Shown here: positions 1-64,000 of the stretch, one piece after another
Numbering within the stretch: position 1 is the first letter of the stretch
Layout of the letters: the number at the start of each line of letters is the position of its first letter
From: an uncultured Candidatus Saccharibacteria bacterium
GTDB lineage: Bacteria > Patescibacteriota > Minisyncoccia > 1-14-0-10-42-19
Direction: 5' to 3'
DNA: 64,000 nt
Assembly: GCA_964362625.1 (NCBI GenBank)
Contig: CAYIFA010000001.1
Coordinates: 2,994 to 66,993, forward strand
Made by a program: the position numbers and the translations under genes
Notes under the pieces: generated by a model
The model's database searches: none
What the model was told of the DNA's origin: nothing
What the model saw: the letters and a program-made list of their open reading frames with translations, nothing else

Positions 1-930
1 ACCTTCGATCTTGCCCATCTCCCGTTCCAAACGTGAACGTTTGTCGCGTAATATAACCAATTCTTTCCTTGCGTTTTCCAACTCATCAAGAGACAGCTTA
101 TTCTTTTTTGATGATTCTTTATTTAAAGCCGCCTTCAGTTCCGACTGCTTCCGTTCAACTGCCCGCAGTTTTTCCTGCGGGTTTATTTTACGCTCTTTGG
201 TTGTCATTTCCTCATTCCTCAAATAGGCCGATTCTTTCTCGAAATAGGCGCAAAATTTTTCTTCCAACTCCCGCCGTATTGAAGTGGCGCGCTCAAATTT
301 TTCAACCTGATTTTTCAAAAATTTCACATGCGGCTGAATTTCTTTGCGCAAGCCCTCGGCTTGCTTTATATTTTCCTCTGATTTCTCCAACTTACGCTCT
401 GCCTCTTCATATTTTAAATGATACACTTTCAAGCCGAGCGCCTCTTCAATCATTTCTTTTCGTTCCGCTGAAGATACGTACAAGATGCGATCAGATTCGC
501 CCTGGCTGATTATGTTATGCTGTGAAGGCCCGATGCCAACTCCGGCCAAAAGTTCCGCCGTATCTTTCAAACGAGTAGGAGAGCCATTCAGCAAATATTC
601 GTTTTCCCCGTCGCGAAAAACCCTGCGGCCGATCGCCGCTTCGTCAAATTCCACATCGAAATGCTTCCTGGAATTATCAAAGACCAACACCACCTGCGCC
701 TTGGACATACGCGGCTCGGTAGCCGAGCCGGCGAATATTAAATCTTCGCCTTTTTTACTGCGCAGAGTTTTCATGGATTGCTCGCCTAACACCCAGCGCA
801 TTGCCTCGGCGCAATTAGATTTACCTGACCCGTTCGGACCAACAATCGCCGTCACCCTTGACGGAAACTGCAGGGCGGTCGGCCTGGCAAAGGATTTAAA
901 ACCAGAAATTTCCAAACGTTTTAAATACAT
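1..930 (-). CDS. smc: Chromosome segregation protein SMC, N-terminal fragment; the gene continues beyond the window edge
   Basis: Reverse-strand translation from the ATG at 930 gives MYLKRLEISGFKSFARPTALQFPSRVTAIVGPNGSGKSNCAEAMRWVLGEQS. This has the SMC N-terminal signature and a Walker A motif, followed by a long Lys/Glu-rich coiled coil with no stop before position 1. The ORF is absent from the supplied track because it has no in-window stop. The plus-strand ORFs 11..226, 69..509 and 485..940 are antisense to it. Confidence 0.8.
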   Translation of the reverse strand, partial: MYLKRLEISGFKSFARPTALQFPSRVTAIVGPNGSGKSNCAEAMRWVLGEQSMKTLRSKKGEDLIFAGSATEPRMSKAQVVLVFDNSRKHFDVEFDEAAIGRRVFRDGENEYLLNGSPTRLKDTAELLAGVGIGPSQHNIISQGESDRILYVSSAERKEMIEEALGLKVYHLKYEEAERKLEKSEENIKQAEGLRKEIQPHVKFLKNQVEKFERATSIRRELEEKFCAYFEKESAYLRNEEMTTKERKINPQEKLRAVERKQSELKAALNKESSKKNKLSLDELENARKELVILRDKRSRLEREMGKIEG

Positions 931-972
931 AATTCCTTAAATCCGAAATTCGAATATCGAAATACGAAACCG

Positions 973-1665
973 TTAGCCCCAACCTTTAATTTCGAGAGCG
1001 GCTCTAGCGGCATTTTCCTGTGCTGCCTGTTTAGACGGCCCATCACCCTCGGCGATTTTATCCTCCCCCAAAAACACACCCACCACAAACTGTTTATCGT
1101 GATCCGGACCCCATTCTTTCATGACTTCGTAATGCGGAGTGGTCGCATTGATTTCTTGGGCGCGCTCCTGAAAGAGGGACTTGGGATCGCGATAAAGTTT
1201 ACCGGAGATGATATCCGGCAATTCCGGCAGAATAAATTTAACCAGAAATTCTTTTGACGCCTTAAGCCCTTGGTCAAGGTAAATCGCGCCAACTACTGCC
1301 TCAAAAGCATTGGCCAGAATATATTGCCGGGCGCGGCCCTTATCCTTGGCCTCACCTCGGCTTAGCAATAAAAAATCCCCAAAACCAATCTTGTGGGCAA
1401 CTTCGGAAAGCATGTTGGCATTAACCAAGGCCGCCCGGAAGCTGGTTAGATCACCTTCCGGTTTATCCGGAAATTTTTTAAATAATTCTTCTGTGACTAC
1501 CAACTCTATCACGGCATCGCCGAGAAATTCCAAGCGTTCGTTATGCGCTACATCCCAAGAAGGATTTTCATTAAGATAGGAACGGTGAGTTAAGGCCTCT
1601 TTCAATAAGTCTTTATTTTTGAATTCAATATTGATCTTTTTCTCAAAACCAGAGAAGTCTGTCAT
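973..1665 (-). CDS. rnc: Ribonuclease III
   Basis: It has the ERLEFLGDAV catalytic signature and a C-terminal dsRNA-binding domain. Length is 230 aa. It lies immediately upstream of smc, the common rnc-smc arrangement. Confidence 0.9.
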   Translation of the reverse strand: MTDFSGFEKKINIEFKNKDLLKEALTHRSYLNENPSWDVAHNERLEFLGDAVIELVVTEELFKKFPDKPEGDLTSFRAALVNANMLSEVAHKIGFGDFLLLSRGEAKDKGRARQYILANAFEAVVGAIYLDQGLKASKEFLVKFILPELPDIISGKLYRDPKSLFQERAQEINATTPHYEVMKEWGPDHDKQFVVGVFLGEDKIAEGDGPSKQAAQENAARAALEIKGWG

Positions 1666-1671
1666 TTTTTT

Positions 1672-1740
1672 CGCGAATCACGAATCAAGAATTACGAATC
1701 ATGGACGCCATAATTCATAATTCATGATTCATTATTCAAT
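1672..1740. repeat. Short tandem and degenerate heptamer repeats (CGAATCA x3, then AATTCAT variants) in the rnc upstream/nusB downstream intergenic region
   Basis: The sequence reads cgcgaatcacgaatcaagaattacgaatca...aattcataattcatgattcattattcaa. Confidence 0.5.
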
Positions 1741-1742
1741 GT

Positions 1743-2633
1743 TTATTTTTGTAAAGTATTAATTGCCTTTTCTAATATCGGCCTGATATCCGGATAAATT
1801 TTTAATTCCGCAAGCTCGCGCGCGCTAAACCATCCGATATCATCCAATCCGCCGGAAGTGCCCAACTTCAATTTGCTTTCCGGAGTTTCGACCAGAAAAT
1901 AGGTAACTTTTCGGCGCACTGGACCGATTTTTGGATCAGAAGCAATATATTCATTTACGCCGATTTCACCCTCGAACTCTAACTGATTTAACCCGAGCTC
2001 TTCATTTAACTCGCGCTGGGTACCGGTGCGCACATCTTCGTTCTTCTCCAGATGGCCCTTAGACAGGGTCCAATAACCAAACACATCATGCACCATAGCG
2101 AATAGCAATCCGTCGCCCTCCACTCGATAAACCACTCCGCCGCCCAACTGTTCTTGTGGAAGCAGAGAAACGTCCTTAATATCTTTTTTCCGACCTACTT
2201 CATCTTTACCGGGTTCTCCAAGTTCGCGATAAACCGTCCCCAAAACGCCATTTACAAATCTACCGGACGAATCTCCGCCGAACGACTTAGCCAATTCAAT
2301 TGCCTCATTGATCGCGACTTTGGGCGGCACTTCGGACCGGTCACCGAATAATAATTCATAGAGTCCGACTCGCAAGACATTACGATCCACTCGCGCAATC
2401 TGGTTAATTGGCCATTCCGGCGCGGCTTTTTCCAAAACATCATCAATTTTCTTTCTCTTTTTCAGCGCGCCCTCAACAAGCTTGCGAACAAAATCATCGC
2501 CTTCCATACCTGGAGCGAATTCCTCCATGTCACGTTTGATAATTTCCGGGACCTTTTTATCGTCACAGCCGTTAAAGTCCCATTCGAAAAGGACTTGCAT
2601 CGCTATAGACCGGGCTAAGTGGCGGTTGGCCAT
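1743..2633 (-). CDS. nusB: NusB antitermination factor fused to a C-terminal NUDIX hydrolase domain
   Basis: The N-terminal 150 aa are collinear with NusB (KVAINEAIELAKSFG...FVNGVL). The C-terminal 140 aa carry a Nudix box (GHLEKNEDVRTGTQRELNEELGL). Confidence 0.8.
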   Translation of the reverse strand: MANRHLARSIAMQVLFEWDFNGCDDKKVPEIIKRDMEEFAPGMEGDDFVRKLVEGALKKRKKIDDVLEKAAPEWPINQIARVDRNVLRVGLYELLFGDRSEVPPKVAINEAIELAKSFGGDSSGRFVNGVLGTVYRELGEPGKDEVGRKKDIKDVSLLPQEQLGGGVVYRVEGDGLLFAMVHDVFGYWTLSKGHLEKNEDVRTGTQRELNEELGLNQLEFEGEIGVNEYIASDPKIGPVRRKVTYFLVETPESKLKLGTSGGLDDIGWFSARELAELKIYPDIRPILEKAINTLQK

Positions 2634-2704
2634 TTTGTAAAATAAAAGTACTAATTTCTTTAATTATCCTATAGATTAATTAGAATAATTTGGCTCTTAA
2701 AACT

Positions 2705-2986
2705 TTATTGCTTCGATAACTCAGCGGCGTCCATCCCTTTTTCAGCTTCTCCGGTTTCTTTTTGCGCCGTCAGTTCCTTTTCCTTTTTCTTCTTCTCCTT
2801 TTTTGTTAATTTCGCGAGAACATCAATAACCTCACGGCCCCTATACGAGCCGCAATTTTCACACACACGGTGTGGTATTTTAACCTGCCCGCATTTTTCG
2901 CATTTTGCATATGCTTTGGGATTTAAAGCATGATGCGATCTCCTCCGCCCGGTATGTGATCTAGTATGACGCATACGAATTGACAT
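2705..2986 (-). CDS. rpmF: 50S ribosomal protein bL32 with a Lys/Glu-rich C-terminal extension
   Basis: The N-terminus matches bL32 ([16 protein letters not shown]) and has the zinc-ribbon pair CEKCG...[12 protein letters not shown]. An extra tail of about 35 aa, [11 protein letters not shown]-rich, follows. Confidence 0.85.
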
Positions 2987-3017
2987 ATATATAAAATAAC
3001 AAATAACCGCGGCGATG

Positions 3018-3602
3018 TCAAAGGAATTTCCGGCAATACGATAAGCGGTGAATTTCAGAAACGCCGTACTGTTTTATCGCGGAAGAATGCGCTTTAGTGC
3101 CATAACCCTTGTGAATTTCAAAGCCATAATCAGGGTATTTTTGCGCAAGTTGCGCCATTTTGCGGTCGCGGACAACTTTGGCGATTATAGATGCCGCAGC
3201 AATAATTGGGATTTTTTCATCGCCTTTAATTATAGTTTGCTGGTTTTGATAAAAGTCCGGCGCGCTCAAACTGCCATCTAATTGTATTAAATATTTAGTA
3301 TCAAATATTGAGTACTTTTTACCCAAATCTCTTAAACAATTTTTTACTGCGCGACTCACTGCCTTCGAAATGCCAATTCTGTCTATGATCTTATGGCTAA
3401 CCGAAGAACGACTGATTAAAAATTGCCGGTCAAGACTCAACCTTTTAAACCACACTTCCCGCCGTTTTTGGGAAAGTTTTTTAGAATCTTTAATATTTTT
3501 TAATTTAAGAAAACTTTTTGCGGCAACCGCGGCAACCGTAACCGGCCCGGCCAAAGGTCCGCGGCCAGCTTCGTCAATACCAATAATGAATCTCCTTGCC
3601 AT
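3018..3602 (-). CDS. rnhB: Ribonuclease HII
   Basis: The [15 protein letters not shown]-terminal active-site motif is present. Length is 194 aa. Confidence 0.9.
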
Positions 3603-3623
3603 CTAAAAATTATAGCAAAATGA

Positions 3624-3650
3624 TGCGAGCCAGCTGAATGTCAGCTGGCT
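3624..3650 (-). terminator. Rho-independent terminator candidate
   Basis: A 10-bp perfect stem (gagccagctg / cagctggctc) with an aatgt loop, followed on the minus strand by a U-rich tract. Confidence 0.5.
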
Positions 3651-3659
3651 CTTAATACC

Positions 3660-3890
3660 TTATGAGGATGATCCTCTCCCCCTATAATAACTCTTCAGAT
3701 CACAGAAATACGCCGCGAGCTCTCCGAGAACCTCATCTCGGATCCTTGGCAATGCCGCCTCATTGATCGAAGCGCCACTCCTATTCCGAATTTCCGAACC
3801 GCTTATCCAGCGATCAAAAACTCGGTTGACTACTTCCTCTACTCCCGCTTCAATAGATGCACCGCCGCCACTGCTATCTATTACTCCCAT
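3660..3890 (-). CDS. Hypothetical small protein
   Basis: The ORF 3660..4025 overlaps the upstream dehydrogenase gene. Trimming to the internal Met (MGVIDSSGGG...) removes the overlap. No recognisable motif was found. Confidence 0.3.
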   Translation of the reverse strand: MGVIDSSGGGASIEAGVEEVVNRVFDRWISGSEIRNRSGASINEAALPRIRDEVLGELAAYFCDLKSYYRGRGSSS

Positions 3891-3960
3891 ATACTGCCCC
3901 CCTTTTAAAATCGATAATATTATAATACACCTTTTTATAAAAGTTGTCAACCGAGCTTGG

Positions 3961-4854
3961 TCAAGAAAATTTACGGAAATTCTGCTTTTTATTTTTAAGC
4001 CATTCCTGATCATGCATGCTGACATCTTCGGGAGTAAGCCCCTGTGTAGCTAAAATTGCTTCGTTGAATTTGCGATCGCGGTGGAATAAGGCGGCGGCTT
4101 CCGCAAGCCCGCAATTTTCGAGATGAGAAATTAAAGCGTCGGTGTCTTTTACGAAACAAAATCCGCCGTATCCGCGGTAACCACCGTGGTGTACATCAAG
4201 ATGCGAGTGTCCAATCCGTGAGTCAGCGCCAACTGCTTTACGAATATTCTCGAAATCGGCTTGATGGTACTTTGCTAAATCATAAACGGCATTAGCAAAG
4301 GTAATTTTTCTTGCCAAAAAGACATTCGCGGCATATTTTACGATTTCAGCTTCGGTCGCGCTCAAATTTAATGCGTTAGACGGCGACGCGAGCGGCGCTT
4401 TCGGCAAAAGCGATAAAACAATCGCGGCTGCCTCGCGACTGCCCAAAGTCCATCCAACCAATTGCCGCTCGGGCTTGATAAAATCCTGCCAAGCGGACTT
4501 TTCGGTGAGAAACTCCGGATTAAAAAATAGTTTGTGCTTTGGGTTAGCTTTTTGTAAACTTTCGGTAGTTCCGGGAGGTACAGTTGATTTTATAACCACA
4601 ATCTTAGAACCGCCTATTCCGGCTACTGCTTCCTCAACTATTGAAGTATCGGCAGAACCGTCTGCCCAACGCGGGCTTGGCACGCAAATGAAAATTACAT
4701 CGGCGCGATTAATATCGTCGGAAAATCGTTTGGCCGGATCTTTATCGTACAAAAACAAATTGCGCCCATGTTCATATGCCTTATCCTCGAACCATTTCTT
4801 AAGCGGCCCACCAACCATTCCGACCCCCACTATGCCGACTTTATATTTCATCAT
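3961..4854 (-). CDS. UDP-glucose/GDP-mannose dehydrogenase family protein, short form lacking the usual C-terminal nucleotide-sugar-binding domain
   Basis: An N-terminal Rossmann motif (KVGIVGVGMVGGPL) and the catalytic-Cys motif GGFCFVKD (compare GGSCFPKD in UGDH) are present. The start is trimmed to MMKYK. The protein is only about 297 aa. Confidence 0.65.
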   Translation of the reverse strand: MMKYKVGIVGVGMVGGPLKKWFEDKAYEHGRNLFLYDKDPAKRFSDDINRADVIFICVPSPRWADGSADTSIVEEAVAGIGGSKIVVIKSTVPPGTTESLQKANPKHKLFFNPEFLTEKSAWQDFIKPERQLVGWTLGSREAAAIVLSLLPKAPLASPSNALNLSATEAEIVKYAANVFLARKITFANAVYDLAKYHQADFENIRKAVGADSRIGHSHLDVHHGGYRGYGGFCFVKDTDALISHLENCGLAEAAALFHRDRKFNEAILATQGLTPEDVSMHDQEWLKNKKQNFRKFS

Positions 4855-4879
4855 ATTGAATATAATATTCCAAAATAAA

Positions 4880-4910
4880 TGCAAAAAAAAGAGGCTGGAT
4901 TAACCAGCCC
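4880..4910 (-). terminator. Rho-independent terminator downstream of NeuB paralog 1
   Basis: A ggctgg / ccagcc stem preceded on the plus strand by an A8 run, which gives a U-run on the minus strand. Confidence 0.6.
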
Positions 4911-4917
4911 CAATACT

Positions 4918-5928
4918 CTATTCAATATCTGTCCATCGGATAATGCTGTCTTCGGTTATGTTATGTTTGGCCCTCTGCCCAATAACTTTATAAAGAAACT
5001 TAGCCGGGATGCCGTCATATAGCGGCCGCTTGGTTGATATGTCTTCGACGCCAATAATTTTTCCGGCAGGGACATCCTTAACAGTCACTACGGCATGACG
5101 CGCCCATTCGATAATAGGTCGTTCCTCGGAGAAAATTATCTTTACATTACCGCGAGCTTTCTCAATTTTTCGTACGCCATCTACAAGCATTTTGAATTCG
5201 TGCCGCTCCAATGAAACTTTGTGATCGCTGGTTCCTACGGTATTTCTATTCAAGGTGTAATGCTTCTCGATCAACGAAACACCATACGGCACTGCCGCAA
5301 TCGCAGAGAATATTTCCGGAGTATGATCAGACAACCCCACCGCCACTCCATAACGTTCTCTCATTTTAGGAATGACCCCCAAGTTAAGCCGCTCATAAGG
5401 CGTCGGATAAATCGATATGCAATGAACCAACATAAACGGGGTGCCATATGACCCGACAAGCTCAACTGTCTCGGTTATCTCCTGATATCCGCTCATGCCG
5501 GTGGAAATAATCATTGGCTTGCCTTTTCTGGCAATGTGCTCGATGAACGGTAAATCGGTCATTTCGCCCGAGCCGATTTTGAACGCATCAACACCGATTT
5601 CTTCCAATTGGTCAGCGGCCTTACGCGAAAACGGCGTACACAAAAAGTAAAGTCCTTTTGTTTCAGCATAGCTCTTAAGGTCGGCCAATTGACCGATTGA
5701 TAACGAACGCTTCCCCTGCATGAAGAATTTAGGATGAGAACGAATCATCTCCTCTCTCGGGATATGCAGTTGGAACTTCACTGCGTCAACGCCGGTACTT
5801 TCGATTTCGTCAATCATCCGCTTGGCAACTTCAAAACTGCCTTCATGAGTATTGGCAACTTCGGCTACAATAAACACCGGCTCGAAATCACCAACGAGTT
5901 TCCTGCCGAGCCTGATTCGCTTTAACAC
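4918..5928 (-). CDS. NeuB-family nonulosonic acid synthase (N-acetylneuraminate/KDN/pseudaminate synthase-like), paralog 1
   Basis: It has a PEP-condensing TIM barrel (FIVAEVANTHEGS, KFQ) and a C-terminal SAF domain. Length is 336 aa. Confidence 0.85.
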   Translation of the reverse strand: MLKRIRLGRKLVGDFEPVFIVAEVANTHEGSFEVAKRMIDEIESTGVDAVKFQLHIPREEMIRSHPKFFMQGKRSLSIGQLADLKSYAETKGLYFLCTPFSRKAADQLEEIGVDAFKIGSGEMTDLPFIEHIARKGKPMIISTGMSGYQEITETVELVGSYGTPFMLVHCISIYPTPYERLNLGVIPKMRERYGVAVGLSDHTPEIFSAIAAVPYGVSLIEKHYTLNRNTVGTSDHKVSLERHEFKMLVDGVRKIEKARGNVKIIFSEERPIIEWARHAVVTVKDVPAGKIIGVEDISTKRPLYDGIPAKFLYKVIGQRAKHNITEDSIIRWTDIE

Positions 5929-5931
5929 TGT

Positions 5932-6810
5932 TTAATCCTCCTTGATGAGTAGTTTGTCCTTGGCATAATACCCGACACCAATCATCCCGGCCTTATTGCC
6001 GTAGCGAGCTTTTCTGACTTTGATCGGTTTACCGCTAAGACCCCTAACTTTTTTTTCAAGTTCTCGTTTGTAAAATGGAAAAAGCAATTCGGTAATGCCG
6101 CCACCCATAACAACCGTACTAATATCGAGCAAATTCACTGCGTTCTGAACGGCTAAAACAAAATAGGGGAATTCGTCGGCTTGCGCCTGCCACAGCCGCT
6201 GGAGCTTCTCTGTTTTAAGTTCGGGGATACTCAGACTTAAATTAAGCGCGATCGCCCGGCCCGAACATAGATCTTCGATGCTGTAGTAATATCTTTCGCG
6301 AGAATCATAAATTTTTCCGATGCCGAATTCCCCGGCAAAACCAAGTTCTCCCTCTACAAGTTGCCCGTCAAGAACTACTCCTCCTCCTATTCCAGTTCCA
6401 ATGGCTAAGAACAAAAAGTTCTTAGGCGCATTCCGGCTTGAAGATAACTCGCAATAGGCCGCCGCGGAAACGTCATTAAGCGCGATTACCTGCCATTGCG
6501 TGAGCGACCCGATTTTTTGGAAATCAAGTCTCTTTATAAATTGAAACGGTCTCCAAGCCACCACCTTATAATCTCTAGTGATGCCCCCAGTGCAGGCAAA
6601 AGCCAGAGCGCTTATGGCATTGTCGTAAGAATGGATCGTCTCCACCAAGAAATTTTCAAATTTCTTTTTATCAGTAAAAGGAGTAGTAGAGGCCGCGTCC
6701 AGATATTTAAACCGATAATCATCCGGACTAAAAAGCCCCGACTTTACCGAGGTCCCGCCAATGTCAAAACAGAGAATTGGTCGGTCATCAACCAGCACGC
6801 CAACCTCCAA
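5932..6810 (-). CDS. ROK/glucokinase-like ASKHA sugar kinase, candidate ManNAc or hexose 6-kinase
   Basis: A phosphate-1 motif (CFDIGGTSVKSG) and a ROK-like motif (LAIGTGIGGGVVLDGQLVEGELGFAGEFG) are present. No obvious CxCGxxGC zinc motif was found. Confidence 0.65.
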   Translation of the reverse strand: MEVGVLVDDRPILCFDIGGTSVKSGLFSPDDYRFKYLDAASTTPFTDKKKFENFLVETIHSYDNAISALAFACTGGITRDYKVVAWRPFQFIKRLDFQKIGSLTQWQVIALNDVSAAAYCELSSSRNAPKNFLFLAIGTGIGGGVVLDGQLVEGELGFAGEFGIGKIYDSRERYYYSIEDLCSGRAIALNLSLSIPELKTEKLQRLWQAQADEFPYFVLAVQNAVNLLDISTVVMGGGITELLFPFYKRELEKKVRGLSGKPIKVRKARYGNKAGMIGVGYYAKDKLLIKED

Positions 6811-6856
6811 TCAAACCGCATCAAGGCTCAATTTCTGCAAATAGTATAACTTATAT

Positions 6857-7570
6857 CTAGATGTTTTTCAACGCGCGCTCGGCTAAAGACCAATCTTCCG
6901 GTTCATCAACATCAACGGCATATTTTGCATCTATTATATATGGCGCCACATGCTCACCGAAAAAATTAGGTTCGGTTTCATCAAATATAAAATGAGTTTT
7001 TAACAAATAAATGGAAGTATTATTCCAATATGCTTTTGGCACAGCTTGACGCGGAACGATTCTATTTCTTACCGGATTGCCGTTGAAAAGCTGGAGCCCG
7101 CCTTTTTCATTGACTACCATCGCGCGGTGCGGACTAAAATGAACCGGCATTTCCGAAATTCCCAGGACCGAATCAGCGCCGCTATTTAAAAATAATTCTA
7201 CTGCCTCCTTGATGTGAAAATCCTGACGCAATGGCGAAGTCGGTTGCAGAATCATTACCGCATCCGGCCCATAGTTTTCATTCTCTGCGAGCCACTTGAG
7301 CGCATGTTGAACCACCGGCATGGTTGGCGTATCGTCTTTGGCCAGTTCGGCCGGCCGCATAAACGGGACTTCACAGCCATTTTGCTTAGCAACTTTCGCA
7401 ATAGCCTCATCGTCAGTAGTTAAAATAATCCGGTCAAGTGAAGCGGATTTTTTCGCGGCCTCAATGGTATAAACAACAAGGGGCTTTCCGGAGAGTAATT
7501 TTATGTTTTTACCCGGGATACCTTTTGATCCACCGCGCGCAGTGATAATGCCCAAAATTTTAGGATTCAT
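6857..7570 (-). CDS. Acylneuraminate cytidylyltransferase (CMP-NulO synthetase) family, paralog 1
   Basis: It has the ITARGGSKGIPGKN N-terminal motif and the PTSPLR motif, both typical of CMP-NeuAc and CMP-KDO synthetases. Confidence 0.85.
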   Translation of the reverse strand: MNPKILGIITARGGSKGIPGKNIKLLSGKPLVVYTIEAAKKSASLDRIILTTDDEAIAKVAKQNGCEVPFMRPAELAKDDTPTMPVVQHALKWLAENENYGPDAVMILQPTSPLRQDFHIKEAVELFLNSGADSVLGISEMPVHFSPHRAMVVNEKGGLQLFNGNPVRNRIVPRQAVPKAYWNNTSIYLLKTHFIFDETEPNFFGEHVAPYIIDAKYAVDVDEPEDWSLAERALKNI

Positions 7571-8729
7571 GAAACACTTTTTGTGTATAAAGTGGAATTT
7601 TACTTAAAATTCTTACAATATTTTCGCTTGTATTTGGTTTAAAATAGCCTTTAAAGCCGGGATATTTGCCATGCCGAAGCTGATATTTGATGGCGTCCGC
7701 AATTTTGGCTGAACCGTAATCTCCATCCACGTCGATCACGCTTGGAGCGCGCAAACGTCCGGCCTGGCGGCTACCGATATTTACCGTCGGCACACCCAAA
7801 AATGACGCTTCTTTTATTCCGGATGAAGAATTGCCAACAACAATCGCAGCCTTTCTCAAAAGCGCCACAAAGTCATCCGGCAATAAATCAATCATAAATC
7901 TTATATTCACTCCGGTGTCTCCGGATTTTTGGTCGTGAATTTCGCGTAACCTACGGGACATATCGGCAGTCCCGGCATCAATATTTGGCCAAAACCATAC
8001 CGCTGACAATTTAGCTCTAACTAATGCGTCGTATATCGCTTCAACTCCCCGCACATGATCGGCTTCGCTGGTTACCGGGTGAAACATCACCAGCGCAAAA
8101 GGTTTTTCGATGTCAACATTACCGCCCACTCCGCGTAAATTAGCGTATTCGGAAGTAATTTTTTTATTGGAATTTTTTATAAATTCTAAATCCGGCGAAC
8201 CGACATTAAAAACCATTTTAGGATTTTCGCCCATTTGAATCACATGTCTACGAGCCGCGTCATTGGTTACAAAATGAATATGCGAAAGTTTGGTTATCGC
8301 ATGCCTGACGCTTTCGTCAATGCTTCCCGTAACATCGCCCCCTTCAATGTGCGCGATAGTTTTATTAAGGTATGCGGCAGACATGGCCAGCGCCAGTTGT
8401 TCAAATCTGTCACCATGAATCAAAACTATATCCGGATTTAACTTTTCAAAAATATTTGAGGTTTCCAGGGCGATCAAAGCGGCAGTTTTTGCCATAGCTG
8501 CATGGTTGCCGCCTTCAATAACATTTAATAAACGCTCTTTAATATTGAAATTGGCGGCCTCAACATCGGCAAGAGCCTTCTCGCCGTAGCGCTCCAGCAT
8601 TATCGAGCCGCCTAAAATAACCTGCGGTTCAATTCTTGGATTTTTATGCAGTCGGGTCAACAACAATTTTATCCGCGCGTAATATGAGCGGCTCAATATC
8701 GGAATGCAAATTTTTCTCTTTTCGGCCAT
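7560..8729 (-). CDS. neuC: UDP-N-acetylglucosamine 2-epimerase, NeuC-like (hydrolysing type)
   Basis: A 389-aa GT-B epimerase fold with an HIEGG motif and wecB/neuC family architecture. It is in an operon with the CMP-NulO synthetase and NeuB genes. Confidence 0.75.
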   Translation of the reverse strand: MAEKRKICIPILSRSYYARIKLLLTRLHKNPRIEPQVILGGSIMLERYGEKALADVEAANFNIKERLLNVIEGGNHAAMAKTAALIALETSNIFEKLNPDIVLIHGDRFEQLALAMSAAYLNKTIAHIEGGDVTGSIDESVRHAITKLSHIHFVTNDAARRHVIQMGENPKMVFNVGSPDLEFIKNSNKKITSEYANLRGVGGNVDIEKPFALVMFHPVTSEADHVRGVEAIYDALVRAKLSAVWFWPNIDAGTADMSRRLREIHDQKSGDTGVNIRFMIDLLPDDFVALLRKAAIVVGNSSSGIKEASFLGVPTVNIGSRQAGRLRAPSVIDVDGDYGSAKIADAIKYQLRHGKYPGFKGYFKPNTSENIVRILSKIPLYTQKVFHES

Positions 8730-8811
8730 AACTTGACAATATGATTATATTTCAGCGAAATCTTCGTTATTTTCGTTATAATTAACTTACAATAAAAAAA
8801 CGTGAACCGCA

Positions 8812-8846
8812 ATAAAGAAAAGGCGGCTTGTCTGCTCAAGCCGCCT
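8812..8846 (-). terminator. Rho-independent terminator
   Basis: A 9-bp stem (aggcggctt / aagccgcct) with an 8-nt loop. It is flanked on the plus strand by aaagaaaa, giving a U-tract on the minus strand. Confidence 0.65.
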
Positions 8847-8853
8847 CTAGTGT

Positions 8854-8893
8854 TAAACCTAGGAGGTTTAACTATTAGACCTCCGAGGTTTAA
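8854..8893. repeat. REP-like imperfect palindromic element, family 1, copy A
   Basis: ttaaacctaggaggtttaa-ctat-tagacctccgaggtttaa. It shares the 5' 8 nt and the 3' 18 nt with the copy at 16387..16427. It lies immediately 3' of a minus-strand gene stop and before a canonical terminator. Confidence 0.7.
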
Positions 8894-8900
8894 TATGTAT

Positions 8901-10085
8901 TTACTTTTTCGCGAACTCTCGCAGGGTGCTGACAATCGCGCGGAGCGCGACGCCTTTTTCTGTTGGTTTTGGATAAAGCTGTTCTTGCTTTACCCTAAGT
9001 TCGCGGCACAAGACATTTCTCTGTTCTAGCAAATCAATAACGCTGTTAGCGATATATTGCGGTTCACCGCCAACATAGGAGGTAACTCCTTCTTCGACCA
9101 ATTCCCACTTGCCGCCAGAAACGCCCTTGAGTCGGACGCTTGTGGTAACATTTAAAAGGCTGATGACCGGCTTACGCTGGCAGACGGCCTCGATTTCAGT
9201 AGTAGAGGCAGGACCTATCAGTAAATCGCAGCCGGGAATCAAATCGGAAATTGAAACCTCTTTTGCTGATATTACTCTCGCCGGAATAGCATTCCATTTC
9301 ATCAATTCTTGATAGGACTTAACTCTGGACATTTCTTCAAAAGCAGTAAAAGTTTTTTCAACTTCTTTTTCATCCAAAGCGCGATTATCAGCATCCCTAT
9401 GCTTCGCGGCGTAATCTTTAATAAAGTTCCGCATACCATCATCCATCTCGACACGATCCCCTGGATGTCGGCTGAAAACCAATTGCCACTTACGTCGCCC
9501 AGTGACCATCCAATCCAAGTTGAAGGCCTCTAAAACACTGCTCCACATCGGCATGGTGATCGCTGATGGCTTATGCCCGACAACCAAAACAAACGTCTCA
9601 TCCAGCCGAATCCCGAGCTTGGCTCGCGACTCTTCGTATGACAGTTTCGGGAAATAAAACTCATCCCACAGCGGATTGCCGGAAGAAATAACTTTTGCTT
9701 TTAGAAAAACTTTCCGCGCCTCTCTGGCTTCCTTTTCACTCAAAACAAAAACAAAACTGGCATCAGCGCGAACACTCTCAAACCAATTACGGTTATGCGC
9801 GCAACCAAAGGTGTCGGCATAAAGTCCGTAAGGAATCCTAGCTTCGCGGGCAGCCATACACGACACAATTTCTTCTCTGGCAGTGTTGGCATTAGCCGAC
9901 ATACCTACCAGTAAAACATCTGCTGACCTTACAGCGGCAACAATCTTATCGTCAAGTACTTCAAGAGCTTTTCCTCTACCCAAAACCGGTATTACGCCGA
10001 ACTTTCCGGTTTCCAACAGCGAATCCCTGACCCTTTCGAACGCCTGCGACGGCGCGATGTCCCTAGCCACCAGCACTGCTCTCAT
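8901..10085 (-). CDS. GT-B fold glycosyltransferase-like protein (TagF/PseG-like), function unknown
   Basis: A Rossmann-like N-terminal half and a C-terminal GT-B motif (GPASTTEIEAVCQRKPVISL) are present, together with VLVVGHKPS and SRHPGD motifs reminiscent of the TagF family. It sits at the head of the neuC operon. Confidence 0.4.
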   Translation of the reverse strand: MRAVLVARDIAPSQAFERVRDSLLETGKFGVIPVLGRGKALEVLDDKIVAAVRSADVLLVGMSANANTAREEIVSCMAAREARIPYGLYADTFGCAHNRNWFESVRADASFVFVLSEKEAREARKVFLKAKVISSGNPLWDEFYFPKLSYEESRAKLGIRLDETFVLVVGHKPSAITMPMWSSVLEAFNLDWMVTGRRKWQLVFSRHPGDRVEMDDGMRNFIKDYAAKHRDADNRALDEKEVEKTFTAFEEMSRVKSYQELMKWNAIPARVISAKEVSISDLIPGCDLLIGPASTTEIEAVCQRKPVISLLNVTTSVRLKGVSGGKWELVEEGVTSYVGGEPQYIANSVIDLLEQRNVLCRELRVKQEQLYPKPTEKGVALRAIVSTLREFAKK

Positions 10086-10131
10086 CAGCTAACTCTCCTT
10101 TTTGATTTTCAACTCCGCTAGTATTATACCC

Positions 10132-10187
10132 AAAACAAAAGCCCCGTCAAGATTTGGCGGGGCGCTTACACTTCGGAAGTGTAAAGT
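10132..10187 (-). terminator. Tandem hairpins 3' of the Gfo/Idh/MocA gene (stop-proximal palindrome plus rho-independent terminator)
   Basis: A 9-bp palindrome (cttacacttcggaagtgtaag) overlaps the stop codon. A gccccg...cggggc hairpin follows, with an aaaacaaaa run on the plus strand (U-run on minus). Confidence 0.55.
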
Positions 10188-11311
10188 TATCCATAGTAAG
10201 CTTTATTAAGGATTCTCATTACTTCTAAACCGGAGCGGTAAGACAAAGGCGACTCGCAAGGATTAGTTGCTTTAAGCAGTGAATCGTAATGCTGGACTTC
10301 GTAATAAAAATCATCTGGACGGGTTTTAGGGAAAATCTCAACAACCTTCCGATTTTCTGTTTCGTACTTAACAACATCACCAGCCGGGTCGCCATTACAA
10401 TGCCATTCGAGCCAACCTTTTGTCCCTTGAACCCGCGCCCACTTGCGCGGCGGTTTGGTAACGACGTCCTGAGTTACATGCCCCACTCTTCCTTTGTTCA
10501 TCTGCATTATAAAATGGGCAATCCGGTCATATTCCACACGCTGCGATCCGGCTAAATCACTTACTACATTCAATTTACGTACCAAGTCGCAAAGTCCATA
10601 GCTTTCACCCGGCCACCACCATGCCCATGAGGCCAATTTCAGAAACAAATGCAAAGCGTGAGAATGCTCGTTGCCCGCTCCTCCGCCGCGGCGCCAATAG
10701 CCCAGATAGCTATCCTGCAGCCCAGATAGCCACGGATGCGCTTTAAAAGCCCCTTCCCAGTGCTCACGAAATTCAACGTCAATGGTTAAGATCTCACCAA
10801 ACTCTCCGCCATCACCCTTTCTCTCTTCAATCCGATTTTCATTAAGAAGATCGGCAACACGACGAATGCTGTTCGAAACCGCGTGATTGTAACCAACTGT
10901 TACAATCGTATCCGGATACTTTTTCATTTCGGCTTCAAATTCGGCAACACCTGTGAGGTTCGGAGTGCAGAGTGGTTTTTCTAGGTGCAGGAGTCTTGGG
11001 TTTTTCTTGATTTCTTCAATCGCCAGCTTCATCCGCACATCCGGAGGAGTAGTGATCATGATGATATCGAATCTATCAGGAATCGCATCTCCAGTCCTGT
11101 AGTCCTCAAATTGCGATGCGCCGCCAACCCCATCTGACAAAAATAGCCCTATCGTAAGATCAACTATTTGATAGCGGTCACTATAAATCCGGCGAAAACG
11201 ATCCAAAGCGCGTACACTCGTATCTACCACGGAAACCCGCCAGCCCATCCTGCAACACGCTTGCGCCAAATGGATCCCGGCCGAACCAGCCCCGATGATT
11301 TTTACGTTCAC
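10187..11311 (-). CDS. Gfo/Idh/MocA family NAD(P)-dependent sugar oxidoreductase
   Basis: It has a Rossmann motif (MNVKIIGAGSAGIH) and the family EKP motif (LHLEKPLC). Confidence 0.75.
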   Translation of the reverse strand: MNVKIIGAGSAGIHLAQACCRMGWRVSVVDTSVRALDRFRRIYSDRYQIVDLTIGLFLSDGVGGASQFEDYRTGDAIPDRFDIIMITTPPDVRMKLAIEEIKKNPRLLHLEKPLCTPNLTGVAEFEAEMKKYPDTIVTVGYNHAVSNSIRRVADLLNENRIEERKGDGGEFGEILTIDVEFREHWEGAFKAHPWLSGLQDSYLGYWRRGGGAGNEHSHALHLFLKLASWAWWWPGESYGLCDLVRKLNVVSDLAGSQRVEYDRIAHFIMQMNKGRVGHVTQDVVTKPPRKWARVQGTKGWLEWHCNGDPAGDVVKYETENRKVVEIFPKTRPDDFYYEVQHYDSLLKATNPCESPLSYRSGLEVMRILNKAYYG

Positions 11312-11964
11312 TCGTCCGATTCCTTTCTAGTTATGATTTCGGGAACATCACGAACCGAATCAATCGTAACAAATTTTTCGTTTTTCGTCCAGTTAGTAAA
11401 ACCGCTCAATATTCCGATGAAAAAACAGCCATAAGCTTCGGCGGCTACGCGATCCGGTTCGCCATCTCCAACAAAGACGGTCTGATTGCCACCAACTTGT
11501 TCAAGAGCAAAAATCTTTTCAAGTGCGCTTTCCTTGGTCTCCGGTCGCCCAAAAATTTCGGCAAAAAACTTCCCTATCCCGAGATTGTCAACGCTTTCAC
11601 CCAACGCCTCAATGGGGGTGGAGGAATTTAAATAAAGTTTGTACTTTTTTGACAATTCCTCGAGCGCCTCCCAAACTCCGCCAATCAACCCTTTCCGTAA
11701 AATACCGGTTTGCGTAATTTGGTTATATTTTTCGGCGTGTGCCCGAATAAGCGTTATCCGCTCAGCATCTCGGCGCCCCAATGCCCTAAAGATCTCATCT
11801 AAAATTACATATCTGGTTCGGACCGCGACTTTCGGAAATAGTTCAAGCGCTACCTGCTTTTCATTCTCCGGCAAATCGCCAAAGACGTCGGACCAAGCCT
11901 CGTCTTTTATACGATTGGAATCAACCAGCACGCCGTCAAAATCAAATACTATGACCTTGAACAT
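11308..11964 (-). CDS. HAD-superfamily phosphatase, candidate NulO-9-phosphate phosphatase
   Basis: HAD motif I (VFDFDGVLVDS) and motif IV (GDGEPD) are present. It overlaps the upstream gene by 4 nt and lies between NeuB-family genes. Confidence 0.8.
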   Translation of the reverse strand: MFKVIVFDFDGVLVDSNRIKDEAWSDVFGDLPENEKQVALELFPKVAVRTRYVILDEIFRALGRRDAERITLIRAHAEKYNQITQTGILRKGLIGGVWEALEELSKKYKLYLNSSTPIEALGESVDNLGIGKFFAEIFGRPETKESALEKIFALEQVGGNQTVFVGDGEPDRVAAEAYGCFFIGILSGFTNWTKNEKFVTIDSVRDVPEIITRKESDE

Positions 11965-12023
11965 AAAACCCTCCGGTAAGCTGATGTTCTTTATCTAGCG
12001 AGATAATAATATTTCCCGAAACT

Positions 12024-13568
12024 TTAGTCAAACTGATGCCGGCCCCAGTTTAATAAATAGGTTTTCCTGAAATCCCGCGGGAGCTTTGAAATTGCTTTAT
12101 CGGCATAGTAAGAATCATCGGGATGATTGGTAGTAGAAATTTCTTCAAAAATAACCCCGGTGTCACTGCCGAAAGCATGCACTATGCCGCGCGGCACCCA
12201 CAATGAATCACCCGGTTCCAAAACTTTTTGCCGGTCGTCGATATCAACTTTCATAACCCCGCTTAAAACATGAAAAGTTTCATCTTTTTTCATGTGGTAG
12301 TGCGCCGGGTTATATTGACCGGCTAATTGCACAACAATTTTTTTGGCGTATTCGCGATTAAAACAAGTGATTAAAGTACAGCCGGCTTTATGAAAATTCT
12401 CTACTCCATAATGATGCGAGAGTTCCACTTGAAAATCATGGCCCAATGGAACTTTGGCCGTATTAAGCATGCCCTTTATCGAATGGATGGCGTGATAAAT
12501 TATTTCTTTTTTCTCCGGAACATCCGATCGAGTTATGCCCGCGATGGCCTCTTTCGGCAGATAATCCTTATCAGCCAACATCCCATCCCTCCACCGGCCG
12601 CTTACCAACTGGCCGCCTTGCAAAGGCATGGCAAAAAATACATCCGAGCGGTCAATGATTGTTCCGGCCTCAATCCGGCGTTTGGCGTAAACCCCACGCA
12701 TTAGGGACCTGAGGTCGCTTGCTTCTTCTTCAGAAATGCTTCGCTCACCAGCTTCATGCCCGCATGCCTTAACTGCTTCTTTATACGAGGCGACCCAAGC
12801 GTCCACTTGTTCGGGAGACGCTGAATAAGCGTTCAATTTTATGCCGTCAGCCGGGACTCCAACATGCTTTTCAAAAATCCGCGCGCCTTTAGCGTAAGCA
12901 AGACCGACGAGCGACGTATTTGATGGCTCTTCATGCGTTGAAAAGCCAATAGTCAATCCGGGATAACGGCTGCGTAAAATTCCAATCTGATTTAAATGCG
13001 CTTTATCGTTGGTCATCGGATAAATTGAAACACAGTGCATAAGCGCGAAGTGCACCGCGCGTTTTTGGAAAAAGCTAACGATTTTATCAATATCTTTGAC
13101 CGTAAGTCCGCCGGTTGAAATAATTACCGGCCTGCCGGTATCAGCAACCCGCTCCAACAACGGAAAATCTAGGGCTGAACAGCTGCCGATCTTTATTATC
13201 TCAATACCCAGGCGCATGATGCGGTCAACCGACAGTTCGTCAAACGGCGTGCACATCGAAATCAAGCCGAGTTTTTTTGTTTCGGCGACCAATTCGGCGA
13301 ATTGCTCCTCGCTCATCCGCGTAGATAAAAATCTCGGGATATGCTTAATATCTTTGGACTCGCGGAAATCCGGATGAATAAAAGTATCCAGATCTCGAAA
13401 CTGCAGTTTCACTGCCGCGCGAATATTGTGCCTAGAAGCAATATCGGCCATGGCATTAATAATGCGCTGGCCATGCTCTACCGAACCTTGGTGATTATTG
13501 GCCATTTCGAAGACAAATAGATTTTTGAAATCAAATTGTGGCATGGAAATATTGTAAGATAAGGGCAT
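12024..13568 (-). CDS. NeuB-family synthase, paralog 2, with SAF domain and an extra C-terminal cupin domain
   Basis: A NeuB-like TIM barrel (FVFEMANNHQGS) and a SAF region are present. The C-terminal 150 aa carry cupin motifs (NPAHYHMKKDETFHVLSG ... GDSLWVPRGIVHAF). Total length is 514 aa. Confidence 0.8.
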   Translation of the reverse strand: MPLSYNISMPQFDFKNLFVFEMANNHQGSVEHGQRIINAMADIASRHNIRAAVKLQFRDLDTFIHPDFRESKDIKHIPRFLSTRMSEEQFAELVAETKKLGLISMCTPFDELSVDRIMRLGIEIIKIGSCSALDFPLLERVADTGRPVIISTGGLTVKDIDKIVSFFQKRAVHFALMHCVSIYPMTNDKAHLNQIGILRSRYPGLTIGFSTHEEPSNTSLVGLAYAKGARIFEKHVGVPADGIKLNAYSASPEQVDAWVASYKEAVKACGHEAGERSISEEEASDLRSLMRGVYAKRRIEAGTIIDRSDVFFAMPLQGGQLVSGRWRDGMLADKDYLPKEAIAGITRSDVPEKKEIIYHAIHSIKGMLNTAKVPLGHDFQVELSHHYGVENFHKAGCTLITCFNREYAKKIVVQLAGQYNPAHYHMKKDETFHVLSGVMKVDIDDRQKVLEPGDSLWVPRGIVHAFGSDTGVIFEEISTTNHPDDSYYADKAISKLPRDFRKTYLLNWGRHQFD

Positions 13569-14302
13569 TAACTATGCAATCGCTTTTTCATTAGAATTTC
13601 CGCAACTTCAAAATCAAGAGTACTGTCAATGTTTATCGAATCCTCCGGATTCATAAAAAAATAGGCAACTTTTTCGCCGGAAGTAGATTTTAAATCGCGA
13701 ATTGTATTGAGCCGCATAACATCCATTGCTCCGGTATGGACATAAACTTTCGGGAGCATTTGGCGCGGGAGGTTATACGGCTCATCCATTTTGGTGATGG
13801 TTTTCGGTAAAAACGGCTCCATGATTGCCGAGCTCCCGATTGTTTGCCACATTTTATAAGGATGCTTGGGTGATTCGGTTATCGGCCGACAGGAATCGGC
13901 ATCAGGATTATTCAAAAGCTTTTGAATGCCCTGATCAATATGCGCCGCAGTCCTAAGCGGTGAGGTCGGCGGCAGGCGTAAAACAATATCTGGCTCGTAA
14001 TCTTCTTTCTTCTTTAAAAAATCAAGCGCGTGGTTTAAAAATTCTACGTCGGTCGCGAGATCGCCGGAGATTTCCGCAGGGCGCAAAAACGGGACTTCTC
14101 CTCCATATTTTTCGGCAACCTTTGCGATTTCTTCGCTATCGGTTGAAATAATAAGTCGCGTCAAAAGATTTGATTGCTTTGCAATTTCAATAGTCCAAGC
14201 AATCAATGGCTTACCGGCTAAATTTCGTATATTTTTCCCGGGCACGCCCTTGGATCCGCCGCGCGCGGGAATAATTCCTAAAATCTCCATTTTTTTCATC
14301 AA
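13568..14302 (-). CDS. Acylneuraminate cytidylyltransferase (CMP-NulO synthetase) family, paralog 2
   Basis: IPARGGSKGVPGKN and PPTSPLR motifs are present. It overlaps NeuB paralog 2 by 1 nt, which suggests translational coupling. Confidence 0.85.
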   Translation of the reverse strand: MMKKMEILGIIPARGGSKGVPGKNIRNLAGKPLIAWTIEIAKQSNLLTRLIISTDSEEIAKVAEKYGGEVPFLRPAEISGDLATDVEFLNHALDFLKKKEDYEPDIVLRLPPTSPLRTAAHIDQGIQKLLNNPDADSCRPITESPKHPYKMWQTIGSSAIMEPFLPKTITKMDEPYNLPRQMLPKVYVHTGAMDVMRLNTIRDLKSTSGEKVAYFFMNPEDSINIDSTLDFEVAEILMKKRLHS

Positions 14303-14363
14303 TTGAATATAAACATACTTTCATTAAAAGACAAGCCCCGGCGCTAACCGGGACTTTTGAAAA

Positions 14364-16310
14364 TTATTTATAGATGTCCGTTATCCTGTCGGCAATAGAC
14401 AGATAATCTAGCTTGTGATACTTGAGAACCTCGTCATTCAATCCGCAAGCCGGAATTTCCTCTAGGCCATAATTGACTACAATCGGCCCGCCAAGTCTAC
14501 CAAAAATTCCCGAAATATATTCGCCCTGACCGCCCTTAATATAATGGTTATCTAATGTAAAAACAATTTCGGCATGATCAAACGTATCGTTGATCCAATC
14601 AGCATCAATGCGATTTAGCCAAGGAATGTTGAATACTGATAAGCTGTAATCAGTAAGTTCCTGAACACGCTTCGCGGCCTTTACTGCTTCAGTAAGCATT
14701 AACGGACCGTAGGCAATGATGTAAGCAAAGGAGGAGCCATTGTCACCTTTATACACGCATACGCCTTGTCCAGGCCTTAGCTGATAGTCGGGAGGGAGCC
14801 CGTAAGGCAAGTCCAAAGGAACATTAACAAATCGGATATAAGTGCTGTCCGGATTATTTTCAACCGCCCAACGAATTGCCATTCGGGCTTCGGCTTCAGA
14901 GGACGGTTCAATTGCCGTAAGCCCGGGCATTGCCGACATACAGGCAATGTCGCGCACTGACTGATGCGAATGTCCGGGACCGCCCGGAATCAAACCGGCC
15001 AGTGTTCCGATATAAATAATCTTGGATTTTTCAGTAGCATTATTGTAAATCTGCTCATTGGCGCGCGGGGTAAGGAAGCAAGCAAACGAATGAACAATCG
15101 GTAGCATGCCTTGTCTGGCAATACCGCCGGCCATGCTAACCATATCCTGTTCGGCAATCCCGCATTCAACAAATCTTTCCGGATGGCTTTTTTTGAATTC
15201 GGCAATCCCACAATCTTTCACCAGATCGGCGTCCAAAACTACAATGTCTTTTCGGTCTTCGGCAATCTTCAAAAGTTCGTCGCCATAAGCCGAAACAAGA
15301 TTCTGGGCTTTAGGAGATGCGGAAACGCGCTTTGGCATATCGCATGTCTCAAATTCCAAAACTATATCGCCTTTGGTCGATGCCCAGATACCTATTTCGA
15401 GTTCTGCAAGCGCGGCGTAATAATCATTATCCGACGGCGCTCCAGCATGATACTTGTAATATTCTTCATCGGCCTTCGGCTCCATAAAAGAGACGCCTTT
15501 ACCTTTGATGGTGTGAGCGATAATTGCTGTTGGGCGTCCGGAAAAAAATTTTGATTCGCGGACTTCTTTCAGAATCGCCGCTAACGACCAGAAGTCGTGC
15601 CCGTCAACTTCAAAGGTATTCCAGCCAAATGCATTGAATTTTTTGGCGATATGGCCAATGTCGCTGACATTTTTAACAAAGGTATCGGATTGCATTTTGT
15701 TGCAATCAACTATGACCGTGATCTCGGTATACCGGTCATTAGCGGTTTTCCCTAGTGATTCCCAAATCTGGCCCTCTTGCAATTCGCCGTCTCCGGTCAA
15801 AACGTAAATCCTTCCTCGCGTCCCTTGCATTCTTCGCGCGTAAGCCATGCCCCGCGCTTTTGAAACGCCCATACCAAGTGATCCGGTATTGGTTGCGATG
15901 AACGGAGTGCCGACATCCGGATGACCGGGCAGGCCGCCGATGCGACGAAGTTTGTGAACAAACTCATACGGAATATGTTCTCTTCCGATTAAAACTGAAT
16001 ATAAACCGGGAACATCGTGGCCTTTTGAAGAAAAGAATACATCAGAATGTGGCGGATCAATTTTCAAGTCATGATCAAATTCTTGATTCGGCGAATTCAT
16101 CTCCCTTTCCCACAACCAAGTTACTATATCCATCGCGCTGAAACTCGTCCCGATATGACCGGAACCGGCTTCCTTGATCATAGAAAGGGTATTTAAGCGA
16201 TATATATCGGCCAGCACTCTCATTCGTGCAAACGCATCGCCCGTAACCCATGAGCGAACCTTCCTGATTTGCTCAAGCGGCACAAAATAGAGTTTTCCTT
16301 TTTCAAACAT
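14364..16310 (-). CDS. tkt: Transketolase (full-length, TPP-dependent)
   Basis: A GSGHIGTSFSAMD TPP motif, a GDGELQEGQIWE motif, a pyrimidine-binding domain and a C-terminal domain are present. Length is 648 aa. Confidence 0.85.
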   Translation of the reverse strand: MFEKGKLYFVPLEQIRKVRSWVTGDAFARMRVLADIYRLNTLSMIKEAGSGHIGTSFSAMDIVTWLWEREMNSPNQEFDHDLKIDPPHSDVFFSSKGHDVPGLYSVLIGREHIPYEFVHKLRRIGGLPGHPDVGTPFIATNTGSLGMGVSKARGMAYARRMQGTRGRIYVLTGDGELQEGQIWESLGKTANDRYTEITVIVDCNKMQSDTFVKNVSDIGHIAKKFNAFGWNTFEVDGHDFWSLAAILKEVRESKFFSGRPTAIIAHTIKGKGVSFMEPKADEEYYKYHAGAPSDNDYYAALAELEIGIWASTKGDIVLEFETCDMPKRVSASPKAQNLVSAYGDELLKIAEDRKDIVVLDADLVKDCGIAEFKKSHPERFVECGIAEQDMVSMAGGIARQGMLPIVHSFACFLTPRANEQIYNNATEKSKIIYIGTLAGLIPGGPGHSHQSVRDIACMSAMPGLTAIEPSSEAEARMAIRWAVENNPDSTYIRFVNVPLDLPYGLPPDYQLRPGQGVCVYKGDNGSSFAYIIAYGPLMLTEAVKAAKRVQELTDYSLSVFNIPWLNRIDADWINDTFDHAEIVFTLDNHYIKGGQGEYISGIFGRLGGPIVVNYGLEEIPACGLNDEVLKYHKLDYLSIADRITDIYK

Positions 16311-16341
16311 CTATGCCTCCTTGAAAGTTTCTTTACCCAAG

Positions 16342-16368
16342 AAAAAAGATAGCACTTATCGTGCTATC
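16342..16368 (-). terminator. Rho-independent terminator downstream of the SDR gene
   Basis: A perfect 8-bp stem (gatagcac-ttatc-gtgctatc) preceded on the plus strand by an A6 run. Confidence 0.7.
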
Positions 16369-16386
16369 TTGTCAATTCTTCCGGCA

Positions 16387-16427
16387 TTAAACCTCCCGGG
16401 TCTAATAGTTAGACCTCCGAGGTTTAA
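16387..16427. repeat. REP-like imperfect palindromic element, family 1, copy B
   Basis: ttaaacctcccgggtcta-atagt-tagacctccgaggtttaa. The arms are complementary at 15 of 18 positions plus a GU pair. It starts 4 nt after the stop of the minus-strand SDR gene. Confidence 0.7.
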
Positions 16428-16430
16428 CTT

Positions 16431-17345
16431 TTAGAGAGCGGTCCAGCCGCCGTCGACAACTAGGGTCGAGCCAGTCATGTAGCGGCTCGCTTCTGAAACC
16501 AAAAACAGGATTGCGCCGTTGTAATCATCCGAGTTAGCCATCCGCTTCAGCGGAGTCCGCTGCACGTATTCGGCGATAAAACGCGGATCTTGATTTTCTT
16601 TTACACCACCTGGCGCCAAAGTGTTTACCCGGATATTCAACCTATGGTAGCCGCAATAACCGGCAAGCCATCTGGTGAAATTCAGCACTCCGGATTTGGC
16701 AACGCTATACCCAACCGGTTTGTTGTAATCAATATCGCCATCAGCTCGGCGAAAATCATAAATTGACTGATCCGGACTAACTAATCCGTAAGTAGAAGAA
16801 ATATTTACGATTTTGGCCCACTTGTCTTTGGCAATTTTCCCTGACTCGCGAGCAGACCGAAAATTCCTGATAAACTCCTGGCTCACCAAAAACATTCCGG
16901 TCAGATGAGAATCCAGAACTGCGTGCCAAGTTTCTTCGGAATAATTTTCAAACAGGCCATTATCCGATGCCGGCGCGTCAGGACGAGAATCCATGCCGGC
17001 ATTATTGATAAGAATTGTAGGAGTACCGCGTTCCGCTTCCTCCATCCATTTAAAAAAACCTTGAATTTCTTTTCTATTGGTAATGTCGCACGTCCAAGCT
17101 TGTCCCGCCATCCAATGACCGAGCCCGCACATTTCGCGAGCCAACTTCGCTACGTCATCGGCAAAATGATCCTTAAGGTCTAAAGCGACTACATTTGCCC
17201 CGGCTTTCATGAGCGTCATAACATACTGACTCCCCAATAAGCCCATCCCGCCAGTTACAATCGCAACTTCGCCGTCCAAGTTAAACAATTTGTCAAAAAA
17301 CGCATGCTGTATATCATTCCGGCTCTCGGGCCATTCATTGCGCAT
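16431..17345 (-). CDS. SDR-family oxidoreductase (classical short-chain dehydrogenase)
   Basis: It has the motif VAIVTGGMGLLG, the motif NNAG, and the catalytic motif YSVAK (YxxxK). Confidence 0.8.
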   Translation of the reverse strand: MRNEWPESRNDIQHAFFDKLFNLDGEVAIVTGGMGLLGSQYVMTLMKAGANVVALDLKDHFADDVAKLAREMCGLGHWMAGQAWTCDITNRKEIQGFFKWMEEAERGTPTILINNAGMDSRPDAPASDNGLFENYSEETWHAVLDSHLTGMFLVSQEFIRNFRSARESGKIAKDKWAKIVNISSTYGLVSPDQSIYDFRRADGDIDYNKPVGYSVAKSGVLNFTRWLAGYCGYHRLNIRVNTLAPGGVKENQDPRFIAEYVQRTPLKRMANSDDYNGAILFLVSEASRYMTGSTLVVDGGWTAL

Positions 17346-17550
17346 GCAAAATCCTCATTTTCGATACTATGTGATTCTAAAGTAATTGTAGAGGGTGCTA
17401 ATAAAAAATCAACCCCGTCACTAGAAAATGGCATATTGATGCGCGTTTCTATTGAGGGGCCCACTGAGGATTCTGGATTAATTAATCGTTACAATGACCC
17501 GTGTTAAGAAGAGCGCATCAAAGAAACGCCATGCCATTTTCAGTGCGGGG

Positions 17551-18633
17551 TCAAGACCAAACAATATCTTCGTGCTTTATAACACCATCTTCGGCAATGT
17601 CGGCCTTGGCGGTTTTCCCTACTATCTCGCCAAGCATTCGTGGCTTTAAGCCATAACCCGGGCTTTTGCAGGTGAGCATTTCGGCGGTTATTTTGGCGCC
17701 GGCCGGAATCCGGGTTTTCGCGACAATGCTTTTGGAGTGTTTGTCGCGCGTCGGTTTTTCAACGTCAAAAAGAAACTTGCCGTATTGGCCCATGGCCTTT
17801 TCAATCCGGCGGGTAGACACCACCATGTGCTTGAATTCCACTGGATCAACGCTAACCGTAGCATGATCCGGACCCGGCAGATTTTTATCGAGGGTAATAT
17901 GGCGTTCAACGGTTTTCGCGCCAAGGGTAATTGCGGCAAGTGTCGGCAAAAATCCTTTTTCGTGACCAGAATATCCAATTGGCAGTGGATTATATCGTTC
18001 TCTTAAAAAGGGGATGGTGGCTAAATTCAAATATTCATCCAAGGTCGGGTAAACCGAAACGCAATGTTTTATGATCAGCTGGTTATTATGCTTTAGAATC
18101 GTCTCGACTCCTTCATCTAGCTCCTCCAAAGAATGCATGCCGGTTGATAAAATCATTGGCTTGCCTTTTTTGGCCACATGTTCCAGGAGCGGTAAATTTG
18201 AAACGTCGAATGAAGCAATTTTATAAACATCCATCCCGACTTCTTCCAAGAAATCTGCGCTTTTTTTATCAAATGGAGTCGCGAAAAATATTGTGCCGAG
18301 CTTTTGCGCGTGTTCTTTGAGTTTCAAAAAATTATCCATATCCAACTCCAGGGCCTTCCGATACTCGCCATAGGTTTTGCCGAAAATCTGGTCCTTAGTT
18401 TGTTCTTTATTTTGAAGTTCTTTAGCAAAGACTTCGTCAATAAAACGCTTTTGAAATTTCACCGCATCAGCACCGGCTTTTACCGCCTCTTCAATGGTGC
18501 GTTTCGCCAAGAAATAGTCGCCATTGTGGTTATTCCCGATTTCAGCAATAAAAAATACCGGCTCGCCTTCGCCGACAAAGCGACCTCCAATCTTCACTTT
18601 CCGCGGCAAATCCTTAAATTTGTCTCGCAACAT
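17551..18633 (-). CDS. NeuB-family synthase, paralog 3
   Basis: FFIAEIGNNHNGD and KFQK motifs plus a C-terminal SAF domain are present. Length is 360 aa. Confidence 0.85.
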   Translation of the reverse strand: MLRDKFKDLPRKVKIGGRFVGEGEPVFFIAEIGNNHNGDYFLAKRTIEEAVKAGADAVKFQKRFIDEVFAKELQNKEQTKDQIFGKTYGEYRKALELDMDNFLKLKEHAQKLGTIFFATPFDKKSADFLEEVGMDVYKIASFDVSNLPLLEHVAKKGKPMILSTGMHSLEELDEGVETILKHNNQLIIKHCVSVYPTLDEYLNLATIPFLRERYNPLPIGYSGHEKGFLPTLAAITLGAKTVERHITLDKNLPGPDHATVSVDPVEFKHMVVSTRRIEKAMGQYGKFLFDVEKPTRDKHSKSIVAKTRIPAGAKITAEMLTCKSPGYGLKPRMLGEIVGKTAKADIAEDGVIKHEDIVWS

Positions 18634-18723
18634 GATTATTCTATATTAAAACAAATAAAAAATGCGGCAACTGCCTTAACTAGAACGCAATAATATCGCC
18701 TATAAGTAAAGCCTCTGGCGCAT

Positions 18724-21567
18724 TCATCGCGCGAGCCATTGGCCGGTATATGATTTTTTGTTTTTGGCAATTTCAGACGGTATCCCGCAAGCTACAACTT
18801 CGCCGCCTTTACTGCCCCCCTCCGGGCCGAGATCAATCAGCCAATCGGCATTGCGCAAAATATCCAAGTTATGCTCAATAACTAAAACAGTGTTACCTTT
18901 ATCAACCAGTGCCGCAAGCACGGTCAAAAGTTTTTGGATGTCATCAAAATGCAAACCGGTGGTGGGCTCATCTAATATATACATTGTTTTACCGGTGGAT
19001 TTTTTGGCCAGCTCCGTCGCCAATTTCACCCGTTGGGCCTCGCCTCCGGAGAGTGTCGTTGCTGATTGCCCGAGTTTCATATAGCCAAGACCGACTTGCA
19101 CAAGGGTCTCTATTTTAATTTTGATTTGCGGAATTTTTTTGAAAAATTCAAGCGACTCCTCGATAGTCATCTCCAAAACTTCGGCGATGTTTTTCCCGTC
19201 GTAATGTATAGACAGGGCCTCGCGATTATAACGGAGTCCAGCACACTCCTCGCACGGCACGTAAATATCCGGCAAAAAATACATTTCTATTTTTTTGACG
19301 CCTTGTCCTTCGCAGGCCTCGCACCGGCCGCCCTTTACGTTAAAACTGAAGCGGCCGGCCTTATAGCCACGGGCTCGCGCGTCATGCGTTTTTGAAAACA
19401 AATCTCGGATCACCGCGAACGCTCCGGTATAGGTTGCCGGATTGGACCTAGGAGTGCGTCCGATCGGCGACTGATCCACCACCACTACTTTATCCAAATT
19501 ATGAACGCCTTCTATTGTTTTGTGCTTGCCCGGCGTTTCTCGCGAGCCGTAAAAATGCTGCATCAATGCCTTGGCTAAAATATCGTTTACCAAAGTTGAC
19601 TTGCCCGATCCGGAGACTCCGGAAACGCAAACCAGCATGCCAAGCGGAATTTCCGCGTCTATATTTTTTAAATTATGTTCGCTCGCCCCGCGTATCTTCA
19701 ACTTGGCTATTTTACTTTTTTCGATTTGCCTGTTTGCAACTTTAACCTCCCTCTTTCCTGAGATATATTCCCCGGTCAAAGTATCCGCCTTCTTCAATTG
19801 CTCGTAAGTGCCCTCAAACACCACGCGGCCGCCATGCCTACCGGCTCCCGGCCCAAGATCCACTATCCAGTCCGCTTCCTCCATTGTTTCTCTATCGTGT
19901 TCAACCACAATGACACTGTTGCCCAGATCCCGAAGCTTCTTTAAGGTGGTAATCAGCCGCGAATGATCCCGCGAATGCAAACCAATGGAAGGTTCGTCCA
20001 AAACATACATTACGCCTGCCAAGCCGGAGCCGATTTGCGTTGCAAGTCGTACCCGCTGGGCCTCCCCTCCGGCAAGCGTAGTTGATTCGCGGTCAAGCGA
20101 GATATAATCCAGCCCGACATCAGTCAAAAATTCCAGACGCCGCGATATTTCTTTAAGCAAAGGTTCGGCGATTTTCGAATTTTCTTTTTCTTTTCTAACT
20201 TCGACGGCGACAGTTTTAATAAATCCGATCGCGCCATCAGAAGATAACCGTGAAACTTCAGCAATGTTTTTCCCGCCCACCGTAACGGCCAGCGCCTCTC
20301 TTTTAAGACGGAGCCCGAGACAATCTGGGCACTCCCGAACATTCATGTAACGTTCTATTTCGGCCCGAGTCCATTCGGAGTCGGTCTCGCGCCACCTGCG
20401 CTCCAGGTTGCCAATCACGCCCTCAAAGCCATCAGGATTATTCGCCCGCTCGCCACGCAAAATCAATTCAAGCATTTTAGGAGAAAGATTTTTTACCGGT
20501 TCATAGAGAGAGAATTTATGGCGTTTGGCCAAATCTTCCATAATCCACCAATACCATGATTGGCGGCCGACCCGATGCGAAGCTCTGGACCATGGCTGGA
20601 TCGCGCCTTCGGCAATGGTAAGATTTTTATTCGGGATGACAAGATCCGGATCAACTTCCAGCTGGTTGCCAAGCCCGGTACAACGCGCGCAGGCCCCGTA
20701 TGGACTGTTAAAAGAAAAAAGCCGCGGTTCTATTGGCGGCAACGAAACATGGCAATTGGGACAAGCGAAATTCTCCGAAAATAATGTTTCCTTTAAAACC
20801 TTCTCCTGATTTTTGAGATCAACTCCGATAACTTGTGCGATACCTCCGGCCAGGGTCAAAGCGGTTTCAAGTGAATCATGAAGCCGCGAGCGCTCAGTGG
20901 ATTTATCGATAATCAGTCTATCCACCACTACTTCAATGGAATGCTTTTTTTTCGGGTCAAGCGGCAAATCAACTGCTTCTTCTATACGCATTACTCCTCC
21001 GTTCATGCGAACTCGCAAATAACCCTGCTTCTGAATACTTTCAAGGATTTTTTTGTGCTCCCCTTTCCGAGATCTGACAACAGGCGCGGCGATCAAGGCA
21101 ATAGTGTCTTTAAAATTTTTGATAACCTGCCAAATCATCTGGTCAATGGTTTGCTTTTTAACGGCACGCCCGCATTCCGGACAGTGCGGCTCACCTACAC
21201 GCGCATAAAGTATCCGGAGATAATCATGTATCTCGGTGATTGTTCCGACAGTAGAGCGAGGATTTTTCGCGATGGAGCGCTGGCTGATGGCAATTGCCGG
21301 AGATAAACCGGATATTTCATCGGCATCCGGTTTGTCCTTAACGCCTAAAAATTGCCGGGCGTAACTGGAAAGCGACTCCACGAATCTGCGTTCGGCTTCA
21401 GCGTAGAGCGTGTCAAAGGCGAGAGATGATTTACCGGATCCGGAAAGCCCAGTTATAACCACCAGCGAGTTACGCGGGATGTCAAGCGATATGTTTTTCA
21501 GATTATGCACCCGCGCTCCTTTGACGCGAATGTAATCATTGGATTCTTTTTTGGAAATACCGGCCAT
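18724..21567 (-). CDS. uvrA: Excinuclease ABC subunit A
   Basis: A 947-aa protein with duplicated ABC ATPase modules, zinc-finger Cys pairs and a UvrA-type N-terminus ([19 protein letters not shown]). Confidence 0.95.
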
Positions 21568-21653
21568 CTTTTTTTAATATTTCAGTATACTCATCAGTCA
21601 AGGGCTAGTCAATGGCGCGCCCCACTATGCGTTATGTACTGCCGGCTCTCCGA

Positions 21654-23021
21654 TTAATTCATATTCTCCAGTATGAATCTTCCGATTCTTTCCCCGGATT
21701 TGCCGTCCAAATAAGCGCACTGCCGGCTTACAAGGATTTGCCGCTTTTCGCGATCAAGAGACGGATTATTAAGATAAACATTAACCCATTTCACTAACTC
21801 ATCTTCATTCGCTACCAGCCGAATCCCGCCGGTAACCAAAGCCTGCGCGTAATGGCGTTTTACATAGTGACGGCGCGGGCTCGGCTTTCCCGGCGTATCT
21901 TCACCCACATCAAAATTGATATTAATAACCGGCTTATCAAATACCGCCGCATCAATACTAATGGAAGAAGCATAACATACCATAACCGACATGTAATAAA
22001 GAGAGTCTGAAAGATGTCTAAGCTCCTCTCCGGTCATATCCCAGTCATTGCCTTTATTTTTTGAAAAGCGCTCGCCGGGGAATTCATAAACCACTCCCGG
22101 AAGTCTACGGAATTTGCTGGCTTCGACTTCGTCATTTGGCGGACAACGCACCAAAATAGAAACCTTTTCAGCGAATCTCTTTTGTTCATTCAGGCGGCTT
22201 AGCAATTCGATAATTTCCCAATCGGCATTAGAATAGGCCAGCCCAAACGGAGCATAAAGAAGAATTTTACGGCTGGGGTCCAATCCGAGTTCAGCAAAGA
22301 ATTTTTCGCGGCTGGCGTACGGCGCGTTAAAATGAAAATCATACTGCGGCAAACCGGAAACAAAAATATCCTCATCCAAAACCAAGTCAAATTTTTCAAG
22401 ATCATTTTTAATGATATTATTAAAGACCACGCACTTATCGGGCAAGAGCCGCAAGATGCAGCGACTGGTCGTCCGATCCCACGAATTAATTAATCCTATA
22501 CTCTTTATCATGCGCCGTTTTGCCTCTCTCAACATATGAACTTCAGTATCATCGAAAAGATTAGCTAGAAATACCAAATCAGGGCGATATTCATCAAAAT
22601 AGCGCGCGAAAATATTATTTTTAACCAGCAGATAATCAAGGTAGCGAAACATCCTGACAGCGAATGGGCGGGCGAGAATTGCGTTTACAATATCTCCTAA
22701 TTTATAAAAAAGATAATTCCGGCGCTTTTCATAAAGCAACCGCCGCCAAAGATCGGTTGATTCGGTACGTAATAGTGTAAATTTTAAGCGCATAAACCAC
22801 TTGTCAGATCCGCTTATCTCCGGAAAATTGACCGTTTCACAAATTACTCTAGAGGTGGCAAACTCTTTTCTATAGTTATCCGCCCGGTTTCGATCTTTAG
22901 TAAACAGGACTACCCGCACATCTGGGTCGCCGAGAATTGTTTTTAAAACATCTGTACGCAAAAGATTCTTAGCTTCCACCCCTTCAAAAATTGTAATAAA
23001 AATTGTTTTCATAAGAGTCAA
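21654..23021 (-). CDS. TagF-like (CDP-glycerol glycerophosphotransferase family) GT-B protein
   Basis: A KILLYAPFG motif (compare the TagF LYAPTWR motif) and a GT-B C-terminal motif are present. Length is 455 aa. Confidence 0.5.
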   Translation of the reverse strand: MTLMKTIFITIFEGVEAKNLLRTDVLKTILGDPDVRVVLFTKDRNRADNYRKEFATSRVICETVNFPEISGSDKWFMRLKFTLLRTESTDLWRRLLYEKRRNYLFYKLGDIVNAILARPFAVRMFRYLDYLLVKNNIFARYFDEYRPDLVFLANLFDDTEVHMLREAKRRMIKSIGLINSWDRTTSRCILRLLPDKCVVFNNIIKNDLEKFDLVLDEDIFVSGLPQYDFHFNAPYASREKFFAELGLDPSRKILLYAPFGLAYSNADWEIIELLSRLNEQKRFAEKVSILVRCPPNDEVEASKFRRLPGVVYEFPGERFSKNKGNDWDMTGEELRHLSDSLYYMSVMVCYASSISIDAAVFDKPVININFDVGEDTPGKPSPRRHYVKRHYAQALVTGGIRLVANEDELVKWVNVYLNNPSLDREKRQILVSRQCAYLDGKSGERIGRFILENMN

Positions 23022-23095
23022 TTGAACGAAAGTTCGATATTTTTCCTTGACAACATTTGTATATTTGCTATTATGATAATATCCATATGAAAAAG

Positions 23096-23140
23096 CACGG
23101 CGTATGCGGCGCGTCCCTACGCAGTGCTTTTTCTTTTTGC
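23096..23140. terminator. Bidirectional rho-independent terminator candidate
   Basis: aaaaAGCACGGCGTA...TACGCAGTGCTttttcttttt, a hairpin flanked by an A-run on the 5' side and a T-run on the 3' side. Confidence 0.55.
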
Positions 23141-23229
23141 CAGCTTATTGGTGCCCTTATAAACATTTTGGCTGTCGATAAAAGCAAAATTATTTTCTTC
23201 TTTTTTCATAATGTTCATAATCAAAATTT

Positions 23230-24174
23230 TTATGCGCGATCCATTATTAACCAGTCAACGGTTTTAGCCAGGCCCTTATCTAAATCATATTTGGGCCGCC
23301 AGTTAAATTTTGAAAATGTCTTGGCCATATCTGCCTGCCATTTATCGCTATCGTAGTGAACCGGCGGGAAGGCGCCCCAATTTATTTTACTTTTTGAACC
23401 GGTGATTTCGAGAATTTTATCCGCCAAATCTCCGAACGAAGTTTTTGTGCCGCTGCCCGCGTTAAAAATTTCGCCCTTGAGGTTACCGGCTTTACCGGCA
23501 GCCTCAAGATATAACTCTATTATGTCATCAACGTAAATAAAATCCCTTACTATTGATGGTTCGGTAAGATTAATTTCTTGATCGTGAATGGCCCGGTAAA
23601 TCATATTATAAATCAACCGTCCTTTCTGAATGGCGGGGCCATATGGGGTGAATATGCGAAACGTAAGAATCGGCTTATTTTTTGTTCGCGCTATGGCTTG
23701 GCCATATAATGTCTCTGCAAGCTTAGTTATGCTGTATAGCTCTGCCGGTTCGCAAACATCCGATTCTTTAATGGGCCGATCTTTAAGGCCGCATTCTGAA
23801 AACGAACCCGTATTTATAAAATATTCATAATCTACACTATCTAGGGCATCAATAAGATTGGCGCTACCTATTATATTAGTCCGGATTACTTCTTCATTCG
23901 GGGCCCGGACTCCGCTCATAATAGTGGAGGTTGCCAGATGAAAAATCCCTTGCGGGTTTATTTTTTTTACGGTTTTTCTTAGAAATTCCGCGTCCGCCAG
24001 ATCGCCGAAATAAACTTTGAGCCGAGGCAATAAATTATTAATGCGCCATGGATCTGACTTCTCTCGCAGTATTACGTGAACTTCATTCCCGCCCTCTATC
24101 AATTTCTGGGTTAAATGTGAGCCGATAAAGCCGCCTGCCCCGGTTATCAATATTTTTTGAGTTTTGTTTATCAT
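23230..24174 (-). CDS. NAD-dependent epimerase/dehydratase (extended SDR)
   Basis: It has the ITGAGGFIGSHL Rossmann motif and a YSITK catalytic YxxxK. Confidence 0.8.
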   Translation of the reverse strand: MINKTQKILITGAGGFIGSHLTQKLIEGGNEVHVILREKSDPWRINNLLPRLKVYFGDLADAEFLRKTVKKINPQGIFHLATSTIMSGVRAPNEEVIRTNIIGSANLIDALDSVDYEYFINTGSFSECGLKDRPIKESDVCEPAELYSITKLAETLYGQAIARTKNKPILTFRIFTPYGPAIQKGRLIYNMIYRAIHDQEINLTEPSIVRDFIYVDDIIELYLEAAGKAGNLKGEIFNAGSGTKTSFGDLADKILEITGSKSKINWGAFPPVHYDSDKWQADMAKTFSKFNWRPKYDLDKGLAKTVDWLIMDRA

Positions 24175-25110
24175 TTAACTAACCGGAAAGAGTTTGCCGA
24201 TAACCGCAAGTTCGTCTTTTATATTGCGCCGCTCCTTATTCCGGTTGGCATTAAGATGAACCGCAAATGGCCTCCCCCGCCACACATATTCTTCCCATCC
24301 AAAAGAAGCCGCGTCGGGATACCCGAGTTCGGCGAAAGACGTTTCGGAATAATAACCGGGTTTTTTCGGCGCATAGCTAAATCGGTCAGGCAATATTTTT
24401 TCCAAAAAAGAAATCGGGTGTTTTGGCTTAAAAACGGGTTTGGCCAAGTCAAACCGGGCGCTTTGCGAAAAATGCTTTGATATTCTATAACCCGTATCCC
24501 GGGAAATTCTTATCTTGGCGCGTTCTCCCAAAATGGTATTCTGGGCGAACTGCCGAACGCGCTTGTTAACTCTCTGTAAAAAAGATCTGCCGCCAAATGT
24601 ATCATTATAACCAGGCCTAAAATCCAACTCCCGGTAGTCAACACGATGCAAATCAATAAAAAAACAGTTTATGGAAGAAAAGTAGCGATATTTTATTAAA
24701 CGGGCGGGATGATATGGTGTGCCAAAAAAATGCAATTTTTCTTCAAGCATATGTTCGATAACATCAGCAATCCATGCGGGACGCACCAGAAAAAAATCGC
24801 TGTCCAAAATAAGGGCGAAGCGCGTTTTTATATGTTCAAGTGTTTTATGAATTCCGGCGGCATGATGATAACTCCCCCTCATCCAGGAAGATAACCCCTC
24901 GGCTTTCGCTTCCCCAGGAACAATAATAAAACCGCTATCCCGATCGTTGGCCGGCACTTTCCCGAGCGAATTATCAGCGACTACCCAGGCAAAATCCGCT
25001 CCGGGATTCATTTTCTTGGTGAGCAATAAATTAAATTCGAGCAATTCCTTGGTCGCAGTAGTGTGGTATACAGATGAAATCGTCAGATCATGAGAAGAGT
25101 TGCCGCTCAT
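24175..25110 (-). CDS. Hypothetical protein, possible DXD-motif glycosyltransferase
   Basis: A LILDSDFF DXD-like motif is present. No other recognisable signature was found. Confidence 0.3.
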   Translation of the reverse strand: MSGNSSHDLTISSVYHTTATKELLEFNLLLTKKMNPGADFAWVVADNSLGKVPANDRDSGFIIVPGEAKAEGLSSWMRGSYHHAAGIHKTLEHIKTRFALILDSDFFLVRPAWIADVIEHMLEEKLHFFGTPYHPARLIKYRYFSSINCFFIDLHRVDYRELDFRPGYNDTFGGRSFLQRVNKRVRQFAQNTILGERAKIRISRDTGYRISKHFSQSARFDLAKPVFKPKHPISFLEKILPDRFSYAPKKPGYYSETSFAELGYPDAASFGWEEYVWRGRPFAVHLNANRNKERRNIKDELAVIGKLFPVS

Positions 25111-26089
25111 CGTTATAAGATGCTGCTATTTTTTTAATCGCATCATTAAAAGTATATTGCGGCGCCCAATTTAGTTTCTCCCGAATTTTAGATGAATCTA
25201 AAGCGTAACGCATATCTTGCCCGGAACGATCTTGTATGAATTCAACGGTGTTATCGTTAAATGGTTTATCGTGAAGCGCCAGCACGGTACGCGCTACGTG
25301 GCTTACCGAATATTCTTCCGGAGAAGAAATATGATAAGTTTCGCCTGTTTCGCCTCTCAGCATTACATCATAAATCGCGCGGCAATTATCGCGCACGTAT
25401 ATCCAATTTCTTACCTGTTCGCCGGATCCATGAATTCTTATTTTTGCTCCTTTATTTATCTGCGTTAAGCAAAAAGATACCAGCTTCTCGGGGTGCTGAC
25501 GTTCACCGTAATTATTGGTGGTACGGGTAATTATATACGGCAGCCCGTAAGTCCTTCCGAATGACTTTACCAGCATTTCTGCGGCTGATTTGGTTGCCGA
25601 ATAAGGATTTGAAGGATTATGCCGGTCGTCTTCTTTAAAATGCCCCTCCTTGATGTCACCGAATACTTCATCGGTGCTTATATAAATAAAATTTGGCGTT
25701 TTGAACTTCCAATCATGCAGCAAATTATGCGTCCTCCCCTTGATCAATAAATTAAGAAGATTGTGAGTTCCGAGAATGTTGCTTTTTATAAAGACACCGC
25801 TCGCATTGATAGAATTATCAACGTGGGATTCGGCGGCAAAGTGGACTATGTAATCCGAATACGGAAGCTCGGTTAAATCATTGATATCTTTTTTTATAAA
25901 GCGGTATTGAGTAGGAAACTGCTTGGAGAAATACTCGCCCAATTTGATATTTGAAGCGTAAGTAATTTTATCTATATTTATGACATTGAATCCTTCGCCC
26001 AGCATAAGCCGGGCAAAATGACCGCCAATGAAGCCCAGGCCGCCGGTTATTAAAACGGTTTTATTTTTTCTGATACCTTGTTCCGGCAT
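25088..26089 (-). CDS. dTDP-glucose 4,6-dehydratase family (RmlB-like NDP-sugar 4,6-dehydratase)
   Basis: It has the Rossmann motif ITGGLGFIG, the motif STDEVFG, and a catalytic YxxxK (YSATKSAAE). Confidence 0.8.
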   Translation of the reverse strand: MPEQGIRKNKTVLITGGLGFIGGHFARLMLGEGFNVINIDKITYASNIKLGEYFSKQFPTQYRFIKKDINDLTELPYSDYIVHFAAESHVDNSINASGVFIKSNILGTHNLLNLLIKGRTHNLLHDWKFKTPNFIYISTDEVFGDIKEGHFKEDDRHNPSNPYSATKSAAEMLVKSFGRTYGLPYIITRTTNNYGERQHPEKLVSFCLTQINKGAKIRIHGSGEQVRNWIYVRDNCRAIYDVMLRGETGETYHISSPEEYSVSHVARTVLALHDKPFNDNTVEFIQDRSGQDMRYALDSSKIREKLNWAPQYTFNDAIKKIAASYNDERQLFS

Positions 26090-26095
26090 AAAAAA

Positions 26096-26533
26096 TTAAA
26101 ACTTTGATTTATAATCGCTAAAATCCGGCGCCTCTGTCTCGTTGTCGCCCTCTTTCCATGGATAATCGCATATATTTACCATTACTGCATCGTCCTTAAA
26201 GGGATTCCGTATAAGATAGCCAACGCCGGCCGGAATATCAAATAGAACCGGATGACTGTCGGCATTAACCTCTGTTTCCTTAAAAACTTCTGCTTCGCGA
26301 TACGCAAGGATAATCCTCCCTTCCACAAGATTCAAAAGAGTCCTTCTCTTTCGGTGCAAATAAGGTCCTTTCTCTTCTCCGGCCCGGCAAGTGGCATAAT
26401 AAACATAACGCGGCGTCATTGCCGGAAGCGAGTCATAATCTTTCCACAGCGGCATCAGCATTCCGTTGGTCCGGCCGCTAGTTTTGCTGACGGTTTTTAT
26501 TCTAACAATAGGATAAGAACTTACTCCGGCCAT
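26096..26533 (-). CDS. Small cupin protein, possible NDP-sugar 3,4-ketoisomerase/epimerase (FdtA/WxcM-like)
   Basis: A 145-aa cupin-sized protein lying between a 4,6-dehydratase and a transferase. Family assignment is tentative. Confidence 0.35.
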   Translation of the reverse strand: MAGVSSYPIVRIKTVSKTSGRTNGMLMPLWKDYDSLPAMTPRYVYYATCRAGEEKGPYLHRKRRTLLNLVEGRIILAYREAEVFKETEVNADSHPVLFDIPAGVGYLIRNPFKDDAVMVNICDYPWKEGDNETEAPDFSDYKSKF

Positions 26534-26572
26534 CTTTAAATGCTACGGAATCCGGACTAAAAAATCAAGTTT

Positions 26573-27979
26573 TTAAAGGATATTCAGCTGTTTTACGGCG
26601 CCGACTGCGATTAGCTCTATTTCTTCGGCGGCGCGCATGCCGGCAGACACATTTAAACCGAGGGGGCGAATATAATTCTTCACAAACGCGCGCCTCTGCT
26701 CCATTTTATCGTCCTTCCCTTCCAAGAGATTCTCGACTAACTCGCGGAAATGTTCCGGTGATTTAGCAACTAGAAGACAACCTTCTTTAAGAAATTGCTG
26801 AAAATGAACAGCTTCGAGCTGGGTTTCGCGATACTTATCAGTCATTATGGCCACCCCCGGCTTATCTAATATCAACGCGTCAATCATTCCGCTGGTGTTT
26901 ATACCGACCGTGCCGATAGAATAATATAGTGAATCGTAAAAAAACTGGCGAGCATCCGCTGTTGCCGGCAACATTCCTTTTTTAGGAACAATAATTACCC
27001 CGTCGCTTTCAATATTTTCATAAATCTGATAATTAGAAGGGTGAGGCCGTACTGCGATTTGTATCGCCCTAACCAGCTGGTCAGTGGAGTTATCAAGAGC
27101 TTTACGTAAATCCTTAATAAGCCATACTTCATTTTCGGCGATGTTTTTCGATGAACCAAGATAAAGAATATATGGCCAATCGGATTTCAGATTGTTTTCT
27201 CGACAAAATTCTTCACGCGAAATAGATGGCTTTAATTCCCTAAACCATGCGTCGAATAGCGGAGAACCGATAAGACGAATTTTTTCTCTCGGTATACTGT
27301 GATGTTTCATTGCTTCTTCTTGTTGTGCGGCATTCCAGACCAGCACGATGTCCGGAACTACCGGGATAATCCCGCGAACAGTCAAATTATCCCAACTCAT
27401 TACGCTGACAATGCTTGGAATCCCGAGGGCTTTGGCGGCTTTTAGGTATTCGGTATCCGCTGAAGAATGGCGCATGTTGGCCGGAGAAACTACTACGGCG
27501 TTCGGTTTAAGTGTTGTTAGCTTGGTCTTAATTTGCGAATCGGCCGGACCAATATTTTCTACCAGTCCCAACATAAACCCGGCTACCCTATTTTTAATGA
27601 TCCGGTTGGCGAACGAATTTTTTTTAAGCAAAAACGGTCTCGCCCGCCTTGGCAAAAAATTTATCCAGTCACGGCGATAGAAATCAGATTGCCCCCCGAC
27701 AATTAAATAACGGCGATAATTCCTGATTTCTCTTAATGGCGATAAAATATGCCGCGAAAATCCGCGGCTGGACTCAACCAATTCATAATCGAATCTAGCA
27801 TTATTTTCCTTCATCTCCGCCAAAACTTCTGCCGCGCCAAACCTGTCTCTTTTGCTCCACTTTTTATCAAAAAAAACTTTGACCTCGTGTCCGCGTCCGC
27901 ATAATTCCTCGACAATGCTCCGGTAATAAGAGATTAAATTAATGCTCCGAAAAACAAACAATATGCGCATACTAATCAA
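26573..27979 (-). CDS. TagF/CapsuleSynth-like GT-B glycosyl- or glycerophosphotransferase
   Basis: An ILYLGSSKN and AVRPHP motif pair (as in the TagF family) and a GT-B C-terminal motif are present. Length is 468 aa. Confidence 0.45.
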   Translation of the reverse strand: MISMRILFVFRSINLISYYRSIVEELCGRGHEVKVFFDKKWSKRDRFGAAEVLAEMKENNARFDYELVESSRGFSRHILSPLREIRNYRRYLIVGGQSDFYRRDWINFLPRRARPFLLKKNSFANRIIKNRVAGFMLGLVENIGPADSQIKTKLTTLKPNAVVVSPANMRHSSADTEYLKAAKALGIPSIVSVMSWDNLTVRGIIPVVPDIVLVWNAAQQEEAMKHHSIPREKIRLIGSPLFDAWFRELKPSISREEFCRENNLKSDWPYILYLGSSKNIAENEVWLIKDLRKALDNSTDQLVRAIQIAVRPHPSNYQIYENIESDGVIIVPKKGMLPATADARQFFYDSLYYSIGTVGINTSGMIDALILDKPGVAIMTDKYRETQLEAVHFQQFLKEGCLLVAKSPEHFRELVENLLEGKDDKMEQRRAFVKNYIRPLGLNVSAGMRAAEEIELIAVGAVKQLNIL

Positions 27980-29831
27980 AATATTTTCTTAGCCACAGTT
28001 CTAAATGAATCCACTGCCAAATGTGAAAAGAATTGGTATGGCTGATGATCGGAGCTTCGGTATATGCTTTGTATTCCGCGAGTATTTTTTTCTGGTCAAA
28101 ATAATGGCGATTAGCGAATGACTTTGAAGAAAGAATGGAGGTAATCCATGGCCTAAGTTCGCGCTTAAACCATTGACGCTGGGGACTGGGCACCGCGCGC
28201 TTAGGCGCATTCAAAACATACTCAGGCATTATTTTTTTAAGCGCTTGACGCATAAAATATCGCTGTTGGCCGCTATGAATTTTATGCCGACCGGCAAGCG
28301 ATATCCCTAGTTCCATCAAACGATAATCAACAAAAGGCACGCGCTGTTCTATGCCGTAAGCCATGGCCGCGCGATCAGCACTGTGAAGAATGCGCGGTAA
28401 TTTAGTATATAAAATATCGCGATATTGCATATTTTGCAAGGCCGATTCAAATGGTTTTTCGAAATCCGGGCGCTCGTGGTGAGACTGTTTAATAAAATTA
28501 CGGGATAGAACTTCGGCATTGGCAAAACTGCTGGCATCTGCCGATGTGCCGCCGAGAAAATAAGAAGATAAGGAGTTTATAAAAAATCTTAATACAGCGT
28601 GTTCATCAGAAATTGAACGCAGCATTCCGTAAGCATTCAATTCATCATACATCCGATCCAGCCCATCATTTTGCAAAACATCTAGAAAATAAGCGCCCAT
28701 ATAATACTCGTAGCCGGCGCCAACTTCATCTCCACCTTGTCCGCCCAAAATTACCGGAATTTTGTTTTCGCGGCAAACTTTGGCAAGCATGTGCAGGCCG
28801 AATGTCGGCAGCCCGGGGAACGGCTCATCTTGATGCCATAAAACTTCTTCGGCAAGGTCAGACATATCGCTAGGCGAAACTGTTATATACTCCCATTTCC
28901 ACCCCAATCCTTTCGCCAGCGCCTTCATAAAAGGAATTTCTTTGTCCTTATGGTCGCTGTAAACGTGCGAAAACAGCCGGAAATTTTTCTGGCCGCCAAC
29001 TATATGGTGCACCATCGCGGTTACTGCCGAAGAATCAAAACCGCCGGAAAGCTGAACGCCGATCGGAACATCGCTGCGTAATTGGATGCACACCGCGTCT
29101 TTAAAAACGTGGAAAAAATCTCCTGCGGCTTTTCCGCCGCTCCAGTTTGATAAATCAAGCACACGATCTTTTAGATCCCAGTATCGTTCAATCTTTAGTT
29201 TTCCGTTTTTATAAAGCAAAAAGCACCCGGCCGGAAGCTGATGAATATTTTCAAAAAAAGTTTCGTTGGTGTGATGATAATAGCCGTAAGCCAAATAGTC
29301 ATAAATAATTTTATCGTTCGGCTTGGTTTTAATGCCGGCGACGAGTAGTGCCTTTATTTCTGAAGCAAAATAAAATACGCCGTTTTGAATCGCATAATAA
29401 AATGGTTTGACCCCCAGGTGGTCTCGCGCCGCGTATAATTCTTTTTTGTGTTCGTCCCAAAGCGCGAATGCAAAAATGCCATTTAGATGTTCCGGCGTTC
29501 GCTTCCCCCATTTTTTATAACCTTTAAGCAAAACCTCGGTATCCGAAGAGCTCTGCCAGGGACCGGACAACTCTTTTTTTAGCTCAAGATAATTATAAAT
29601 TTCACCATTGAAAGTAATCCAAATTTTTCCTGAAGTATCGGGCATTGGCTGATGGCCAGACGCGCTCAAATCCAAAATACTCAAACGCCGATGCCCGAGC
29701 GCCGCGTTATCCTTTATATAAACTCCCTCATCATCCGACCCGCGATGCCGGATGGCCTTGACCATCCGCGCAAGTAATTTTGACGGTGGTTTTTGATTTT
29801 TTTTACAAACAAACCCGGCAATGCCGCACAT
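27972..29831 (-). CDS. Asparagine synthetase B-family glutamine amidotransferase (WbpS-like sugar amidotransferase candidate)
   Basis: An N-terminal MCGIAGF Ntn nucleophile and a PP-loop SGGFDSS motif are present. Length is 619 aa. Confidence 0.85.
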   Translation of the reverse strand: MCGIAGFVCKKNQKPPSKLLARMVKAIRHRGSDDEGVYIKDNAALGHRRLSILDLSASGHQPMPDTSGKIWITFNGEIYNYLELKKELSGPWQSSSDTEVLLKGYKKWGKRTPEHLNGIFAFALWDEHKKELYAARDHLGVKPFYYAIQNGVFYFASEIKALLVAGIKTKPNDKIIYDYLAYGYYHHTNETFFENIHQLPAGCFLLYKNGKLKIERYWDLKDRVLDLSNWSGGKAAGDFFHVFKDAVCIQLRSDVPIGVQLSGGFDSSAVTAMVHHIVGGQKNFRLFSHVYSDHKDKEIPFMKALAKGLGWKWEYITVSPSDMSDLAEEVLWHQDEPFPGLPTFGLHMLAKVCRENKIPVILGGQGGDEVGAGYEYYMGAYFLDVLQNDGLDRMYDELNAYGMLRSISDEHAVLRFFINSLSSYFLGGTSADASSFANAEVLSRNFIKQSHHERPDFEKPFESALQNMQYRDILYTKLPRILHSADRAAMAYGIEQRVPFVDYRLMELGISLAGRHKIHSGQQRYFMRQALKKIMPEYVLNAPKRAVPSPQRQWFKRELRPWITSILSSKSFANRHYFDQKKILAEYKAYTEAPIISHTNSFHIWQWIHLELWLRKYFD

Positions 29832-29925
29832 ATGATTATGATATTTTAAGCTTTATTATGAAATAACGCAAAGATAAGATCCAAGTCAGGTATTTATTTT
29901 TAGTAAAACATGGTATATTTTCTTC

Positions 29926-30912
29926 ATGGAAAAACTCCTACGCATTCCCCGGGCTAACTATGCGAATCATCCGGCTTATGGCGAGCTCTTTGGCAAACCC
30001 TCATTATTTTTACGAGCTAGGGCTCTTAAGCGTTTTCTGCCTCAATTTTTCCGCCAAATCAAAAGAGCAATCGCTGAAAACCGCCGACCGGTAGATTCTC
30101 TCGAACTGACTGCAGAAGATAACCGCCGCTTTCCATTGCTGGCTACGCTAGTTCGGGATGGAATTGCCGCGCTTAACTTAAGCGATCAGGAGATTACGCG
30201 CATCCGTCAAAACGCCGAACCGCATATTCAAGATTTACAAAAACACAAATATTCAATTCCGGTCGGTAAACGGCAATTTAAAGATAAAGTCCGCGCCATA
30301 CCCAAAAAAGAATTTCCGGAATTCTTCACTATGATCAGTGAAATATTGGGCGGACATCAAGTTATAGAAACATTATCTCGTTATCGGGGCTTCGCTCTGG
30401 CCTTCAATAACATCTTTGTTCATATCAGCGACCCCGACGATGTTGATTGGCGCAACAAATTTAGCGACATCAATCTCCCTGACCCGAAAAGCGTTTATAT
30501 GCACTTTGATTCCAAAATCCAACGCACGAAATGCCTGCTTTATCTTACGACCGTTACTGCCGACAATGGCCCGTTTTGCCATATTCGGGGGAGTAACCGC
30601 ATTAAAACCGGATTTCTGGAGTATGTGACCAGAAAAGCCAATGATAAAAGCGGTCTGGATGGCTGGGAACCCCAAACGCGGCGCCTATTTTCCGCTCTGC
30701 CGAAATTTTTTCAGCACAAATCAGAGTTCGGCAATGACCTCTCGGACTCTGATCCGGAAACCCAAAAGATGCTCGCCTTAGAAAGGCAATTCACTACCAC
30801 TGACGGGAACCTGCTTCTTTTTGACACCGATAGTCTACATCGCGGTGGGATGATAAAAGAAGGACAGCGTATTATGCTGCAAATTGATTTTGTCCGCGCT
30901 TCCAGCGCGTAA
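29926..30912 (+). CDS. PhyH-family Fe(II)/2-oxoglutarate dioxygenase-like protein
   Basis: An HxD motif (MHFDSK), a TADNGPFCHIRGSN motif (compare the PhyH GSH motif) and a distal SLHRGG motif are present. It is one of only a few plus-strand genes. Confidence 0.55.
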   Translation: MEKLLRIPRANYANHPAYGELFGKPSLFLRARALKRFLPQFFRQIKRAIAENRRPVDSLELTAEDNRRFPLLATLVRDGIAALNLSDQEITRIRQNAEPHIQDLQKHKYSIPVGKRQFKDKVRAIPKKEFPEFFTMISEILGGHQVIETLSRYRGFALAFNNIFVHISDPDDVDWRNKFSDINLPDPKSVYMHFDSKIQRTKCLLYLTTVTADNGPFCHIRGSNRIKTGFLEYVTRKANDKSGLDGWEPQTRRLFSALPKFFQHKSEFGNDLSDSDPETQKMLALERQFTTTDGNLLLFDTDSLHRGGMIKEGQRIMLQIDFVRASSA

Positions 30913-30922
30913 CTGGCACGCC

Positions 30923-31933
30923 ATGAACATATTCATCGACGAGCAACTTGAACATTACTTTGCCCGCTACCCGCTTACCTTAATAGACGTCGGCGCAAGC
31001 GGCGGACTCCAAGAAAATTGGCGCGAGGCCGAACGATTTCTTAAAGTAATCGGCTTTGAGCCCGACTCCCGCTCCAAAGCCATGGGGCCAAAAACTTCCG
31101 GAAACATCAACTTGGAATGCGGGCTCCACAATAAAAAAACAGCTGTTGATTTTTATCTGACTCGTTCAAAAACAAAATCATCATTCTTTAAGCCGAATTT
31201 TGATTTTCTTTCCAAGTTTCCTAAATCCGATTTCTATGAAATAGTGGGCAAGCGAAGAATAGAATGCGACACGCTTGATAATCAATTGCGCGGGCATAGT
31301 ATCCAGGATGTTGATTTCATAAAAATAGATACGCAGGGCAGCGAATTATTTATTTTGGAAGGCGCAGAAAACCTGCTCGCTGGCCCGATTTTCGGGATAG
31401 AAGTTGAAGTGGAATTTGCATCAATGTACGAAAACCAGCCGCTTTTTGCCGAAGTCGATTTGTTTTTAAAAAAGCACGGATTCCAACTTTTTGATCTCGC
31501 GCCTTGTTACTGGAAGCGCAAAGGCGGGCGGGCGTTAGGCGGTCCGCAAGGACAATTGATTTATGCCGACGCGCTATATTTTAAAAATGACGCGGCCTTC
31601 AATAGTTTCATCGGCCATCTTACGCCGGATGAACTAAAGAGATCTAAAGTTTTACGCGCGCTTTCCGTATGCTTGCTTTATGGCTATTTTGATTACGCTG
31701 TGGAACTTTTTGAAGCGAATAAAAAAATATTCGGCAAAACTGAATCCGAATTAATTGAATCGCGGATTAAAAATGCCGGTCAAAAATACGGCAAAAACTT
31801 GAAATTCCGCGGCCAGGAAGCGCTCGCGCGCGCGCTCTACAAATTATGGAAAATCTTCACGCCCAAAGATTATGGTTGGAGACGTTTCAGATATAAACCG
31901 GGCAATCGCGCGAGCGACTTCATTTCGCAGTGA
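30923..31933 (+). CDS. FkbM-family methyltransferase
   Basis: LIDVGASGG and IDTQGSELFIL motifs (compare FkbM ikiDvEGaE) are present. The start is trimmed to MNIF to avoid overlapping the upstream gene. Confidence 0.7.
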   Translation: MNIFIDEQLEHYFARYPLTLIDVGASGGLQENWREAERFLKVIGFEPDSRSKAMGPKTSGNINLECGLHNKKTAVDFYLTRSKTKSSFFKPNFDFLSKFPKSDFYEIVGKRRIECDTLDNQLRGHSIQDVDFIKIDTQGSELFILEGAENLLAGPIFGIEVEVEFASMYENQPLFAEVDLFLKKHGFQLFDLAPCYWKRKGGRALGGPQGQLIYADALYFKNDAAFNSFIGHLTPDELKRSKVLRALSVCLLYGYFDYAVELFEANKKIFGKTESELIESRIKNAGQKYGKNLKFRGQEALARALYKLWKIFTPKDYGWRRFRYKPGNRASDFISQ

Positions 31934-31944
31934 TTCGAAAAAAT

Positions 31945-32838
31945 TTAACTAAATCCGCCGTCCCAAATATATTCTATCTTTTTTCTTTTCCTGGCCGAGG
32001 AAGCAAAAATTCTTATTTTCAAAAATTTATGAATGCGTTTATAGACGCGCCGGAATGAACCTTCTCTTAAAAAAACTCTCAGACGATAACGCAGATAAAA
32101 AATCCTCGAACAGTATTCGCGAGCGATTCGCAACCTGGCCAATTGATGTTGCCTTCTTCTGGTATTAATAATGCTATGCGGGTAAATCGCGTGCTCAAAT
32201 AAGTAGATTCGGCAAAATCGCACTCGGCCGCCTTGATAGATAACTCTCGCGACAAAATCACCGTCCGCGGCCACTGAATTGCATAGTCCGAACTTGGCAA
32301 AGGTTTTTTGGCGGTAAACAAATCCCATGCCGCAGGCGTTATATCTAAACACGTCTTCCGGGCTCGACCCGTAATTAGTGCCGGGCGGCAGCCAATATGG
32401 GAGTTTTTTGGTGCCATATTTGCGCATTCCGCCGCACACCAACAAATCAATTTCCGAATACCGGTTCAAAACCTCAATTGCTTTTTCAATGCCTTCACGG
32501 TAAACAATGTCGTCATCAGACATAAGATAAATGTATCTCCCCCGGGCCAGCATAATTCCTTTATTGGACGCCTCATATGCGTTGCCATCCGGCTCAGATA
32601 CAAAAACGTTAACCAGATTTCCGAAGCTCTTAACTATTTCCAAAGTATTATCATTTGAGCCGCCGTCAATAAGCAATAGTTCGTCATCCGGACCAATAAG
32701 CTCTTTTGCGCGCTCAAGCGCGCTTTCCAGAAATCCTGCCCGGTTTTTTGTAGCCAAGACATACGAAACCCGCTTGGAATGCGCGGCATCGAAACTATAA
32801 GCACTATTTTTATCAGTATTAATCATTTTCCGGGCCAA
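31945..32838 (-). CDS. Glycosyltransferase family 2 (GT-A fold)
   Basis: It has the motifs VSYVLATKNRAGFLESAL and IDGGSNDNT, and a DDD motif. Confidence 0.8.
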   Translation of the reverse strand: MARKMINTDKNSAYSFDAAHSKRVSYVLATKNRAGFLESALERAKELIGPDDELLLIDGGSNDNTLEIVKSFGNLVNVFVSEPDGNAYEASNKGIMLARGRYIYLMSDDDIVYREGIEKAIEVLNRYSEIDLLVCGGMRKYGTKKLPYWLPPGTNYGSSPEDVFRYNACGMGFVYRQKTFAKFGLCNSVAADGDFVARVIYQGGRVRFCRIYLFEHAIYPHSIINTRRRQHQLARLRIAREYCSRIFYLRYRLRVFLREGSFRRVYKRIHKFLKIRIFASSARKRKKIEYIWDGGFS

Positions 32839-33587
32839 GTTCCGATAAATCCTTGCGAAGCGGTTAAAATGCCTTCGTTTTTATACGAGCGCACTTCGTC
32901 CCTCCGAGTCTTGCTGAATTTCCGATAAATTCCCCACTTTTTTGCCCCCCAGCCGCGAGTCCACAACCGCATCATAAGCGGGTGGTCAAATTTCCTGCCG
33001 TAAGTTTGCCACAAGCTTGAATTCTTTTTGACAATCTCGTTCAAAAATACATTGTCGGCGTAAATAACGAATCCGCCCTTTTCAATAATTCGCAGGGTCA
33101 TATCGGTCTCTCCGTGGCTCGAAACAAAACGGTTGTCCAGTCCTCCCAAATTCCGCCATACGCTTTTCTTATATATACCGCAAAGATATGGCATCAGCGG
33201 AGAGCCTTGGTCATCACGGATGAAACGATTTTCTCTTTCCCTATCCCTATGCTTTTTATAAATTAACGAACCAATAGCTAAATCGCTTTTCGCGCCCAAC
33301 ATCGCCGCGTATAATTTATCAAGCGCATGTTCGCTATAAACAATATCATCAACTGTTGGCATTATATATTCGCCTTTAACAAGGCGGCTGGCCGCCTCTA
33401 GACATTGCTGCGGCTTGACATCGCTATACACATACTTAAAATTTTCGGGAAGACTAAAGGTCGGTTTTTCCGGTCCGACAAAAATTAGCTCAAATGGAAC
33501 TTCGTTTGACTTCAGCATTTCATAATAAGCCAGCCACAACTTAGTTCTTTTCGCCGGACCAATTAAACTTATGATCGGGTCCGGCAT
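32823..33587 (-). CDS. Hypothetical protein, possible GT-A-like glycosyltransferase
   Basis: An FVGPEKP and TVDDIVY DxD-like pattern is present. The assignment is weak. Confidence 0.3.
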   Translation of the reverse strand: MPDPIISLIGPAKRTKLWLAYYEMLKSNEVPFELIFVGPEKPTFSLPENFKYVYSDVKPQQCLEAASRLVKGEYIMPTVDDIVYSEHALDKLYAAMLGAKSDLAIGSLIYKKHRDRERENRFIRDDQGSPLMPYLCGIYKKSVWRNLGGLDNRFVSSHGETDMTLRIIEKGGFVIYADNVFLNEIVKKNSSLWQTYGRKFDHPLMMRLWTRGWGAKKWGIYRKFSKTRRDEVRSYKNEGILTASQGFIGTWPGK

Positions 33588-33654
33588 ACAAGATATCCAG
33601 TATATTTATAAATCATAGTACTTATTTTTATACCACGTAAAACCAAGAATTCCA

Positions 33655-33700
33655 ACATTAAAAAAGACAGAGCAAGCTTGCTCTGTCTTTGTGCCCTTTG
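33655..33700. terminator. Bidirectional rho-independent terminator
   Basis: A perfect palindrome (gacagagcaagcttgctctgtc) flanked by aaaaaa on the 5' side and tttgtgccctttgcttt on the 3' side. Confidence 0.65.
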
Positions 33701-33706
33701 CTTTAA

Positions 33707-34681
33707 TTAAACATTTTTACGCCGATGATACCAAGCTATGGTTCGTTTTAGACCTTCCTTTAGTGTTGTTTCGGCTCTAAAGCCAATCAATCGTTCTGCT
33801 TTCGCGGTATCAATCAGACGTTTCGGGATCATTGTCGGTTTTGATTCGTAAAAAATCAGCCGAGGCCCGTAACCTTCGATTTCAAAAGCCAAACGCAATA
33901 CATCTTTGACCGTAACCGGAACGCCAGTCGCGATATTGATCGGCTCGAAAGTCCCCAATTTCTCCATAGCCAGAAGCATGCCGCGAACAAAATCACTGAT
34001 ATAAAGCAAATCCTTAATATCGTTACCGTCGCCCCAAACTTCAATTGGATTGTGGCGTTCAATTACTTTGCGGATATTGGCCGCCACCATATGCGAAGTT
34101 GCCCACTCAAAATCATCATATTCGCCATAGAGATTAGCCGGACGCACTACTACCACCGGCATGGGATTTTTGATTTTCCCTGCGTACATCTCGCACATTA
34201 CTTCGCTAAACTGCTTCATCCAGCCGGCAAAAAAGTATTTTGAAAACAAATTGCCATACTCCATTTCATCTTCTTTGACCGGATGATCGGCTACAGGATA
34301 GACGGCACTGGAAGAAATGAACAGAAACTTCTTGACCGCGGCCTGATGGGCCGCTTCCAGCATCAAAGAATTCATGATTACGTTTGGCGTAACGTGCACA
34401 AGCGGCGTCTTTTCCATAACTGCCGCGCCAGAAGTGTTGGCCGCGCACATAAAGACATAATCCATGCTCCGGACAATGCGTCTTGCATGATTGCCATTGG
34501 TAAGGTCGGCGAATATGTAATCAACCCCCTCATTTGTGTACTGCGGAAGTTTTTTGTGGTAAGTCGCCCGCACTTCCGCCCCCAATTCAACCAATCTAAT
34601 AATCAGATTTGTTCCGACAAACCCGGCACCACCAGTAACCAAAACCTTTTTACCGCGGAAAAAATCGCCCATCTTATTCAT
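33707..34681 (-). CDS. GDP-L-fucose synthase-like NAD-dependent epimerase/reductase (Fcl/WcaG family)
   Basis: The Rossmann motif VTGGAGFVG and an Fcl-type VRPANLYGEYDDF motif are present. Confidence 0.75.
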   Translation of the reverse strand: MNKMGDFFRGKKVLVTGGAGFVGTNLIIRLVELGAEVRATYHKKLPQYTNEGVDYIFADLTNGNHARRIVRSMDYVFMCAANTSGAAVMEKTPLVHVTPNVIMNSLMLEAAHQAAVKKFLFISSSAVYPVADHPVKEDEMEYGNLFSKYFFAGWMKQFSEVMCEMYAGKIKNPMPVVVVRPANLYGEYDDFEWATSHMVAANIRKVIERHNPIEVWGDGNDIKDLLYISDFVRGMLLAMEKLGTFEPINIATGVPVTVKDVLRLAFEIEGYGPRLIFYESKPTMIPKRLIDTAKAERLIGFRAETTLKEGLKRTIAWYHRRKNV

Positions 34682-35210
34682 CTACTGACCCCCTTTCGTC
34701 TCTCATCGACACTATCGGGTTTTTGACCGGCCACCACACGTTAAAGCGCGAATCGTTATATCTGACGGTAAACTGTCTGGCCATTCCCTGATACACGCAG
34801 GATTGCTTGTAGTGGAAAATTGCATCTTCGCTCATCACCACATAAGCATGGCCGTGTTTAGGTGGAATCAAAACTTGCATTTTGTTCTCGGCGCTCGGAA
34901 CAAAGCTCTGCCACTGACCAAACTGGTCTGAATCCGAATCGTAATTCAACACCACTATATAAAACTTGCCCTTAAGGCAAGTCACCAGTTTCCAGGTTCG
35001 GTCATCGCCATGAAAACCACGCAAAACGTATTTGGATGATTTGGCAACGTTGTCTTCCAGAAATTCAAGCTCAAAACCAGTTTCTTGTCTGATAACATCG
35101 GTATAAACCTTCTTGTTATACAACTCCTCATATGTGCCGCGATGATCCTCAAAAGCGAAGTGTTTAAAGACCAAAACGTTTTTTAGTTTTGTCCTTTCAA
35201 CCGAAACCAT
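34674..35210 (-). CDS. dTDP-4-dehydrorhamnose 3,5-epimerase family (RmlC-like cupin)
   Basis: FEDHRG and RGFHGD motifs (compare RmlC DeRGfF and RGLHfQ) are present. The 39-aa hydrophobic N-terminal extension of the ORF is judged spurious, so the start is trimmed to MVSVER. Confidence 0.7.
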   Translation of the reverse strand: MVSVERTKLKNVLVFKHFAFEDHRGTYEELYNKKVYTDVIRQETGFELEFLEDNVAKSSKYVLRGFHGDDRTWKLVTCLKGKFYIVVLNYDSDSDQFGQWQSFVPSAENKMQVLIPPKHGHAYVVMSEDAIFHYKQSCVYQGMARQFTVRYNDSRFNVWWPVKNPIVSMRDERGSVDE

Positions 35211-35350
35211 ACAGTCCTCCTGCCTTTGAGTGGTTTTTATGTCAAGGACCTTCAGACTTAAGGAAAATGATAGCAAAACCAAAAAAAAAGTCCAGAACGC
35301 AAGCACCATCACAGGTTCCCGTATCAATGTATTGACGTTCCGGGAACGTC

Positions 35351-35382
35351 AAAATGCCATAAATCTTGGCAAAAAAAACCCG
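35351..35382 (-). terminator. Rho-independent terminator
   Basis: A run of 8 A precedes a 9-bp stem (ccgcttcgc-acat-agcgaagcgg). Confidence 0.7.
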
Positions 35383-35408
35383 CTTCGCACATAGCGAAGC
35401 GGTTCGGT

Positions 35409-36377
35409 TCATTTGTAAGGATTAAATCTCGTTTCTTTTTTATTCCGGTTATCTTTATACCATTCGACGGTCATCCGTATGCCATCATTTAATGAAACGC
35501 GCGGGAAAAACCCATAAGAACTTATCCGTCTGGTATCAAGTATGCGCTTACGATCTCCTGACGGCTTAGAAGTATCTGAGGCCACCGCCGGTTTGGCTTT
35601 TGCATATTCAATAATCAAGTTAAGCAATTCCAGAATTTTAACACCGTGCCCGCTACCAATGTTTACCGGTTCGTATATTTCGCTTTCAGCCGCAAAAAGC
35701 ATTCCTCTGGCCACGTCTTCGGAATAAATAAAGTCGCGCTCTTGCATGCCGTCGCCGCTCAAAATTACAGCGTTCTCTCCGTCGCAAATTCTGCGTATGA
35801 GCGACGGAATAACCATCGCGCCCGCTGACCAAAAATCATCATAAGGGCCGTAGGTATTCGCCGGACGCACAATCGAGGTCTTGAAGCCGTATTCAATACG
35901 ATAAGCTTCGGCCTGCATTTCACCAGTCAATTTTGCCCATCCGGGGAACAAATCATTTGACGACGGCAACGCCTTACGGGCGTTATCTTCGTAAAAAACT
36001 TCAGCTGACGGATATACCCCGATAGAACTCGCGAGAAGATATCCTTTAACGCCGGCCTCGCGCGCGGCGCGCAAAAGATTTACGTCCAGAAGAATATTGG
36101 AATCTAGGAGCGTTGCGGGCCGGGTCTTGGCCATCACCGGCGAACCCTTAACGCAAAGCAGATTAAAAACATAATCCATGGTGCTACAAGCCCACAAGCA
36201 ATTCCGATAATCAAGCAAATCAAGGTTATGAAAAATGCATCCAGGATGCGCGCGCGACTTATGGTCTAAGGAAACCGCAAAAACCTGCGCCTCTTTAGCA
36301 ATAAGCATTTCGACCAGCGGAATTCCAATAAGCCCGGTCCCGCCAGCGACTAAAACTCTTTTCCCGCTAAAGTCCAT
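35409..36377 (-). CDS. NAD-dependent epimerase/dehydratase (Fcl-like), paralog
   Basis: VLVAGGTGLIG and VRPANTYGPYDDF motifs are present. It is a paralog of the gene at 47534..48520. Confidence 0.75.
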   Translation of the reverse strand: MDFSGKRVLVAGGTGLIGIPLVEMLIAKEAQVFAVSLDHKSRAHPGCIFHNLDLLDYRNCLWACSTMDYVFNLLCVKGSPVMAKTRPATLLDSNILLDVNLLRAAREAGVKGYLLASSIGVYPSAEVFYEDNARKALPSSNDLFPGWAKLTGEMQAEAYRIEYGFKTSIVRPANTYGPYDDFWSAGAMVIPSLIRRICDGENAVILSGDGMQERDFIYSEDVARGMLFAAESEIYEPVNIGSGHGVKILELLNLIIEYAKAKPAVASDTSKPSGDRKRILDTRRISSYGFFPRVSLNDGIRMTVEWYKDNRNKKETRFNPYK

Positions 36378-38440
36378 TAGAAATGCCCTCCTATCTCCGA
36401 ACCCATCGGTTGATTGCCGTAAAGATAGGCGCCGCGCTTATTGCCATACCAAACTACATAACGAAACCAATCTTCCCAACTCCACCATTTTTGCGAAGCG
36501 CGATCAATGCTGTAACGAAAACTGCCTTTCTCGAGCTCAACCTCTCGCATTGCGCGCTTACCCTGATAGAATTCGCGGAGATTGTAAGAACTCTCAAACA
36601 CCAAATCTTTATCGCAAAAAGGCAGTTTAACAAGAGCGCGATTGAAACCGATGGCTTCCTTAAGCAGCTGCGGGTCAACCACCAGCGGTCGTGAAGCAAA
36701 AAAACGAAAGAGCGCATTCTTGGCTTCAACATAGAACTGATCAAGTTTGCCTTCCCGGCAAAGTTTAATGAAGATAAACTCATCCGGCGGCCAATAGATA
36801 TTCAGCCATTCCTTAGACGGACATTGCTCAATCCCGCCCTGCTGGATGCTTTTGGCTTTGTCGGTAAAAAATGACCCGATTTCAGAGAGTATCGGAAACT
36901 CGGTTAAATCACCTTCGGTAAATACTTCTATTAAATCGCGGTAGCTCGCTAGGGTCGTTTCGGCGAGGATGATTAATGGAATCTGAAATATCTTGTCAAA
37001 ATGCAAGAGTGATGTTGTCCAACAAAATACCCGGGTGCGTACCCAATCTTCTCTGGACATCGATTTTGTTTCAATGACAATATCTTCCGTCTCTGGTATT
37101 CCGCCCGGATCTTCATCAATTACGCCGTGATAAATTACTGATTCTACTTCCACGGTTTTCAAACCGTATTTCTCAATGTATTCCGGTTCAGCCATTGGAG
37201 CATTAGGCATCATGGATAGATTGCCGAACTGAATACGATTATGCTGGCCTTCCTTGATAGTGAGGGCGATGCCGTCAGCAAACGAATCATATGTCTCTTT
37301 GGATAATGCAATGATCATGTCGCTATATGTTTCTATATTGGCCTCAACAAATCGTCGGTTAAGATTTATGAAGTCAATGGAAGAAATATTTTCACGGTCG
37401 ATGGCCTTAAGGACTTCGGGGCTCCGCGATTGAAACGCGAGAGTCACGCCCTTATTCAATCCAGCGTCAGCCAAAATTTTTTGCGCTTGAAAAATCCGTT
37501 CTTCGGCGTTTTTGGCGTTTTGCACCGAAAGCGCGTGCGGATAGCCATACTTGGCTTTCACTTCCGCCGCTTTGCGCGCGATGTCTACATCTCTGGGGAA
37601 AATGCCGAAGTTAGCGTCACAGCAAAAAATGAATTCAATTTTGCGTTCGGCAAACCATTCCAACTCCTTATAGAGCGTATCCAATTCAAACCGCATTACT
37701 TTGCTCTTGGTGTTTGAACCCCAATCGCAAAAAGTGCAGGAGAAAGGACAGCCGCGGTTAGTCTCCCACATAGCGAGCCACTTCTCGTTTTCGTTTTCCC
37801 GCATCAAAGCATCGAGTGCCCCATTTAGATAAGGCGACGGCATGCTAGTCAAGGACCGCATACGCCCCATCCATTCGGTCTGCCGGTATACTCCACTTTC
37901 AGCGATAAAACTTGTTGAAGGAATTAGATCCCAGTGGCCTCGCCCGAAAAAAGCTTTTTCCAGAATATGCACAAAAACCTGCTCTCCCTCATTGTGACAG
38001 CAAATATCAACAAACGGGTTTTCACGGAGGAACTTTTCGGAGCGGTCAGGAACTTCCGGTCCTCCGAAAACAGTAATAATATCGGGTTTTTTTCTTTTAA
38101 GCCGGCGCGCGATTTCCCGCGAAAGGTTTTTATTCCAGCAATATAAACTGAAGCCGACCAGATCAGAATCTTCCAGCTTCTCCACCGCTTCATCTACCGG
38201 CATACGCTTGTAAATCGGCGGCGCGAAAGTGTAACATTCGGGCCGCGCGAGATTGTGTTCGGCATAAACCTGCAAATCCGCCACCGAAAGCGGCAGATAA
38301 CTTTCTCCGGAAAAGCTGTTGTTGATTTGCACCAAACCGATATTCATCGCGCGGCTTGGCGCAAAAATCAAATTTTCGGTTTTTTCTGATCCCTTAAACT
38401 GGCTCTGCGGGCTGATGACCGGTAAAACTTGACTGACCAT
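36377..38440 (-). CDS. Cobalamin (B12)-binding radical SAM enzyme (class B radical SAM, candidate C-methyltransferase), paralog 1
   Basis: An N-terminal B12-binding-like domain, a CPFSCTFCDW CxxxCxxC radical SAM cluster motif and a long C-terminal extension are present. The alternative start MNIGLV is at 38347. Confidence 0.8.
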   Translation of the reverse strand: MVSQVLPVISPQSQFKGSEKTENLIFAPSRAMNIGLVQINNSFSGESYLPLSVADLQVYAEHNLARPECYTFAPPIYKRMPVDEAVEKLEDSDLVGFSLYCWNKNLSREIARRLKRKKPDIITVFGGPEVPDRSEKFLRENPFVDICCHNEGEQVFVHILEKAFFGRGHWDLIPSTSFIAESGVYRQTEWMGRMRSLTSMPSPYLNGALDALMRENENEKWLAMWETNRGCPFSCTFCDWGSNTKSKVMRFELDTLYKELEWFAERKIEFIFCCDANFGIFPRDVDIARKAAEVKAKYGYPHALSVQNAKNAEERIFQAQKILADAGLNKGVTLAFQSRSPEVLKAIDRENISSIDFINLNRRFVEANIETYSDMIIALSKETYDSFADGIALTIKEGQHNRIQFGNLSMMPNAPMAEPEYIEKYGLKTVEVESVIYHGVIDEDPGGIPETEDIVIETKSMSREDWVRTRVFCWTTSLLHFDKIFQIPLIILAETTLASYRDLIEVFTEGDLTEFPILSEIGSFFTDKAKSIQQGGIEQCPSKEWLNIYWPPDEFIFIKLCREGKLDQFYVEAKNALFRFFASRPLVVDPQLLKEAIGFNRALVKLPFCDKDLVFESSYNLREFYQGKRAMREVELEKGSFRYSIDRASQKWWSWEDWFRYVVWYGNKRGAYLYGNQPMGSEIGGHF

Positions 38441-38569
38441 TATTTAGTCTCCTTAATTTGTGGCGACTTTCGAATAGTTTTTATCAGCGAACTTGTTTCT
38501 ATGTCAATCCTTACATTTTTTTAGCTGCTTAGTCAAATGCCGCTAAATCGGTAACGCGTATCGGGGCCA

Positions 38570-38599
38570 AATAAAAAGCCGGCGTAGAATACGCCGGAC
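38570..38599 (-). terminator. Rho-independent terminator
   Basis: aaataaaaag precedes an 8-bp stem (ccggcgta-gaa-tacgccgg). Confidence 0.65.
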
Positions 38600-38611
38600 C
38601 TGAGCCAACCT

Positions 38612-39562
38612 TCACCGATTGACTTTTTTGGGCCTCCAAACAACATAGGAGTGCGCGTCGTGATATAATCCTCCGCATTCAACCTTATGCGCCTTAATTA
38701 TTTCAATCTTACCTTCGGCTTCAAGAGCGTAAAGGCGCGTTAGATATCCGCGCAAATAACTTCTGCGTAGATTATGCTTTAGCGCCAAATAATCGCTTAG
38801 ATTGTTGGGACGGCAAAACTCCAGAAAAGCATCCACATGCACAAAAATAGCCGGGGACTTCTGCAGACTAAATTGCAGAAATTTCTCAAACCTCTCCCCC
38901 AACTGCTCAAGTGACCATATGGCTAAAAATGCGCTATTGGGTCCGACGGCTAAATCATCATCCGGGACAAACATATCAAACAGCTGGCCGGTAATTTTGT
39001 AACCGCGCTTTTCGGCAAGCAGACGGATTATTTCAAGAGGAGGGCTAACCCATTCTAAACCATGGAGCTTTTTATCGGGATACATCCGCGCCAACTCAAC
39101 TAAATTATAAGCTGGCCCGCAGCCAAATTCAAAAATGTGTTCTGCGCCGGATAAATATTCTTTAAAGAGCCAAGCGCGTAAAACAGTAAATAAGTTAAGC
39201 TCAAAATTAGGATCTTGCGGCATGACATAATCGCCGAACAAACGCACTGGCTGATTCGGTCTTATGTATTTTGGGATCAACTCATGAACATCAAAACCGC
39301 CGGCCGTAAAACTATCGAGGTTTTCTTGCCAGCCTTTTTCCCAACGGCCCACAGCGTTTGGACCGGACAAACCCAAATCCGAAGAATCAATTTTGTCAAG
39401 AATTTGGATAATGATTTTGTCGCGCTCGCCTGCTGTCAAATTACGATACGAAAAGTCAAACCGAAAATCCGCGAGGTGTTCCGCAGCTTCGGCGATCGAT
39501 ATGCCAAGCAACCGAGAGAAACCAGCTGGTTCTAGCTGAAGCGGAAAACCGAAATCCATCAT
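38612..39562 (-). CDS. Class I SAM-dependent methyltransferase
   Basis: A motif I (IFEFGCGPAYNL) is present. The start is trimmed to MMDFG. Confidence 0.7.
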   Translation of the reverse strand: MMDFGFPLQLEPAGFSRLLGISIAEAAEHLADFRFDFSYRNLTAGERDKIIIQILDKIDSSDLGLSGPNAVGRWEKGWQENLDSFTAGGFDVHELIPKYIRPNQPVRLFGDYVMPQDPNFELNLFTVLRAWLFKEYLSGAEHIFEFGCGPAYNLVELARMYPDKKLHGLEWVSPPLEIIRLLAEKRGYKITGQLFDMFVPDDDLAVGPNSAFLAIWSLEQLGERFEKFLQFSLQKSPAIFVHVDAFLEFCRPNNLSDYLALKHNLRRSYLRGYLTRLYALEAEGKIEIIKAHKVECGGLYHDAHSYVVWRPKKVNR

Positions 39563-39663
39563 TAGCCTCCCACGGAATGTCAATATGCTTATGCTATTTA
39601 TAATGGTACGTAAAAATCTAATCCTGTCAACAAAAACCTCCGGCCGAAACCGGAGGCAAGAGA

Positions 39664-40713
39664 TCAAAATGGACCTTTAAAGCGGTGCTCGTAATTATAA
39701 AACTGCTCTCCGGACAAATCAGCTGCTTCTAGGCCAAGTTTCTTCTCAATTACGCGAATGATGTTAATGGCGGTTGGGTAGAAAGCGTCTTCGAGCGGCC
39801 GGGTAGTCGGACAAGGCGTATGCGCAAACCCGATTCGGCTAACCGGCGACTTCAAATGACCAAAGCATTTTTCAGAAACAACAGCCGCAACTTCCGCGCC
39901 AAATCCAAAAGGGACCCAGTCATAATCGGCAACAACACAATGGCCGGTTTTCATAACCGATGTCGTGATAGTTTCTTCATCTAGCGGAGCGATTGTCCGC
40001 GGGTCAACTATTTCAACGCTGACATTGCGCTTGGCTAACACCCGTGCGGCTTCACGCGCTTCCACATTCATCCACGATGTAGCGACAACTGTAACGTCGG
40101 AGCCTTCGCAGAGAATCTTAGCTTGGCTTAACGATTCAACATATGGTTCCTCCGGTACTTCGCCTTCCTGCCAATAAAGCCAACGATGCTCAAAAAACAA
40201 AACCGGATTATCGTCGCGGATGGCAGAAATCAATAATCCTTTGGCGTCATATGAGGTGGTCGGCATTACTACTTTCAATCCGGGTATATGCGCAAAAACA
40301 GAGTGCATCGTCTTGGAGTGCTGGAAGCCCTGCCCCCAACCGCGACCGATCATCGACCGGATGACTATTGGAACTTTTAATCTTCCGCCGGATCCATACC
40401 GAAGGCTCGAAACCATATTGGCGAGCTGATTCATGGCCAGCAGAAGAAAATCCGCTCGGATGTGGACATTAATCGGACGAAAACCATTTATGGCAGCGCC
40501 CAAACCAAAACCAAGCAAACTATCTTCGGCGAGCGGGGTAGAGAAACACCGGTTTACGCCGAAACGTTCACTCAATCCCAAAGTGCTTCCGTAAGTACCC
40601 TTATGATCATCAACATCTATGCCGTAAACGAAGATTTTCGGATCTCGTTCCATTTCCTGGATATGCGCTTCACGGATCGCCTCACAAAATGTTATGACAC
40701 GCTGGTTAGTCAC
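39664..40713 (-). CDS. TPP-dependent 2-oxoacid dehydrogenase E1 beta subunit-like (transketolase C-terminal/pyrimidine-binding)
   Basis: A 349-aa protein of E1-beta/transketolase-C architecture. It overlaps the alpha-like gene by 8 nt. Confidence 0.8.
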   Translation of the reverse strand: MTNQRVITFCEAIREAHIQEMERDPKIFVYGIDVDDHKGTYGSTLGLSERFGVNRCFSTPLAEDSLLGFGLGAAINGFRPINVHIRADFLLLAMNQLANMVSSLRYGSGGRLKVPIVIRSMIGRGWGQGFQHSKTMHSVFAHIPGLKVVMPTTSYDAKGLLISAIRDDNPVLFFEHRWLYWQEGEVPEEPYVESLSQAKILCEGSDVTVVATSWMNVEAREAARVLAKRNVSVEIVDPRTIAPLDEETITTSVMKTGHCVVADYDWVPFGFGAEVAAVVSEKCFGHLKSPVSRIGFAHTPCPTTRPLEDAFYPTAINIIRVIEKKLGLEAADLSGEQFYNYEHRFKGPF

Positions 40714-41677
40714 AAAGCACCCCTTTTCTTAATTCAGAGGCATCCGGATAGTTGGCAGATTTGGCAGCTTCTATGCTGTTCCGGATTTGTTCATCAATCT
40801 CTTCTTTAAGATCCAGCAATTCTCCTTCTGTAATTCCATACGCGAGCAATTTAACAAACTGTAAATAAAGCGGATCTCGTTCTAACCACTTTCCAAATTC
40901 ATGTCTGGTCCGGTATCCGGCCCGAAAATCTTCGCCTATGCCAACATGTTCAAGATAACGATAGTAACGTAAATGCATAAAGTAGGGCCTTTCGGTTTGA
41001 CGCATAAAGCGCAATGCACCCAGAGCCGCCAAATAAATCGTTTCGGCATCAGTTGTTTCGGAAGAAAAAATTCCGCATTGAAAACGAGACACGATATCGG
41101 TAATTGAATTGTAACCGTGGCGTTTTGCCGCCGGGATATGAACGGCTAATCCGTTATCCTCGCATACAAACAAAACCGGCAATTTCATGAGAGTAGCGAT
41201 ATTTAACGATTCCCAGAAATTTCCCTCGTCAATCGCGCCATCGCCGAAAAATACCGCGGAAACATTGCCATTGCCCTCCTGTTTTTTGGCAAAAGCCGCA
41301 CCAACCGCCACTGGAATTGTGCTCGCCACTACTGCCGAAACTACCATTAAGCCATGATTTGGCGCCGAAAGATGCATAGAGCCAGCTTTACCTTGGGCCA
41401 TACCGGTAACTTTCCCGTACATTTCGGCAAAAAACTTGTCGGTTTCCATGGTTTTAGCCAGATATAAAGCATGACTGCGATAAGTTCCGAACACCTGATC
41501 GCCGGGCCTTAACGCCTGGCACACACCGGCTGAAATCGCTTCCGATCCCATCGACATATGCATTGGCGTTTTCATTTCATCCTCGGGATAATGCTTAATG
41601 ATTGCCTCCTCGGCTTTACGAATAAGATAAATTCTTCGATAAAGCTCAAGACTAGTCTTCCGGTCAACTAACATCAT
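40706..41677 (-). CDS. TPP-dependent 2-oxoacid dehydrogenase E1 alpha subunit-like
   Basis: A GDGAIDEGNFWESLN TPP-binding motif is present. Length is 323 aa. Confidence 0.8.
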   Translation of the reverse strand: MMLVDRKTSLELYRRIYLIRKAEEAIIKHYPEDEMKTPMHMSMGSEAISAGVCQALRPGDQVFGTYRSHALYLAKTMETDKFFAEMYGKVTGMAQGKAGSMHLSAPNHGLMVVSAVVASTIPVAVGAAFAKKQEGNGNVSAVFFGDGAIDEGNFWESLNIATLMKLPVLFVCEDNGLAVHIPAAKRHGYNSITDIVSRFQCGIFSSETTDAETIYLAALGALRFMRQTERPYFMHLRYYRYLEHVGIGEDFRAGYRTRHEFGKWLERDPLYLQFVKLLAYGITEGELLDLKEEIDEQIRNSIEAAKSANYPDASELRKGVLCD

Positions 41678-41866
41678 CCGGCTCCTTTCGTGTCCGTCTA
41701 TTCCAAATTATTTCAAAGGCCGCTTATTCTGTTATTGATACTATCAACGCCGAGATTAATGTCAATATTTAATGGTTCGAACCTGCATGCAATTATAAAT
41801 TCAAACAGCAATAAAACCCCCTAAGCAGGCGGTCCTTATTGCACGGAACCAAAATGCCTAAAAAAA

Positions 41867-42262
41867 CTATGGCCCCCAATAAATACTTGAATTTCGTAAT
41901 GACCCGTCACTATTTACCTTCATTTTTATGACTACCGGTGAAGTATCGTCTTTGTCTCCCGGCCTTATTTCTTTTCTCTCAGTAAACCATCTACCGTAAT
42001 TTGCAGAACGATTCGGTTTATATCTCCCTCGAATTTCATACAGCGTAGAACCGTCTTCGTGTTCAAACTCTCTATAGCCTTCTAATATAAAAGTTGAAGC
42101 TTTTGCTTTATCGGAAGCAAGTTCTTTAATTACCGGGTCTTTTATTGAATGTGGCAGGCCATCAATACTCGCCTCCCACTTCCATTCTACGTTTGAAATA
42201 CTTTCAGGTTTTCTAACATCACCACCAGCTTCATCGTCATTATAAAAACCTTCTTTACTCAT
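41867..42262 (-). CDS. Hypothetical protein
   Basis: A 131-aa ORF inside an AT-rich insert. No recognisable motif was found. Confidence 0.3.
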   Translation of the reverse strand: MSKEGFYNDDEAGGDVRKPESISNVEWKWEASIDGLPHSIKDPVIKELASDKAKASTFILEGYREFEHEDGSTLYEIRGRYKPNRSANYGRWFTERKEIRPGDKDDTSPVVIKMKVNSDGSLRNSSIYWGP

Positions 42263-42495
42263 GTTGGGCTATATATAACCAATAAAAATTATTTTATGTC
42301 ATTTTGAACTCGTTATCAACTCCGAATTGTGGATAATGTTAAAGCCGCCATCCAATGACAAAATGAACATGCCGATGTTATCGCACCACTCTCTATGCAA
42401 TATCCGATATTGCACAACATTGATAGAGCCACTGCGGTTTGTTTTCGCACAAAAAGCGGCCTGTGTTAAGCCGCTTTCGTTTTAATAGACGGAGT

Positions 42496-42594
42496 TTATC
42501 CGGCATAATACTCGCGCCAGTATTCGAGAAGGTCCGAAAGGGTTTGCTCAAACGGAATTGTCGGCTGCCAGCCGGTTTGATTGAAAAACTTCAT
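42496..42594 (-). pseudogene. 3' remnant of a GDP-mannose 4,6-dehydratase gene (duplicate of the 3' end of gmd at 43823..44803)
   Basis: About 135 nt (42466..42597) are roughly 95% identical to 43792..43923. The reverse strand encodes MKFFNQTGWQPTIPFEQTLSDLLEYWREYYAG followed by a stop, the same as the Gmd C-terminus. It is followed by part of the same terminator hairpin. Confidence 0.6.
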
Positions 42595-42613
42595 GGTACT
42601 TCGCTTCAACTCA

Positions 42614-43150
42614 TTAATACAAATGCTCCTGAACGAATGGAATAAGAGCTGACACAACCGCATGGCGATAAAGTTCTGTACGATCTATAACGCCCTTTGT
42701 TAGCAAGCCGATTGCACCCATATTTTGTTTTGAATTATTTTGCCTAAATACTATATCACTTGCGTCTCCGACTTCCTTACCATCTTCTAACACAAGTTTA
42801 CGGAAAATTGGTGGGGCAAGAAAAGTACATGTTTTCCCTTTGCCGACTTTTCCTTCTTTAGATTCAACGACAATCCACGCAAATTCGTGAAGCTCATTAT
42901 TCACATCTTCAACTCCACCCTCAAGACCGACATAAAAATCTGCTCCGGGAGAAATTCTTCTTGCGTCAGCCACTCGATTGATTGCTCCTTTAAGCGTTTC
43001 CCTATCAGAAAGCGGCTGGTCTGAAATGCCAGATGAAGCTTTCACGCTACCGAATTCAAATCGGGTTTCTGGAAAAACAGAACTAAATGCGCGTCTGACG
43101 GTTTCAATCTTAACAGGATTTATTGAAGCTATAATGACAATCTTATCCAT
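42614..43150 (-). CDS. yjjX: Inosine/xanthosine triphosphatase (non-canonical purine NTP phosphatase, YjjX family)
   Basis: It is collinear with YjjX (NPVKIETVRRAF, VANARR, ADFYVGLEGG, GAIGLLTKGVIDRTELYRHAVVSALIPF). Confidence 0.8.
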   Translation of the reverse strand: MDKIVIIASINPVKIETVRRAFSSVFPETRFEFGSVKASSGISDQPLSDRETLKGAINRVADARRISPGADFYVGLEGGVEDVNNELHEFAWIVVESKEGKVGKGKTCTFLAPPIFRKLVLEDGKEVGDASDIVFRQNNSKQNMGAIGLLTKGVIDRTELYRHAVVSALIPFVQEHLY

Positions 43151-43415
43151 AAAGTTCTACTCCTGCTGAATTAATACTATTCATTAGGATACTTTATAAA
43201 AATATCCGAGCTAAATAAAATTTAAGTTCAATTGTTCTTACTCCAGTATAATAGAACACTGGGCTTTATCTAGTGTTTTATCATTGCTTTGGATTGCGGA
43301 CGACACTAGAACCATTATCCAGCAACAAAATGAATATATCTACATAACTAACCTGAGAGAGCGTTCCAACGCATAAACCTATCTCAACCGGCCGTTCACT
43401 ATTCCTCCAGCTGTA

Positions 43416-43444
43416 TTGCATCTATGTGGCATTTTTGCTAAAAT
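43416..43444 (+). promoter_or_regulatory. Putative sigma70-type promoter (TTGCAT, 17-nt spacer, TAAAAT)
   Basis: The hexamers and spacing lie about 35 nt upstream of the small ORF start and are followed by a strong RBS. Confidence 0.4.
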
Positions 43445-43477
43445 ATGGTGAATTGCCAAAAACAAAGGAGGGTTGCG

Positions 43478-43675
43478 ATGTCCAAAAAATCTTTCCTAGA
43501 TTGTCCTCATAAAAATGTTCAGGAATTTAGTGAATGCTGTCTCGATTGCGGTTATAATATTTACACCACTAAAGAACAATACCTCAAAGACTTGAGACAG
43601 GAAGCTATCCGTAAAGGGATTGATAAAGATACGCAACAAATCCGTGATTTGGAGAAAAAATTAGGCATAGAATAA
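43478..43675 (+). CDS. Small hypothetical protein with a Cys-rich zinc-ribbon-like motif
   Basis: Upstream signals are a GGAGG RBS 7 nt before the ATG and a sigma70-like promoter TTGCAT-17-TAAAAT. The protein carries a CPHKN...CCLDCG motif. Confidence 0.4.
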   Translation: MSKKSFLDCPHKNVQEFSECCLDCGYNIYTTKEQYLKDLRQEAIRKGIDKDTQQIRDLEKKLGIE

Positions 43676-43775
43676 TTCTTTTTACAAACATAATCGGCTT
43701 GACTTCGTTCAAGCTGATTTCTTTTTTCATACCATTAAATGAAGGCGGATTTGCCTCAGTTTGTATTAACATAGA

Positions 43776-43812
43776 AAAAACGGCTTATTTGGTTAAGCCG
43801 CTTTCATTTTAA
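43776..43812 (-). terminator. Rho-independent terminator downstream of gmd
   Basis: aaaaaa precedes a stem (cggctta-tttggt-taagccg) followed by ctttcatttt. Its 3' half is included in the duplicated segment at 42466..42484. Confidence 0.6.
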
Positions 43813-43822
43813 AATACAAGTT

Positions 43823-44803
43823 TTATCCGGCATAATACTCGCGCCAGTATTCGAGAAGGTCCGAAAGGGTTTGCTCAAACGGAATTGTCGGCTGCCAGCC
43901 GGTTTGATTAAAAAACTTCTCGGAGGATGGAATCTGCATTGAAACATCTGATGGACGTAATCTTTTTGGATCGACTTCGACCCGAATATCATTTCTTAAA
44001 GACAACGCCAAAAGCTTACCCAACATATCGCCGACAGTCATCGTAACATTGCCGCCGATGTTATAAACTTCGCCGGCTTCGCATTTTTCGGTCAAGACCC
44101 AGTAAGCCCGGACTGCATCGCGGACATCCATGAAAGTTCTGACGCTTCTAAGGTTGCCGACTTTCACAATGGGCTCTTCTTGCAAACCGGCTTCAATCGC
44201 CGCTATCTGCTTGGCAAAGGATGATTCCACAAAAACCTCGCCGCGGCGCGGACCGGTATGAGTAAACATCCTGGAGCGTATAGTTTTAATCTCCCAGCTG
44301 GTCCAATACTGAAAAGCCAGCATGTCTTCGGCCACCTTGCTTACGGCGTAAGGAGAGGCCGGACGAAACGGGTTTTCTTCGGTAATGGGGATTTCGTCTT
44401 CGCGCACCTGACCGTACACTTCCGAGCTGCTGCAAACATGAACAATCGGATCATAATCCGAAGACTGTTTAACGCCCTTGATTACCTCAAGCAAATTACA
44501 GGTTCCGATGACGTTTACGTCGAGAGTTGCCGTGGGATAGATAAAGCTAGCATCAACGTAAGATTGAGCGGCCAAATGAAATATTTTTTTAGGCCGCCAA
44601 GTATCGAGCACCCTTTTTAGTGAACCGGGGTCCGTTAGGTCGCCGTATTCTAATGTCAAAGAATTAAGAATATGCCGGATGTTATTTTTAGGAGAACGCC
44701 AGCGCACAAGCCCAATAATTTTAACTTCCGGATTATGCGCTACAATATAATCCGCCAGATGACTGCCGACGAATCCGGTAATGCCGGTAATTAGCACATT
44801 CAC
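43823..44803 (-). CDS. gmd: GDP-mannose 4,6-dehydratase
   Basis: It has the Rossmann motif ITGITGFVGSHL, a catalytic YxxxK (YAVSKVAED), and the Gmd-type motif RMFTHTGPRRGEVFV. Confidence 0.85.
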   Translation of the reverse strand: MNVLITGITGFVGSHLADYIVAHNPEVKIIGLVRWRSPKNNIRHILNSLTLEYGDLTDPGSLKRVLDTWRPKKIFHLAAQSYVDASFIYPTATLDVNVIGTCNLLEVIKGVKQSSDYDPIVHVCSSSEVYGQVREDEIPITEENPFRPASPYAVSKVAEDMLAFQYWTSWEIKTIRSRMFTHTGPRRGEVFVESSFAKQIAAIEAGLQEEPIVKVGNLRSVRTFMDVRDAVRAYWVLTEKCEAGEVYNIGGNVTMTVGDMLGKLLALSLRNDIRVEVDPKRLRPSDVSMQIPSSEKFFNQTGWQPTIPFEQTLSDLLEYWREYYAG

Positions 44804-44885
44804 GGCCCTTCTCCTCTAATGAAAACTGGGAGTCCCTTACTCTGCGGTCATGTTATCACCTGTGAAATATTTTCGCAAGATCTTT

Positions 44886-45878
44886 TCAAGTCTCTTGAGT
44901 TTTATATATTATCTGGCTGCCGCTTTTATCGAAATCAAAATCAACGCGCTGAAATTTCGCGAGGGAAGAAGAAATTTTAGGATGAAGTTCCGGATTGGCA
45001 TACACCAATAAAAATCCTCCGCCGCCAGCACCCAACAGCTTTCCGCCAGTAGCGCCGGCTTTTTTGGCTCTGTCGTATAAACTATCTATCAAGGGGTTAG
45101 AAATTTTTGAGGCAAGAGTGCGTTTAATTCGCCAGCTTTCATCAAGCAGGCGACCGAATTCATCAAAAAAATTATTACCGCTCTTTATAATTTTTTCAGC
45201 TTCGTCGGCAATCGCGAGCATAGCTGTAAGCTCTTTCTCTTTTTTCGGCGTATTAGCGATCTGCTCTTTAGCGATCTCGGAAGCAGTCCGCGGCATGCCA
45301 ATATAAAATAACATCAGGTGACGATTAAGCGCATCGGAGACCGAGTCAGCGATATTTACCGGACTGACGCTAAGGCCATCAGATTTAAATTCAATCACGT
45401 TAAACCCGCCGAAAGCCGCGGCAGTCTGATCTTGCGACCCGACATTCTCTTGAATAATATTTTGCTCAATATGAATCGCGTCATTCGCCAATTTAATTTT
45501 ATCAGTCGGTTGTCCGGTCAAAGCGCATAAAGAATTAAGAAAACCGACCGTAAAAGCGCTTGATGAGCCGAGCCCGCTCCTTGCCGGCCAGTCAGCATTA
45601 TGCTGCATCTCAATACGCTCATTGCCCAAATTCAAATATCGTAAACATTCTCGTACAGACGGATGACGTATTTTAGATAGGTCATTACGCTTTTCTTGAA
45701 AGGTATAACGAATACGATAACGGTAAACAAAAAGCGGAGACAAAAAACGCGTAGTGATATAGCAATACTTGTTAATGGTAGTGCTTATTACCTTGCCGCG
45801 ATTTTGGTTAAACCACACCGGATAATCGGTGCCGCCGCCAAAAAACGATATACGAAACGGAGTTCTAGATATGACCAT
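44886..45878 (-). CDS. GHMP-family sugar kinase (HddA/fucokinase-like)
   Basis: An RISFFGGGTDYP N-terminus and a PARSGLGSSSA GHMP ATP-binding motif are present. Confidence 0.75.
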   Translation of the reverse strand: MVISRTPFRISFFGGGTDYPVWFNQNRGKVISTTINKYCYITTRFLSPLFVYRYRIRYTFQEKRNDLSKIRHPSVRECLRYLNLGNERIEMQHNADWPARSGLGSSSAFTVGFLNSLCALTGQPTDKIKLANDAIHIEQNIIQENVGSQDQTAAAFGGFNVIEFKSDGLSVSPVNIADSVSDALNRHLMLFYIGMPRTASEIAKEQIANTPKKEKELTAMLAIADEAEKIIKSGNNFFDEFGRLLDESWRIKRTLASKISNPLIDSLYDRAKKAGATGGKLLGAGGGGFLLVYANPELHPKISSSLAKFQRVDFDFDKSGSQIIYKTQET

Positions 45879-45927
45879 GTTGACTATTAAAGTATAAAAT
45901 TTACCATAAGTTTATGCAAAATTAAAG

Positions 45928-45993
45928 ACCTGCCTGCCGCCTGCCTATCCTGTCTACCGGCAGGCAAGCGGCAGACAGGGCAGGCGCAGGCGG
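45928..45993. promoter_or_regulatory. GC-rich nested imperfect palindrome built from CCTGCC/GGCAGG units in the divergent intergenic region
   Basis: The paired arms include CCTGTCT/AGACAGG and GCCTGCC/GGCAGGC. The element lies upstream of a TATAAT-like box and the GGAGG RBS of the HemN-family gene. Confidence 0.4.
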
Positions 45994-46077
45994 TTGATAA
46001 ACCGGCGCGGATATAATATGATTTGTTAAGTCAACATTGGTTCTCTGAGAACAAAATAGCGACCGGGGAGGGACAAA

Positions 46078-47472
46078 ATGGGTTCAAACGTGGCAAATGA
46101 TCCTCGTTTACTTATCGAACGTTATACGCAACTAAAAACCAAGTACAACCGCGACGCCAAGTGGTACACCGAATACCCGCACAAGCATTTTTGGTCTGAA
46201 AGTTTCGGTGAAGAGGACCTTAAAGACGCTTTGCGCAATTTCTTCCTGACCAGAAACGATCCGACTCTACTTTATTTCCATATGCCTTTCTGCAACAAAC
46301 AGTGTTATTTTTGCACTTGTCATACCGAAATTTCACAGGATTACGAAGATATCTTGAAGTACATGAAATCGGCATACATGGAAATAGAGCTATACCGCAA
46401 ATTCTTCGAGACACACGATGTTAAGCCCAACATCCGCGAGGTGCATTTTGGCGGCGGTACGCCTTCAAATCTTAAAGAAAAAGATTTCGGTGAATTGAAA
46501 AACGCTCTTAGCGCCTTCACCGACTTCGGCCAAGTTGAGGAATTCGCGATGGAGATAGACCCGCGCTACGTTAAACCGGACAAACTGCATTTCTTTGCCG
46601 ACTGCGGCCTTAATCGAGTGTCATTCGGCATTCAAGATTTTAATGACAAAGTGATGATGGCGGTTAACCGCCGACAACCGGCTAAAATTATTGAAAATCT
46701 GTTGACGCCGGATGTCCGCGCGAGATTTCAGAGTATCAATTTCGACATTCTCTGCGGACTTCCCTTTCAAACCCGCGAATCATTCAAGGCAACCATCGAA
46801 AAAGTCATTGAACTGACGCCCGACCGCATCGCACTTTATTTTACATCCAAACCCAATGTTAAATTCTCTCCGCACTGGCTTAAGATGCCGCAAGGTGTCA
46901 TACCGAATGAAATCGACAAGAAAATAATGTTCGTGGACGCCTTAGAAATGCTGCGAGATGCCGGCTACATCCGCACCGGCTACGACATGTTTGCCAAGGC
47001 CACCGATAAAGTGGCGAAGGCTCTGGATACCGGCCAGACCACCTGGAATTCATTCGGTTCAACTCCTGGCCGGTGCCTCGATTATCTCGCCCTTGGCGTG
47101 CATAGCTATGGCCGCCTGGGACCAGAGATCTACTACCAAAACGTCTATGAACTCCAGCATTATGAGGGTTTGCTTACTGCCGGAATGTTTCCGGTGTTTC
47201 GCGGGCACAAACTGGGTAAAGACGACCAAATCCGCCGTGACGTTATTGTCACGCTAAGGGTATACTTCGACATTCATTTCGGGACAATGGAAAATCGTTA
47301 TCAGATAAACTTTCGCGATTACTTCCAAAAAGAACTTGCGATTTTGCAAGAATACGCCGACGACGAGCTGATCGAAATCAAGCCGGATGGCATCGTGATT
47401 ACCGAACTCGGCAAACAGTTTGCCAATCTCATCTGTGCAGTTTTTGACAAATACGCCAAAGATCGTAAATAA
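46078..47472 (+). CDS. hemN: HemN-family radical SAM protein (oxygen-independent coproporphyrinogen III dehydrogenase-like)
   Basis: A CNKQCYFCTC CxxxCxxC motif, an HFGGGTPS motif, RVSFGIQDFNDKV and a C-terminal IRRDVI region are all collinear with E. coli HemN. Length is 464 aa. Confidence 0.8.
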   Translation: MGSNVANDPRLLIERYTQLKTKYNRDAKWYTEYPHKHFWSESFGEEDLKDALRNFFLTRNDPTLLYFHMPFCNKQCYFCTCHTEISQDYEDILKYMKSAYMEIELYRKFFETHDVKPNIREVHFGGGTPSNLKEKDFGELKNALSAFTDFGQVEEFAMEIDPRYVKPDKLHFFADCGLNRVSFGIQDFNDKVMMAVNRRQPAKIIENLLTPDVRARFQSINFDILCGLPFQTRESFKATIEKVIELTPDRIALYFTSKPNVKFSPHWLKMPQGVIPNEIDKKIMFVDALEMLRDAGYIRTGYDMFAKATDKVAKALDTGQTTWNSFGSTPGRCLDYLALGVHSYGRLGPEIYYQNVYELQHYEGLLTAGMFPVFRGHKLGKDDQIRRDVIVTLRVYFDIHFGTMENRYQINFRDYFQKELAILQEYADDELIEIKPDGIVITELGKQFANLICAVFDKYAKDRK

Positions 47473-47480
47473 TCTGACAA

Positions 47481-47516
47481 ATAAATAACCGTTCCGGTAT
47501 TACCGGAACGGTTTTT
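47481..47516. terminator. Bidirectional terminator between convergent genes; repeat family 2, copy 1
   Basis: A perfect 11-bp stem (aaccgttccgg-tatt-accggaacggt) followed by ttttt, with an ataaataa run on the 5' side. Confidence 0.7.
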
Positions 47517-47533
47517 CTAATCTCATTAGCAGT

Positions 47534-48520
47534 TTAGCCATCACGAAAGGCATCATAACGATGGCCAAGCTTGTCGCGGTTCCCTTTATACCACAAAACC
47601 GTATCGCCTATTCCAAACTCCAAAGAAATTGTCGGATGAAATCCATAACTTTTGGCGCGGGTCGTATCAAGAACTCTTCGACGGTCACCTCGTTCGCCTG
47701 CAGATTTCTCAGCATTCCATTTTATCTCCGGCTTAACTTCCAAATTATCAACTATTAGCCGAACCAACTCGCGAATTGTGGCGCCCTTACCGCTGCCGAG
47801 GTTAATCGGCTGATATATTTCGTTTTCGGCTGTAAAAAGCATGCCGCGCGCCACGTCTAAAGCATTTATGAAATCGCGCTCGGAGGTTCCATCGCCACGA
47901 ACTTGCAGAGGGTTTTCTCCATCTACCGCCCGTCTAATTAAAGACGGAACCACCATCGCGCTCTCCGCGTCAAATGCATCATAGCGCCCATAAGCATTAG
48001 CCGGACGGACTATAGAAACTTTCCAGCCATATTCAATGGCAAAAGCTTCTGCCTGCAGTTCGCCCATGCGCTTGGCCCAGCCGGCAAATTTATCATTCTC
48101 CGATGGATTCGCTTTCCACAAATCATCTTCAACCAAAAGTGGTGCCGGATGATATGCGCCGTAAGTGCTCGTGTATAAATACCCTTTTACCTTGCGTCTT
48201 CGCGCCGCTTCCATCAAATTGGTATTGAATTGCAGATGAGTAGTAAACATGGTCGCCGGCTTAGTTTTAGCCATAACCGGCGAACCCTTTACCCCCAGCA
48301 GATTAAAAACATAATCAACGCCGCCGCATGCCATCATACAATTATCAAAATGGCGTAAATCAGCGCAGATAAAATGCACACGCTTATTTGCTGTCTGCGG
48401 TCTATCCAGCGAAGCAACTTGGACAAAAGCGCCGCGCGTAAGCAGCATATCGACTAGCGGTCTGCCGATCATACCGGTGCCGCCGGCAACCAGAACTACT
48501 TTACCGTCGAAGTTATACAT
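47534..48520 (-). CDS. NAD-dependent epimerase/dehydratase (Fcl-like), paralog
   Basis: VLVAGGTGMIG and VRPANAYGRYDAF motifs are present. The start is trimmed to MYNFDGK to remove a 58-aa spurious extension. Confidence 0.75.
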   Translation of the reverse strand: MYNFDGKVVLVAGGTGMIGRPLVDMLLTRGAFVQVASLDRPQTANKRVHFICADLRHFDNCMMACGGVDYVFNLLGVKGSPVMAKTKPATMFTTHLQFNTNLMEAARRRKVKGYLYTSTYGAYHPAPLLVEDDLWKANPSENDKFAGWAKRMGELQAEAFAIEYGWKVSIVRPANAYGRYDAFDAESAMVVPSLIRRAVDGENPLQVRGDGTSERDFINALDVARGMLFTAENEIYQPINLGSGKGATIRELVRLIVDNLEVKPEIKWNAEKSAGERGDRRRVLDTTRAKSYGFHPTISLEFGIGDTVLWYKGNRDKLGHRYDAFRDG

Positions 48521-48542
48521 GCCCACCTCCTCTTGGTTTTTA

Positions 48543-49268
48543 TCAGTAGATGAGCGGCCGAAGTTCAATGGCTTCGCGCTTAGCATTTTTGCCAGACCAA
48601 AATGCGACTCCCTTATTGATATATGAAACCGAGAAAAGCGGACGCGAACGAGTCGGCGATAAATTCGGATGCGAACCATGCACCAAATCACCATGCAATA
48701 CGAGCATACTGCCTTTCTTGAAAATCAAATCAATCCTGGGGTATTTCCCATACCGCATGGAATCGCGTATCACCTTGCCGGGATTTGCTCCGGGCGCTTC
48801 ATGGAAGCTGATAGTTGGCCGGGCATCCAGTAGTCCTTCTTTATGAGAACCGGCGTAAACATACAAACTGCCATTTTCGCGATTAGCATCCTCCAAAAAA
48901 ATGTTGATGGTGATATACGCGCCATGTTCAGCTTTAGGATAGGCGTTATCTTGATGCGGATTCCAAGCTTGCATCGCGTATTTGCTTCCGGCTTTTTTAA
49001 AGAGCACTTGGCTCATCAGAGCGACAACCTCGCGTCCCTGCAATTCCTCAAGGATAGTAACCACCCACCACTTACGCATAATACTCCGTACTGACTCCGA
49101 CTCACGGTCTAAATTCATAATCGCCGAAAAATCCGCATCCGCATGATTTTCGATCTCAGCTTTAATCGCATCGCACTCTTCCGGCTGATAGATATTATCA
49201 ACGATCAAATAACCAAAACGGTGATAAAAAGCAGTATCTACTTCATATAAGACTTTTAGCTTTTCCAC
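48543..49268 (-). CDS. Phytanoyl-CoA dioxygenase (PhyH)-family Fe(II)/2-oxoglutarate oxygenase
   Basis: An HxD motif (NPHQDNAY), a YAGSHKEG (GSH) motif and a distal His (LHGDLVHGS) are present. Confidence 0.7.
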   Translation of the reverse strand: MEKLKVLYEVDTAFYHRFGYLIVDNIYQPEECDAIKAEIENHADADFSAIMNLDRESESVRSIMRKWWVVTILEELQGREVVALMSQVLFKKAGSKYAMQAWNPHQDNAYPKAEHGAYITINIFLEDANRENGSLYVYAGSHKEGLLDARPTISFHEAPGANPGKVIRDSMRYGKYPRIDLIFKKGSMLVLHGDLVHGSHPNLSPTRSRPLFSVSYINKGVAFWSGKNAKREAIELRPLIY

Positions 49269-49340
49269 ATTAACCCCTCTTTCGTATATATGCTTTTACA
49301 ATTCTTCACGAATACTACTCCGAACAAAAATGTTAGTCAA

Positions 49341-49385
49341 GTTAAAAAAACCGTTCCGGAAGCACCGGAACGGTTATCTAATCTC
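49341..49385 (-). terminator. Rho-independent terminator; repeat family 2, copy 2
   Basis: aaaaaaa precedes the same 11-bp stem (accgttccgg-aagc-accggaacggt). It shares the 3' flank tctaatctc with copy 1. Confidence 0.65.
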
Positions 49386-49395
49386 GCTTGCGTGT

Positions 49396-51207
49396 CTAAT
49401 CTTTCAATTGTCGAAGAATGTCATAAACCCCAAGAACTTCATAACGCGAACGCCAGTAAGCGGACTCGCAAAGGATTTCTTCCGTGGCCTGCATTAGTCG
49501 CAACGGCGCTTCATTATCGCCAAGCTTCTTCAAACACAGACCGTAAAAAGTGTGCCCTAGTGGGTTTTCCGGGGCAACGCGCCGACAAATATCCTCAAGC
49601 ATTTTTGCGATTTTGGCGAGTTTGACAGGATCAGCAATACCGATTATTTTTTCATAATTAATCTTGTAATCCACTAAAAACCAATAATCGCCTATATCCT
49701 TAGCATCGGGGACAGAGTCGGGATCGGCCACCTTAAACAAATCAACAAAATCCCTAGACCGAGTCTTTTCGCTGGATTCGCGCAGATATTGCCGGCCATG
49801 CGGCCCAATTAAGAAGGCGACATCTTTAGTTTGCAGACTCTCCTCAATCAACCCCTGCTCTACCATCGCGTAATATATTTCAGTTGACGGCAGAGGGTTT
49901 AGGGCTTGAAGCGGATACCAATCATAACAAAGCTCAAGAGCAAAATTTACCGTATCGGAAATCATGCGCACCGTTTCATTCGGAAATCCCAGAATCAGAA
50001 ATCCTTTTACAAATATATGCGGATATTCGTCAATGAATGTTTTAGATTTTCTGAAAGTCGCGAGTGTCCCTGGTTTATGCATGGCCCGGAGCATCTTCTC
50101 ATTGCCGGATTCGATTCCGAGATTAAAGCCGATGCATCCTGATTCAGACATCGCTTGCATAATTGCCGGCGTAATTGCCGCCGAAATCAAGCCGTTGGAA
50201 GCATCCCAGGTTATGTCCATTTTTCTTTCGGTTATTTCATTGAACAAGGCCATCGCTCTTTTACCGTCAAAGAGCAGGTCGTCATCAAGCCAGGTAATGT
50301 GCCTGATCCCATATTTTTCGCTCAACTCCTGAATTTCATCGACAACGCTCTTAACGCTTCTCTCGCGTACTCCTGGTCCATTGAAAGAAGCAACTGAACA
50401 AAAACTGCAATGCGCCCGGCAACCGCGGTTGGAAAGAACGCAAGCGGCCCTACGCCCTTGCCGCATATAAACATAAGACCCAATTTGTCCTCGCGCGTCA
50501 TAAAGCTCCACCGGTAAATCATGATATAAAGGTGCTGCGTCAATTTCGGCCGGACCCGGAGTAGCCCGCTCCTCAATAGCAACGTAATCGCCGCCAATCA
50601 TAGTTCCGATTTGCGCCAAAACTTCTTCGCCCAGATATCCATTTACAAAATCCAGAGTATCCGGAAAGCTTTTATCGCATTCGTATACGCCGATAAAATC
50701 AAGGTGCGGACAATCTTCCATGGCCAACTTTCTGGCGTTAGATAAATGAACTCCGCCGCCAAAAACCGTCAATTCCGGGTCATGCTCTTTGATGGCCGCG
50801 GAAACCAGCTTAATCGCGCTATGCGACATGGTAAACATTCCGGAGAGTCCGACCAAGTGCGGCTGAAATGAGCCGAGACGTTCAATTAACTTCTCCTTCC
50901 AGACACCGAAATAAAAGCTTTCGCGCGCGATATGCGCGTAGTCAAGAACCTCAAGATTAAGATCCAAGATGTCGGTCTGGTAGCCGCGGTTTGTGAGATC
51001 GCGGCAAAGCACTCCCACCCCATAAGGCTGATAGGCCCAGTAGCGATTGCGTATAGCGCGGTCTACAATAAAAGCATGTTCTTCAATGTGCGGAAGCTGA
51101 ATCATAAGAATGCGCGTGCATGGCGTCTTAACCACCGCTTTCAGCTTACGCGCGATTTTCAGCCGTGCATCTTCGCCCTGAGTACTTACCGGCAACTTCC
51201 AGGTCAT
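49396..51207 (-). CDS. Cobalamin (B12)-binding radical SAM enzyme, paralog 2
   Basis: An N-terminal B12-binding-like domain and an SNRGCRAHCSFCSV CxxxCxxC motif are present. Length is 603 aa. Confidence 0.8.
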   Translation of the reverse strand: MTWKLPVSTQGEDARLKIARKLKAVVKTPCTRILMIQLPHIEEHAFIVDRAIRNRYWAYQPYGVGVLCRDLTNRGYQTDILDLNLEVLDYAHIARESFYFGVWKEKLIERLGSFQPHLVGLSGMFTMSHSAIKLVSAAIKEHDPELTVFGGGVHLSNARKLAMEDCPHLDFIGVYECDKSFPDTLDFVNGYLGEEVLAQIGTMIGGDYVAIEERATPGPAEIDAAPLYHDLPVELYDARGQIGSYVYMRQGRRAACVLSNRGCRAHCSFCSVASFNGPGVRERSVKSVVDEIQELSEKYGIRHITWLDDDLLFDGKRAMALFNEITERKMDITWDASNGLISAAITPAIMQAMSESGCIGFNLGIESGNEKMLRAMHKPGTLATFRKSKTFIDEYPHIFVKGFLILGFPNETVRMISDTVNFALELCYDWYPLQALNPLPSTEIYYAMVEQGLIEESLQTKDVAFLIGPHGRQYLRESSEKTRSRDFVDLFKVADPDSVPDAKDIGDYWFLVDYKINYEKIIGIADPVKLAKIAKMLEDICRRVAPENPLGHTFYGLCLKKLGDNEAPLRLMQATEEILCESAYWRSRYEVLGVYDILRQLKD

Positions 51208-51323
51208 GGCTATCCTCCGTCATATAAAATTGTCAGGCTTTACTCTAGCGATAATATAAAACACTGCTAAAGCCGTGTCAATAAAAATACTCGGCGTTTT
51301 GCAGCCAAGTATTTTAAAAATTT

Positions 51324-51890
51324 TTAGTATTGAAGCGATATGCCAAGATGCGGCAAGGCAAGCATAGTCAAAACAATTGTCTTCGAATCAATAATCTTTC
51401 CCTCCCAAATCATTTCAATCCATTGCCGTAAATCAAAGGTTTCAGCTTCAATATACTCAATATCATCGAGCTGTAATTTTCCTACTTTTACGCAGTCGGT
51501 CGCGAGATAACAGCCGTATTGCAGCCGCAGCCCATCCGGCTCCCACCACATGGCCGGGCAAAGCTGTACGATTCGTCCGGGCGCGTAACCCGTCTCTTCT
51601 TTTAATTCCGACTCAACTATCTCGACATCGGTTTGGTTTCCTTTTGGATTGCCGCCAGGCAACTCAATAAGCACGTCTTTGGCCGCGTGCCGGAATTGGC
51701 GGGTGGCAATTACTTTTTTGTCCATAGTTACCGGAAAAACAATGACCGGATGAATGCCGATACCAGCACGAATCAATGCATAAGTATAAGTTTCACCGGT
51801 TTTCGGATTAAAAAAATCTTCAGTGATAAACTCTTTGCGATACAAGCTAAGCAAAACCTTCGGCTCGCCAACTCTTACCGGAGTTTCCAT
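51324..51890 (-). CDS. NUDIX hydrolase (nucleotide-sugar/ADP-ribose pyrophosphatase-like)
   Basis: A Nudix box (GGNPKGNQTDVEIVESELKEETGY) is present. Confidence 0.75.
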   Translation of the reverse strand: METPVRVGEPKVLLSLYRKEFITEDFFNPKTGETYTYALIRAGIGIHPVIVFPVTMDKKVIATRQFRHAAKDVLIELPGGNPKGNQTDVEIVESELKEETGYAPGRIVQLCPAMWWEPDGLRLQYGCYLATDCVKVGKLQLDDIEYIEAETFDLRQWIEMIWEGKIIDSKTIVLTMLALPHLGISLQY

Positions 51891-51949
51891 CGCCTACTCC
51901 TCTTGAAAAAATTTACAAATCTAAGTCATTACTATCAGGACGTACGATA

Positions 51950-51978
51950 TATGTCAACCAAGCTCAGCTTGGTTAACC
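51950..51978. repeat. Palindromic repeat, family 3, copy 1 (tgtcaaccaagctcagcttggttaacc)
   Basis: It overlaps the stop codon of the DJ-1/PfpI gene. It shares 22 of 24 nt with the copy at 58191..58216. Confidence 0.55.
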
Positions 51979-52479
51979 AAAAAACCTCAATGTATCACGC
52001 ATCCAATCTCCCAAATATTTATAATGCGGGCTGGTTATGATTTTACCGTCAACTACCGACGGAACGTCAACGTAAGTCGCGCCAGCGTTTTCGATGTCGT
52101 CCTTAATGCTGTAATAGCCGGAGATTTTTTTGCCTTTAACGATACGCGCTGAAATTAAAAGCTGCGCGGCATGGCAAATACTGGCGATCGGCTTATCCGC
52201 GTCATGAAAATCTTTTATGAATTTTATCGCCTCCTGGTCCTGTCTCAAATACTCCATACACTTTGCCCCACCAGGCAAAACCAGCAAATCATAGTCCTCC
52301 CCCCTAAGACCTGCTATATCCTTAGTTGGCACTACTTTTGTGCCGAGAATCCCTTGCACTTCAACATTGCCGCGGACTGCCACATCAACCTTAAACCCCG
52401 CCTCTTGCAGACGGTAATATGGATAAATAAATTCGTGATCCTGAACAAATTTTCCGGTTAAAATTAATGCCCTATTCAT
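51973..52479 (-). CDS. DJ-1/PfpI-family protein
   Basis: A nucleophile-elbow SICHAAQLL motif is present. Length is 168 aa. Confidence 0.75.
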   Translation of the reverse strand: MNRALILTGKFVQDHEFIYPYYRLQEAGFKVDVAVRGNVEVQGILGTKVVPTKDIAGLRGEDYDLLVLPGGAKCMEYLRQDQEAIKFIKDFHDADKPIASICHAAQLLISARIVKGKKISGYYSIKDDIENAGATYVDVPSVVDGKIITSPHYKYLGDWMRDTLRFFG

Positions 52480-53235
52480 CTAAATTGTCTTAATCAATAA
52501 AAATTCGCTTTCGCCAACGCACTTAAGATGGCCTTGCTTTTTAAAATCGCTCCAACTAAAGGCGTCGCCTACTTCCACTATACATTGTCCATTTGAATCA
52601 AAAAAGTTCCCCTTCAGGGCGCAAGCAATATCCGCATCTAAAAACGGCAAAGCGCTTTTAAGAAAATAGTCGTTTTGATAACGAACCACCGAAATATGCG
52701 AATCGCCAAAACGTTTACCGTGATGGTATCGCTCATTATGTTTATGAAAATGCGGCATTTCTGGATCTAGTCGCTCATGAAATTCCGATCCCTCATAACC
52801 CTGGCCGCTTCTTCCGTAATGATCGTGAAGACGGACCAGGTCCTTCTTGTTAGTCGGAGTTTCCGTTTCCAGAATAATTACACCATCGGACAAAGCTTCG
52901 GTTGCGTGGAAAACTCCCTTATCTATCAAAAAACCCTGACCTTTTGACAAAATCGCCTCGGTCTGTAATGTTGGGCACTTCACGTTTCCGGAAAGAACCA
53001 CCAGGGCGGTTTTTTTATTGGGGTGAGCGTGCATCGAAGTTCTCGCCCCTTTGTTAATTTGCAAAATCCATACGGCAGTATAATCGTTCTTAAATACCAA
53101 ATACTCCTCGCCCCACGGCTTTTTTATCACCACCCGGGCATAATCAAAAAAATCATCAACTAAGTCAGATGGATTTAGGGAGGCAGTAATTATATGTTTT
53201 CTATCTTCATCAGAAACAGCGAGTCGCTTAATCAT
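52480..53235 (-). CDS. Cupin-domain protein (mannose-6-phosphate isomerase-like type II cupin)
   Basis: A KKPWGEE ... SMHAHP cupin motif is present. A second cupin-like half may follow. Confidence 0.5.
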   Translation of the reverse strand: MIKRLAVSDEDRKHIITASLNPSDLVDDFFDYARVVIKKPWGEEYLVFKNDYTAVWILQINKGARTSMHAHPNKKTALVVLSGNVKCPTLQTEAILSKGQGFLIDKGVFHATEALSDGVIILETETPTNKKDLVRLHDHYGRSGQGYEGSEFHERLDPEMPHFHKHNERYHHGKRFGDSHISVVRYQNDYFLKSALPFLDADIACALKGNFFDSNGQCIVEVGDAFSWSDFKKQGHLKCVGESEFLLIKTI

Positions 53236-53246
53236 GCTTATTACTA

Positions 53247-53876
53247 TTGCATAATTTTACGGAAAATACAATGATGGTGATGATGCCAAGATCGCGAACA
53301 AGCAAAAATAAATATATGGTACTGCTTTGCGGCCTGCCCGGCACCGGCAAAACTATCCGCGCTCAAGAATTAAAGGATGGATTGAAAAATTTTGCAGTCA
53401 TTGACCAAAATACAATTCGCAGAAAACTGGGGATTAGGCGCATGCCGAAAACCCAAGAAGAAACCCTGCGCGCAGTCGATAGAACTGCGGCGCGATTCTT
53501 AAATAAGAACGCGAGTGTGATTATAGACAGCGTTAACCGTCACACTTTCCGCCGCCAGCAATTATACGGCGTTGCTTCGGCGTGCGACGCGCGCGTAATT
53601 ACCCTTGAAATAATTTGCCCGGAAAAAACCGCAAAATTCAGAATGCGCAAAAGGGGGAAATCAGACGGCTTGTTGTCCGATCCAAATAACACGAAGGTTT
53701 ATGACAAGATTAAAAAACTTTGGGAAGACGTAAAAATAGATTTTAGGTATCCGGGCGAAGACCATGTTTCTTACGCCCAATTTAATAGCGGCAAGCAAAA
53801 ATTTATTCCAGTAATTGTCCGACCGGAAGATAAAAAAATGTTAAGAACAATAGCAGAAATTCTGGAAGCCAAGTGA
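53247..53876 (+). CDS. P-loop kinase (AAA_33/zeta-toxin-like small-molecule kinase)
   Basis: A Walker A motif (LLCGLPGTGKT) is present. The start may be an internal Met near 53316. Confidence 0.45.
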   Translation: MHNFTENTMMVMMPRSRTSKNKYMVLLCGLPGTGKTIRAQELKDGLKNFAVIDQNTIRRKLGIRRMPKTQEETLRAVDRTAARFLNKNASVIIDSVNRHTFRRQQLYGVASACDARVITLEIICPEKTAKFRMRKRGKSDGLLSDPNNTKVYDKIKKLWEDVKIDFRYPGEDHVSYAQFNSGKQKFIPVIVRPEDKKMLRTIAEILEAK

Positions 53877-53910
53877 AAAGGCGTCCCAAACATGGAACGC
53901 CTACCTCGCT

Positions 53911-55800
53911 TTAGATTCTCAACATTTCTTTAACTTTTTTACAAATTTTTTCTTCTGTTGGCGGAAGGTTATCAAGATGCGGGGCAAAACCGGCGGCCCG
54001 CTCTTCAAGGCACAAAACTTCAATGTCGCTCGATCCGCTTTCGCGCATCAAATCATAAGCGACACACTTTGCGACACCGTTTTCAAAATCACCGTCAAGC
54101 ACCAACCCTCGATCGTGCGACCTAAACAAAGCATCTAACATGTCTTCTGTAGCCTCAAACGGTTTAAGCCATAAAAGGTGGACCAAATTACATTTAATCC
54201 CATCTCTCCCAAGGGTCTTCACGGCTTCGATAGCATTAAGCCGCGTAGAAGAAATCGCAAAAATAGTAACTTCGGCATGCTCATGAATAATATCGTCCAT
54301 TTCATAGTCAATCGGAAAACTGCGGCGATGTTCGCTCGAATACACCGGAACATCATGACTCATGAACCGATCCCAAACCTCGCGATATTCTCCGGGTGTC
54401 ATTGGAGCGGCAACGGCTACGCCCGGCATCCTAGTGTAAATGCCGTGATGACTGCCGGATGCTACCGGACCAATTGCGCCGTCCATCGCGATTGAACGAA
54501 TAAACACCGGGCATGAAACCCCCCACATATCTTTTGACTTGGCCGCGTAGTTCAAAATGAACGGGGCGTTAAACCACTGGAATCCCTGATAGCGGACAAT
54601 ATAAATAGGTCGGCGTCCGGCTATTTCTCTGCCATCAACAAATTTCGGCAAACTATGACCAACCGCGATTCCTCCGCCGGCCACATCAGCCATGGAAAGT
54701 TCAGTCAAGCCATCTTTTTCGGTAAGCCCTGGGACGGTTCCGCCGACCCAACCAACCGCGGTCAAACACTGCCCAAGCGCGACACCGCCGTTTTTAAGAT
54801 GCTCGCGCGTAATACTGCGTATTGTCTCGGCTACGGTTAGACTATAGTGACTTGACGTTTGCACTTGCTTGATTTTATGGGTTTGACGGTAATTAATGGC
54901 ATCAGGCGCTACATTCTCTAATTCATCTTTCCACAATTGCATAGCCAAAGTTTCCGCTTCACCTTCAAGCTCTTTCGCTGACCCGGCCAAACCGAGACGA
55001 TGCATTTCTTCCTTAACCAATTCAAACCTATCCCACTCCGGCGGACCATCGTTACCTGTGCCGTTATGCCACAGATGACGAACAACATGGATATTCATGA
55101 ACGCCGGCAGACCTTCAGCAATTAAGCAGTTAGCCATATACATAATTAGCCAAGGGTCATCTGTTATATCAACCGCATACATTTTAAATGCTTGCGCGAT
55201 ATCCTTCACCAGCCAGTTCCGGCGAACTTCAACTTTAGTAAGAATTGAAAGCCCGTTGTCCATACAAACGAACAAAACCGGCGCCTTTTTATGGCTGGCG
55301 TATCCGAGAGAAGCCAACGCATAATCTTCTTCAGCTGAAGCATCGCCCATCACCGCGAGTGTCCTATCGTTATGCCCGAGCGCATATCCGACCGCTATCG
55401 GAATTTGAGTGCCCATCAAGCCGTCGTGGCCGAACATTTTTATTTGCGGGGAATGAATCGAGGCCGAACCACCCATGCCGCGAGCGCATCCGGTTTCTTT
55501 ATGCAACAGTTCATCGCGCAACGCTGCCGGATCGCCGCCATAAGCCAAATATAAATCATGCGAGCGGTGCTGGCCGAAGATTGCCGGATTTTTGAAGACA
55601 GCCGCCAACCCGGCCGCAACCGCTTCTTGTCCGACTGAAAGGTAAACCGGCATTTTTATCAATCCGGCATCATAAGCTTCTTTTACCCTCAACTCAAAAT
55701 AACGGATCCGGCACATCCGCCCGAACATTTCTAAAGAAGTTTCTTTGGAAAACTGTCGGGAGACATTAGAAATCATCCCAAAATCCTTTGATCTGGCCAT
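53911..55800 (-). CDS. Fused TPP-dependent E1 alpha-beta-like protein (single-polypeptide 2-oxoacid dehydrogenase/transketolase-like)
   Basis: A 629-aa protein with an N-terminal E1-alpha-like TPP region (GDASAEEDYALASLGYA) followed by a beta/transketolase-C-like half. Confidence 0.65.
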   Translation of the reverse strand: MARSKDFGMISNVSRQFSKETSLEMFGRMCRIRYFELRVKEAYDAGLIKMPVYLSVGQEAVAAGLAAVFKNPAIFGQHRSHDLYLAYGGDPAALRDELLHKETGCARGMGGSASIHSPQIKMFGHDGLMGTQIPIAVGYALGHNDRTLAVMGDASAEEDYALASLGYASHKKAPVLFVCMDNGLSILTKVEVRRNWLVKDIAQAFKMYAVDITDDPWLIMYMANCLIAEGLPAFMNIHVVRHLWHNGTGNDGPPEWDRFELVKEEMHRLGLAGSAKELEGEAETLAMQLWKDELENVAPDAINYRQTHKIKQVQTSSHYSLTVAETIRSITREHLKNGGVALGQCLTAVGWVGGTVPGLTEKDGLTELSMADVAGGGIAVGHSLPKFVDGREIAGRRPIYIVRYQGFQWFNAPFILNYAAKSKDMWGVSCPVFIRSIAMDGAIGPVASGSHHGIYTRMPGVAVAAPMTPGEYREVWDRFMSHDVPVYSSEHRRSFPIDYEMDDIIHEHAEVTIFAISSTRLNAIEAVKTLGRDGIKCNLVHLLWLKPFEATEDMLDALFRSHDRGLVLDGDFENGVAKCVAYDLMRESGSSDIEVLCLEERAAGFAPHLDNLPPTEEKICKKVKEMLRI

Positions 55801-55894
55801 TTCCGAGTTTCCTCCGTGATCGAAGTGCGTGTCAATTAACTCTACCGAGAACTATAGCAAAAGCAGCACGGCAGTCAATGCGGTTAATATTATG

Positions 55895-56668
55895 TTAAAT
55901 TGTTTTGGAAACACCGGTTACTTCTTTGACGATTTTTTCCATGCTGGCGAGCAATGACTCGACGCTCGGATCAATTACTAAATCAGGATCTTTAGGCGGC
56001 TCATAAGGTTTATCCGGAGCAACCTCTCCGCCCTTTACATAAATCCAAAAGGGGTTTACGATATCGTCAATTTTCCTTCGTGAATCTTCAAATGCCGCGA
56101 TAACCGATACTACGACGTTATGCCCCTGATTGGCGAGAACCTTAGCCAGCCGGGCGACGCGAAGATAATTTTCTTCGCGATGCTCTTTGCTGTATCCGAG
56201 ATCCACAGAAATCGAAGTCCGCATTTCATCACCGTCTAATACCACTGCGTTCAATCGCTCTTTCAATAAATAAGCAAGCGAGGTTTTGCCCGAACCGGTA
56301 TTACCGGTAAGCCAGACTACGCCTTTTTTGACGCCCCTGACCTTTGTCGCCGAAATTTCTTCGGTTTGTTTATCCAAACGCACTTTCCTTATACCCCAGC
56401 CGACATCCCGCCCATAGCACACTTCGGCAATATCCGGAATCGTAATTATTTCTACGTTAGGATTATCGCCATAAATACGTTTTATGCGTCCTATTCGCTC
56501 ATCCAAGCGATAAGGATTTTTCTCGCTAAATGCCGTTTCTTTGACTGCGATAACCACGCGTTTCCCTTCGTTAAGAACCGAATCAATCAATTTCTTATGT
56601 CCGTCATGAAACGGCTGGTATCTGCCGATAAAAAGCGATGGTCCGGTTGGATTCGTTTTATTGGGCAT
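55895..56668 (-). CDS. Bifunctional protein with an N-terminal NMNAT-like nucleotidyltransferase domain fused to an adenylylsulfate (APS) kinase domain
   Basis: The N-terminus has FIGRYQPFHDGH (an archaeal-NMNAT-like HxGH motif). The C-terminus has VVWLTGNTGSGKTSLAY (P-loop) and VLDGDEMRTSISVDLGYSKEHREENYLR, which matches the APS-kinase DGDNVRHGLNKDLGFSxxDRxENIRR signature. Confidence 0.75.
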   Translation of the reverse strand: MPNKTNPTGPSLFIGRYQPFHDGHKKLIDSVLNEGKRVVIAVKETAFSEKNPYRLDERIGRIKRIYGDNPNVEIITIPDIAEVCYGRDVGWGIRKVRLDKQTEEISATKVRGVKKGVVWLTGNTGSGKTSLAYLLKERLNAVVLDGDEMRTSISVDLGYSKEHREENYLRVARLAKVLANQGHNVVVSVIAAFEDSRRKIDDIVNPFWIYVKGGEVAPDKPYEPPKDPDLVIDPSVESLLASMEKIVKEVTGVSKTI

Positions 56669-56672
56669 ATAT

Positions 56673-57626
56673 TTATTCGAGTGCGCAGTCTTTTAAACTT
56701 AAATTAAAATCGTTCATTCTCTTTTCTACTCTTTCCAGGTCCGTCTGATTAAAAACAGCTTTCCATTTCCCCACTGCGCCGCCGCGGATTTGGGTGTCGC
56801 CGGGCCTGGCACGATCATTGGCTAAGCTCGTTCCTAAATTATGTTCCGCGGCTTTCAAATTGCTTTGGCTGGATAATTCTAGGGCTTGCCGGACTAAATC
56901 ACGCTCGCGGTCAGATCTAGACGCAAACCCGAAATGCCGAAGCATAACTGTAAAAATTTTTTCCGGCTCACGAAGCAAATCCTCATATCTGATCATCAGA
57001 ATGTTGCCGGGAAACATTTCGCGCATCGCCTTAAAGGTAAAAAACTGCTTTATGAAAGCGTCGAGCCCCGCGGAATAAACATAATCTTTTTCGCTCTCAA
57101 AAGGCAGCTTACTGCCGGCGGCATCTTTTTTATACATAATTTGGGGGTTTTTATAATTTTCCAGACTTTTCATAAAAGACATTGCCGAATCCAACGGGTT
57201 GCGATAAATATAAACTATTTTTGAATTTCGGTTATAGCAAGGGTCAAAAACTTTTTTACGCCTGCCCTTTTGCATAATCAAATCGCCATTATCATGCACA
57301 TGCCCCTCGCCGTAAAATTCCAATTTTTCCCAAGCCGTTCGTAAATCACCATTATAATGCTCTTTAAAGCCCGGGCAAGTGGCATGCGCAATAATAAGTT
57401 TATCAAGACCCAAAGTATTCTTTATTTCCTTGCCAAATTCCCGATTTTCGGCGTAAAATTCGCGGACAAGTTCGGTGGAATCAAAAACATCTCCTTTCAA
57501 AAGTTTATGGAGAGCAAAGAAAAAACACCGGCAATACCACGTCCCCGATCTGGTAAGGGTGGCCACTACGCCGACTTTCGGCGGTTTCATCTTAAAAATT
57601 ATCTCCGAATATAAACGCTCAATCAT
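56673..57626 (-). CDS. PAPS-dependent sulfotransferase
   Basis: A 5'-PSB loop (PKVGVVATLTRSGTWY), a 3'-PB motif (IYRNPLD) and a RGGAVGKWK motif (compare RKGxxGDWK) are present. Confidence 0.8.
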   Translation of the reverse strand: MIERLYSEIIFKMKPPKVGVVATLTRSGTWYCRCFFFALHKLLKGDVFDSTELVREFYAENREFGKEIKNTLGLDKLIIAHATCPGFKEHYNGDLRTAWEKLEFYGEGHVHDNGDLIMQKGRRKKVFDPCYNRNSKIVYIYRNPLDSAMSFMKSLENYKNPQIMYKKDAAGSKLPFESEKDYVYSAGLDAFIKQFFTFKAMREMFPGNILMIRYEDLLREPEKIFTVMLRHFGFASRSDRERDLVRQALELSSQSNLKAAEHNLGTSLANDRARPGDTQIRGGAVGKWKAVFNQTDLERVEKRMNDFNLSLKDCALE

Positions 57627-58162
57627 TTATATTGACGGGGCATAAAAACAACGCCGTGCGTTTCAAGAACCTTTATGCCGAGTTTTTCACCCTTGGCCCA
57701 AGTGAGTTTCATCAACTTATCAAATTTTTCGGCGTCATGATTTACGTCAGAATATAAATCCTCTTTATCAAACATAATTGCGCCGACTCCAGTCGCGGAC
57801 ACGATATTTTCCAAATTCAAAATTCCGCGCTCGGTCTCGATTTTTGGAACAATTTCAATATGATTCGGGAGCATCTTTTTTATTTCATTAATGCTTTCCG
57901 GTTCTTCCACATTTGAAACCGCGAAATATTTGACGTGCGGAAATTGATGGGCGACGGCAATCGTCTCCTCCAAACTAATCTTGGGCTTAGGCGGCTTAGT
58001 CCGGCCCTGCGGATAATCAAGGTAAATATCATGCTTGACTTTATTTAACACTCCGCGGAGCTCATCTAAAGAATCTAACCACGCGACATTAACCCGCGCC
58101 ACCATATGCTTGGGAAACTCTACATCCATTTTATCAAGCAAGTAATGAGATATGATTAACAT
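57623..58162 (-). CDS. Hypothetical protein with a pyruvate-kinase-barrel/HpcH-HpaI aldolase-like motif
   Basis: The stretch VPKIETERGILNLENI...GAIMFDKEDL resembles the PK/HpcH signature (IENQEG...DGIMVARGDLG). The assignment is weak. Confidence 0.3.
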   Translation of the reverse strand: MLIISHYLLDKMDVEFPKHMVARVNVAWLDSLDELRGVLNKVKHDIYLDYPQGRTKPPKPKISLEETIAVAHQFPHVKYFAVSNVEEPESINEIKKMLPNHIEIVPKIETERGILNLENIVSATGVGAIMFDKEDLYSDVNHDAEKFDKLMKLTWAKGEKLGIKVLETHGVVFMPRQYK

Positions 58163-58190
58163 CTAAATACTATAGACACTGCGCATTCCG

Positions 58191-58250
58191 GTGTCAACCA
58201 GGCTCAGCTTGGCCAATAATTAAATCCCGAGATATTATCTCGGGATTTTT
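58191..58250. repeat. Palindromic repeat, family 3, copy 2 (gtcaaccaggctcagcttggccaa), followed by an 11-bp perfect hairpin
   Basis: Copy 2 lies next to the hairpin atcccgagata-tt-atctcgggat plus a ttttt tract. Confidence 0.55.
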
Positions 58251-58255
58251 ATTCG

Positions 58256-58600
58256 TTAAAAGTCCTGACCTGCGTAAAACAACTCGGCCAGCACATGCTG
58301 ACAAACCTTCTGCGGGTCAAGAACAAAAAACTGCCAGTAGCCGGGGTTGTCCTCATCCGGCTTTACAAATAGATGACACCACCAATTTTCATTCAGCCAT
58401 TTATTCAACTCGTTCTCGTCTACCGGATAATAATTGGCGTAAAGATGTGCGCCATTGGTGTACGGAAAATAAGTTGGATCGTCTCTTACCTCGAGTTCGA
58501 CATCATCCGATGCTTCGCTCTCAAGTTTTTGTTTCAGGCCGGAAATAACTGGGTCAAGTTCTCTATCGCGATACGCCGTACGCCGGTCAATCACTTTCAT
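58256..58600 (-). CDS. Hypothetical protein
   Basis: The start is trimmed to MKVIDRR. No recognisable motif was found. Confidence 0.3.
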   Translation of the reverse strand: MKVIDRRTAYRDRELDPVISGLKQKLESEASDDVELEVRDDPTYFPYTNGAHLYANYYPVDENELNKWLNENWWCHLFVKPDEDNPGYWQFFVLDPQKVCQHVLAELFYAGQDF

Positions 58601-59582
58601 GCTGACCCCCCCAGGTATACTTATACCATTTAATGGTCTGCCCAATCCCTTCTTCTAGGCTAACAAACGGTATCCACCCTAAACGATCATGGGCTTTACC
58701 GAAATTCATCATCAGAAATATCCCTCCGATTGATGGCTTATTATAATCAAATCGCACTCGGCCAAGCTTTTTTCCGGATAACCGTATCACCATCTTAGTC
58801 AGCTCTAATGTTGAATACACGATCCCGCTCCCTAAATTGAATACCTCATAAGCCAGACCGTTATCAAAGGTCAGTTCAATGAATCGCATAAGATCGCCAA
58901 TATATAAAAAGTCGCGCCGCCCTTGGCCATCTCCCCAAACTTCTATATCTCCGCTCGGCGGAGCATCCATAACCTTCTTGATGGTGGCCCCTAAAACATG
59001 TGAACGATCCAGATCGAATTTATCGTATGGCCCATAAACATTGGAGTGCCTGATAACGGTAAATCGCGTATGCCCAAGCTTAGAATAGAATTCACAGAGT
59101 TTTTCCCCGTAAATCTTCACCCAAGCGCCGGCAAAATATTTAGGATGAATGCGGTTGTAATCAACATCATCCTCGGTGACCGGCCGACCCAAATCCATTG
59201 GATAAAGCACTGAACAGCTAAGAAAAATAAAGTGCTTGACGCCGTTTTTGTGGGCGGCTTCAAGTATATTGGTATTTAGAATTGTGTTATCAAGCAAAAA
59301 TCCCGGATCATTAACAATATACTTTGCGCCAGCAGACACGGCCGCGGCATGAATCACGATATCCACATCTTCAGTAATTTTTCTAACTTGCTCTTTGTCC
59401 ATCAGGTCGCAAGTCCTTACGCTCCACAAATAGGGATTGAGAGTAAGACGACTTCCGTTATAGTCCAAAGGATGACGGCTTACACCAATAACCTCTAAGT
59501 CTTCTCTTTGCCGTAATTTGTCAAATAGGTTCTTGCCGATAAAACCGCTGACTCCTGTTATGAGCACTCTTCTAGTCTTCAT
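58587..59582 (-). CDS. NAD-dependent epimerase/dehydratase (Fcl-like)
   Basis: ITGVSGFIG and HSNVYGPYDKF motifs are present. Confidence 0.75.
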   Translation of the reverse strand: MKTRRVLITGVSGFIGKNLFDKLRQREDLEVIGVSRHPLDYNGSRLTLNPYLWSVRTCDLMDKEQVRKITEDVDIVIHAAAVSAGAKYIVNDPGFLLDNTILNTNILEAAHKNGVKHFIFLSCSVLYPMDLGRPVTEDDVDYNRIHPKYFAGAWVKIYGEKLCEFYSKLGHTRFTVIRHSNVYGPYDKFDLDRSHVLGATIKKVMDAPPSGDIEVWGDGQGRRDFLYIGDLMRFIELTFDNGLAYEVFNLGSGIVYSTLELTKMVIRLSGKKLGRVRFDYNKPSIGGIFLMMNFGKAHDRLGWIPFVSLEEGIGQTIKWYKYTWGGQHESD

Positions 59583-60388
59583 GCCGCTGACCTCACAGTC
59601 CCGCCGTCAACATTAATGACGGTTCCAGTGATGTGTTTGGCTTTATCCGAGGCGAGAAACGCCACGAGATTCGCGACGTCCTCCGGCTCACCCATACGCT
59701 GAAGCGGCGACTTCCTAAAAGTGGATGCTTTGATTTTTTCAGCGGCCTCTTCTATGGAAATATTGTCGCGATTCGCGCGATCCTTAACATTCTCTTCCCA
59801 AAGTCCTCCTTCTAAAGTATTGGGCCTTATGGCGTTTACCAAGATATTGTATCTGGCAAATTCATTGGCCATAGATTTTGTCAAATTTTCCACCGCGGCT
59901 TTGGATACGGCGTAATGCGGATTAAATTCCCCGGGCTGTTTCGCCGGAACCGCAGAAAGGTTAACGATGCGGCCGCTTACGGATTTCTTTAGCCATGGCA
60001 ATGCCTCGCGCGTAAATCTGACCACGCTCATCAAATTGAAAATCCAGTTGTCCAACCAATCGTCATCCGCAAGATCTTCAAACTTTCCGAAACTCAATGG
60101 TCCGCCGAGGTTGTTTACCAAAACGTCTATCTTGTTTAATTGTCGCCACAGCAACGATCGAAACATACCCTTAATTTCATGCGCCTTCATGGCATCCAAA
60201 CAAAAATAATGGCAATAATTTACCGACACCGATCGGACTTCATGATAAGCTAAGTGGGTTCGTGCTTCATCGCGACCACAAATGACAGTTACCGCGCCTT
60301 CCCGCGCCAATTCCATTGCAATCGCCTTGCCGATGCCGCGGCTCGAACCGGTTACCAGCGCCACTTTCCCCGAGAGCGCTAGATCCAT
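59579..60388 (-). CDS. SDR-family oxidoreductase (3-oxoacyl-ACP reductase-like)
   Basis: It has KVALVTGSSRGIGKAIA, NNLG and YAVSKAAV (YxxxK). The start is trimmed to MDLALSGK. Confidence 0.8.
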   Translation of the reverse strand: MDLALSGKVALVTGSSRGIGKAIAMELAREGAVTVICGRDEARTHLAYHEVRSVSVNYCHYFCLDAMKAHEIKGMFRSLLWRQLNKIDVLVNNLGGPLSFGKFEDLADDDWLDNWIFNLMSVVRFTREALPWLKKSVSGRIVNLSAVPAKQPGEFNPHYAVSKAAVENLTKSMANEFARYNILVNAIRPNTLEGGLWEENVKDRANRDNISIEEAAEKIKASTFRKSPLQRMGEPEDVANLVAFLASDKAKHITGTVINVDGGTVRSAA

Positions 60389-60413
60389 TTTTATCTCCTT
60401 TCTGTCTTGGGTT

Positions 60414-60971
60414 TTACGGCAAATCCACAAATCCGCGCCAATGCGCAAGCAGTACACACCCCAAAGCGGTCAACTGCTGAAACTCGCCGGAAACGACCTT
60501 GTTTTGGAATTCGCTAGATGATACAACAAAAACCTCCACGCCTCTTTCCGGTTTTCGGCTGGGATCTTTTTCGGCATCTTTGGCACAAACAATGTGCACG
60601 CGGCTATTAATGCGATCGGCTCCAAAGCGCGCGCTTCCGACATACTCCAAATTATTACAGCAATACCCAGTTTCTTCCAGAAGTTCTCTACGGGCGGCCT
60701 CTATCGGATTTTCTCCATCATCAACCGATCCGGCCGGCAGTTCCAGCATCCAGCTGTTGCAGGCCGGGCGAAAGTGTTTTATCAAAATAAATTCATTATT
60801 CCTAGTGGTTGCCACCACCACAACGCTATCCGGCATATTCATCCGGTAAATCGGCTGGCCTTTGAGCGCCGGCAAGTCAAATTCTTCGCTTTCAATGCTA
60901 AACCACGGCGTCCGGAAAACCGTTTTCTTTTCGGGCATTTCCAATCTCCTATTTATAGGGTTTTCAAGCAA
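60414..60971 (-). CDS. NUDIX hydrolase
   Basis: A canonical Nudix box (LPAGSVDDGENPIEAARRELLEETGY) is present. Confidence 0.85.
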   Translation of the reverse strand: MLENPINRRLEMPEKKTVFRTPWFSIESEEFDLPALKGQPIYRMNMPDSVVVVATTRNNEFILIKHFRPACNSWMLELPAGSVDDGENPIEAARRELLEETGYCCNNLEYVGSARFGADRINSRVHIVCAKDAEKDPSRKPERGVEVFVVSSSEFQNKVVSGEFQQLTALGCVLLAHWRGFVDLP

Positions 60972-61030
60972 CTAATTTATCTCCACGAGTATAACACCAA
61001 AATAAAAAAAGTCCAGCGTCTAATGCAAAA

Positions 61031-61963
61031 TTAGTGGTTTGAAAAATAACTTTCGCTTATGACTTGATACCCCTTAATCAATTCCTTGATGCCCTCCGCA
61101 AGGGAAACCTGGGGCTTAAATCCGGTTTTCTCTATTTTCTCGTTTGAAACAATGTAATTTCTTTTATCTTTGTCTTCGCCAATTGGCGTATCCGCAAAAT
61201 ACAAGTAAGGAATATGCTTCTTTATTTCTTCGCAAAGTTCGCGCTTGTTTAAATTGGCATCTGACAACCCGAGATTGAATGCTTGATTTTTCATTCGCTC
61301 AAAATTATCGATTGCGTACAAAAATGCCCGGCCGACATCGCGTATGTGAATAAAGTTTCTCTTGAACTCCGGTTCAAAAAGCATAATACCGGCATCATGC
61401 ACAGCGCGATAGACAAAATTATTAACTAGGAGGTCAAGACGCATACGAGGGCTCGTTCCGAAAACCGTTGCCAGGCGGAAAACTACGGCATTTCCGGCAG
61501 ACATTACCAACCGTTCCGCCTCAACCTTCAATCTCCCATATAACGAAATCGGCTTAAGCGGGCTTTCTTCGGTGCAAAAAACTCCTACTTGGCCTATACC
61601 ATAGCCACTATTGGTATTGGGGAAAATGATTTTTTGTTCCGGACGGCGCAACTCTAATATTAGTTTAACGGCCTCAAGATTTATAGTCTTGGCCTCTATC
61701 GGAAACCGATCGCAGATTGGAGCGCCGACTAACGCGGCTAGCGGAATTATTATGTCGGCGTCTTTAATATATTTTGCCATCAAATCCCGATCCCTGGCAT
61801 CTCCGCGTATAATTTGCAATTTAAAATCGTAACAACAATCCAAGAGCGTGGTTTGTTTAAAAAGAAAATTGTCGATAACAGCGACCTCGTGCCCAGCCGA
61901 CAAAAGCATCGGCGTCAATACCGACCCTATATATCCCGCTCCGCCAGTTACTAATATCTTCAT
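61031..61963 (-). CDS. NAD-dependent epimerase/dehydratase (UDP-glucose 4-epimerase-like)
   Basis: A VTGGAGYIGSVL Rossmann motif is present. Length is 310 aa. Confidence 0.8.
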   Translation of the reverse strand: MKILVTGGAGYIGSVLTPMLLSAGHEVAVIDNFLFKQTTLLDCCYDFKLQIIRGDARDRDLMAKYIKDADIIIPLAALVGAPICDRFPIEAKTINLEAVKLILELRRPEQKIIFPNTNSGYGIGQVGVFCTEESPLKPISLYGRLKVEAERLVMSAGNAVVFRLATVFGTSPRMRLDLLVNNFVYRAVHDAGIMLFEPEFKRNFIHIRDVGRAFLYAIDNFERMKNQAFNLGLSDANLNKRELCEEIKKHIPYLYFADTPIGEDKDKRNYIVSNEKIEKTGFKPQVSLAEGIKELIKGYQVISESYFSNH

Positions 61964-62005
61964 AGTTCGATTTTGCTCACTATGACCCTGAGTATAATCG
62001 AAGGG

Positions 62006-63169
62006 TCATAATAATTTTACGCTATTAACTACGCCGCAAATAAATAAAACGTCTTTCTCGCTCATTGATTCATTGTTTGGCAGAAAAAACCCGGTGGAGT
62101 GCACGCGGTCCGAAACCGGATGATGAAACTTTCCATATCGCTCATACCAAAACGGATGTAGCCCCAAATTGCCTGCCGAGAAAAGCCGAGTTTCAATGCC
62201 GCTTTTCACCAATGCCCTTACGATATTTTTACGATGTTCTGGATTTTTTGCAAGAGCGCCGAAAGAAATGCTTACTGGACGTGCCTCATTCGGCCATTGC
62301 TGAAAATCAACGGTTTTTAGATTTTTAGCGTATAGCAAATGGTTTTGATGGCGGATTTTCATAACGCGGTCGGCTTTTTTCATCATTCGAAGTCCGAGAA
62401 AAGCGTTAACATCGGTTGACCGCAAATTAAAGCCAGGAACAAAAAAAGTGAAAGGCTGGTGAAATTCATCTACTTTATGCTTGCGCATATAAGCAGAACG
62501 AACTCCTGGCGGCAAGTCCTTGCCCCAACCATGACTGCGAAGCATTAATAGCAGATGATATAAATCTTTGTTGCTGGTATTAACCATCCCGCCCTCAATC
62601 GTTGATAATTGATGGCCGAAATAAAAAGAAAAAGTGGACATGTCAGAAAACGCGCCGATTTTTTTGCCGCCGTATTCGGCGCCTAGCGCCGCGCAAGCAT
62701 CTTCAATAAGCATAAACCCATATTTTTTCTGGAGAGCTTTCATCACACGCATATGCGTCGGCACCCCAAGTACCTGCACTAACACGACGACCCCCGGTTT
62801 ATGTTTTTTTAATAAGCCCTCCAATTCCGTTAAATCCAAACCAAGACTATCCTTGTCCGCGCCGCACATTACCGGCTCGAACCCAAACTGGATAAATGGA
62901 GCAATGGTCGTTACCCAGCCGACCGAAGGCACGATTACTTTTTTATTTTTCAATTTGCCGGAAAGCAATGCCGCATACGCCGCGAGCAGATTGGCCGATG
63001 AGCCGGAATTACAAAAAACCGCGTATTTAGACCCAATCCAATCCGCCCACTTTTTTTCAAATTCTAATGTGAGCCCACCTTTGGTCAGCTGATTGTTGCC
63101 ATCGAGCCACTGTTTGAGCGCTAGAATGTCGGATCTATCTATTATATTTTTCGCTAGCTTGTACTTCAT
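62006..63169 (-). CDS. DegT/DnrJ/EryC1 family PMP-dependent NDP-4-keto-6-deoxyhexose 3-dehydratase (ColD/RfbH-E1-like)
   Basis: An RfbH-like N-terminus (LTKGGLTLEFEKKWADWIGSKYAVFCNSGSSANL) is present. In FSFYFGHQLSTIEGG, His replaces the usual PLP-binding Lys, as in ColD and the E1 dehydrase. Confidence 0.75.
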   Translation of the reverse strand: MKYKLAKNIIDRSDILALKQWLDGNNQLTKGGLTLEFEKKWADWIGSKYAVFCNSGSSANLLAAYAALLSGKLKNKKVIVPSVGWVTTIAPFIQFGFEPVMCGADKDSLGLDLTELEGLLKKHKPGVVVLVQVLGVPTHMRVMKALQKKYGFMLIEDACAALGAEYGGKKIGAFSDMSTFSFYFGHQLSTIEGGMVNTSNKDLYHLLLMLRSHGWGKDLPPGVRSAYMRKHKVDEFHQPFTFFVPGFNLRSTDVNAFLGLRMMKKADRVMKIRHQNHLLYAKNLKTVDFQQWPNEARPVSISFGALAKNPEHRKNIVRALVKSGIETRLFSAGNLGLHPFWYERYGKFHHPVSDRVHSTGFFLPNNESMSEKDVLFICGVVNSVKLL

Positions 63170-63684
63170 GCCAATTTTTTTATTTTTTCAACAAGTTTAG
63201 TTGTCGAGACTCCTTCGAATTGGGCGGGGCAAGTTCGTTTCAGGACTTCCAGTTTTATGCCATACTTATCTGCCAACTCACGGCGCGCCGTAATTCCGAG
63301 GACATCGTCATTAATAGCGTAAACATCCGGCTTTAAATCGGCAAATGCCGTTTTAATTGCTCCGAACGGAATATCATCCGTCTCGTGGGCAACCAAGCAG
63401 TAATCAACCGGCTTTAAAGATGAAACCATTTTTAGCCGCATATGCTCATTAAAGAAAGGCCGCGAGGGACCCTTTATCTGACGTATGCTCGCATCGTCCC
63501 CAACCTGAACAACCAGGACATCTCCTAATTTTCTTGCATCCTCAAAAAAAAGAACATGTCCGGGGTGAGTCAAATCAAACACTCCGGAAACAAAAACAAT
63601 TTTTTTGTCTTTATGCTCCTGCCTGATTTCTCTAAGGTCATTATGTTGAACAATCGACATGTTATTTTTTTTCATTGGCGACAT
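63166..63684 (-). CDS. Cytidylyl/adenylyltransferase-family sugar-phosphate nucleotidyltransferase (RfaE domain II/TagD-like)
   Basis: It has IVFVSGVFDLTHPGH (HxGH), ARKLGDVLVVQV and DASIRQIKGPSRP, collinear with the HldE adenylyltransferase domain. Confidence 0.75.
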   Translation of the reverse strand: MSPMKKNNMSIVQHNDLREIRQEHKDKKIVFVSGVFDLTHPGHVLFFEDARKLGDVLVVQVGDDASIRQIKGPSRPFFNEHMRLKMVSSLKPVDYCLVAHETDDIPFGAIKTAFADLKPDVYAINDDVLGITARRELADKYGIKLEVLKRTCPAQFEGVSTTKLVEKIKKLA

Positions 63685-64000
63685 AAGCGCGGCAATAATC
63701 CAATAAGAATTTTACGCTTTCTTCAAAACTATATCGCGGCTGCCAGCCGGTGGCCTCGGTGAATTTAGAGTTGTCCGGAATTTGCAAAGTGACATCAGAG
63801 GGCCGCAATAATGCCGGATCAACCCTTGAAGGTATTTCGGCCTTAGCATGTTTCTTCAGCAAATCCAAAAACTCGCCTACTTTAATAGATCTAGTCCCGC
63901 CTATGTTATACACTTCGCCGAACTCGCATTTTTCAGCAGCTGCCCAGTATGAGGCCATGGCATCCCGCACATCAAGCGGAGTGCGCACAGAATCCAGGTT
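63662..64000 (-). CDS. GDP-mannose 4,6-dehydratase paralog, 3' part only; the gene starts beyond the window
   Basis: The C-terminal half of Gmd is present (DVRDAMASYWAAAEKCEFGEVYNIGG ... ATGWQPRYSFEESVKFLLDYCRAYV). Confidence 0.7.
   Translation of the reverse strand, partial: NLDSVRTPLDVRDAMASYWAAAEKCEFGEVYNIGGTRSIKVGEFLDLLKKHAKAEIPSRVDPALLRPSDVTLQIPDNSKFTEATGWQPRYSFEESVKFLLDYCRAYVANEKK

Follow-up and report, generated by a model that had tools for sequence, protein, structure and literature searches.

The gene content of this Patescibacteria (CPR) groundwater genome suggests that, in a bacterium with a tiny genome, the production of acidic surface keto-sugars is encoded by three gene sets that differ from one another and are not redundant. 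NeuB-type enzymes condense phosphoenolpyruvate (PEP) with a sugar to yield an acidic 3-deoxy-2-keto sugar, and three such synthases are encoded within 14 kb of the window, by which we mean the entire 64,000-nucleotide stretch analyzed. We interpret them as belonging to three independent modules (M1, M2, and M3) in three transcription units, and assign a probability of roughly 0.6 to this explanation taken as a whole, proposed pathways included. Each module is conserved in other genomes. From the modules together the cell would probably obtain CMP-activated acids of at least two and perhaps three kinds, destined for a polymer or glycoprotein of its surface. The original prediction of at least two distinct pathways thus holds in that more than one ulosonic acid pathway is encoded, the number of modules being three; it also called the products nine-carbon keto-sugars, and here the multiplicity of ulosonic acids stands, but a nine-carbon size is without support for the M2 and M3 products.

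The three NeuB-family synthases and two CMP-transferases were found as five ORFs at the positions predicted for them, all on the minus strand, and the three N-terminal peptides cited for the synthases are present in the sequence. Pairwise identity was 29% for NeuB1/NeuB2, 38% for NeuB1/NeuB3, 30% for NeuB2/NeuB3, and 40% for CMP1/CMP2. These low identities indicate that the paralogs are old and, as originally proposed, divergent rather than recent duplicates. The same stretch from NeuB3 to a 394-aa ORF recurs at 99–100% identity in an 8.4-kb contig (L001) from an independent assembly, demonstrating that the juxtaposition of genes is not due to mis-assembly. GC content is even throughout the region. 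The strongest minus-strand hairpins coincide with the gap between the transketolase of M3 and CMP2 of M2 (14333..14356; 10-bp stem, 6 of its pairs GC, trailed by T-rich sequence, terminator-like by consensus match only), with the gap between the 394-aa ORF of M2 and NeuC of M1 (8819..8848; 12-bp stem, 7 of its pairs GC, and the strongest terminator-like hairpin of the region), and with the sequence following NeuB1 (4891..4911; 8-bp stem, 6 of its pairs GC, followed by a T run, likewise terminator-like). Promoter and terminator counts in the region were not above shuffled expectation. Start/stop overlaps couple CMP2 to NeuB2, HAD to GFO, and NeuC to CMP1.

The relationships of the synthases were determined by neighbor-joining. 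NeuB1 and the N. meningitidis Neu5Ac synthase are sisters, NeuB3 is found in a clade of its own, and NeuB2 forms a deep separate clade with PDB entry 3g8r and all of the NeuB-cupin fusions described below. All three synthases contain the catalytic, metal-binding, and PEP-binding residues E25, K53, Q55, K129, S132, S154, Y186, S213, H215, E234, and H236 (pocket positions are given in N. meningitidis NeuB numbering). [quoted passage not shown] This position is R in all 26 members of the NeuB1 family, which also invariably retain D247 and E134; it is M, I, or F in 116 of 120 members of the NeuB2 family. The NeuB3 family has the signature R314 to S (118/120), N74 to K (119/120), E134 to D (120/120), and F288 to K (120/120). 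In the NeuB1 family a specific basic loop (HPK...KRSLS) occupies the site of the Asn74 loop of the reference enzyme, the loop so replaced being one that contacts the C6 hydroxyl. Rather than a single clade with identical substrate-determining residues, we therefore find three clades with different pockets. The clades differ from one another in family-wide pocket residues, in domain architecture, and in conserved gene neighborhood, and these data together indicate that distinct ulosonic acid pathways, more than one in number, are present. For all three modules, we infer the substrates, products, and order of reactions from the genes.

M1 (8729 to 4918) begins with a NeuC-type hydrolysing UDP-GlcNAc 2-epimerase (7560..8729), which passes the equivalog cutoff of TIGR03568 (334 bits, cutoff 235.9). 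Its stop is overlapped by CMP1 (6857..7570), a CTP_transf_3 (PF02348) cytidylyltransferase (Pfam E 7e-25) that scores 179 bits against the PseF equivalog, below the cutoff of 205.7. A ROK-family sugar kinase follows (5932..6810; Pfam ROK E 1e-26); it is a candidate ManNAc 6-kinase, ManNAc kinases being its best NCBIfam matches at scores far below cutoff (90 bits compared to 283). The last gene encodes NeuB1 (4918..5928), a 336-aa synthase with NeuB (PF03102; E 6e-67) and SAF domains that, among PDB entries, matches N. meningitidis NeuB best (E 1e-57). A sugar kinase adjoins the synthase in all four independent NeuB1-family contexts, this being ROK here and PfkB in loci L077, L078, and L082, a non-orthologous replacement at an equivalent position. 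Epimerase_2 and CTP_transf_3 genes are also present in 4/4 of these contexts and an adjacent HAD hydrolase in 3/4; M1 in the window has no HAD of the type that adjoins NeuB1 elsewhere. The presence of the sugar kinase speaks for a route through phosphorylated sugars, as in animals, and not for the one usual in bacteria. According to this scheme, NeuC would convert UDP-GlcNAc to ManNAc, the ROK kinase would phosphorylate ManNAc, NeuB1 would condense ManNAc-6-P with PEP, some phosphatase would remove the phosphate, and CMP1 would activate the product, a Neu5Ac-type acid.

M2 (14302 to 8901) is built around NeuB2 (12024..13568), a fusion of a synthase of the 3g8r type (residues ~1–345; Pfam NeuB E 2e-41) to a D-lyxose/mannose-isomerase-like cupin (residues ~380–514; Pfam Cupin_2 and Lyx_isomer). 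The C-terminal cupin was absent from the original prediction, and a further amendment concerns the gene grouping: HAD and GFO belong with NeuB2, and the transketolase and SDR with NeuB3. The N-terminal domain of NeuB2 aligned with 3g8r over residues 15–329 (E 2e-90). An AF2 model of residues 335–514 had a pLDDT of 90, and the top 10 PDB matches of the cupin model by Foldseek were all D-lyxose/mannose isomerases (TM 0.64–0.72). The metal and Lys motif of the cupin, H-x-H-x-x-K-x-E...H, was invariant in 72 sequences, and 70 of the 73 loci, which span many phyla, contain the full-length fusion.

The other M2 genes lie on either side of the fusion. Upstream is CMP2 (13568..14302, or starting at ~14290 in an alternative gene call), a CTP_transf_3 cytidylyltransferase (Pfam E 4e-27) whose stop overlaps the NeuB2 start and which scores 143 bits against the PseF equivalog (cutoff 205.7). 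CMP2 shares 70% and 46% identity with the M2-type transferases of L006 and L004, respectively, as against only 36–37% with M3-type transferases. The neighbor of its 70% match is a NeuB2 ortholog, with neither transketolase nor NeuB3 nearby, indicating that CMP2 is a gene of the NeuB2 module and that NeuB3 is consequently without its own transferase here. Downstream are a HAD-IA phosphatase (11308..11964; Pfam Hydrolase and HAD_2), which overlaps by 4 nt the start of a GFO/IDH/MocA-family sugar oxidoreductase (10187..11311; weak Pfam match, family profile E 3e-9 to glucose-fructose oxidoreductase 1evj), and, closing the unit, the 394-aa protein (8901..10085), which may be a GT-B-fold transferase. 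The Pfam search gave no match for this last protein; its family has ~415 cluster representatives, a few members of which weakly match Epimerase_2, Glyphos_transf, Capsule_synth, or GT9, and its single-sequence AF2 model was unusable (pLDDT 38).

Of 70 fusion loci, 31 have GFO, 30 a CMP2-like gene, and 25 HAD at a distance of no more than 8 kb from the fusion. The module of GFO, fusion, HAD, and CTP_transf_3 occurs in CPR, Rhodospirillales, and Desulfuromonadales, and a natural triple fusion NeuB-cupin-CTP_transf_3 exists (P0082). The Bacteroidota fusion lies beside a CMP-transferase and a KpsC/S-like Capsule_synth protein, and neither GFO nor HAD accompanies the Bacteroidota and Clostridia versions. 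As judged from these genes, M2 would probably convert a ketose phosphate to an aldose phosphate and thence to a non-aminated acid. The cupin of NeuB2 would turn a ketose (probably a phosphate such as fructose-6-P) into a manno/lyxo aldose, the fused NeuB domain would condense this aldose with PEP, the HAD enzyme would dephosphorylate the product, and CMP2 would activate it; at some step of this route, the GFO oxidoreductase would alter one hydroxyl or keto group. Our best guess is that the product is most likely KDN or a close derivative. In Methylophaga the fusion is found among NDP-hexose enzymes with a flagellin gene adjacent, a context indicating that a simple fructose-6-P to KDN scheme fits poorly for the fusion family as a whole.

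M3 (18633 to 14364) starts with NeuB3 (17551..18633), a 360-aa synthase with NeuB (Pfam E 9e-78) and SAF domains that scores 315 bits against TIGR03569 (cutoff 399.65) and whose family maintains 60–90% identity across many CPR lineages. It is followed by an SDR oxidoreductase (16431..17345; Pfam adh_short_C2) resembling gluconate-5-dehydrogenase, KduD, and PtmA, with sugar-acid dehydrogenases as best NCBIfam matches, all below cutoff, and by a full-length transketolase-type TPP enzyme (14364..16310; Pfam Transketolase_N, Transket_pyr, and Transketolase_C) with human-type transketolase 3ooy as best PDB match (E 2.5e-61) and 366 bits against NF004559 (cutoff 488). Adjacent orthologs of all three genes are found in L074, L075, L076, and L080, where the SDR (44–46% identity) follows NeuB3 and the transketolase is 52–55% identical; these modules additionally contain aldehyde dehydrogenase, CTP_transf_3, and a HAD or KdsC-type phosphatase (the latter TIGR01670 114.6, above the cutoff of 106.95). 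M3 in the window contains no aldehyde dehydrogenase, phosphatase, or CMP-transferase of its own, all of which are present in other CPR. It is a reduced version, which may be incomplete or may share CMP2. The sugar condensed with PEP by NeuB3 would be a different one, lacking an N-acetyl group and probably supplied as a phosphate by the transketolase, and the SDR would modify it. A candidate transferase for the CMP-activated acids is a TagB/TagF-like (Glyphos_transf) GT-B protein on the same strand (21654..23021; Pfam E 1e-13), which weakly matches the BFO_1060 family (44 bits, cutoff 200). Glyphos_transf genes flank M2 or M3 in L002–L007, L075, L076, and L078, and the Pse/Leg transferases of Tannerella forsythia are TagB-like proteins (PMC5420450).

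A potential concern is whether M2 and M3 act independently, because parts of M3 abut the fusion in L071 and the two might therefore cooperate. Both could belong to the same pathway and yield just one unusual acid, perhaps with a longer chain: a ketose phosphate from the transketolase would be isomerized by the cupin, condensed with PEP by a NeuB domain, dephosphorylated by HAD, and activated by CMP2, NeuB3 serving as a second condensation or back-up. A precedent is lincosamide octose biosynthesis, in which pentose-phosphate-type enzymes extend the sugar chain and an isomerase then acts. Consistent with such a pathway, the transketolase lies directly upstream of CMP2 and NeuB2 here, an aldehyde dehydrogenase and a transketolase ortholog lie directly upstream of the fusion in L071, NeuB3 is adjoined by an M2-like CMP-transferase in L076, and there are only two CMP-transferases for three synthases. 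We nevertheless consider it unlikely, since most M2 loci are without transketolase or NeuB3 (of 70 loci, 1 has a transketolase no farther than 8 kb from the fusion), fusion-free M3 has its own type of CMP-transferase in L074, L075, and L080, and a terminator-like hairpin separates the transketolase from CMP2. It is quite improbable that NeuB3 and the transketolase are instead central-metabolism genes lying by chance beside glycan genes, NeuB3 replacing, for example, a synthase of the DAHP or KDO8P type that uses erythrose-4-P or a pentose phosphate, with M1 and M2 the only surface-sugar pathways. The unusual conservation of NeuB3 across CPR, its weak matches (and those of P0228) to DAHP synthase models, the likeness of the transketolase to ordinary short-type enzymes, and the missing CMP-transferase of M3 would all fit. 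However, NeuB3 retains the SAF domain typical of sialic-acid-type synthases, and in four other CPR genomes M3 lies inside glycan loci, includes CTP_transf_3 as well as a KdsC-type phosphatase, and has TagF-like, Wzy_C, and Bac_transf genes on its flanks.

The identity of the products raises a similar question. The original prediction named Neu5Ac, KDN, and legionaminic- or pseudaminic-type acids; the first is kept as a Neu5Ac-type product for M1 and the second for M2, but the last two seem very unlikely. For these to be made by standard bacterial nucleotide-sugar routes alongside Neu5Ac, NeuB2 or NeuB3 would have to be LegI or PseI. All three synthases match both the NeuB_NnaB and PseI models, PseF is the best match of both CMP-transferases, and SDR dehydratase/epimerase genes are numerous in the window, which also has a DegT aminotransferase (62006-63169). 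Yet none of the three synthases reaches the cutoff of either NCBIfam equivalog model, nor do the CMP-transferases reach theirs; the DegT gene, the only one in the window, is ~43 kb away, and no dehydratase, aminotransferase, or N-acetyltransferase lies in or beside the 14 kb. Arg314, which is kept by CjPseI, is missing from the NeuB2 and NeuB3 families, and CjPseI clusters with other CPR NeuBs found beside aminotransferases (L074, L080) in a PseI-like clade that has no member in the window. The conserved partners of NeuB2 and NeuB3 (isomerase, phosphatases, transketolase, aldehyde dehydrogenase) are also not Leg/Pse pathway enzymes. That the synthases are redundant, all making the same acid such as Neu5Ac, is extremely unlikely: they share one Pfam family and their catalytic residues, but are only 29–38% identical, fall into three clades, and differ in substrate-contact positions family-wide, in domain architecture, and in conserved partners.

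We thus favor three independent modules, and these differ in how they relate to known systems. A literature search found no description of the NeuB2-cupin fusion or of M3, and both M2 and M3 appear to be widespread but uncharacterized. In B. thetaiotaomicron and Prymnesium, synthesis of KDN from Man-6-P by way of Kdn-9-P is an established route (PMC6200933). The phosphatase of the known KDN pathway is of the KdsC/BT1713 type, whereas the M2 HAD is not. M1 resembles the phosphorylated route by which animals make sialic acid, in that its intermediates on the way to a Neu5Ac-type acid would carry a phosphate.

ORF calling and Pfam searches placed three NeuB-family synthases and two CTP_transf_3 CMP-transferases on the minus strand at the coordinates that the original prediction had assigned to them, and the N-terminal peptides quoted with that prediction were found in the ORFs. 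In order of transcription, the minus-strand genes are UvrA (21567-18724), NeuB3 (17551-18633; Pfam NeuB, E 9e-78, plus an SAF domain), an SDR (17345-16431), a transketolase (16310-14364), the CMP-transferase CMP2 (13568-14302), the 514-aa NeuB2 (12024-13568; NeuB, E 2e-41, plus a C-terminal cupin), a HAD protein (11964-11308), a GFO/IDH/MocA oxidoreductase (GFO; 11311-10187), a 394-aa protein with no function assigned (10085-8901), NeuC (7560-8729), the CMP-transferase CMP1 (6857-7570), a ROK kinase (6810-5932), NeuB1 (4918-5928; NeuB, E 6e-67, plus SAF) and a nucleotide-sugar dehydrogenase-like ORF (4884-3961). NeuC was recognized by TIGR03568 and the other named genes by Pfam. The last ORF encodes 307 aa from a TTG start, lacks the C-terminal domain of its family and is possibly a truncated gene or a pseudogene. 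Overlaps of start and stop codons occur at CMP2-NeuB2, HAD-GFO and NeuC-CMP1. The three strongest terminator-like hairpins of the minus strand are all intergenic, between the transketolase and CMP2 (14356-14333), between the 394-aa ORF and NeuC (8848-8819) and after NeuB1 (4911-4891); the total of such sites was not above shuffled expectation, so that the positions alone are suggestive. The stretch from NeuB3 to the 394-aa ORF matches a separately assembled 8.4-kb contig of a groundwater sample (prefix Hain_H51) at 99-100% identity. The source names of homologous sequences assign the organism to the Patescibacteria, or candidate phyla radiation.

The paralogs are old, as had been proposed, with identities of 29% (NeuB1/NeuB2), 38% (NeuB1/NeuB3), 30% (NeuB2/NeuB3) and 40% (CMP1/CMP2). 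The proposal of multiple pathways stands in that several distinct ulosonic acid pathways are encoded. It needed correction in its details: the modules are three rather than two, the partners had been mis-assigned, and the C-terminal cupin of NeuB2 was absent from the description. We refer to the modules as M1 (NeuC, CMP1, ROK kinase and NeuB1), M2 (CMP2, the NeuB2-cupin fusion, HAD and GFO) and M3 (NeuB3, SDR and transketolase).

All three synthases scored above the gathering cutoff of Pfam NeuB (PF03102; 226, 142.6 and 261.5 bits for NeuB1, NeuB2 and NeuB3, respectively, against 22.1). They are annotated today as N-acetylneuraminate synthase family proteins or left unnamed, and this naming masks the differences between them. 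None reached the cutoff of the N-acetylneuraminate synthase model TIGR03569 (288.9, 133.4 and 314.8 bits against 399.65) or of the PseI model TIGR03586 (245.7, 126.8 and 254.2 bits against 340.25). For residue analysis, the sequences of N. meningitidis NeuB and C. jejuni PseI were rebuilt from PDB alignments and aligned with the families of NeuB1, NeuB2 and NeuB3, the latter two represented by the best 120 homologs each; numbering follows N. meningitidis NeuB and residue roles are taken from the literature (PMC11339185). The metal ligands H215 and H236 and the PEP/catalytic residues E25, K53, Q55, K129, S132, S154, S213 and E234 are kept in all three proteins and their families.

The families differ at positions of the substrate pocket. 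Arg314, located in the SAF (antifreeze-like) domain, binds the N-acetyl carbonyl of ManNAc in bacterial NeuS (PMC11339185). This residue is Arg in 26/26 members of the NeuB1 family, Ser in 118/120 of the NeuB3 family and Met, Ile or Phe in 116/120 of the NeuB2 family, the window proteins having Arg, Ser and Met, respectively. Asp247, which contacts ManNAc, is Asp in the NeuB1 (26/26) and NeuB3 (120/120) families and Asn in the NeuB2 family (118/120). At the hydrophobic pocket position Phe288 the families have Trp (NeuB1, 26/26), Lys (NeuB3, 120/120) and Ser (NeuB2, 101/120), and at Glu134, a position with no role assigned, Glu (26/26), Asp (120/120) and Ser (117/120). Asn74 of the β2-α2 loop, which contacts the C6 hydroxyl of ManNAc in the reference enzyme (PMC11339185), is not kept: it is Lys in 119/120 of the NeuB3 family, the NeuB2 loop is wholly different, and NeuB1 has an aligned Lys within a shorter loop (HPK...GKRSLS).

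A rough neighbor-joining tree with five PDB-derived references only placed the NeuB1 clade as sister to N. meningitidis NeuB, NeuB3 in a clade of its own, and NeuB2 with PDB entry 3g8r and all the fusions in a deep separate clade. C. jejuni PseI clustered with NeuB proteins from the candidate phyla radiation (CPR) that lie beside aminotransferases, none of which is in the window, and NeuB1-3 all grouped apart from B. subtilis SpsE (1vli), the sole Leg-type reference in the tree. Legionaminic- and pseudaminic-type acids had been among the suggested products. Both CMP-transferases matched the PseF model TIGR03584, with 179.1 bits for CMP1 and 143.4 for CMP2, below its cutoff of 205.7, and both exceeded the PF02348 cutoff of 22.6 (88.6 and 95.9 bits). 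Pfam identified no aminotransferase or acetyltransferase, as expected of a pseB/C/H/G-type neighborhood, adjacent to NeuB1-3, no legB/C/H/G-type enzymes were present in their neighborhood, and no synthase grouped with C. jejuni PseI. We consider legionaminic or pseudaminic acid an unlikely product of the cluster.

M1 looks like a phosphorylated, animal-type route to sialic acid. NeuC scored 334.3 bits with TIGR03568, above the cutoff of 235.9. The ROK protein reached the cutoff of the ROK family alone (94.4 bits against 22.9) and fell below the ManNAc kinase models NF003461 and NF047821 (90.4 bits against 283 and 76.8 against 450). Close relatives of NeuB1 are few, with about 28 above 52% identity followed by a fall to about 47% in diverse phyla. 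In four independent contexts (the window, L077, L078/L079 and L082-L084), a sugar kinase lies beside the NeuB1-type synthase in all four, a ROK protein in the window and a PfkB protein in the other three. The presence of two unrelated kinase families at one position is good evidence that a phosphorylation step belongs to the M1 pathway. Epimerase_2 (NeuC-like) and CTP_transf_3 genes are likewise present in 4/4 contexts and a directly adjacent HAD hydrolase in 3/4; no dedicated phosphatase adjoins M1 in the window. In the close NeuB1 family a shorter basic loop (EM..SHPKF.TQ.KRSLS), conserved among the members, takes the place of the Asn74 loop; homologs at 50% identity or below do not have it. 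As judged from sequence, basic residues near C6 would suit a substrate phosphorylated at that carbon. We consider it somewhat likely that M1 uses ManNAc-6-P. Our search of the literature for a bacterial Neu5Ac-9-P route returned general papers only.

Relatives of M1 elsewhere show variations in gene content. In one NeuB1-type cluster from another CPR contig (L082, 415-3674), an Aminotran_3 gene and an iron-type alcohol dehydrogenase gene precede the CMP-transferase; we take this pair to resemble KdnA/KdnB, the makers of 8-amino-Kdo, and by that analogy it could yield a terminally aminated sialic acid. In another (L078, 5555-5971), a free-standing cupin of 138 aa lies between the CMP-transferase and a deacetylase. 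Natural fusions of a NeuB1-like synthase with CTP_transf_3 also occur (P0290 and P0343, 576-577 aa). A scan of viral contigs for relatives of NeuB1 and NeuB3 found none.

The defining feature of M2 is the cupin of NeuB2. A model of residues 335-514, built from a 72-sequence alignment, had a mean pLDDT of 90, and the top ten Foldseek matches in the PDB were all D-lyxose isomerases (2y0o, 3kmh/3mpb and 7nzo-q), with the entire domain aligned at E values near 1e-10 and TM scores of 0.64-0.72. Among these entries, 7nzp and 7nzq show a D-lyxose isomerase bound to D-fructose or D-mannose; next in the ranking came L-ribose isomerases, along with phosphomannose isomerases of archaea. The motif H-x-H-x-x-K-x-E...H (H89, H91, K94, E96 and H130 in domain numbering) is invariant in the 72 sequences, and H89, H91, E96 and H130 presumably correspond to the catalytic residues of the solved lyxose isomerases. 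By sequence profile the domain falls short of the lyxose isomerase equivalog NF051472 (25.3 bits against 350), and Pfam Lyx_isomer gave 31.8 bits over the whole of NeuB2, in which no stretch passed by itself. On the simplest interpretation, NeuB2 would be bifunctional, converting a ketose to a manno- or lyxo-configured aldose and then condensing this with PEP. With fructose-6-P as substrate, the product would be Kdn-9-P, and later steps would proceed as in the Kdn pathway. KDN or a KDN derivative is thus a possible product of M2, an assignment that we offer tentatively. The HAD protein at 11308-11964 matched generic HAD-IA models only; it is not of the KdsC type and did not match the Kdn-9-P phosphatase model NF058599. 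For GFO, the best profile match was glucose-fructose oxidoreductase (E 3e-9), which confirms family membership alone. PDB sequence searches with the HAD, GFO and 394-aa proteins found no informative close relatives.

The fusion is widespread, with more than 7,900 homologs at E ≤ 1e-10; the best 120 are 57-100% identical and all metagenomic, the named ones being Patescibacteria. A scan covering a single genome of each species yielded 66 loci with a relative; with the metagenome loci added, 70 of 73 encode the full-length fusion. Among its carriers are Rhodospirillales (Magnetovibrio blakemorei MV-1 and Kiloniella sp. EL199), Desulfuromonadales, Geobacteraceae, Bacteroidota, Clostridia, Methylophaga sulfidovorans, Marinitoga lauensis and Victivallis. 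BLAST of the window proteins against all ORFs of the 73 loci resolved three context groups. At 48-70% identity (CPR, Rhodospirillales and Desulfuromonadales), four genes make up the module, namely those for CTP_transf_3, the fusion, HAD and GFO; no more than 8 kb from the fusion, 31 of 70 loci have GFO, 30 a CMP2-like gene and 25 HAD. At about 50% identity (Bacteroidota and Clostridia), the fusion accompanies a longer CTP_transf_3, a TylF methyltransferase and a KpsC/S-like Capsule_synth protein. At 41-47% identity (Methylophaga, Marinitoga and others), it lies with NDP-hexose-type enzymes beside a flagellin gene.

In M. sulfidovorans DSM 11578 (L058, 5549-14983), the fusion directly follows the flagellin gene. 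The genes around it encode an acetolactate-synthase-like TPP enzyme, a C-methyltransferase, a 4,6-dehydratase, an NTP-transferase and a long DegT-type enzyme. This locus of a cultured strain is a flagellin glycosylation island, and its context differs from that of the CPR loci, which suggests that some members of the fusion family may take other substrates. Larger natural fusions join NeuB-cupin to CTP_transf_3 (770 aa) or to a PF01467 cytidylyltransferase-like domain (674 aa), as in P0008 and P0082, the latter a triple fusion of NeuB, cupin and CTP_transf_3. We found no paper describing a NeuB-isomerase fusion in the literature on NeuB with cupin or on 3G8R. The cultured carriers M. blakemorei MV-1, Kiloniella sp. 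EL199, M. sulfidovorans and M. lauensis mean that the product of the fusion could be identified experimentally now.

M3 was delimited from the contexts of NeuB3, whose family is very common in Patescibacteria at 60-90% identity. In four of five independent contexts, NeuB3 is followed by orthologs of the window SDR (44-46% identity) and transketolase (52-55%), from which we conclude that the window copies belong with NeuB3. That both genes travel with NeuB3 also led us to reject them as partners of NeuB2 feeding the cupin. The window transketolase has the three-domain architecture, scored 366.2 bits with NF004559 (below 488) and had human transketolase as its best PDB match (E 2.5e-61). An aldehyde dehydrogenase is present in the four contexts, and CTP_transf_3 in three of them (M3-type in L074 and L080, M2-like in L076). 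The context L075 has a HAD phosphatase, and L080 has a KdsC-type phosphatase (TIGR01670, 114.6 bits against a cutoff of 106.95) along with an enolase-superfamily sugar-acid dehydratase and an ApbA-type reductase. The M3 of the window lacks the aldehyde dehydrogenase and an M3-type CMP-transferase. CMP2 was considered for the latter role and rejected: it is 70% identical to the transferase beside the fusion in L006, a locus with neither transketolase nor NeuB3, and 36-37% identical to the M3-type transferases, which share 53% with one another. In a Saccharibacteria fragment (L071), an aldehyde dehydrogenase and a transketolase lie directly upstream of a NeuB2-type fusion, indicating that M3 and M2 are neighbors in at least two lineages. 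To our knowledge, the combination of NeuB, transketolase, SDR and aldehyde dehydrogenase is part of no described pathway.

Candidate transfer genes adjoin the modules. The window has two TagB/TagF-like Glyphos_transf genes, one at 21654-23021 and the other, a weak match, at 26573-27979, and such genes flank M2/M3 in most related CPR loci, often with Wzy_C, a flippase and Bac_transf. About 415 cluster representatives make up the unnamed family of the 394-aa protein, and a few of them weakly match GT-B families; the single-sequence structure prediction of this protein (pLDDT 38) was discarded. The region from 21654 to 63684 is mostly one glycan-biosynthesis island, nearly all on the minus strand. 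At least nine of its genes encode SDR-fold nucleotide-sugar epimerases/dehydratases, and others encode an RmlC-like epimerase, a GHMP kinase, a DegT aminotransferase (62006-63169), an asparagine-synthase-like amidotransferase, a GT2 transferase, PhyH dioxygenases and several methyltransferases, FkbM among them. Three radical SAM enzymes within the island, two of them B12-binding (36377-38440, 46078-47472 and 49396-51207), suggest C-methylation or other radical chemistry on sugars. Besides the M3 transketolase, the TPP enzymes comprise a split E1 alpha/beta pair and a fused E1-like protein (39664-41677 and 53911-55800); TPP enzymes in sugar clusters can attach two-carbon branches. A cytidylyltransferase-like/APS-kinase fusion (55895-56668) adjoins a sulfotransferase (56673-57626), which hints that the surface glycan is sulfated. 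A 179-aa ORF at 57623-58162, with a borderline match to the HpcH/HpaI aldolase and pyruvate kinase barrel, may be a fragment of an enzyme that acts on PEP or pyruvate. At 1743-2633, NusB and NUDIX hydrolase domains occur together in a single ORF, an unusual fusion.

Every chemical step of M1-M3 is one that we infer. Overall, we put the probability that at least two different CMP-activated acids are made at roughly 75%, and two or more of the products probably differ from classical sialic acids. Under a broader reading, which we regard as unlikely when its parts are taken jointly, M2 and M3 would be two undescribed routes to CMP-activated 3-deoxy-2-ulosonic acids that start from central sugar phosphates, not nucleotide sugars. 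The lyxose-isomerase domain of M2 would channel a ketose phosphate directly into PEP condensation. The full M3 (NeuB3, KdsC/HAD phosphatase, SDR, aldehyde dehydrogenase, CMP-transferase and transketolase) would condense a transketolase-derived short aldose phosphate with PEP, after which the product would be dephosphorylated and its terminal carbon oxidized to a second carboxylate, giving a 3-deoxy-ulosaric acid. Dha is a known acid of this type, and we know of no organism in which the genes for its biosynthesis have been established. If this reading is true, ulosaric-type acids would serve as major anionic units of the cell envelope in Patescibacteria, where TagF-like enzymes would polymerize them.

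Patescibacteria, whose genomes are very small, grow attached to other cells, and hardly anything is known of their surface chemistry. Here, three different NeuB-type pathways occupy 14 kb within a glycan island that spans at least 60 kb. Two of the gene sets are widespread in Patescibacteria, each with more than 7,800 homologs at E ≤ 1e-10, of which the best 120 are 57-100% identical, and this wide recurrence suggests that acidic keto-sugars are a core component of the envelope. Searches of the literature on nonulosonic or sialic acid synthases of Patescibacteria/CPR, and on NeuB with cupin, transketolase or cytidylyltransferase, found nothing relevant. The findings are of note for glycobiology and CPR biology and are directly testable in the cultured carriers of the fusion.

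The general kind of system, a NeuB-type synthase with a CMP-transferase and a glycosyltransferase, is already known, and individual parts of the cluster can be compared with characterized proteins. The clade of NeuB2 contains 3g8r, a structural genomics entry from Chromobacterium violaceum ('spore coat polysaccharide biosynthesis protein E') for which the structure is solved and no function is assigned. It aligns with residues 15-329 of NeuB2 (E 2e-90) and shares its pocket substitutions (S134, N247 and F/M314), but, unlike NeuB2, has no cupin domain. The cupin shares its whole fold with D-lyxose/D-mannose isomerases (YdaE 2y0o, E. coli Z5688 3mpb and Thermofilum 7nzo; TM about 0.7), with an rmsd of 1.8 Å to B. 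subtilis YdaE and the metal motif invariant across the cupin family. It differs from these enzymes in having only about 20% identity, in scoring below the NCBIfam equivalog and in being fused to a synthase. TagB-like GT-B proteins of Tannerella forsythia (the BFO_1060 family) transfer CMP-Pse/CMP-Leg derivatives (PMC5420450), and Glyphos_transf/TagB-like GT-B proteins flank the modules in the window and in most related CPR loci. However, the window protein is a weak match to the T. forsythia family (44 bits against a cutoff of 200) and could equally be a true glycerol- or ribitol-phosphate transferase.

M2 fits the logic of the KDN pathway of B. thetaiotaomicron (BT1713-BT1715) and Prymnesium parvum, in which a sugar phosphate is condensed with PEP, dephosphorylated and activated with CMP; the established sequence runs from mannose-6-P and PEP to Kdn-9-P, Kdn and CMP-Kdn (PMC6200933). 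NeuB2 lacks the Arg that binds the N-acetyl group, as fits this pathway, and the cupin could supply mannose-6-P from fructose-6-P. M2 differs in that its synthase is a member of the deep 3g8r clade joined to an isomerase-like domain, its phosphatase is of the HAD-IA rather than the KdsC type, and it has an additional conserved GFO.

M1 resembles the NeuC-NeuB-NeuA systems of N. meningitidis and E. coli K1: NeuC is above its equivalog cutoff, and N. meningitidis NeuB is closest to NeuB1 (E 1e-57), which keeps Q55, Y186, D247 and R314. It departs from them in always having an adjacent sugar kinase and in the exchange of the Asn74 loop for a shorter basic one, and NeuB1 scores below the NeuB equivalog cutoff. 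The phosphorylated route is found in humans, B. thetaiotaomicron (Kdn) and Prymnesium, whereas many bacteria use no phosphorylated sugars (PMC6200933). The animal pathway (GNE, NANS, NANP and CMAS) shares with M1 a UDP-GlcNAc 2-epimerase, a ROK-family kinase, a NeuB-type synthase and a CMP-transferase, to which relatives of M1 add a HAD phosphatase, as in animals; one report assigns the kinase domain of GNE to the ROK family (PMC2742894). Unlike in the animal pathway, the M1 genes are separate rather than fused, relatives have PfkB instead of ROK, the window M1 has no adjacent dedicated phosphatase, and NeuB1 keeps Arg314, which the mammalian Neu5Ac-9-P synthase lacks (PMC11339185). M1 would represent a case in bacteria of the animal-type route to sialic acid through phosphorylated intermediates, and as such would bear on the evolution of the pathway.

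Follow-up and report, generated by a model that had tools for sequence, protein, structure and literature searches.

The Kdn pathway of Bacteroides thetaiotaomicron comprises a Kdn-9-P synthase (BT1714), a Kdn-9-P phosphatase (BT1713) and a CMP-Kdn synthetase. In this pathway, and in that of Prymnesium parvum, an aldose-6-phosphate is joined with PEP to give a nonulosonate-9-phosphate, a HAD phosphatase removes the phosphate, and the product is activated with CMP; a kinase is not needed. The P. parvum Kdn-9-P synthase is strict for Man-6-P and rejects free mannose (PMC6200933). Other described systems with which the present locus can be compared are the animal Neu5Ac pathway (GNE, NANS, NANP, CMAS), the neuC-neuA-neuB route of Neisseria meningitidis and Escherichia coli K1, and the Kdo pathway (KdsD, KdsA, KdsC, KdsB).

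We analysed a 64,000-nucleotide stretch of DNA (the window) from a Patescibacteria (CPR) genome, that of an ultra-small bacterium from Hainich groundwater. An earlier note had described a sugar kinase and a HAD phosphatase among genes for NeuC, a CMP-synthetase and NeuB, and had taken them for steps of a phosphorylated nonulosonic acid route of the animal or Bacteroides kind. The genes are indeed real: all those named are intact minus-strand ORFs with Pfam or TIGR matches. A phosphorylated route also appears likely, because the HAD is dedicated to NeuB-type synthases and one synthase, NeuB3, resembles proven 9-phosphate-forming enzymes; the kinase as its feeder, however, is not supported.

Gene content and transcription units

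The interval 5932-11964, to which the earlier note referred, appears to be the central part of a ~14-kb island for nonulosonic/ulosonic acids with three transcription units (A, B and C), whose features are as follows.

4918-5928, minus strand: NeuB1, classical bacterial-type nonulosonate synthase (blastp; residues E134 and R314)
5932-6810, minus strand: ROK-family sugar kinase, candidate ManNAc 6-kinase (Pfam ROK)
6857-7570, minus strand: CMP-nonulosonate synthetase 1 (CTP_transf_3, Pfam 88.6 bits)
7560-8729, minus strand: NeuC, hydrolysing UDP-GlcNAc 2-epimerase, first gene of unit A (TIGR03568)
8819-8848, minus strand: terminator-like hairpin at the unit B/unit A boundary (12-bp stem with 7 G-C pairs, then a T-rich tail)
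8901-10085, minus strand: 394-aa protein, last gene before the hairpin (NCBIfam ~25 bits only)
10187-11311, minus strand: GFO/IDH/MocA-like oxidoreductase of unit B (weak Pfam match in the window)
11308-11964, minus strand: HAD-IA phosphatase with C1 cap, proposed ulosonate-omega-phosphate phosphatase (Pfam HAD_2, Hydrolase)
12024-13568, minus strand: NeuB2-cupin fusion, a 3G8R-type NeuB with a C-terminal D-lyxose/mannose-isomerase-like cupin (PDB, Pfam)
13568-14302, minus strand: CMP-ulosonate synthetase 2, first gene of unit B (CTP_transf_3; Pfam and NCBIfam)
14364-16310, minus strand: transketolase-like ThDP enzyme, last gene of unit C (Transketolase_N, Transket_pyr, Transketolase_C)
16431-17345, minus strand: SDR oxidoreductase of unit C (Pfam adh_short_C2)
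17551-18633, minus strand: NeuB3, NANS-like nonulosonate synthase, first gene of unit C (NeuB and SAF domains)

Unit C thus runs NeuB3, SDR, transketolase; unit B runs CMP-synthetase 2, NeuB2-cupin, HAD, GFO-like oxidoreductase; and unit A runs NeuC, CMP-synthetase 1, ROK, NeuB1. The units are bounded by terminator-like hairpins at 14356-14333 (after the transketolase gene, ending unit C), 8848-8819 and 4911-4891 (after NeuB1). Within units, genes overlap or lie 3 nt apart: the CMP-synthetase 2 stop and the NeuB2 start share 1 nt, and the HAD stop and the GFO-like start share 4 nt. The GFO-like and 394-aa genes inside the interval had gone unnamed in the earlier note, as had NeuB3, CMP-synthetase 2, the SDR and the transketolase upstream of it; NeuB1 and NeuB2-cupin abut its edges.

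The NeuC/CMP-synthetase/ROK/NeuB1 block recurs in two relatives (L002 and L007), where the ROK is 57% identical, and the NeuB3/SDR/transketolase/CMP-synthetase 2/NeuB2-cupin/HAD block recurs in locus L008. Because both blocks recur, the gene arrangement is not due to chance. The SDR is syntenic with NeuB3 in L008, L107 and L108; on NCBIfam it resembles KduD, gluconate-5-dehydrogenase and PtmA, all under their cutoffs. The transketolase-like enzyme, 52% identical to syntenic genes in L107 and L108, scores 366 bits on the NCBIfam transketolase model, under the cutoff of 488. Orthologues of the GFO-like gene give clear GFO_IDH_MocA matches. The 394-aa protein has conserved counterparts in L008 (287 bits) and in L019 (92 bits) and is weakly similar to surface-carbohydrate/BFO_1060-type glycosyltransferases.

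The explanation that we favour, with moderate confidence in the whole, is a three-unit island in which an isomerase would feed a phosphorylated route in units B and C, and unit A would carry a lineage-specific kinase. Directly observed are the identity of each gene, the limits of the operons, the associations between families and the signatures in the sequences; every substrate, the point at which the HAD acts and the specificity of the kinase are inferred.

Unit A and its kinase

NeuC reaches 334.3 bits on TIGR03568 (cutoff 235.9) in a full-length alignment; its ORF has 389 aa and is aligned from residue 5 onwards. CMP-synthetase 1 scores 179 bits on the PseF model, under its 205.7 cutoff, and 62 bits against the P. 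parvum CMP-Kdn synthetase (blastp). NeuB1, the NeuB beside the kinase, scores 204 bits to NmNeuB, which is also its best structural relative, versus 169 bits to human NANS (blastp); it keeps E134 (GSGE) and R314 (KRP) but not the loop motif of NANS. It therefore shows none of the NANS-type features, namely a score closer to NANS, the beta2-alpha2 loop, E134D and a position 314 without Arg. Its TIGR03569 score is 288.9 bits, under the equivalog cutoff of 399.65. Judged by its sequence, NeuB1 is of the classical Neisseria type and carries non-phosphate signatures.

NeuB1 starts with a GTG 3 nt past the ROK stop, and an AAGGAGG lies inside the ROK 3' end, an arrangement that indicates translational coupling of the two genes. 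The true start of the ROK is probably a GTG at 6798, with a GGAGG ribosome-binding site ahead of it. The protein is a ROK family member (PF00480, 94.4 bits versus a cutoff of 22.9), and its DIGGT, N112-D113, GTGIGGG, E161 and E179 recur in four orthologues; orthologues of 55-57% identity keep all kinase motifs and the same operon position. The ExGH sugar motif reads E161-F-G-I, with I, K or Q in place of the His in the orthologues, and the CxCGxxGC zinc motif is missing, there being no cysteine cluster; the zinc site is also lost in Fusobacterium NanK (PMC5458393). That enzyme is the top PDB match (5NCK, 7e-16). GNE kinase-domain (hMNK) chains are absent from the 24 PDB matches at E<=0.001, among which bacterial NanKs rank first. 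A search of 5.8 billion proteins turned up only three close homologues; the ROK clade is confined to the host's lineage.

These properties make a ManNAc 6-kinase plausible. The alternative with the best chance of being right, though we doubt it, is that the ROK phosphorylates something else. It could be a general hexokinase, taking glucose, mannose or fructose, or a kinase for the salvage of amino sugars, and it might supply hexose-6-phosphate to units B and C of a metabolically reduced CPR cell or serve an unrelated purpose. Hexose phosphates are indeed needed by both units, two of six sugar-contact positions are not conserved in the ROK, and beyond the three close homologues it comes closest, at 28-30% identity, to ROKs annotated as glucokinases. 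It also falls under every NanK cutoff (PRK05082, 90.4 versus 283 bits; NF047821, 76.8 versus 450 bits), and its NanK scores exceed those of glucokinase models by only ~30 bits. Nevertheless, the NanK models are its best-scoring NCBIfam models and align full-length, so that ManNAc kinases are its best matches by profile as well as by structure; free ManNAc is produced by NeuC upstream; and the position of the ROK between CMP-synthetase 1 and NeuB1 is fixed in three lineages.

In our preferred explanation, unit A would be a neuC/neuA/neuB-type operon into which a lineage-specific kinase, most likely a ManNAc 6-kinase, has been inserted. NeuC and the kinase would then mirror the logic of animal GNE, and the resulting ManNAc-6-P might pass to NeuB3 or NeuB1, with the HAD dephosphorylating the product.

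The HAD phosphatase and its synthases

All four HAD catalytic motifs (DxD, S/T, K, DD) are present in the 218-aa protein, placing it in the superfamily. D8, D10, S114, K144, D167 and D171 are invariant in a family alignment of 33 sequences, and K20 and T116, invariant in members scoring at least 130 bits, are family signatures. The AlphaFold model (pLDDT 95.9) has a four-helix cap at residues 16-91. The family of the protein, a C1-capped one within HAD-IA, has no name. The earlier note had likened it to BT1713, a comparison that we reject: blastp gave no match to BT1713 at E<=10, and a C0-type Kdn-9-P/Kdo-8-P phosphatase would be capless and ~165 aa long. KdsC matches the HAD only over core residues 106-182 (2e-4). 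Nor is it a NANP orthologue, scoring 30.9 bits on TIGR02253 against a cutoff of 169.75; NANP has E=6e-4 in a profile-versus-PDB search, ranked under ~55 other HADs. The model does superpose on NANP (Foldseek TM 0.76-0.77 for 4KNW, 2GFH and 2W4M), as it does on many other HAD-IA enzymes. Its closest sequence relatives are COG0546-type phosphatases (2AH5, 7e-21).

We counted 46 genome loci, from many phyla, whose HAD scored at least 100 bits on the family profile. Within 3 kb of the HAD lay a NeuB gene in 30 of the 46, a cupin in 31, a CTP_transf_3 gene in 35 and a GFO-like gene in 28; about a third of the loci had no NeuB within that distance. In 34 loci with generic HADs there was no NeuB gene. 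In a Niyogibacteria locus (L108), the gene straight after a NeuB3 orthologue encodes a family member (234 bits), with no isomerase nearby, and a 723-aa protein (P0316) fuses NeuB, cupin and HAD in an independent event. The HAD is part of a widespread, undescribed cassette, one that probably yields a sialic-acid-like sugar via a phosphorylated intermediate.

These counts bear on whether kinase and HAD are dedicated partners in one linear, animal-like route, in which NeuC would yield ManNAc, the ROK ManNAc-6-P, NeuB1 Neu5Ac-9-P, the HAD Neu5Ac and CMP-synthetase 1 CMP-Neu5Ac. The five genes do lie on one strand within 7 kb, the NeuC-to-NeuB1 block is conserved in relatives, ROK and NeuB1 are coupled, and the HAD shares the C1-cap fold class of animal NANP. 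However, a ROK occurred within 10 kb of the HAD in none of the 46 family loci and beside it in none of 80 scanned loci, so the partnership claimed earlier is not borne out. Nor do the two enzymes appear to be steps of one operon-encoded route: they belong to separate units, with the strong hairpin between them. Together with the classical character of NeuB1 and the distance of the HAD from NANP, this makes the linear route unlikely.

NeuB3 is the synthase that does resemble NANS. It scores 252 bits to the human enzyme (39% identity, 2 gaps in 340 columns) versus 166 bits to N. meningitidis NeuB (blastp), and its loop (GKTYGEYRK) carries the motif GKTYGE[YH][KR], which the human enzyme and the Kdn-9-P synthase of P. 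parvum also have. With the substitutions E134 to D (ASFD) and R314 to S (KSPG), it has all the NANS-type sequence features that NeuB1 lacks. Its TIGR03569 score (314.8 bits) is under the 399.65 cutoff, as is that of human NANS (302.5). NeuB3 is 60-90% conserved across CPR, and its orthologues in other CPR genomes occur without NeuC or ROK.

NeuB2 matches 3G8R at E=2e-90 and scores 133.4 bits on TIGR03569 (cutoff 399.65). The cupin domain fused to it (residues ~341-514, nt 12027-12548) is a Lyx_isomer member (PF07385, 36.5 bits in the window versus a cutoff of 20.8) and matches the D-lyxose isomerases 2Y0O and 7NZO at 1.9e-13; H83, H85, K88, E90 and H124 are invariant, so that its metal ligands are kept. 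Among the top 150 cluster representatives, 121 have the fusion. In a full-length alignment, CMP-synthetase 2 is 30% identical (86 bits) to the validated CMP-Kdn synthetase of P. parvum.

We propose that unit B is a copy of a cassette that occurs in many phyla, fed by the isomerase and not by a kinase. From a ketose phosphate the cupin would make an aldose phosphate of manno/lyxo configuration, most likely mannose-6-P from fructose-6-P, and NeuB2 would join this with PEP to form a 3-deoxy-ulosonate omega-phosphate (Kdn-9-P-like). The C1-capped HAD would then remove the phosphate and the cytidylyltransferase make the CMP-sugar, with the GFO-like oxidoreductase modifying an intermediate. NeuB3, which we expect to use a hexose-6-phosphate, is probably served by this HAD as well.

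Free sugars are the substrates of the characterised D-lyxose/mannose isomerases and of known Lyx_isomer members, so the HAD could act ahead of the isomerase or synthase. No phosphorylated ulosonic acid would then arise: the HAD would make fructose from Fru-6-P or mannose from Man-6-P, and cupin and NeuB2 would make Kdn directly by classical chemistry. The Lyx_isomer model does fit the cupin better than the PMI model (28/28 family members versus 7/28), and which step comes first does not follow from gene content alone. Yet the isomerase-synthase fusion argues for direct product hand-over, and the L108 family member follows a NANS-like synthase with no isomerase close by. NANS-type enzymes are, moreover, proven phosphosugar users, the P. 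parvum enzyme rejecting free mannose (PMC6200933). We consider early HAD action improbable. A role for the HAD as a phosphosugar mutase, of beta-phosphoglucomutase type, is hardly credible: beta-PGM structures are among its closest folds (TM up to 0.79) and appear among its profile matches at ~1e-9, but COG0546-type phosphatases are its best relatives, the cassette has no sugar-1-phosphate nucleotidyltransferase, and the HAD has as fixed partners a synthase and a CMP-transferase, the latter needing free sugar.

Comparison with known systems

The route proposed for units B and C would share the kinase-free scheme of the two Kdn pathways, and it resembles that of P. parvum in the NeuB3 loop motif and in CMP-synthetase 2. 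It differs from that of B. thetaiotaomicron in its phosphatase, BT1713 being a 164-aa capless C0 protein of KdsC type and the enzyme here a 218-aa C1-capped HAD-IA protein. It differs from both in that the cassette synthase, which has an isomerase domain fused to it, belongs to another NeuB subfamily (3G8R type), and in having the GFO-like oxidoreductase as an extra constant member.

The likeness to the animal pathway asserted in the earlier note stands in part. Candidates for all four activities are found: NeuC and ROK match the domain content of GNE, NeuB3 is NANS-like, the HAD is of the NANP fold class, and there is a CMP-synthetase. However, epimerase and kinase are separate genes, the ROK is nearer bacterial NanK than the GNE kinase domain, the HAD is not orthologous to NANP, and the NANS-like gene lies outside the kinase's operon and is found in many CPR genomes with neither NeuC nor a kinase. 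Unit A has the NeuC, CMP-synthetase and E134- and R314-bearing NeuB of N. meningitidis and E. coli K1; it differs in the coupled ROK kinase inserted into it and in a NeuB1 that falls short of the TIGR03569 cutoff (289 versus 400 bits). Finally, cassette B has the four-step logic of the Kdo pathway (isomerase, PEP-aldolase-type synthase, HAD phosphatase and CTP_transf_3 cytidylyltransferase), but three of the four steps fall to non-homologous or distant proteins: a cupin in place of a SIS isomerase, NeuB in place of KdsA, and a C1 in place of a C0 HAD.

Gene content and predicted units of the island

The contig belongs to the Patescibacteria (CPR), and its ROK kinase and HAD phosphatase proteins are also present in Hainich groundwater assemblies of the 0.1-µm fraction and in GCA_038055175.1 ("Patescibacteria group bacterium"). 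Profile searches confirmed the ROK, NeuC, CMP-synthetase, HAD and NeuB genes as an earlier note had named them. The minus strand carries every gene of the region.

Genes in order of transcription, with terminator-like hairpins (the interval runs from HAD to ROK)
17551-18633, minus: NeuB3, a third NeuB, upstream
16431-17345, minus: SDR, upstream
14364-16310, minus: transketolase-like enzyme, upstream
14356-14333, coding strand: hairpin after transketolase
13568-14302, minus: second cytidylyltransferase (CMP-synthetase 2), directly upstream of the interval
12024-13568, minus: NeuB2-cupin (profile search), flanking the interval
11308-11964, minus: HAD-IA hydrolase (profile search)
10187-11311, minus: GFO/IDH/MocA-like oxidoreductase, inside the interval
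8901-10085, minus: unknown 394-aa protein, inside the interval
8848-8819, coding strand: hairpin after the unknown gene; 12-bp stem, 7 G-C pairs
7560-8729, minus: NeuC (TIGR03568, 334 bits, above cutoff)
6857-7570, minus: cytidylyltransferase (CMP-synthetase 1; CTP_transf_3 profile)
5932-6810, minus: ROK kinase (profile search)
4918-5928, minus: NeuB1 (profile search), flanking the interval
4911-4891, coding strand: hairpin after NeuB1, then eight T

Public gene calls begin NeuC 43 codons late (346 aa); the ATG at 8729 is the likelier start, because the 389-aa ORF aligns to TIGR03568 from residue 5 on.

Adjacent genes share 1 nt (CMP-synthetase 2 and NeuB2), 4 nt (HAD and the GFO-like gene) or 11 nt (NeuC and CMP-synthetase 1); the GTG of NeuB1 lies 3 nt from the ROK stop, with AAGGAGG within the 3' end of ROK. 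Together, the hairpins and these overlapping or near-touching genes suggest that the island reads as three units rather than one pathway: unit C (NeuB3, SDR, transketolase), unit B (CMP-synthetase 2, NeuB2-cupin, HAD, GFO-like and unknown genes) and unit A (NeuC, CMP-synthetase 1, ROK, NeuB1). Kinase and phosphatase would then sit in separate predicted transcription units, A and B respectively.

Beyond these genes, the window as scanned (up to about 57 kb) is a single large island of glycan-modification genes. The scanned ORFs (roughly 1-56.7 kb) include no DegT-type aminotransferase; this speaks against unit A making legionaminic or pseudaminic acid, and we set these routes aside. At 3961-4884 a UDP-glucose-dehydrogenase-like gene is missing its C-terminal domain and is kept at 285-293 aa downstream of NeuB1 in two relatives, L002 and L003; the same relatives keep a NusB-NUDIX hydrolase domain fusion (1743-2633). 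uvrA (18724-21567) lies within the glycan island, with NeuB3 on one side and a TagF-like (Glyphos_transf) gene on the other; in the relative L008 these two adjoin with uvrA absent between them. An unusual set of sugar-tailoring candidates occupies 36377-56668: two B12-binding radical SAM enzymes, an E1 alpha/beta pair, an E1/Transketolase_C fusion, a GHMP kinase, and a fusion of cytidylyltransferase-like and APS-kinase-like parts.

The phosphatase family and its cassette

In phosphorylated nonulosonate routes, the phosphatase step has been viewed as either non-specific or untraceable (PMC6200933). The HAD of unit B carries all four HAD motifs. Residues D8, D10, S114, K144, D167 and D171 are invariant in an alignment of its family (33 homologues); K20 and T116 vary in generic HADs but never change among family members with scores of 130 bits or more. 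The AlphaFold model (pLDDT 95.9) has a four-helix cap, residues 16-91, inserted after strand 1, indicating a C1 cap. The likeness to the Bacteroides enzyme that the earlier note had proposed to check by cap type and alignment found no backing: BLAST against BT1713, the validated Kdn-9-P phosphatase (translated from the supplement of PMC6200933), gave no match even at E<=10. KdsC matches in the core only. With animal NANP the HAD has its fold class in common (TM 0.76-0.77), but it falls outside the NANP family (TIGR02253 31 bits against a cutoff of 170; profile E=6e-4). Its nearest solved relative is 2AH5, an uncharacterised COG0546 phosphatase.

We scanned the HAD alignment over one genome per GTDB species. 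This yielded 80 loci, whose HADs were scored on the family profile and whose flanks were searched with the window proteins.

Neighbours of the HAD gene at the 80 loci
HAD at least 100 bits: 46 loci; NeuB within 3 kb 30; cupin 31; CTP_transf_3 35; GFO-like 28; ROK within 10 kb 0
HAD below 100 bits (generic): 34 loci; NeuB within 3 kb 0; cupin 0; CTP_transf_3 0; GFO-like 0; ROK within 10 kb 0

This marks out a dedicated HAD family, which accompanies NeuB-type synthases in at least ten phyla. The usual cassette order is GFO-like, NeuB-cupin, HAD, cytidylyltransferase, and carriers include Saccharibacteria, Desulfobacterota, Kiritimatiellia, Alphaproteobacteria, Chloroflexota, Planctomycetota and Elusimicrobia; metagenome contexts are consistent with this. 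Niyogibacteria locus L108 lacks the cupin; there a family member (234 bits) comes immediately after a NeuB3 orthologue. The cassette is also present in cultured Salinisphaera hydrothermalis, with glycosyltransferases alongside that include a GT29-like protein. There (L031, 3049-4518) it lies near a GT29 (sialyltransferase) domain match and GT4 and GT2 glycosyltransferases.

The cupin domain fused to NeuB2 matches Pfam Lyx_isomer in all 28 aligned sequences, and its HxH..K.E...H metal and catalytic residues are invariant. In the PDB, it finds its best long matches in D-lyxose isomerases (1.9e-13), with a mannose-6-phosphate isomerase next (2.5e-9). Among the best 150 cluster representatives at 50% identity, 121 bear the domain, 99 of these as full-length fusions (>=450 aa), so the isomerase-synthase fusion occurs in at least 99 full-length clusters. 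An aldose-ketose isomerase yielding manno or lyxo sugars would give the configuration used by characterised NeuB-type enzymes.

One cluster representative, P0316, is a single 723-aa polypeptide with NeuB, cupin and HAD-IA domains. We rejected its HAD domain as a family member, since it reaches only 52 bits against the family profile; it is a different HAD-IA subtype, independently recruited. Evidently the pathway needs a phosphatase and has acquired one at least twice. A Saccharibacteria MAG (L014, 7162-9981) has cytidylyltransferase, NeuB2 and cupin in one 939-aa ORF, possibly a true triple fusion, possibly an artefact of assembly.

The kinase and the three synthases

The ROK protein keeps DIGGT, ND, GTGIGGG and two sugar-binding Glu residues; it has no zinc motif, and the His of ExGH is missing. 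Four of six ManNAc-contact positions are kept, all generic to ROK kinases. Among profiles, ManNAc kinase models match it best (90 and 77 bits, far under cutoff), and among structures the zinc-less Fusobacterium NanK does; human GNE kinase was not among the significant structure matches. Close homologues number only 3 in 5.8 billion proteins (55-57% identity), lying between CMP-synthetase 1 and NeuB1 wherever context is visible, and the ROK-NeuB association is known from this lineage alone. No close relatives came from a metagenome scan with the ROK alignment, where the best matches were 24-34% identical. In this lineage the kinase belongs with unit A, and it is probably active.

The NeuB paralogues were compared by blastp throughout; human NANS was verified by exact look-up, and the P. 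parvum Kdn-9-P synthase, for which Man-6-P is the sole accepted substrate, came from PMC6200933.

blastp bit scores of the NeuB paralogues
NeuB1: NmNeuB 204; human NANS 169; P. parvum Kdn-9-P synthase 87
NeuB3: NmNeuB 166; human NANS 252; P. parvum Kdn-9-P synthase 107
NeuB2: NmNeuB 93; human NANS 99; P. parvum Kdn-9-P synthase 63

NeuB3 aligns with NANS with two gaps in 340 columns. Its loop reads GKTYGEYRK (human GKTYGEHKR, alga GDTYGAHRE); IGYSGHE, E134->D and R314->S are further features, the last two being substitutions described for eukaryotic NanS (PMC8208679). NeuB1 keeps GSGE and KRP, and the NANS-type loop is absent. A phosphate preference for NeuB1 could not be read from the beta2-alpha2 loop: KR.L aligns with human KRHL, but NmNeuB has that Arg too, making it uninformative. 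NeuB2 belongs to the 3G8R subfamily (2e-90) and has its own invariant basic residues at the same loop position, QFR...H...RF..T.

NeuB3 orthologues are 60-90% identical over many CPR groups, which shows NANS-like synthases to be common and strongly conserved in these bacteria. Their neighbours are SDR and transketolase, sometimes with aldehyde dehydrogenase, cytidylyltransferase and TagF-like transferases; neither NeuC nor ROK lay beside them in the three contexts read. NeuB3, SDR and transketolase form a conserved CPR module (window 14364-18633; L107 10001-16677; L108 10001-16246; L008 3354-7544), with transketolase 52% and SDR 44% identical. The SDR resembles KduD and gluconate-5-dehydrogenase. 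Speculatively, it might oxidise a Kdn-type acid in its side chain; transketolase would then cleave it, and oxidation of the product by aldehyde dehydrogenase would give a shorter ulosaric acid.

A proposed route and its relation to known ones

The earlier note had joined kinase and phosphatase in one 9-phosphate route, a reading that is supported in part. A phosphorylated route does exist here, we think, with reasonable likelihood, but the HAD, NeuB2 and NeuB3 are likely at its centre, and it does not require the kinase, which sits in another unit; a link from kinase to HAD is tentative, and we lean slightly against it. Unit B would follow Kdo/Kdn pathway logic with different proteins. The fused isomerase would make an aldose phosphate, most simply Man-6-P from Fru-6-P; NeuB2 would add PEP, the HAD would remove the terminal phosphate, and CMP-synthetase 2, which is nearer than CMP-synthetase 1 to the validated CMP-Kdn synthetase, would activate the sugar. 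The oxidoreductase would tailor an intermediate.

In the main rival account the HAD acts ahead of condensation. In its favour is the Lyx_isomer match, because known members of that family act on free sugars; against it stand the isomerase-synthase fusion and the pairing of a HAD with a NANS-like synthase in L108. In the preferred order, with the HAD acting after condensation, NeuB3 probably also makes a 9-phosphate cleared by the same HAD. Unit A would most likely make ManNAc and then phosphorylate it, for use by NeuB3 or NeuB1. It is doubtful that the whole forms a complete, functional, split animal-type sialic acid pathway (NeuC, ROK as ManNAc 6-kinase, NeuB3 as Neu5Ac-9-P synthase, the C1-capped HAD as 9-phosphatase) plus a second, widely distributed cassette (isomerase-synthase fusion, HAD, CMP-transferase) for a Kdn-like or other CMP-ulosonic acid.

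The HAD family and the isomerase-synthase fusion would define an uncharacterised, apparently common pathway to an acidic surface sugar, directly testable because the Salinisphaera hydrothermalis carrier is cultured. No description of the cassette turned up in the searchable literature on nonulosonic acids in CPR bacteria, on NeuB-cupin fusions, or on lyxose isomerase together with neuraminate synthase. The CPR NANS-like synthases bear on the surface decoration of these episymbionts and on the origin of the animal enzyme.

Animals, Bacteroides and a haptophyte alga are known to use phosphorylated routes to nonulosonates. Unlike the Bacteroides and animal routes, the island has a phosphatase of a different family, a fused isomerase-synthase and an extra oxidoreductase, and its lineage has a stand-alone kinase beside NeuC.

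Follow-up and report, generated by a model that had tools for sequence, protein, structure and literature searches.

Candidate REP-like 19-nt dyad hairpin units behind stop codons in a Patescibacteria sugar-synthesis cluster

What kind of element is a palindrome that recurs directly behind the stop codons of minus-strand genes in a predicted cluster for the biosynthesis of a sugar of the nonulosonic-acid type in a Parcubacteria/Patescibacteria bacterium? The window analyzed here is a 64-kb stretch of DNA whose host is an uncultured groundwater bacterium. We confirmed the repeated palindrome at two sites, with full extents of 8853–8893 (copy A) and 16387–16427 (copy B), and found that each copy consists of two 19-nt units separated by a 3-nt linker, 41 nt in total. 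The repeat unit is a 19-nt dyad formed by an 8-nt arm TTAnACnT, a 3-nt centre and a complementary 8-nt arm. In both copies the stop-proximal unit is invariant and reads TTAAACCTCGGAGGTCTAA in the sense direction (copy A, 8875–8893; copy B, 16409–16427; both minus strand), and the identical unit occurs in the related lineage L100/L099. The terminator-proximal unit is variable, with the sense sequence TTAAACCTCCTAGGTTTAA in copy A (8853–8871, minus strand, linker 8872–8874) and TTAGACCCGGGAGGTTTAA in copy B (16387–16405, minus strand, linker 16406–16408), and the unit starts lie exactly 22 bp apart in each copy. The 18-mer TAGACCTCCGAGGTTTAA is present exactly at 8876–8893 and 16410–16427, and 0 of 100 shuffles contained any match to it at three or fewer mismatches. 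The sequence-only reading had described an invariant arm of 18 nt; the identity of this arm in copy A, copy B and L100/L099 stands, but its length is 19 nt.

Each arm of the copy A and copy B doublets has dyad symmetry of its own (TTARACCY, 3 nt, RGGTYTAA), so any arm is able to pair with any other arm, and inverted and direct orientations of the two units are indistinguishable. Read from the sequence and in agreement with the folds, the plus-strand arms of copy A form 17 Watson–Crick pairs, one G–T pair and one mismatch over 19 positions, and those of copy B form 16 Watson–Crick pairs, one G–T pair and two mismatches over 19 positions. The five differences between copies A and B all fall on one side of the hairpin and two of them disrupt a pair; being one-sided they cannot be compensatory, and the earlier proposal of a compensatory variable arm based on the two window copies is not upheld. 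We also considered copy B as an inverted copy of copy A (36/41 identical when inverted versus 33/41 in direct alignment) and dropped this reading because L100/L099 adds a third site where the invariant unit, read along the mRNA, is the one nearer the stop codon.

All units lie in intergenic DNA 3′ of the stop codons of three nearby sugar-synthesis genes, and the units (five in the window and those of relatives) start 0–7 nt past a stop codon and ahead of a terminator. Copy A begins 7 nt after the TAA codon (8901–8903, minus strand) of a 394-aa gene of unknown function (8901–10085) whose C-terminus is conserved in homologues, and copy B begins 3 nt after the TAA codon (16431–16433, minus strand) of a short-chain dehydrogenase gene (16431–17345), in agreement with the adjacency to minus-strand stop codons first noticed. 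The separate rho-independent terminators reported beyond the copies were likewise recovered on the minus strand, one at 8848–8819, located 4 nt past copy A and conserved in all relatives, and one at 16370–16346, located 16 nt past copy B, conserved in L092, L095 and L097, and overlapping a conserved promoter-like site (TTGACA, 18 nt, TATCTT; 16375–16346). No U-tract follows the element on the minus strand and the element itself does not qualify as an intrinsic terminator. Most gene ends lack a copy.

A third locus carries a single unit of a second type, a perfect 8+3+8 dyad (10166–10184, minus strand, sense TTACACTTCCGAAGTGTAA) positioned 2 nt past the stop codon of an oxidoreductase gene (10187–10189, minus strand). 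This unit is followed by a predicted hairpin and U-tract (10132–10163, minus strand) that overlaps a promoter-like site (TTGACG, 16 nt, TATAAT; 10150–10123) and was not flagged by the terminator scan, whose 8-nt limit its loop appears to exceed. Comparison with the invariant unit reveals identity at 15 of 19 positions, with the four differences forming two symmetric, pair-preserving pairs. The single unit contains neither GGAGG nor CCTCC yet shares the same architecture and placement, which removes the SD/anti-SD-like sequence first noticed in the arms as a defining feature of the element and rules out SD/anti-SD pairing as its purpose. The second unit type is also found in L090 and, in two copies, in L091, and its geometry is the same and conserved in three lineages.

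Comparison with relatives demonstrates that the stop-proximal unit is more conserved than its own flanks. Unit TTAAACCTCGGAGGTCTAA is identical at 19 of 19 positions in the related Parcubacteria lineage L100/L099, where the flanking intergenic DNA is 55% identical and the coding DNA 77%. The copy A site exists in singlet, 1.5-unit and diverged-doublet states in different lineages, the L090 orthologue of copy A retains a double palindrome despite a concerted half-site change, and the element is not present in L091 and L092. In L101 the copy A site is a mosaic junction, with DNA 90% identical on one side and protein 48% identical on the other, and in sample SRR22388005 the assembly breaks exactly at the unit, leaving L100 and L099 with an overlap of 30 nt. 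Copy B is of recent origin: at the position that it fills, five relatives carry a 79-aa ORF, and the dehydrogenase of these relatives is 69–94% identical or represented by just its 3′ end (L092). Homology of the copy B 3′ flank to the end of the lost small ORF was not relied on, as the alignment is ambiguous.

Copy A folds as one hairpin of −18.2 kcal/mol on the sense strand and −25.7 kcal/mol on the antisense strand, and copy B forms a hairpin of −20.7 kcal/mol on the sense strand. Sense folds of the doublets (−18.2, −20.7 and −21.4 kcal/mol) have z-scores of −4.5 to −5.1 with 0 of 200 shuffles as stable, and the minimum-energy fold of copy A, copy B and the L090 copy is a single long hairpin; folds of the antisense strand are of equal or greater strength. 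The invariant unit alone reaches −1.9 kcal/mol in the sense direction (z-score −0.16), as does the L101 singlet; on the antisense strand the single unit reaches −5.4 kcal/mol. Single units are thus weak RNA hairpins, and RNA structure alone does not explain their conservation. Among 10 distinct unit variants, pairing holds at 92.5% of arm positions and five of the eight pairs are changed on both sides, values attained in 0 of 500 shuffles, and the dyad symmetry of the units is under constraint. At arm positions A5, C6 and T8, and at the positions that mirror them, there is little or no variation, which suggests sequence-specific recognition rather than pure structure. The selection on the hairpin originally argued from the two copies is supported as constraint on dyad symmetry, which emerges across the 10 units but is not visible from the comparison of copy A with copy B.

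The window holds three loci and five units in total, all within 7.6 kb (8.85–16.43 kb) of the 64 kb, so the element looks local rather than dispersed. A lack of additional copies in the rest of the genome together with a single local duplication with flanking homology had been named as the outcome that would undercut the repeat; homology between copies A and B does not reach into the flanks beyond a 43-nt stretch, and related copies turn up at a further site and in relatives. A covariance model run with filters off detected no more copies in the 64-kb window, none were found in 1.4 Mb of related loci, and strict-pattern scans of a 185,579-species genome collection and of viral contigs gave no further copy. 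A scan of JGI metagenomes yielded, besides unrelated sequences, the same locus only; metagenome matches L005, L007, L008 and L009 were set aside as chance or unrelated hits that share a 7-nt half-site only, in unrelated contexts and partly inside ORFs. Phage and plasmid collections contained no match to the element, and 80 UvrA loci of related Parcubacteria (1.3 Mb) displayed neither synteny nor any unit.

Several known classes of element were tried and rejected. Rfam yielded no match at gathering thresholds over the whole window, ruling out a known Rfam RNA; the best sub-threshold match was suhB/mmgR (23.4 bits versus a threshold of 41), and copy B gave no match. The half-site TTARACC occurs 26 times on both strands of the window compared to ~22 expected and is not enriched outside the elements, which rules out a DNA uptake sequence (DUS/USS). 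Integron attC sites (57–141 nt, with R''-L''/L'-R' boxes, integrase-adjacent, at the 3′ end of single-gene cassettes) are ruled out by the 41-nt length of the element, the lack of an integrase in the window, the six-gene syntenic module between the copies and the many gene ends that carry no copy, and CRISPR or TIGR guide arrays by a maximum of two units per locus, 3-nt linkers and the lack of such genes. Pfam analysis of 59 window ORFs (of 61 called) identified no transposase, recombinase, regulator or DNA-binding gene.

The explanation we prefer, tentatively and at slightly less than even confidence, is that the units form a lineage-specific family of REP-like 19-nt dyad hairpins in 3′ UTRs that probably work in a manner resembling E. 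coli REPs. Two adjoining units would fold in the mRNA strand into a 41-nt hairpin of ~19 interrupted base pairs (−18 to −21 kcal/mol), creating a transcribed stem-loop that a terminating ribosome would have to melt and that, once re-formed, may present a barrier to 3′-to-5′ exonucleases, damp expression of the upstream gene, or both. The element is probably transcribed and folded in vivo, with a putative effect on mRNA or translation. In this reading the family has grown by copying: at the first site a single unit gave rise to a doublet, and elsewhere copy B arose as a further doublet in place of a small ORF, presumably by local duplication or gene conversion or through an unseen transposase.

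Comparison with REP and REPIN elements, which are mobilised by RAYT proteins in Proteobacteria, reveals both shared and divergent features. Like these elements, the units are short (about 20–40 nt) extragenic imperfect palindromes that occur as singlets and doublets, with doublets folding into one longer hairpin as described for hairpin-forming REP doublets (PMC3116915), that occupy the 3′ UTR between stop codon and terminator, and whose copies are homogeneous per lineage, with a concerted variant in the related lineage L090. E. coli REPs have roles as exonuclease barriers, in transcription termination and in ribosome stalling if located ≤15 nt from the stop codon (summarised in PMC5082802); the units here also lie ≤15 nt from stop codons, the range over which E. 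coli REPs influence translation. REPs number tens to hundreds of copies, are dispersed over the genome and have a cognate RAYT (Y1 HUH transposase) gene that they usually flank. The three loci cluster in 7.6 kb of the 64-kb window, no RAYT gene is present in the 59 scanned window ORFs, and no conserved GTAG-like head is seen, with unit 1 preceded by CATA in copy A, AAAG in copy B and ATAG in L099. The units are also much shorter than REP and REPIN elements (19 nt; doublet 41 nt; spacer 3 nt), each is fully dyad-symmetric and hence ambiguous in orientation, and the host is a reduced-genome Patescibacterium. If the REP-like reading is right, the reduced genomes of Patescibacteria are a further setting in which small hairpin repeats of the REP kind arise and spread; a literature search found no report of REP-like hairpin repeats in Patescibacteria. 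The repeats lie at module boundaries of a highly variable cell-surface sugar island and offer a handle on operon punctuation, in which stop codon and hairpin precede a terminator overlapping the next promoter, and on module loss and exchange. The element is a modest, local feature, one more case of a known class that opens no new question.

The units could instead be duplex-DNA operators for a dimeric protein that regulates the promoter past the terminator or blocks read-through, with the invariant unit as a strong site and a weaker site 22 bp, or two helical turns, away. As in operators of dimeric transcription factors, a 19-bp dyad with a freely varying 3-nt centre combines with invariant half-site cores (arm positions A5, C6 and T8) and with two sites spaced by exactly 22 bp, start to start, in each copy; unit invariance in L099 far above the flanks, single units too weak to be meaningful RNA hairpins and promoter-like sites downstream of each locus further fit this reading. 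We nonetheless consider it unlikely. Unlike such operators, the units lie upstream of a terminator that separates them from the downstream promoter and keep their place relative to the stop codon, not the promoter: by our own estimate, distances from unit centre to −35 element vary by locus (about −57/−79, −61 and −86/−108), whereas the stop-codon distance is tight (0–7 nt). On the same estimate, a Class I activator site was rejected. Arm positions outside the contacted core change symmetrically, as predicted by base pairing and not by protein binding, copy B is a recent arrival that replaced a gene, and the 59 window ORFs scanned by Pfam include no regulator or other DNA-binding protein gene.

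A neutral origin, in which the palindromes are a by-product with no function of their own, made or kept uniform through fold-back or template-switch duplication and arm-to-arm repair at a recombination-prone intergenic spot, appears improbable to us. Centre triplets and the linker occur as reverse complements across copies (CTA/TAG, AGG/CCT, GGG/CCC), a pattern that hairpin-mediated flips would produce. Hairpin-associated small inversions are known in non-coding DNA of chloroplast intergenic regions, and as in these inversions the centres here are exact reverse complements between copies with the arms unchanged. Variable units match the reverse complement of unit 1 at 16–17 of 19 positions compared to 14 of 19 for each other, the element is patchily present (absent in L091 and L092), and the site coincides with the L101 mosaic junction. 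Small inversions are a mutational pattern rather than a functional class and explain copy variation, not conservation. Against a neutral origin, the stop-proximal unit is retained at 19 of 19 positions across lineages with flanks 55–77% identical, placement adjacent to the stop codon recurs at three different genes, and a second unit type of equal geometry is kept in three lineages.

The strength of the plus-strand hairpins (copy A −25.7 kcal/mol; single unit −5.4 versus −1.9 kcal/mol) and the T-rich runs that follow them on that strand (TATGTATTTACTTTTT for copy A, CTTTTAG for copy B, CTATTTTTT for L100) would also fit terminators of antisense transcription that stand back to back with those of the sense strand. 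This is very improbable indeed, as most of the T-run sequence is complementary to conserved lysine codons and the stop codon, the plus-strand sites are unflagged by the terminator scan, no plus-strand promoter or gene needing termination is evident, and unit 10166–10184 is followed on the plus strand by AGTTATCC, with no T-run.

The doublets and the single unit occur at junctions of changing gene content or divergence between relatives, such as the presence or absence of the small ORF and the step from 48% to 90% identity across the copy A site in L101, the two doublets flank a six-gene syntenic module formed by the genes between copies A and B, and the SRR22388005 assembly break falls exactly at a unit. 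These observations are consistent with recombination sites or module-boundary markers used by a recombinase or single-strand transposase in gene-module exchange within the sugar island, a reading we judge very improbable. The idea of inverted repeats that enclose an invertible or mobile module of six genes is ruled out by two findings: in L092 and L098 the module directly adjoins its neighbours with no unit present, and gene orientation is the same in all contigs; both findings also count against recombination sites in general, as does the lack of a recombinase or transposase gene among the scanned window ORFs. Recombinase core sites are also usually longer than 8-nt arms with a 3-nt centre. 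We regard as decidedly improbable the proposal that the 19-nt dyad is read in a sequence-specific manner by a putative protein, be it a recombinase, a single-strand transposase or a factor that binds RNA or DNA, and marks junctions where modules of the large sugar island are swapped, deleted or copied between Parcubacteria lineages; if the boundary-marker reading were true, the units would signal cassette boundaries in bacteria whose genomes are very small.

We examined two hairpin-like elements, copies A and B, in the 3′ untranslated regions of minus-strand genes at 8853–8893 and 16387–16427. An 18-mer, TAGACCTCCGAGGTTTAA, recurs exactly at 8876–8893 and 16410–16427, and shuffles of the window contained no match to it with up to three mismatches. 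Each copy comprises two 19-nt units joined by a 3-nt linker, and each unit is a dyad in which the 8-nt half-sites TTARACCY and RGGTYTAA enclose three free bases; the 64 kb contain the pattern TTARACC-N5-GGTYTAA four times, always within copies A and B. Copy A lies 7 nt past the stop codon of a gene for a 394-aa protein of unknown function and 4 nt ahead of a terminator at 8848–8819, and copy B lies 3 nt past the stop codon that ends a short-chain dehydrogenase gene and 16 nt ahead of a terminator at 16370–16346. These positions bear out the sequence-only reading of a repeated palindrome placed after stop codons and before separate terminators. That reading also proposed an invariant arm opposed by a compensatory variable arm. 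The invariant unit is indeed stop-proximal in the mRNA sense at three sites, which led us to reject the notion of copy B as an inverted version of A. The five arm differences between A and B are one-sided and two of them break pairs, so these changes are not compensatory; any arm pairs with any other because all arms are dyads built from one common half-site.

A related unit, TTACACTTCCGAAGTGTAA, occupies 10166–10184, 2 nt past the stop codon of an oxidoreductase gene and upstream of a hairpin that bears a U-tract. The unit shares the 8+3+8 geometry, forms a perfect dyad and matches the invariant unit at 15 of 19 positions, the four differences forming two symmetric pairs (positions 4/16 and 7/13). 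This second unit type is also present in the relative's contig L090, with one further compensatory change, and twice in contig L091. It contains neither GGAGG nor CCTCC, and the Shine–Dalgarno-like and anti-Shine–Dalgarno-like content noted from sequence alone is therefore not a defining feature. All three window loci fall within 7.6 kb of the 64 kb, an arrangement expected by chance for three random points about 4% of the time. The two units in L091 (1205–1320) are nested in a larger inverted repeat, TATCCACAA...TTGTGGATA, followed by tandem AAGTGTAGGTGGAG copies, and the units have multiplied locally there.

Structure tests indicate that the dyad symmetry of the units is clearly maintained. 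The doublets are predicted to fold into one long interrupted hairpin with sense-strand energies of −18.2 kcal/mol for A, −20.7 for B and −21.4 for L090 and z-scores of −4.5 to −5.1, and no shuffle was equally stable. Comparison of A, B and L090 gave about equal support to a long hairpin (84% of cells paired, four pairs double-changed) and to two small hairpins (90% paired, three pairs double-changed). At the level of the single unit, 92.5% of cells pair across 10 distinct units and both sides have changed in five of eight pairs, covariation that 0 of 500 shuffles reached; the 10 units are related sequences, and the independent events are fewer, about six by our count.

To compare the copy A site, we traced homologues of its flanking genes to their contigs. 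The region between the 394-aa gene and a UDP-GlcNAc 2-epimerase gene always keeps its terminator, and the stretch from stop codon to terminator is variable. In L100 and L099, contigs of one sample that overlap by 30 nt, the TAG stop is followed directly by TTAAACCTCGGAGGTCTAA, CAG, the half-unit TTAGACCT and then an unrelated small hairpin. Their full unit is identical to the stop-proximal unit of A and B at 19 of 19 positions, against 55% identity to the window in neighbouring intergenic DNA and 77% in coding DNA. The shared 30 nt (L100 3952–3981, L099 1–30) cover the invariant unit, where the assembly graph may branch owing to another copy or a variant strain within the sample. Contigs from three samples (L101, L102 and L103) carry a single unit, TTAAACCTAGGAGGTCTCA, 3 nt past the stop codon, and L090 carries a diverged doublet, ACAGAACCT-CCC-AGGTTCTGT, then TAGAACCT-AGG-AGGTTGCA, in which three of four half-sites have changed in concert. 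No unit was found at this site in L091 or L092. The three single-unit contigs are mosaic relative to window 7560–10085, with 90% DNA identity in the epimerase gene and 48% in the adjacent 394-aa protein, which places a recombination breakpoint in or beside the intergenic region holding copy A.

At the copy B site, five relatives carry a conserved 79-aa open reading frame (ORF) 3′ of the dehydrogenase gene, which is 69–94% identical in four of them and represented only by its 3′ end in the fifth (L092). Where contigs are long enough (L092, L095 and L097), a terminator homologous to that of the window follows the small ORF; in a sixth relative the two large genes abut. Copy B stands where relatives carry this ORF, and its presence there in five relatives marks copy B as a recent gain in this lineage rather than an old conserved structure. 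The ORF itself (L092 348–584; L095 1335–1574; L097 3062–3301; L094 1828–1965; L096 from about 10947) encodes 78–79 aa with the motif KK(I/A)VYWQWE between the dehydrogenase and transketolase-like genes, is absent from the window and had no Pfam match.

Searches for further copies returned no match to the strict two-unit pattern in 185,579 species-representative genomes, none to a looser unit-plus-half-site pattern among viral contigs, none to the element in phage and plasmid collections and no matching Rfam family. In the metagenome collection the looser pattern recovered only the copy A locus and unrelated sequences. Searched with a covariance model derived from the copies, neither the window (filters off) nor 1.4 Mb of related loci yielded an additional copy, and the 7-nt half-site alone is not over-represented. 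Two unrelated metagenome contigs (L008 2060–2180 and L005 1920–2010) hold arrays of TTAGACC...GGTCTAA palindromes, the former inside an ORF and with the 22-nt period of the window element; these arrays are probably unrelated to it.

Together, these data identify a real, non-chance feature that is more than a two-copy duplication, with dyad units that are under constraint and a gain at copy B that can be dated. Units lie 0–7 nt from the stop codon and upstream of a separate terminator, the tightest regularity of the element, and spacing to the next promoter-like site, by our own reading of such sites, differs between loci. REP/REPIN elements are short extragenic palindromes in 3′ untranslated regions that occur as singlets or hairpin-forming doublets (PMC3116915), and REPs, or REPINs for doublets, are the closest known kind. 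PMC5082802, citing Liang, Rudd and Deutscher (2015), describes E. coli REPs as blocking 3′-to-5′ exonucleases and affecting termination, and as stalling ribosomes when at most 15 nt from the stop codon. On the strength of the stop-codon spacing and this resemblance, we tentatively favor a REP-like hairpin unit of 3′ untranslated regions that multiplied by local copying. On this reading the element would be small, lineage-specific and part of a familiar bacterial class; it lacks the conserved GTAG-like head of REP/RAYT elements and is only a candidate member of that family.

RNA stability alone is insufficient to explain the units. Arm positions A5, C6 and T8 are invariant or nearly so, and units on their own form weak RNA hairpins, at −1.9 kcal/mol (sense) and −5.4 (antisense) for the invariant unit and −1.9 for the L101 singlet, which argues that a sequence-specific component is also present. 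A putative tandem operator for a dimeric protein is an unlikely reading. A Pfam search of 59 of the 61 called ORFs in the window found no transposase, recombinase or transcription factor. Centre triplets and linker appear as reverse complements across copies (CTA/TAG, AGG/CCT and GGG/CCC), and each variable, terminator-proximal unit matches the reverse complement of the stop-proximal unit at 16–17 of 19 positions, compared with 14 of 19 between the two variable units, a pattern that fits hairpin-mediated flips or fold-back copying. That the palindrome is neutral and made by repair at a recombination-prone junction is somewhat less probable than an operator, and a putative recombination or module-boundary site is improbable. 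The antisense strand of copy A folds at −25.7 kcal/mol. A putative antisense terminator is marginally more improbable still.

The same genes occur on Hainich groundwater contigs from well H51, 0.1-µm filter fraction. One protein fragment is assigned in NCBI to a Patescibacteria group bacterium, and UvrA shares 77% identity with its counterpart from a Candidatus Niyogibacteria genome and 70% with those from Giovannonibacteria genomes. Most of the window is taken up by a large sugar-modification island with three NeuB-family genes, cytidylyltransferases, radical SAM enzymes and many epimerases/dehydratases, among which a few housekeeping genes are scattered.

Other signals accompany these genes. 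Terminators in the cluster overlap promoter-like sites, an arrangement kept in relatives (L092, L095, L097 and L100). At 16346–16375, TTGACA lies just 5′ of the terminator stem, whose 3′ half supplies the −10 hexamer (TTGACA, 17–18 nt, TATCTT), and at 10123–10163, TTGACG lies inside the terminator loop and TATAAT after the U-tract. A second repeated palindrome, CCAAGCTGAGC(T/C)TGG, abuts a minus-strand TTGACA in two intergenic regions (51952–51995 and 58192–58235) and looks like a dyad site next to a −35 box. Two near-identical hairpins, AACCGTTCCGG...CCGGAACGGTT (47482–47535 and 49327–49380), flank an epimerase-family gene (47534–48694) and a 701-nt stretch (48695–49395) in which ORF calling found no ORF of at least 90 aa. 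The 358-nt intergenic region at 3603–3960 is predicted to fold very stably (−115.7 kcal/mol) and matches no Rfam family. A 296-aa ORF at 1743–2633 joins NusB and NUDIX hydrolase domains in an unusual fusion, and a long A+T-rich hairpin with ATGAAT/ATTCAT-like repeats (1666–1742, −32 kcal/mol) lies between it and an RNase III gene. Of the two copies of a 128-nt direct repeat (42465–42592 and 43792–43919), which are 94% identical and separated by 1.3 kb, one overlaps a dehydratase-like gene (43823–44803) at its 3′ end and the second, within a 351-nt non-coding gap, is suggestive of a leftover gene fragment.
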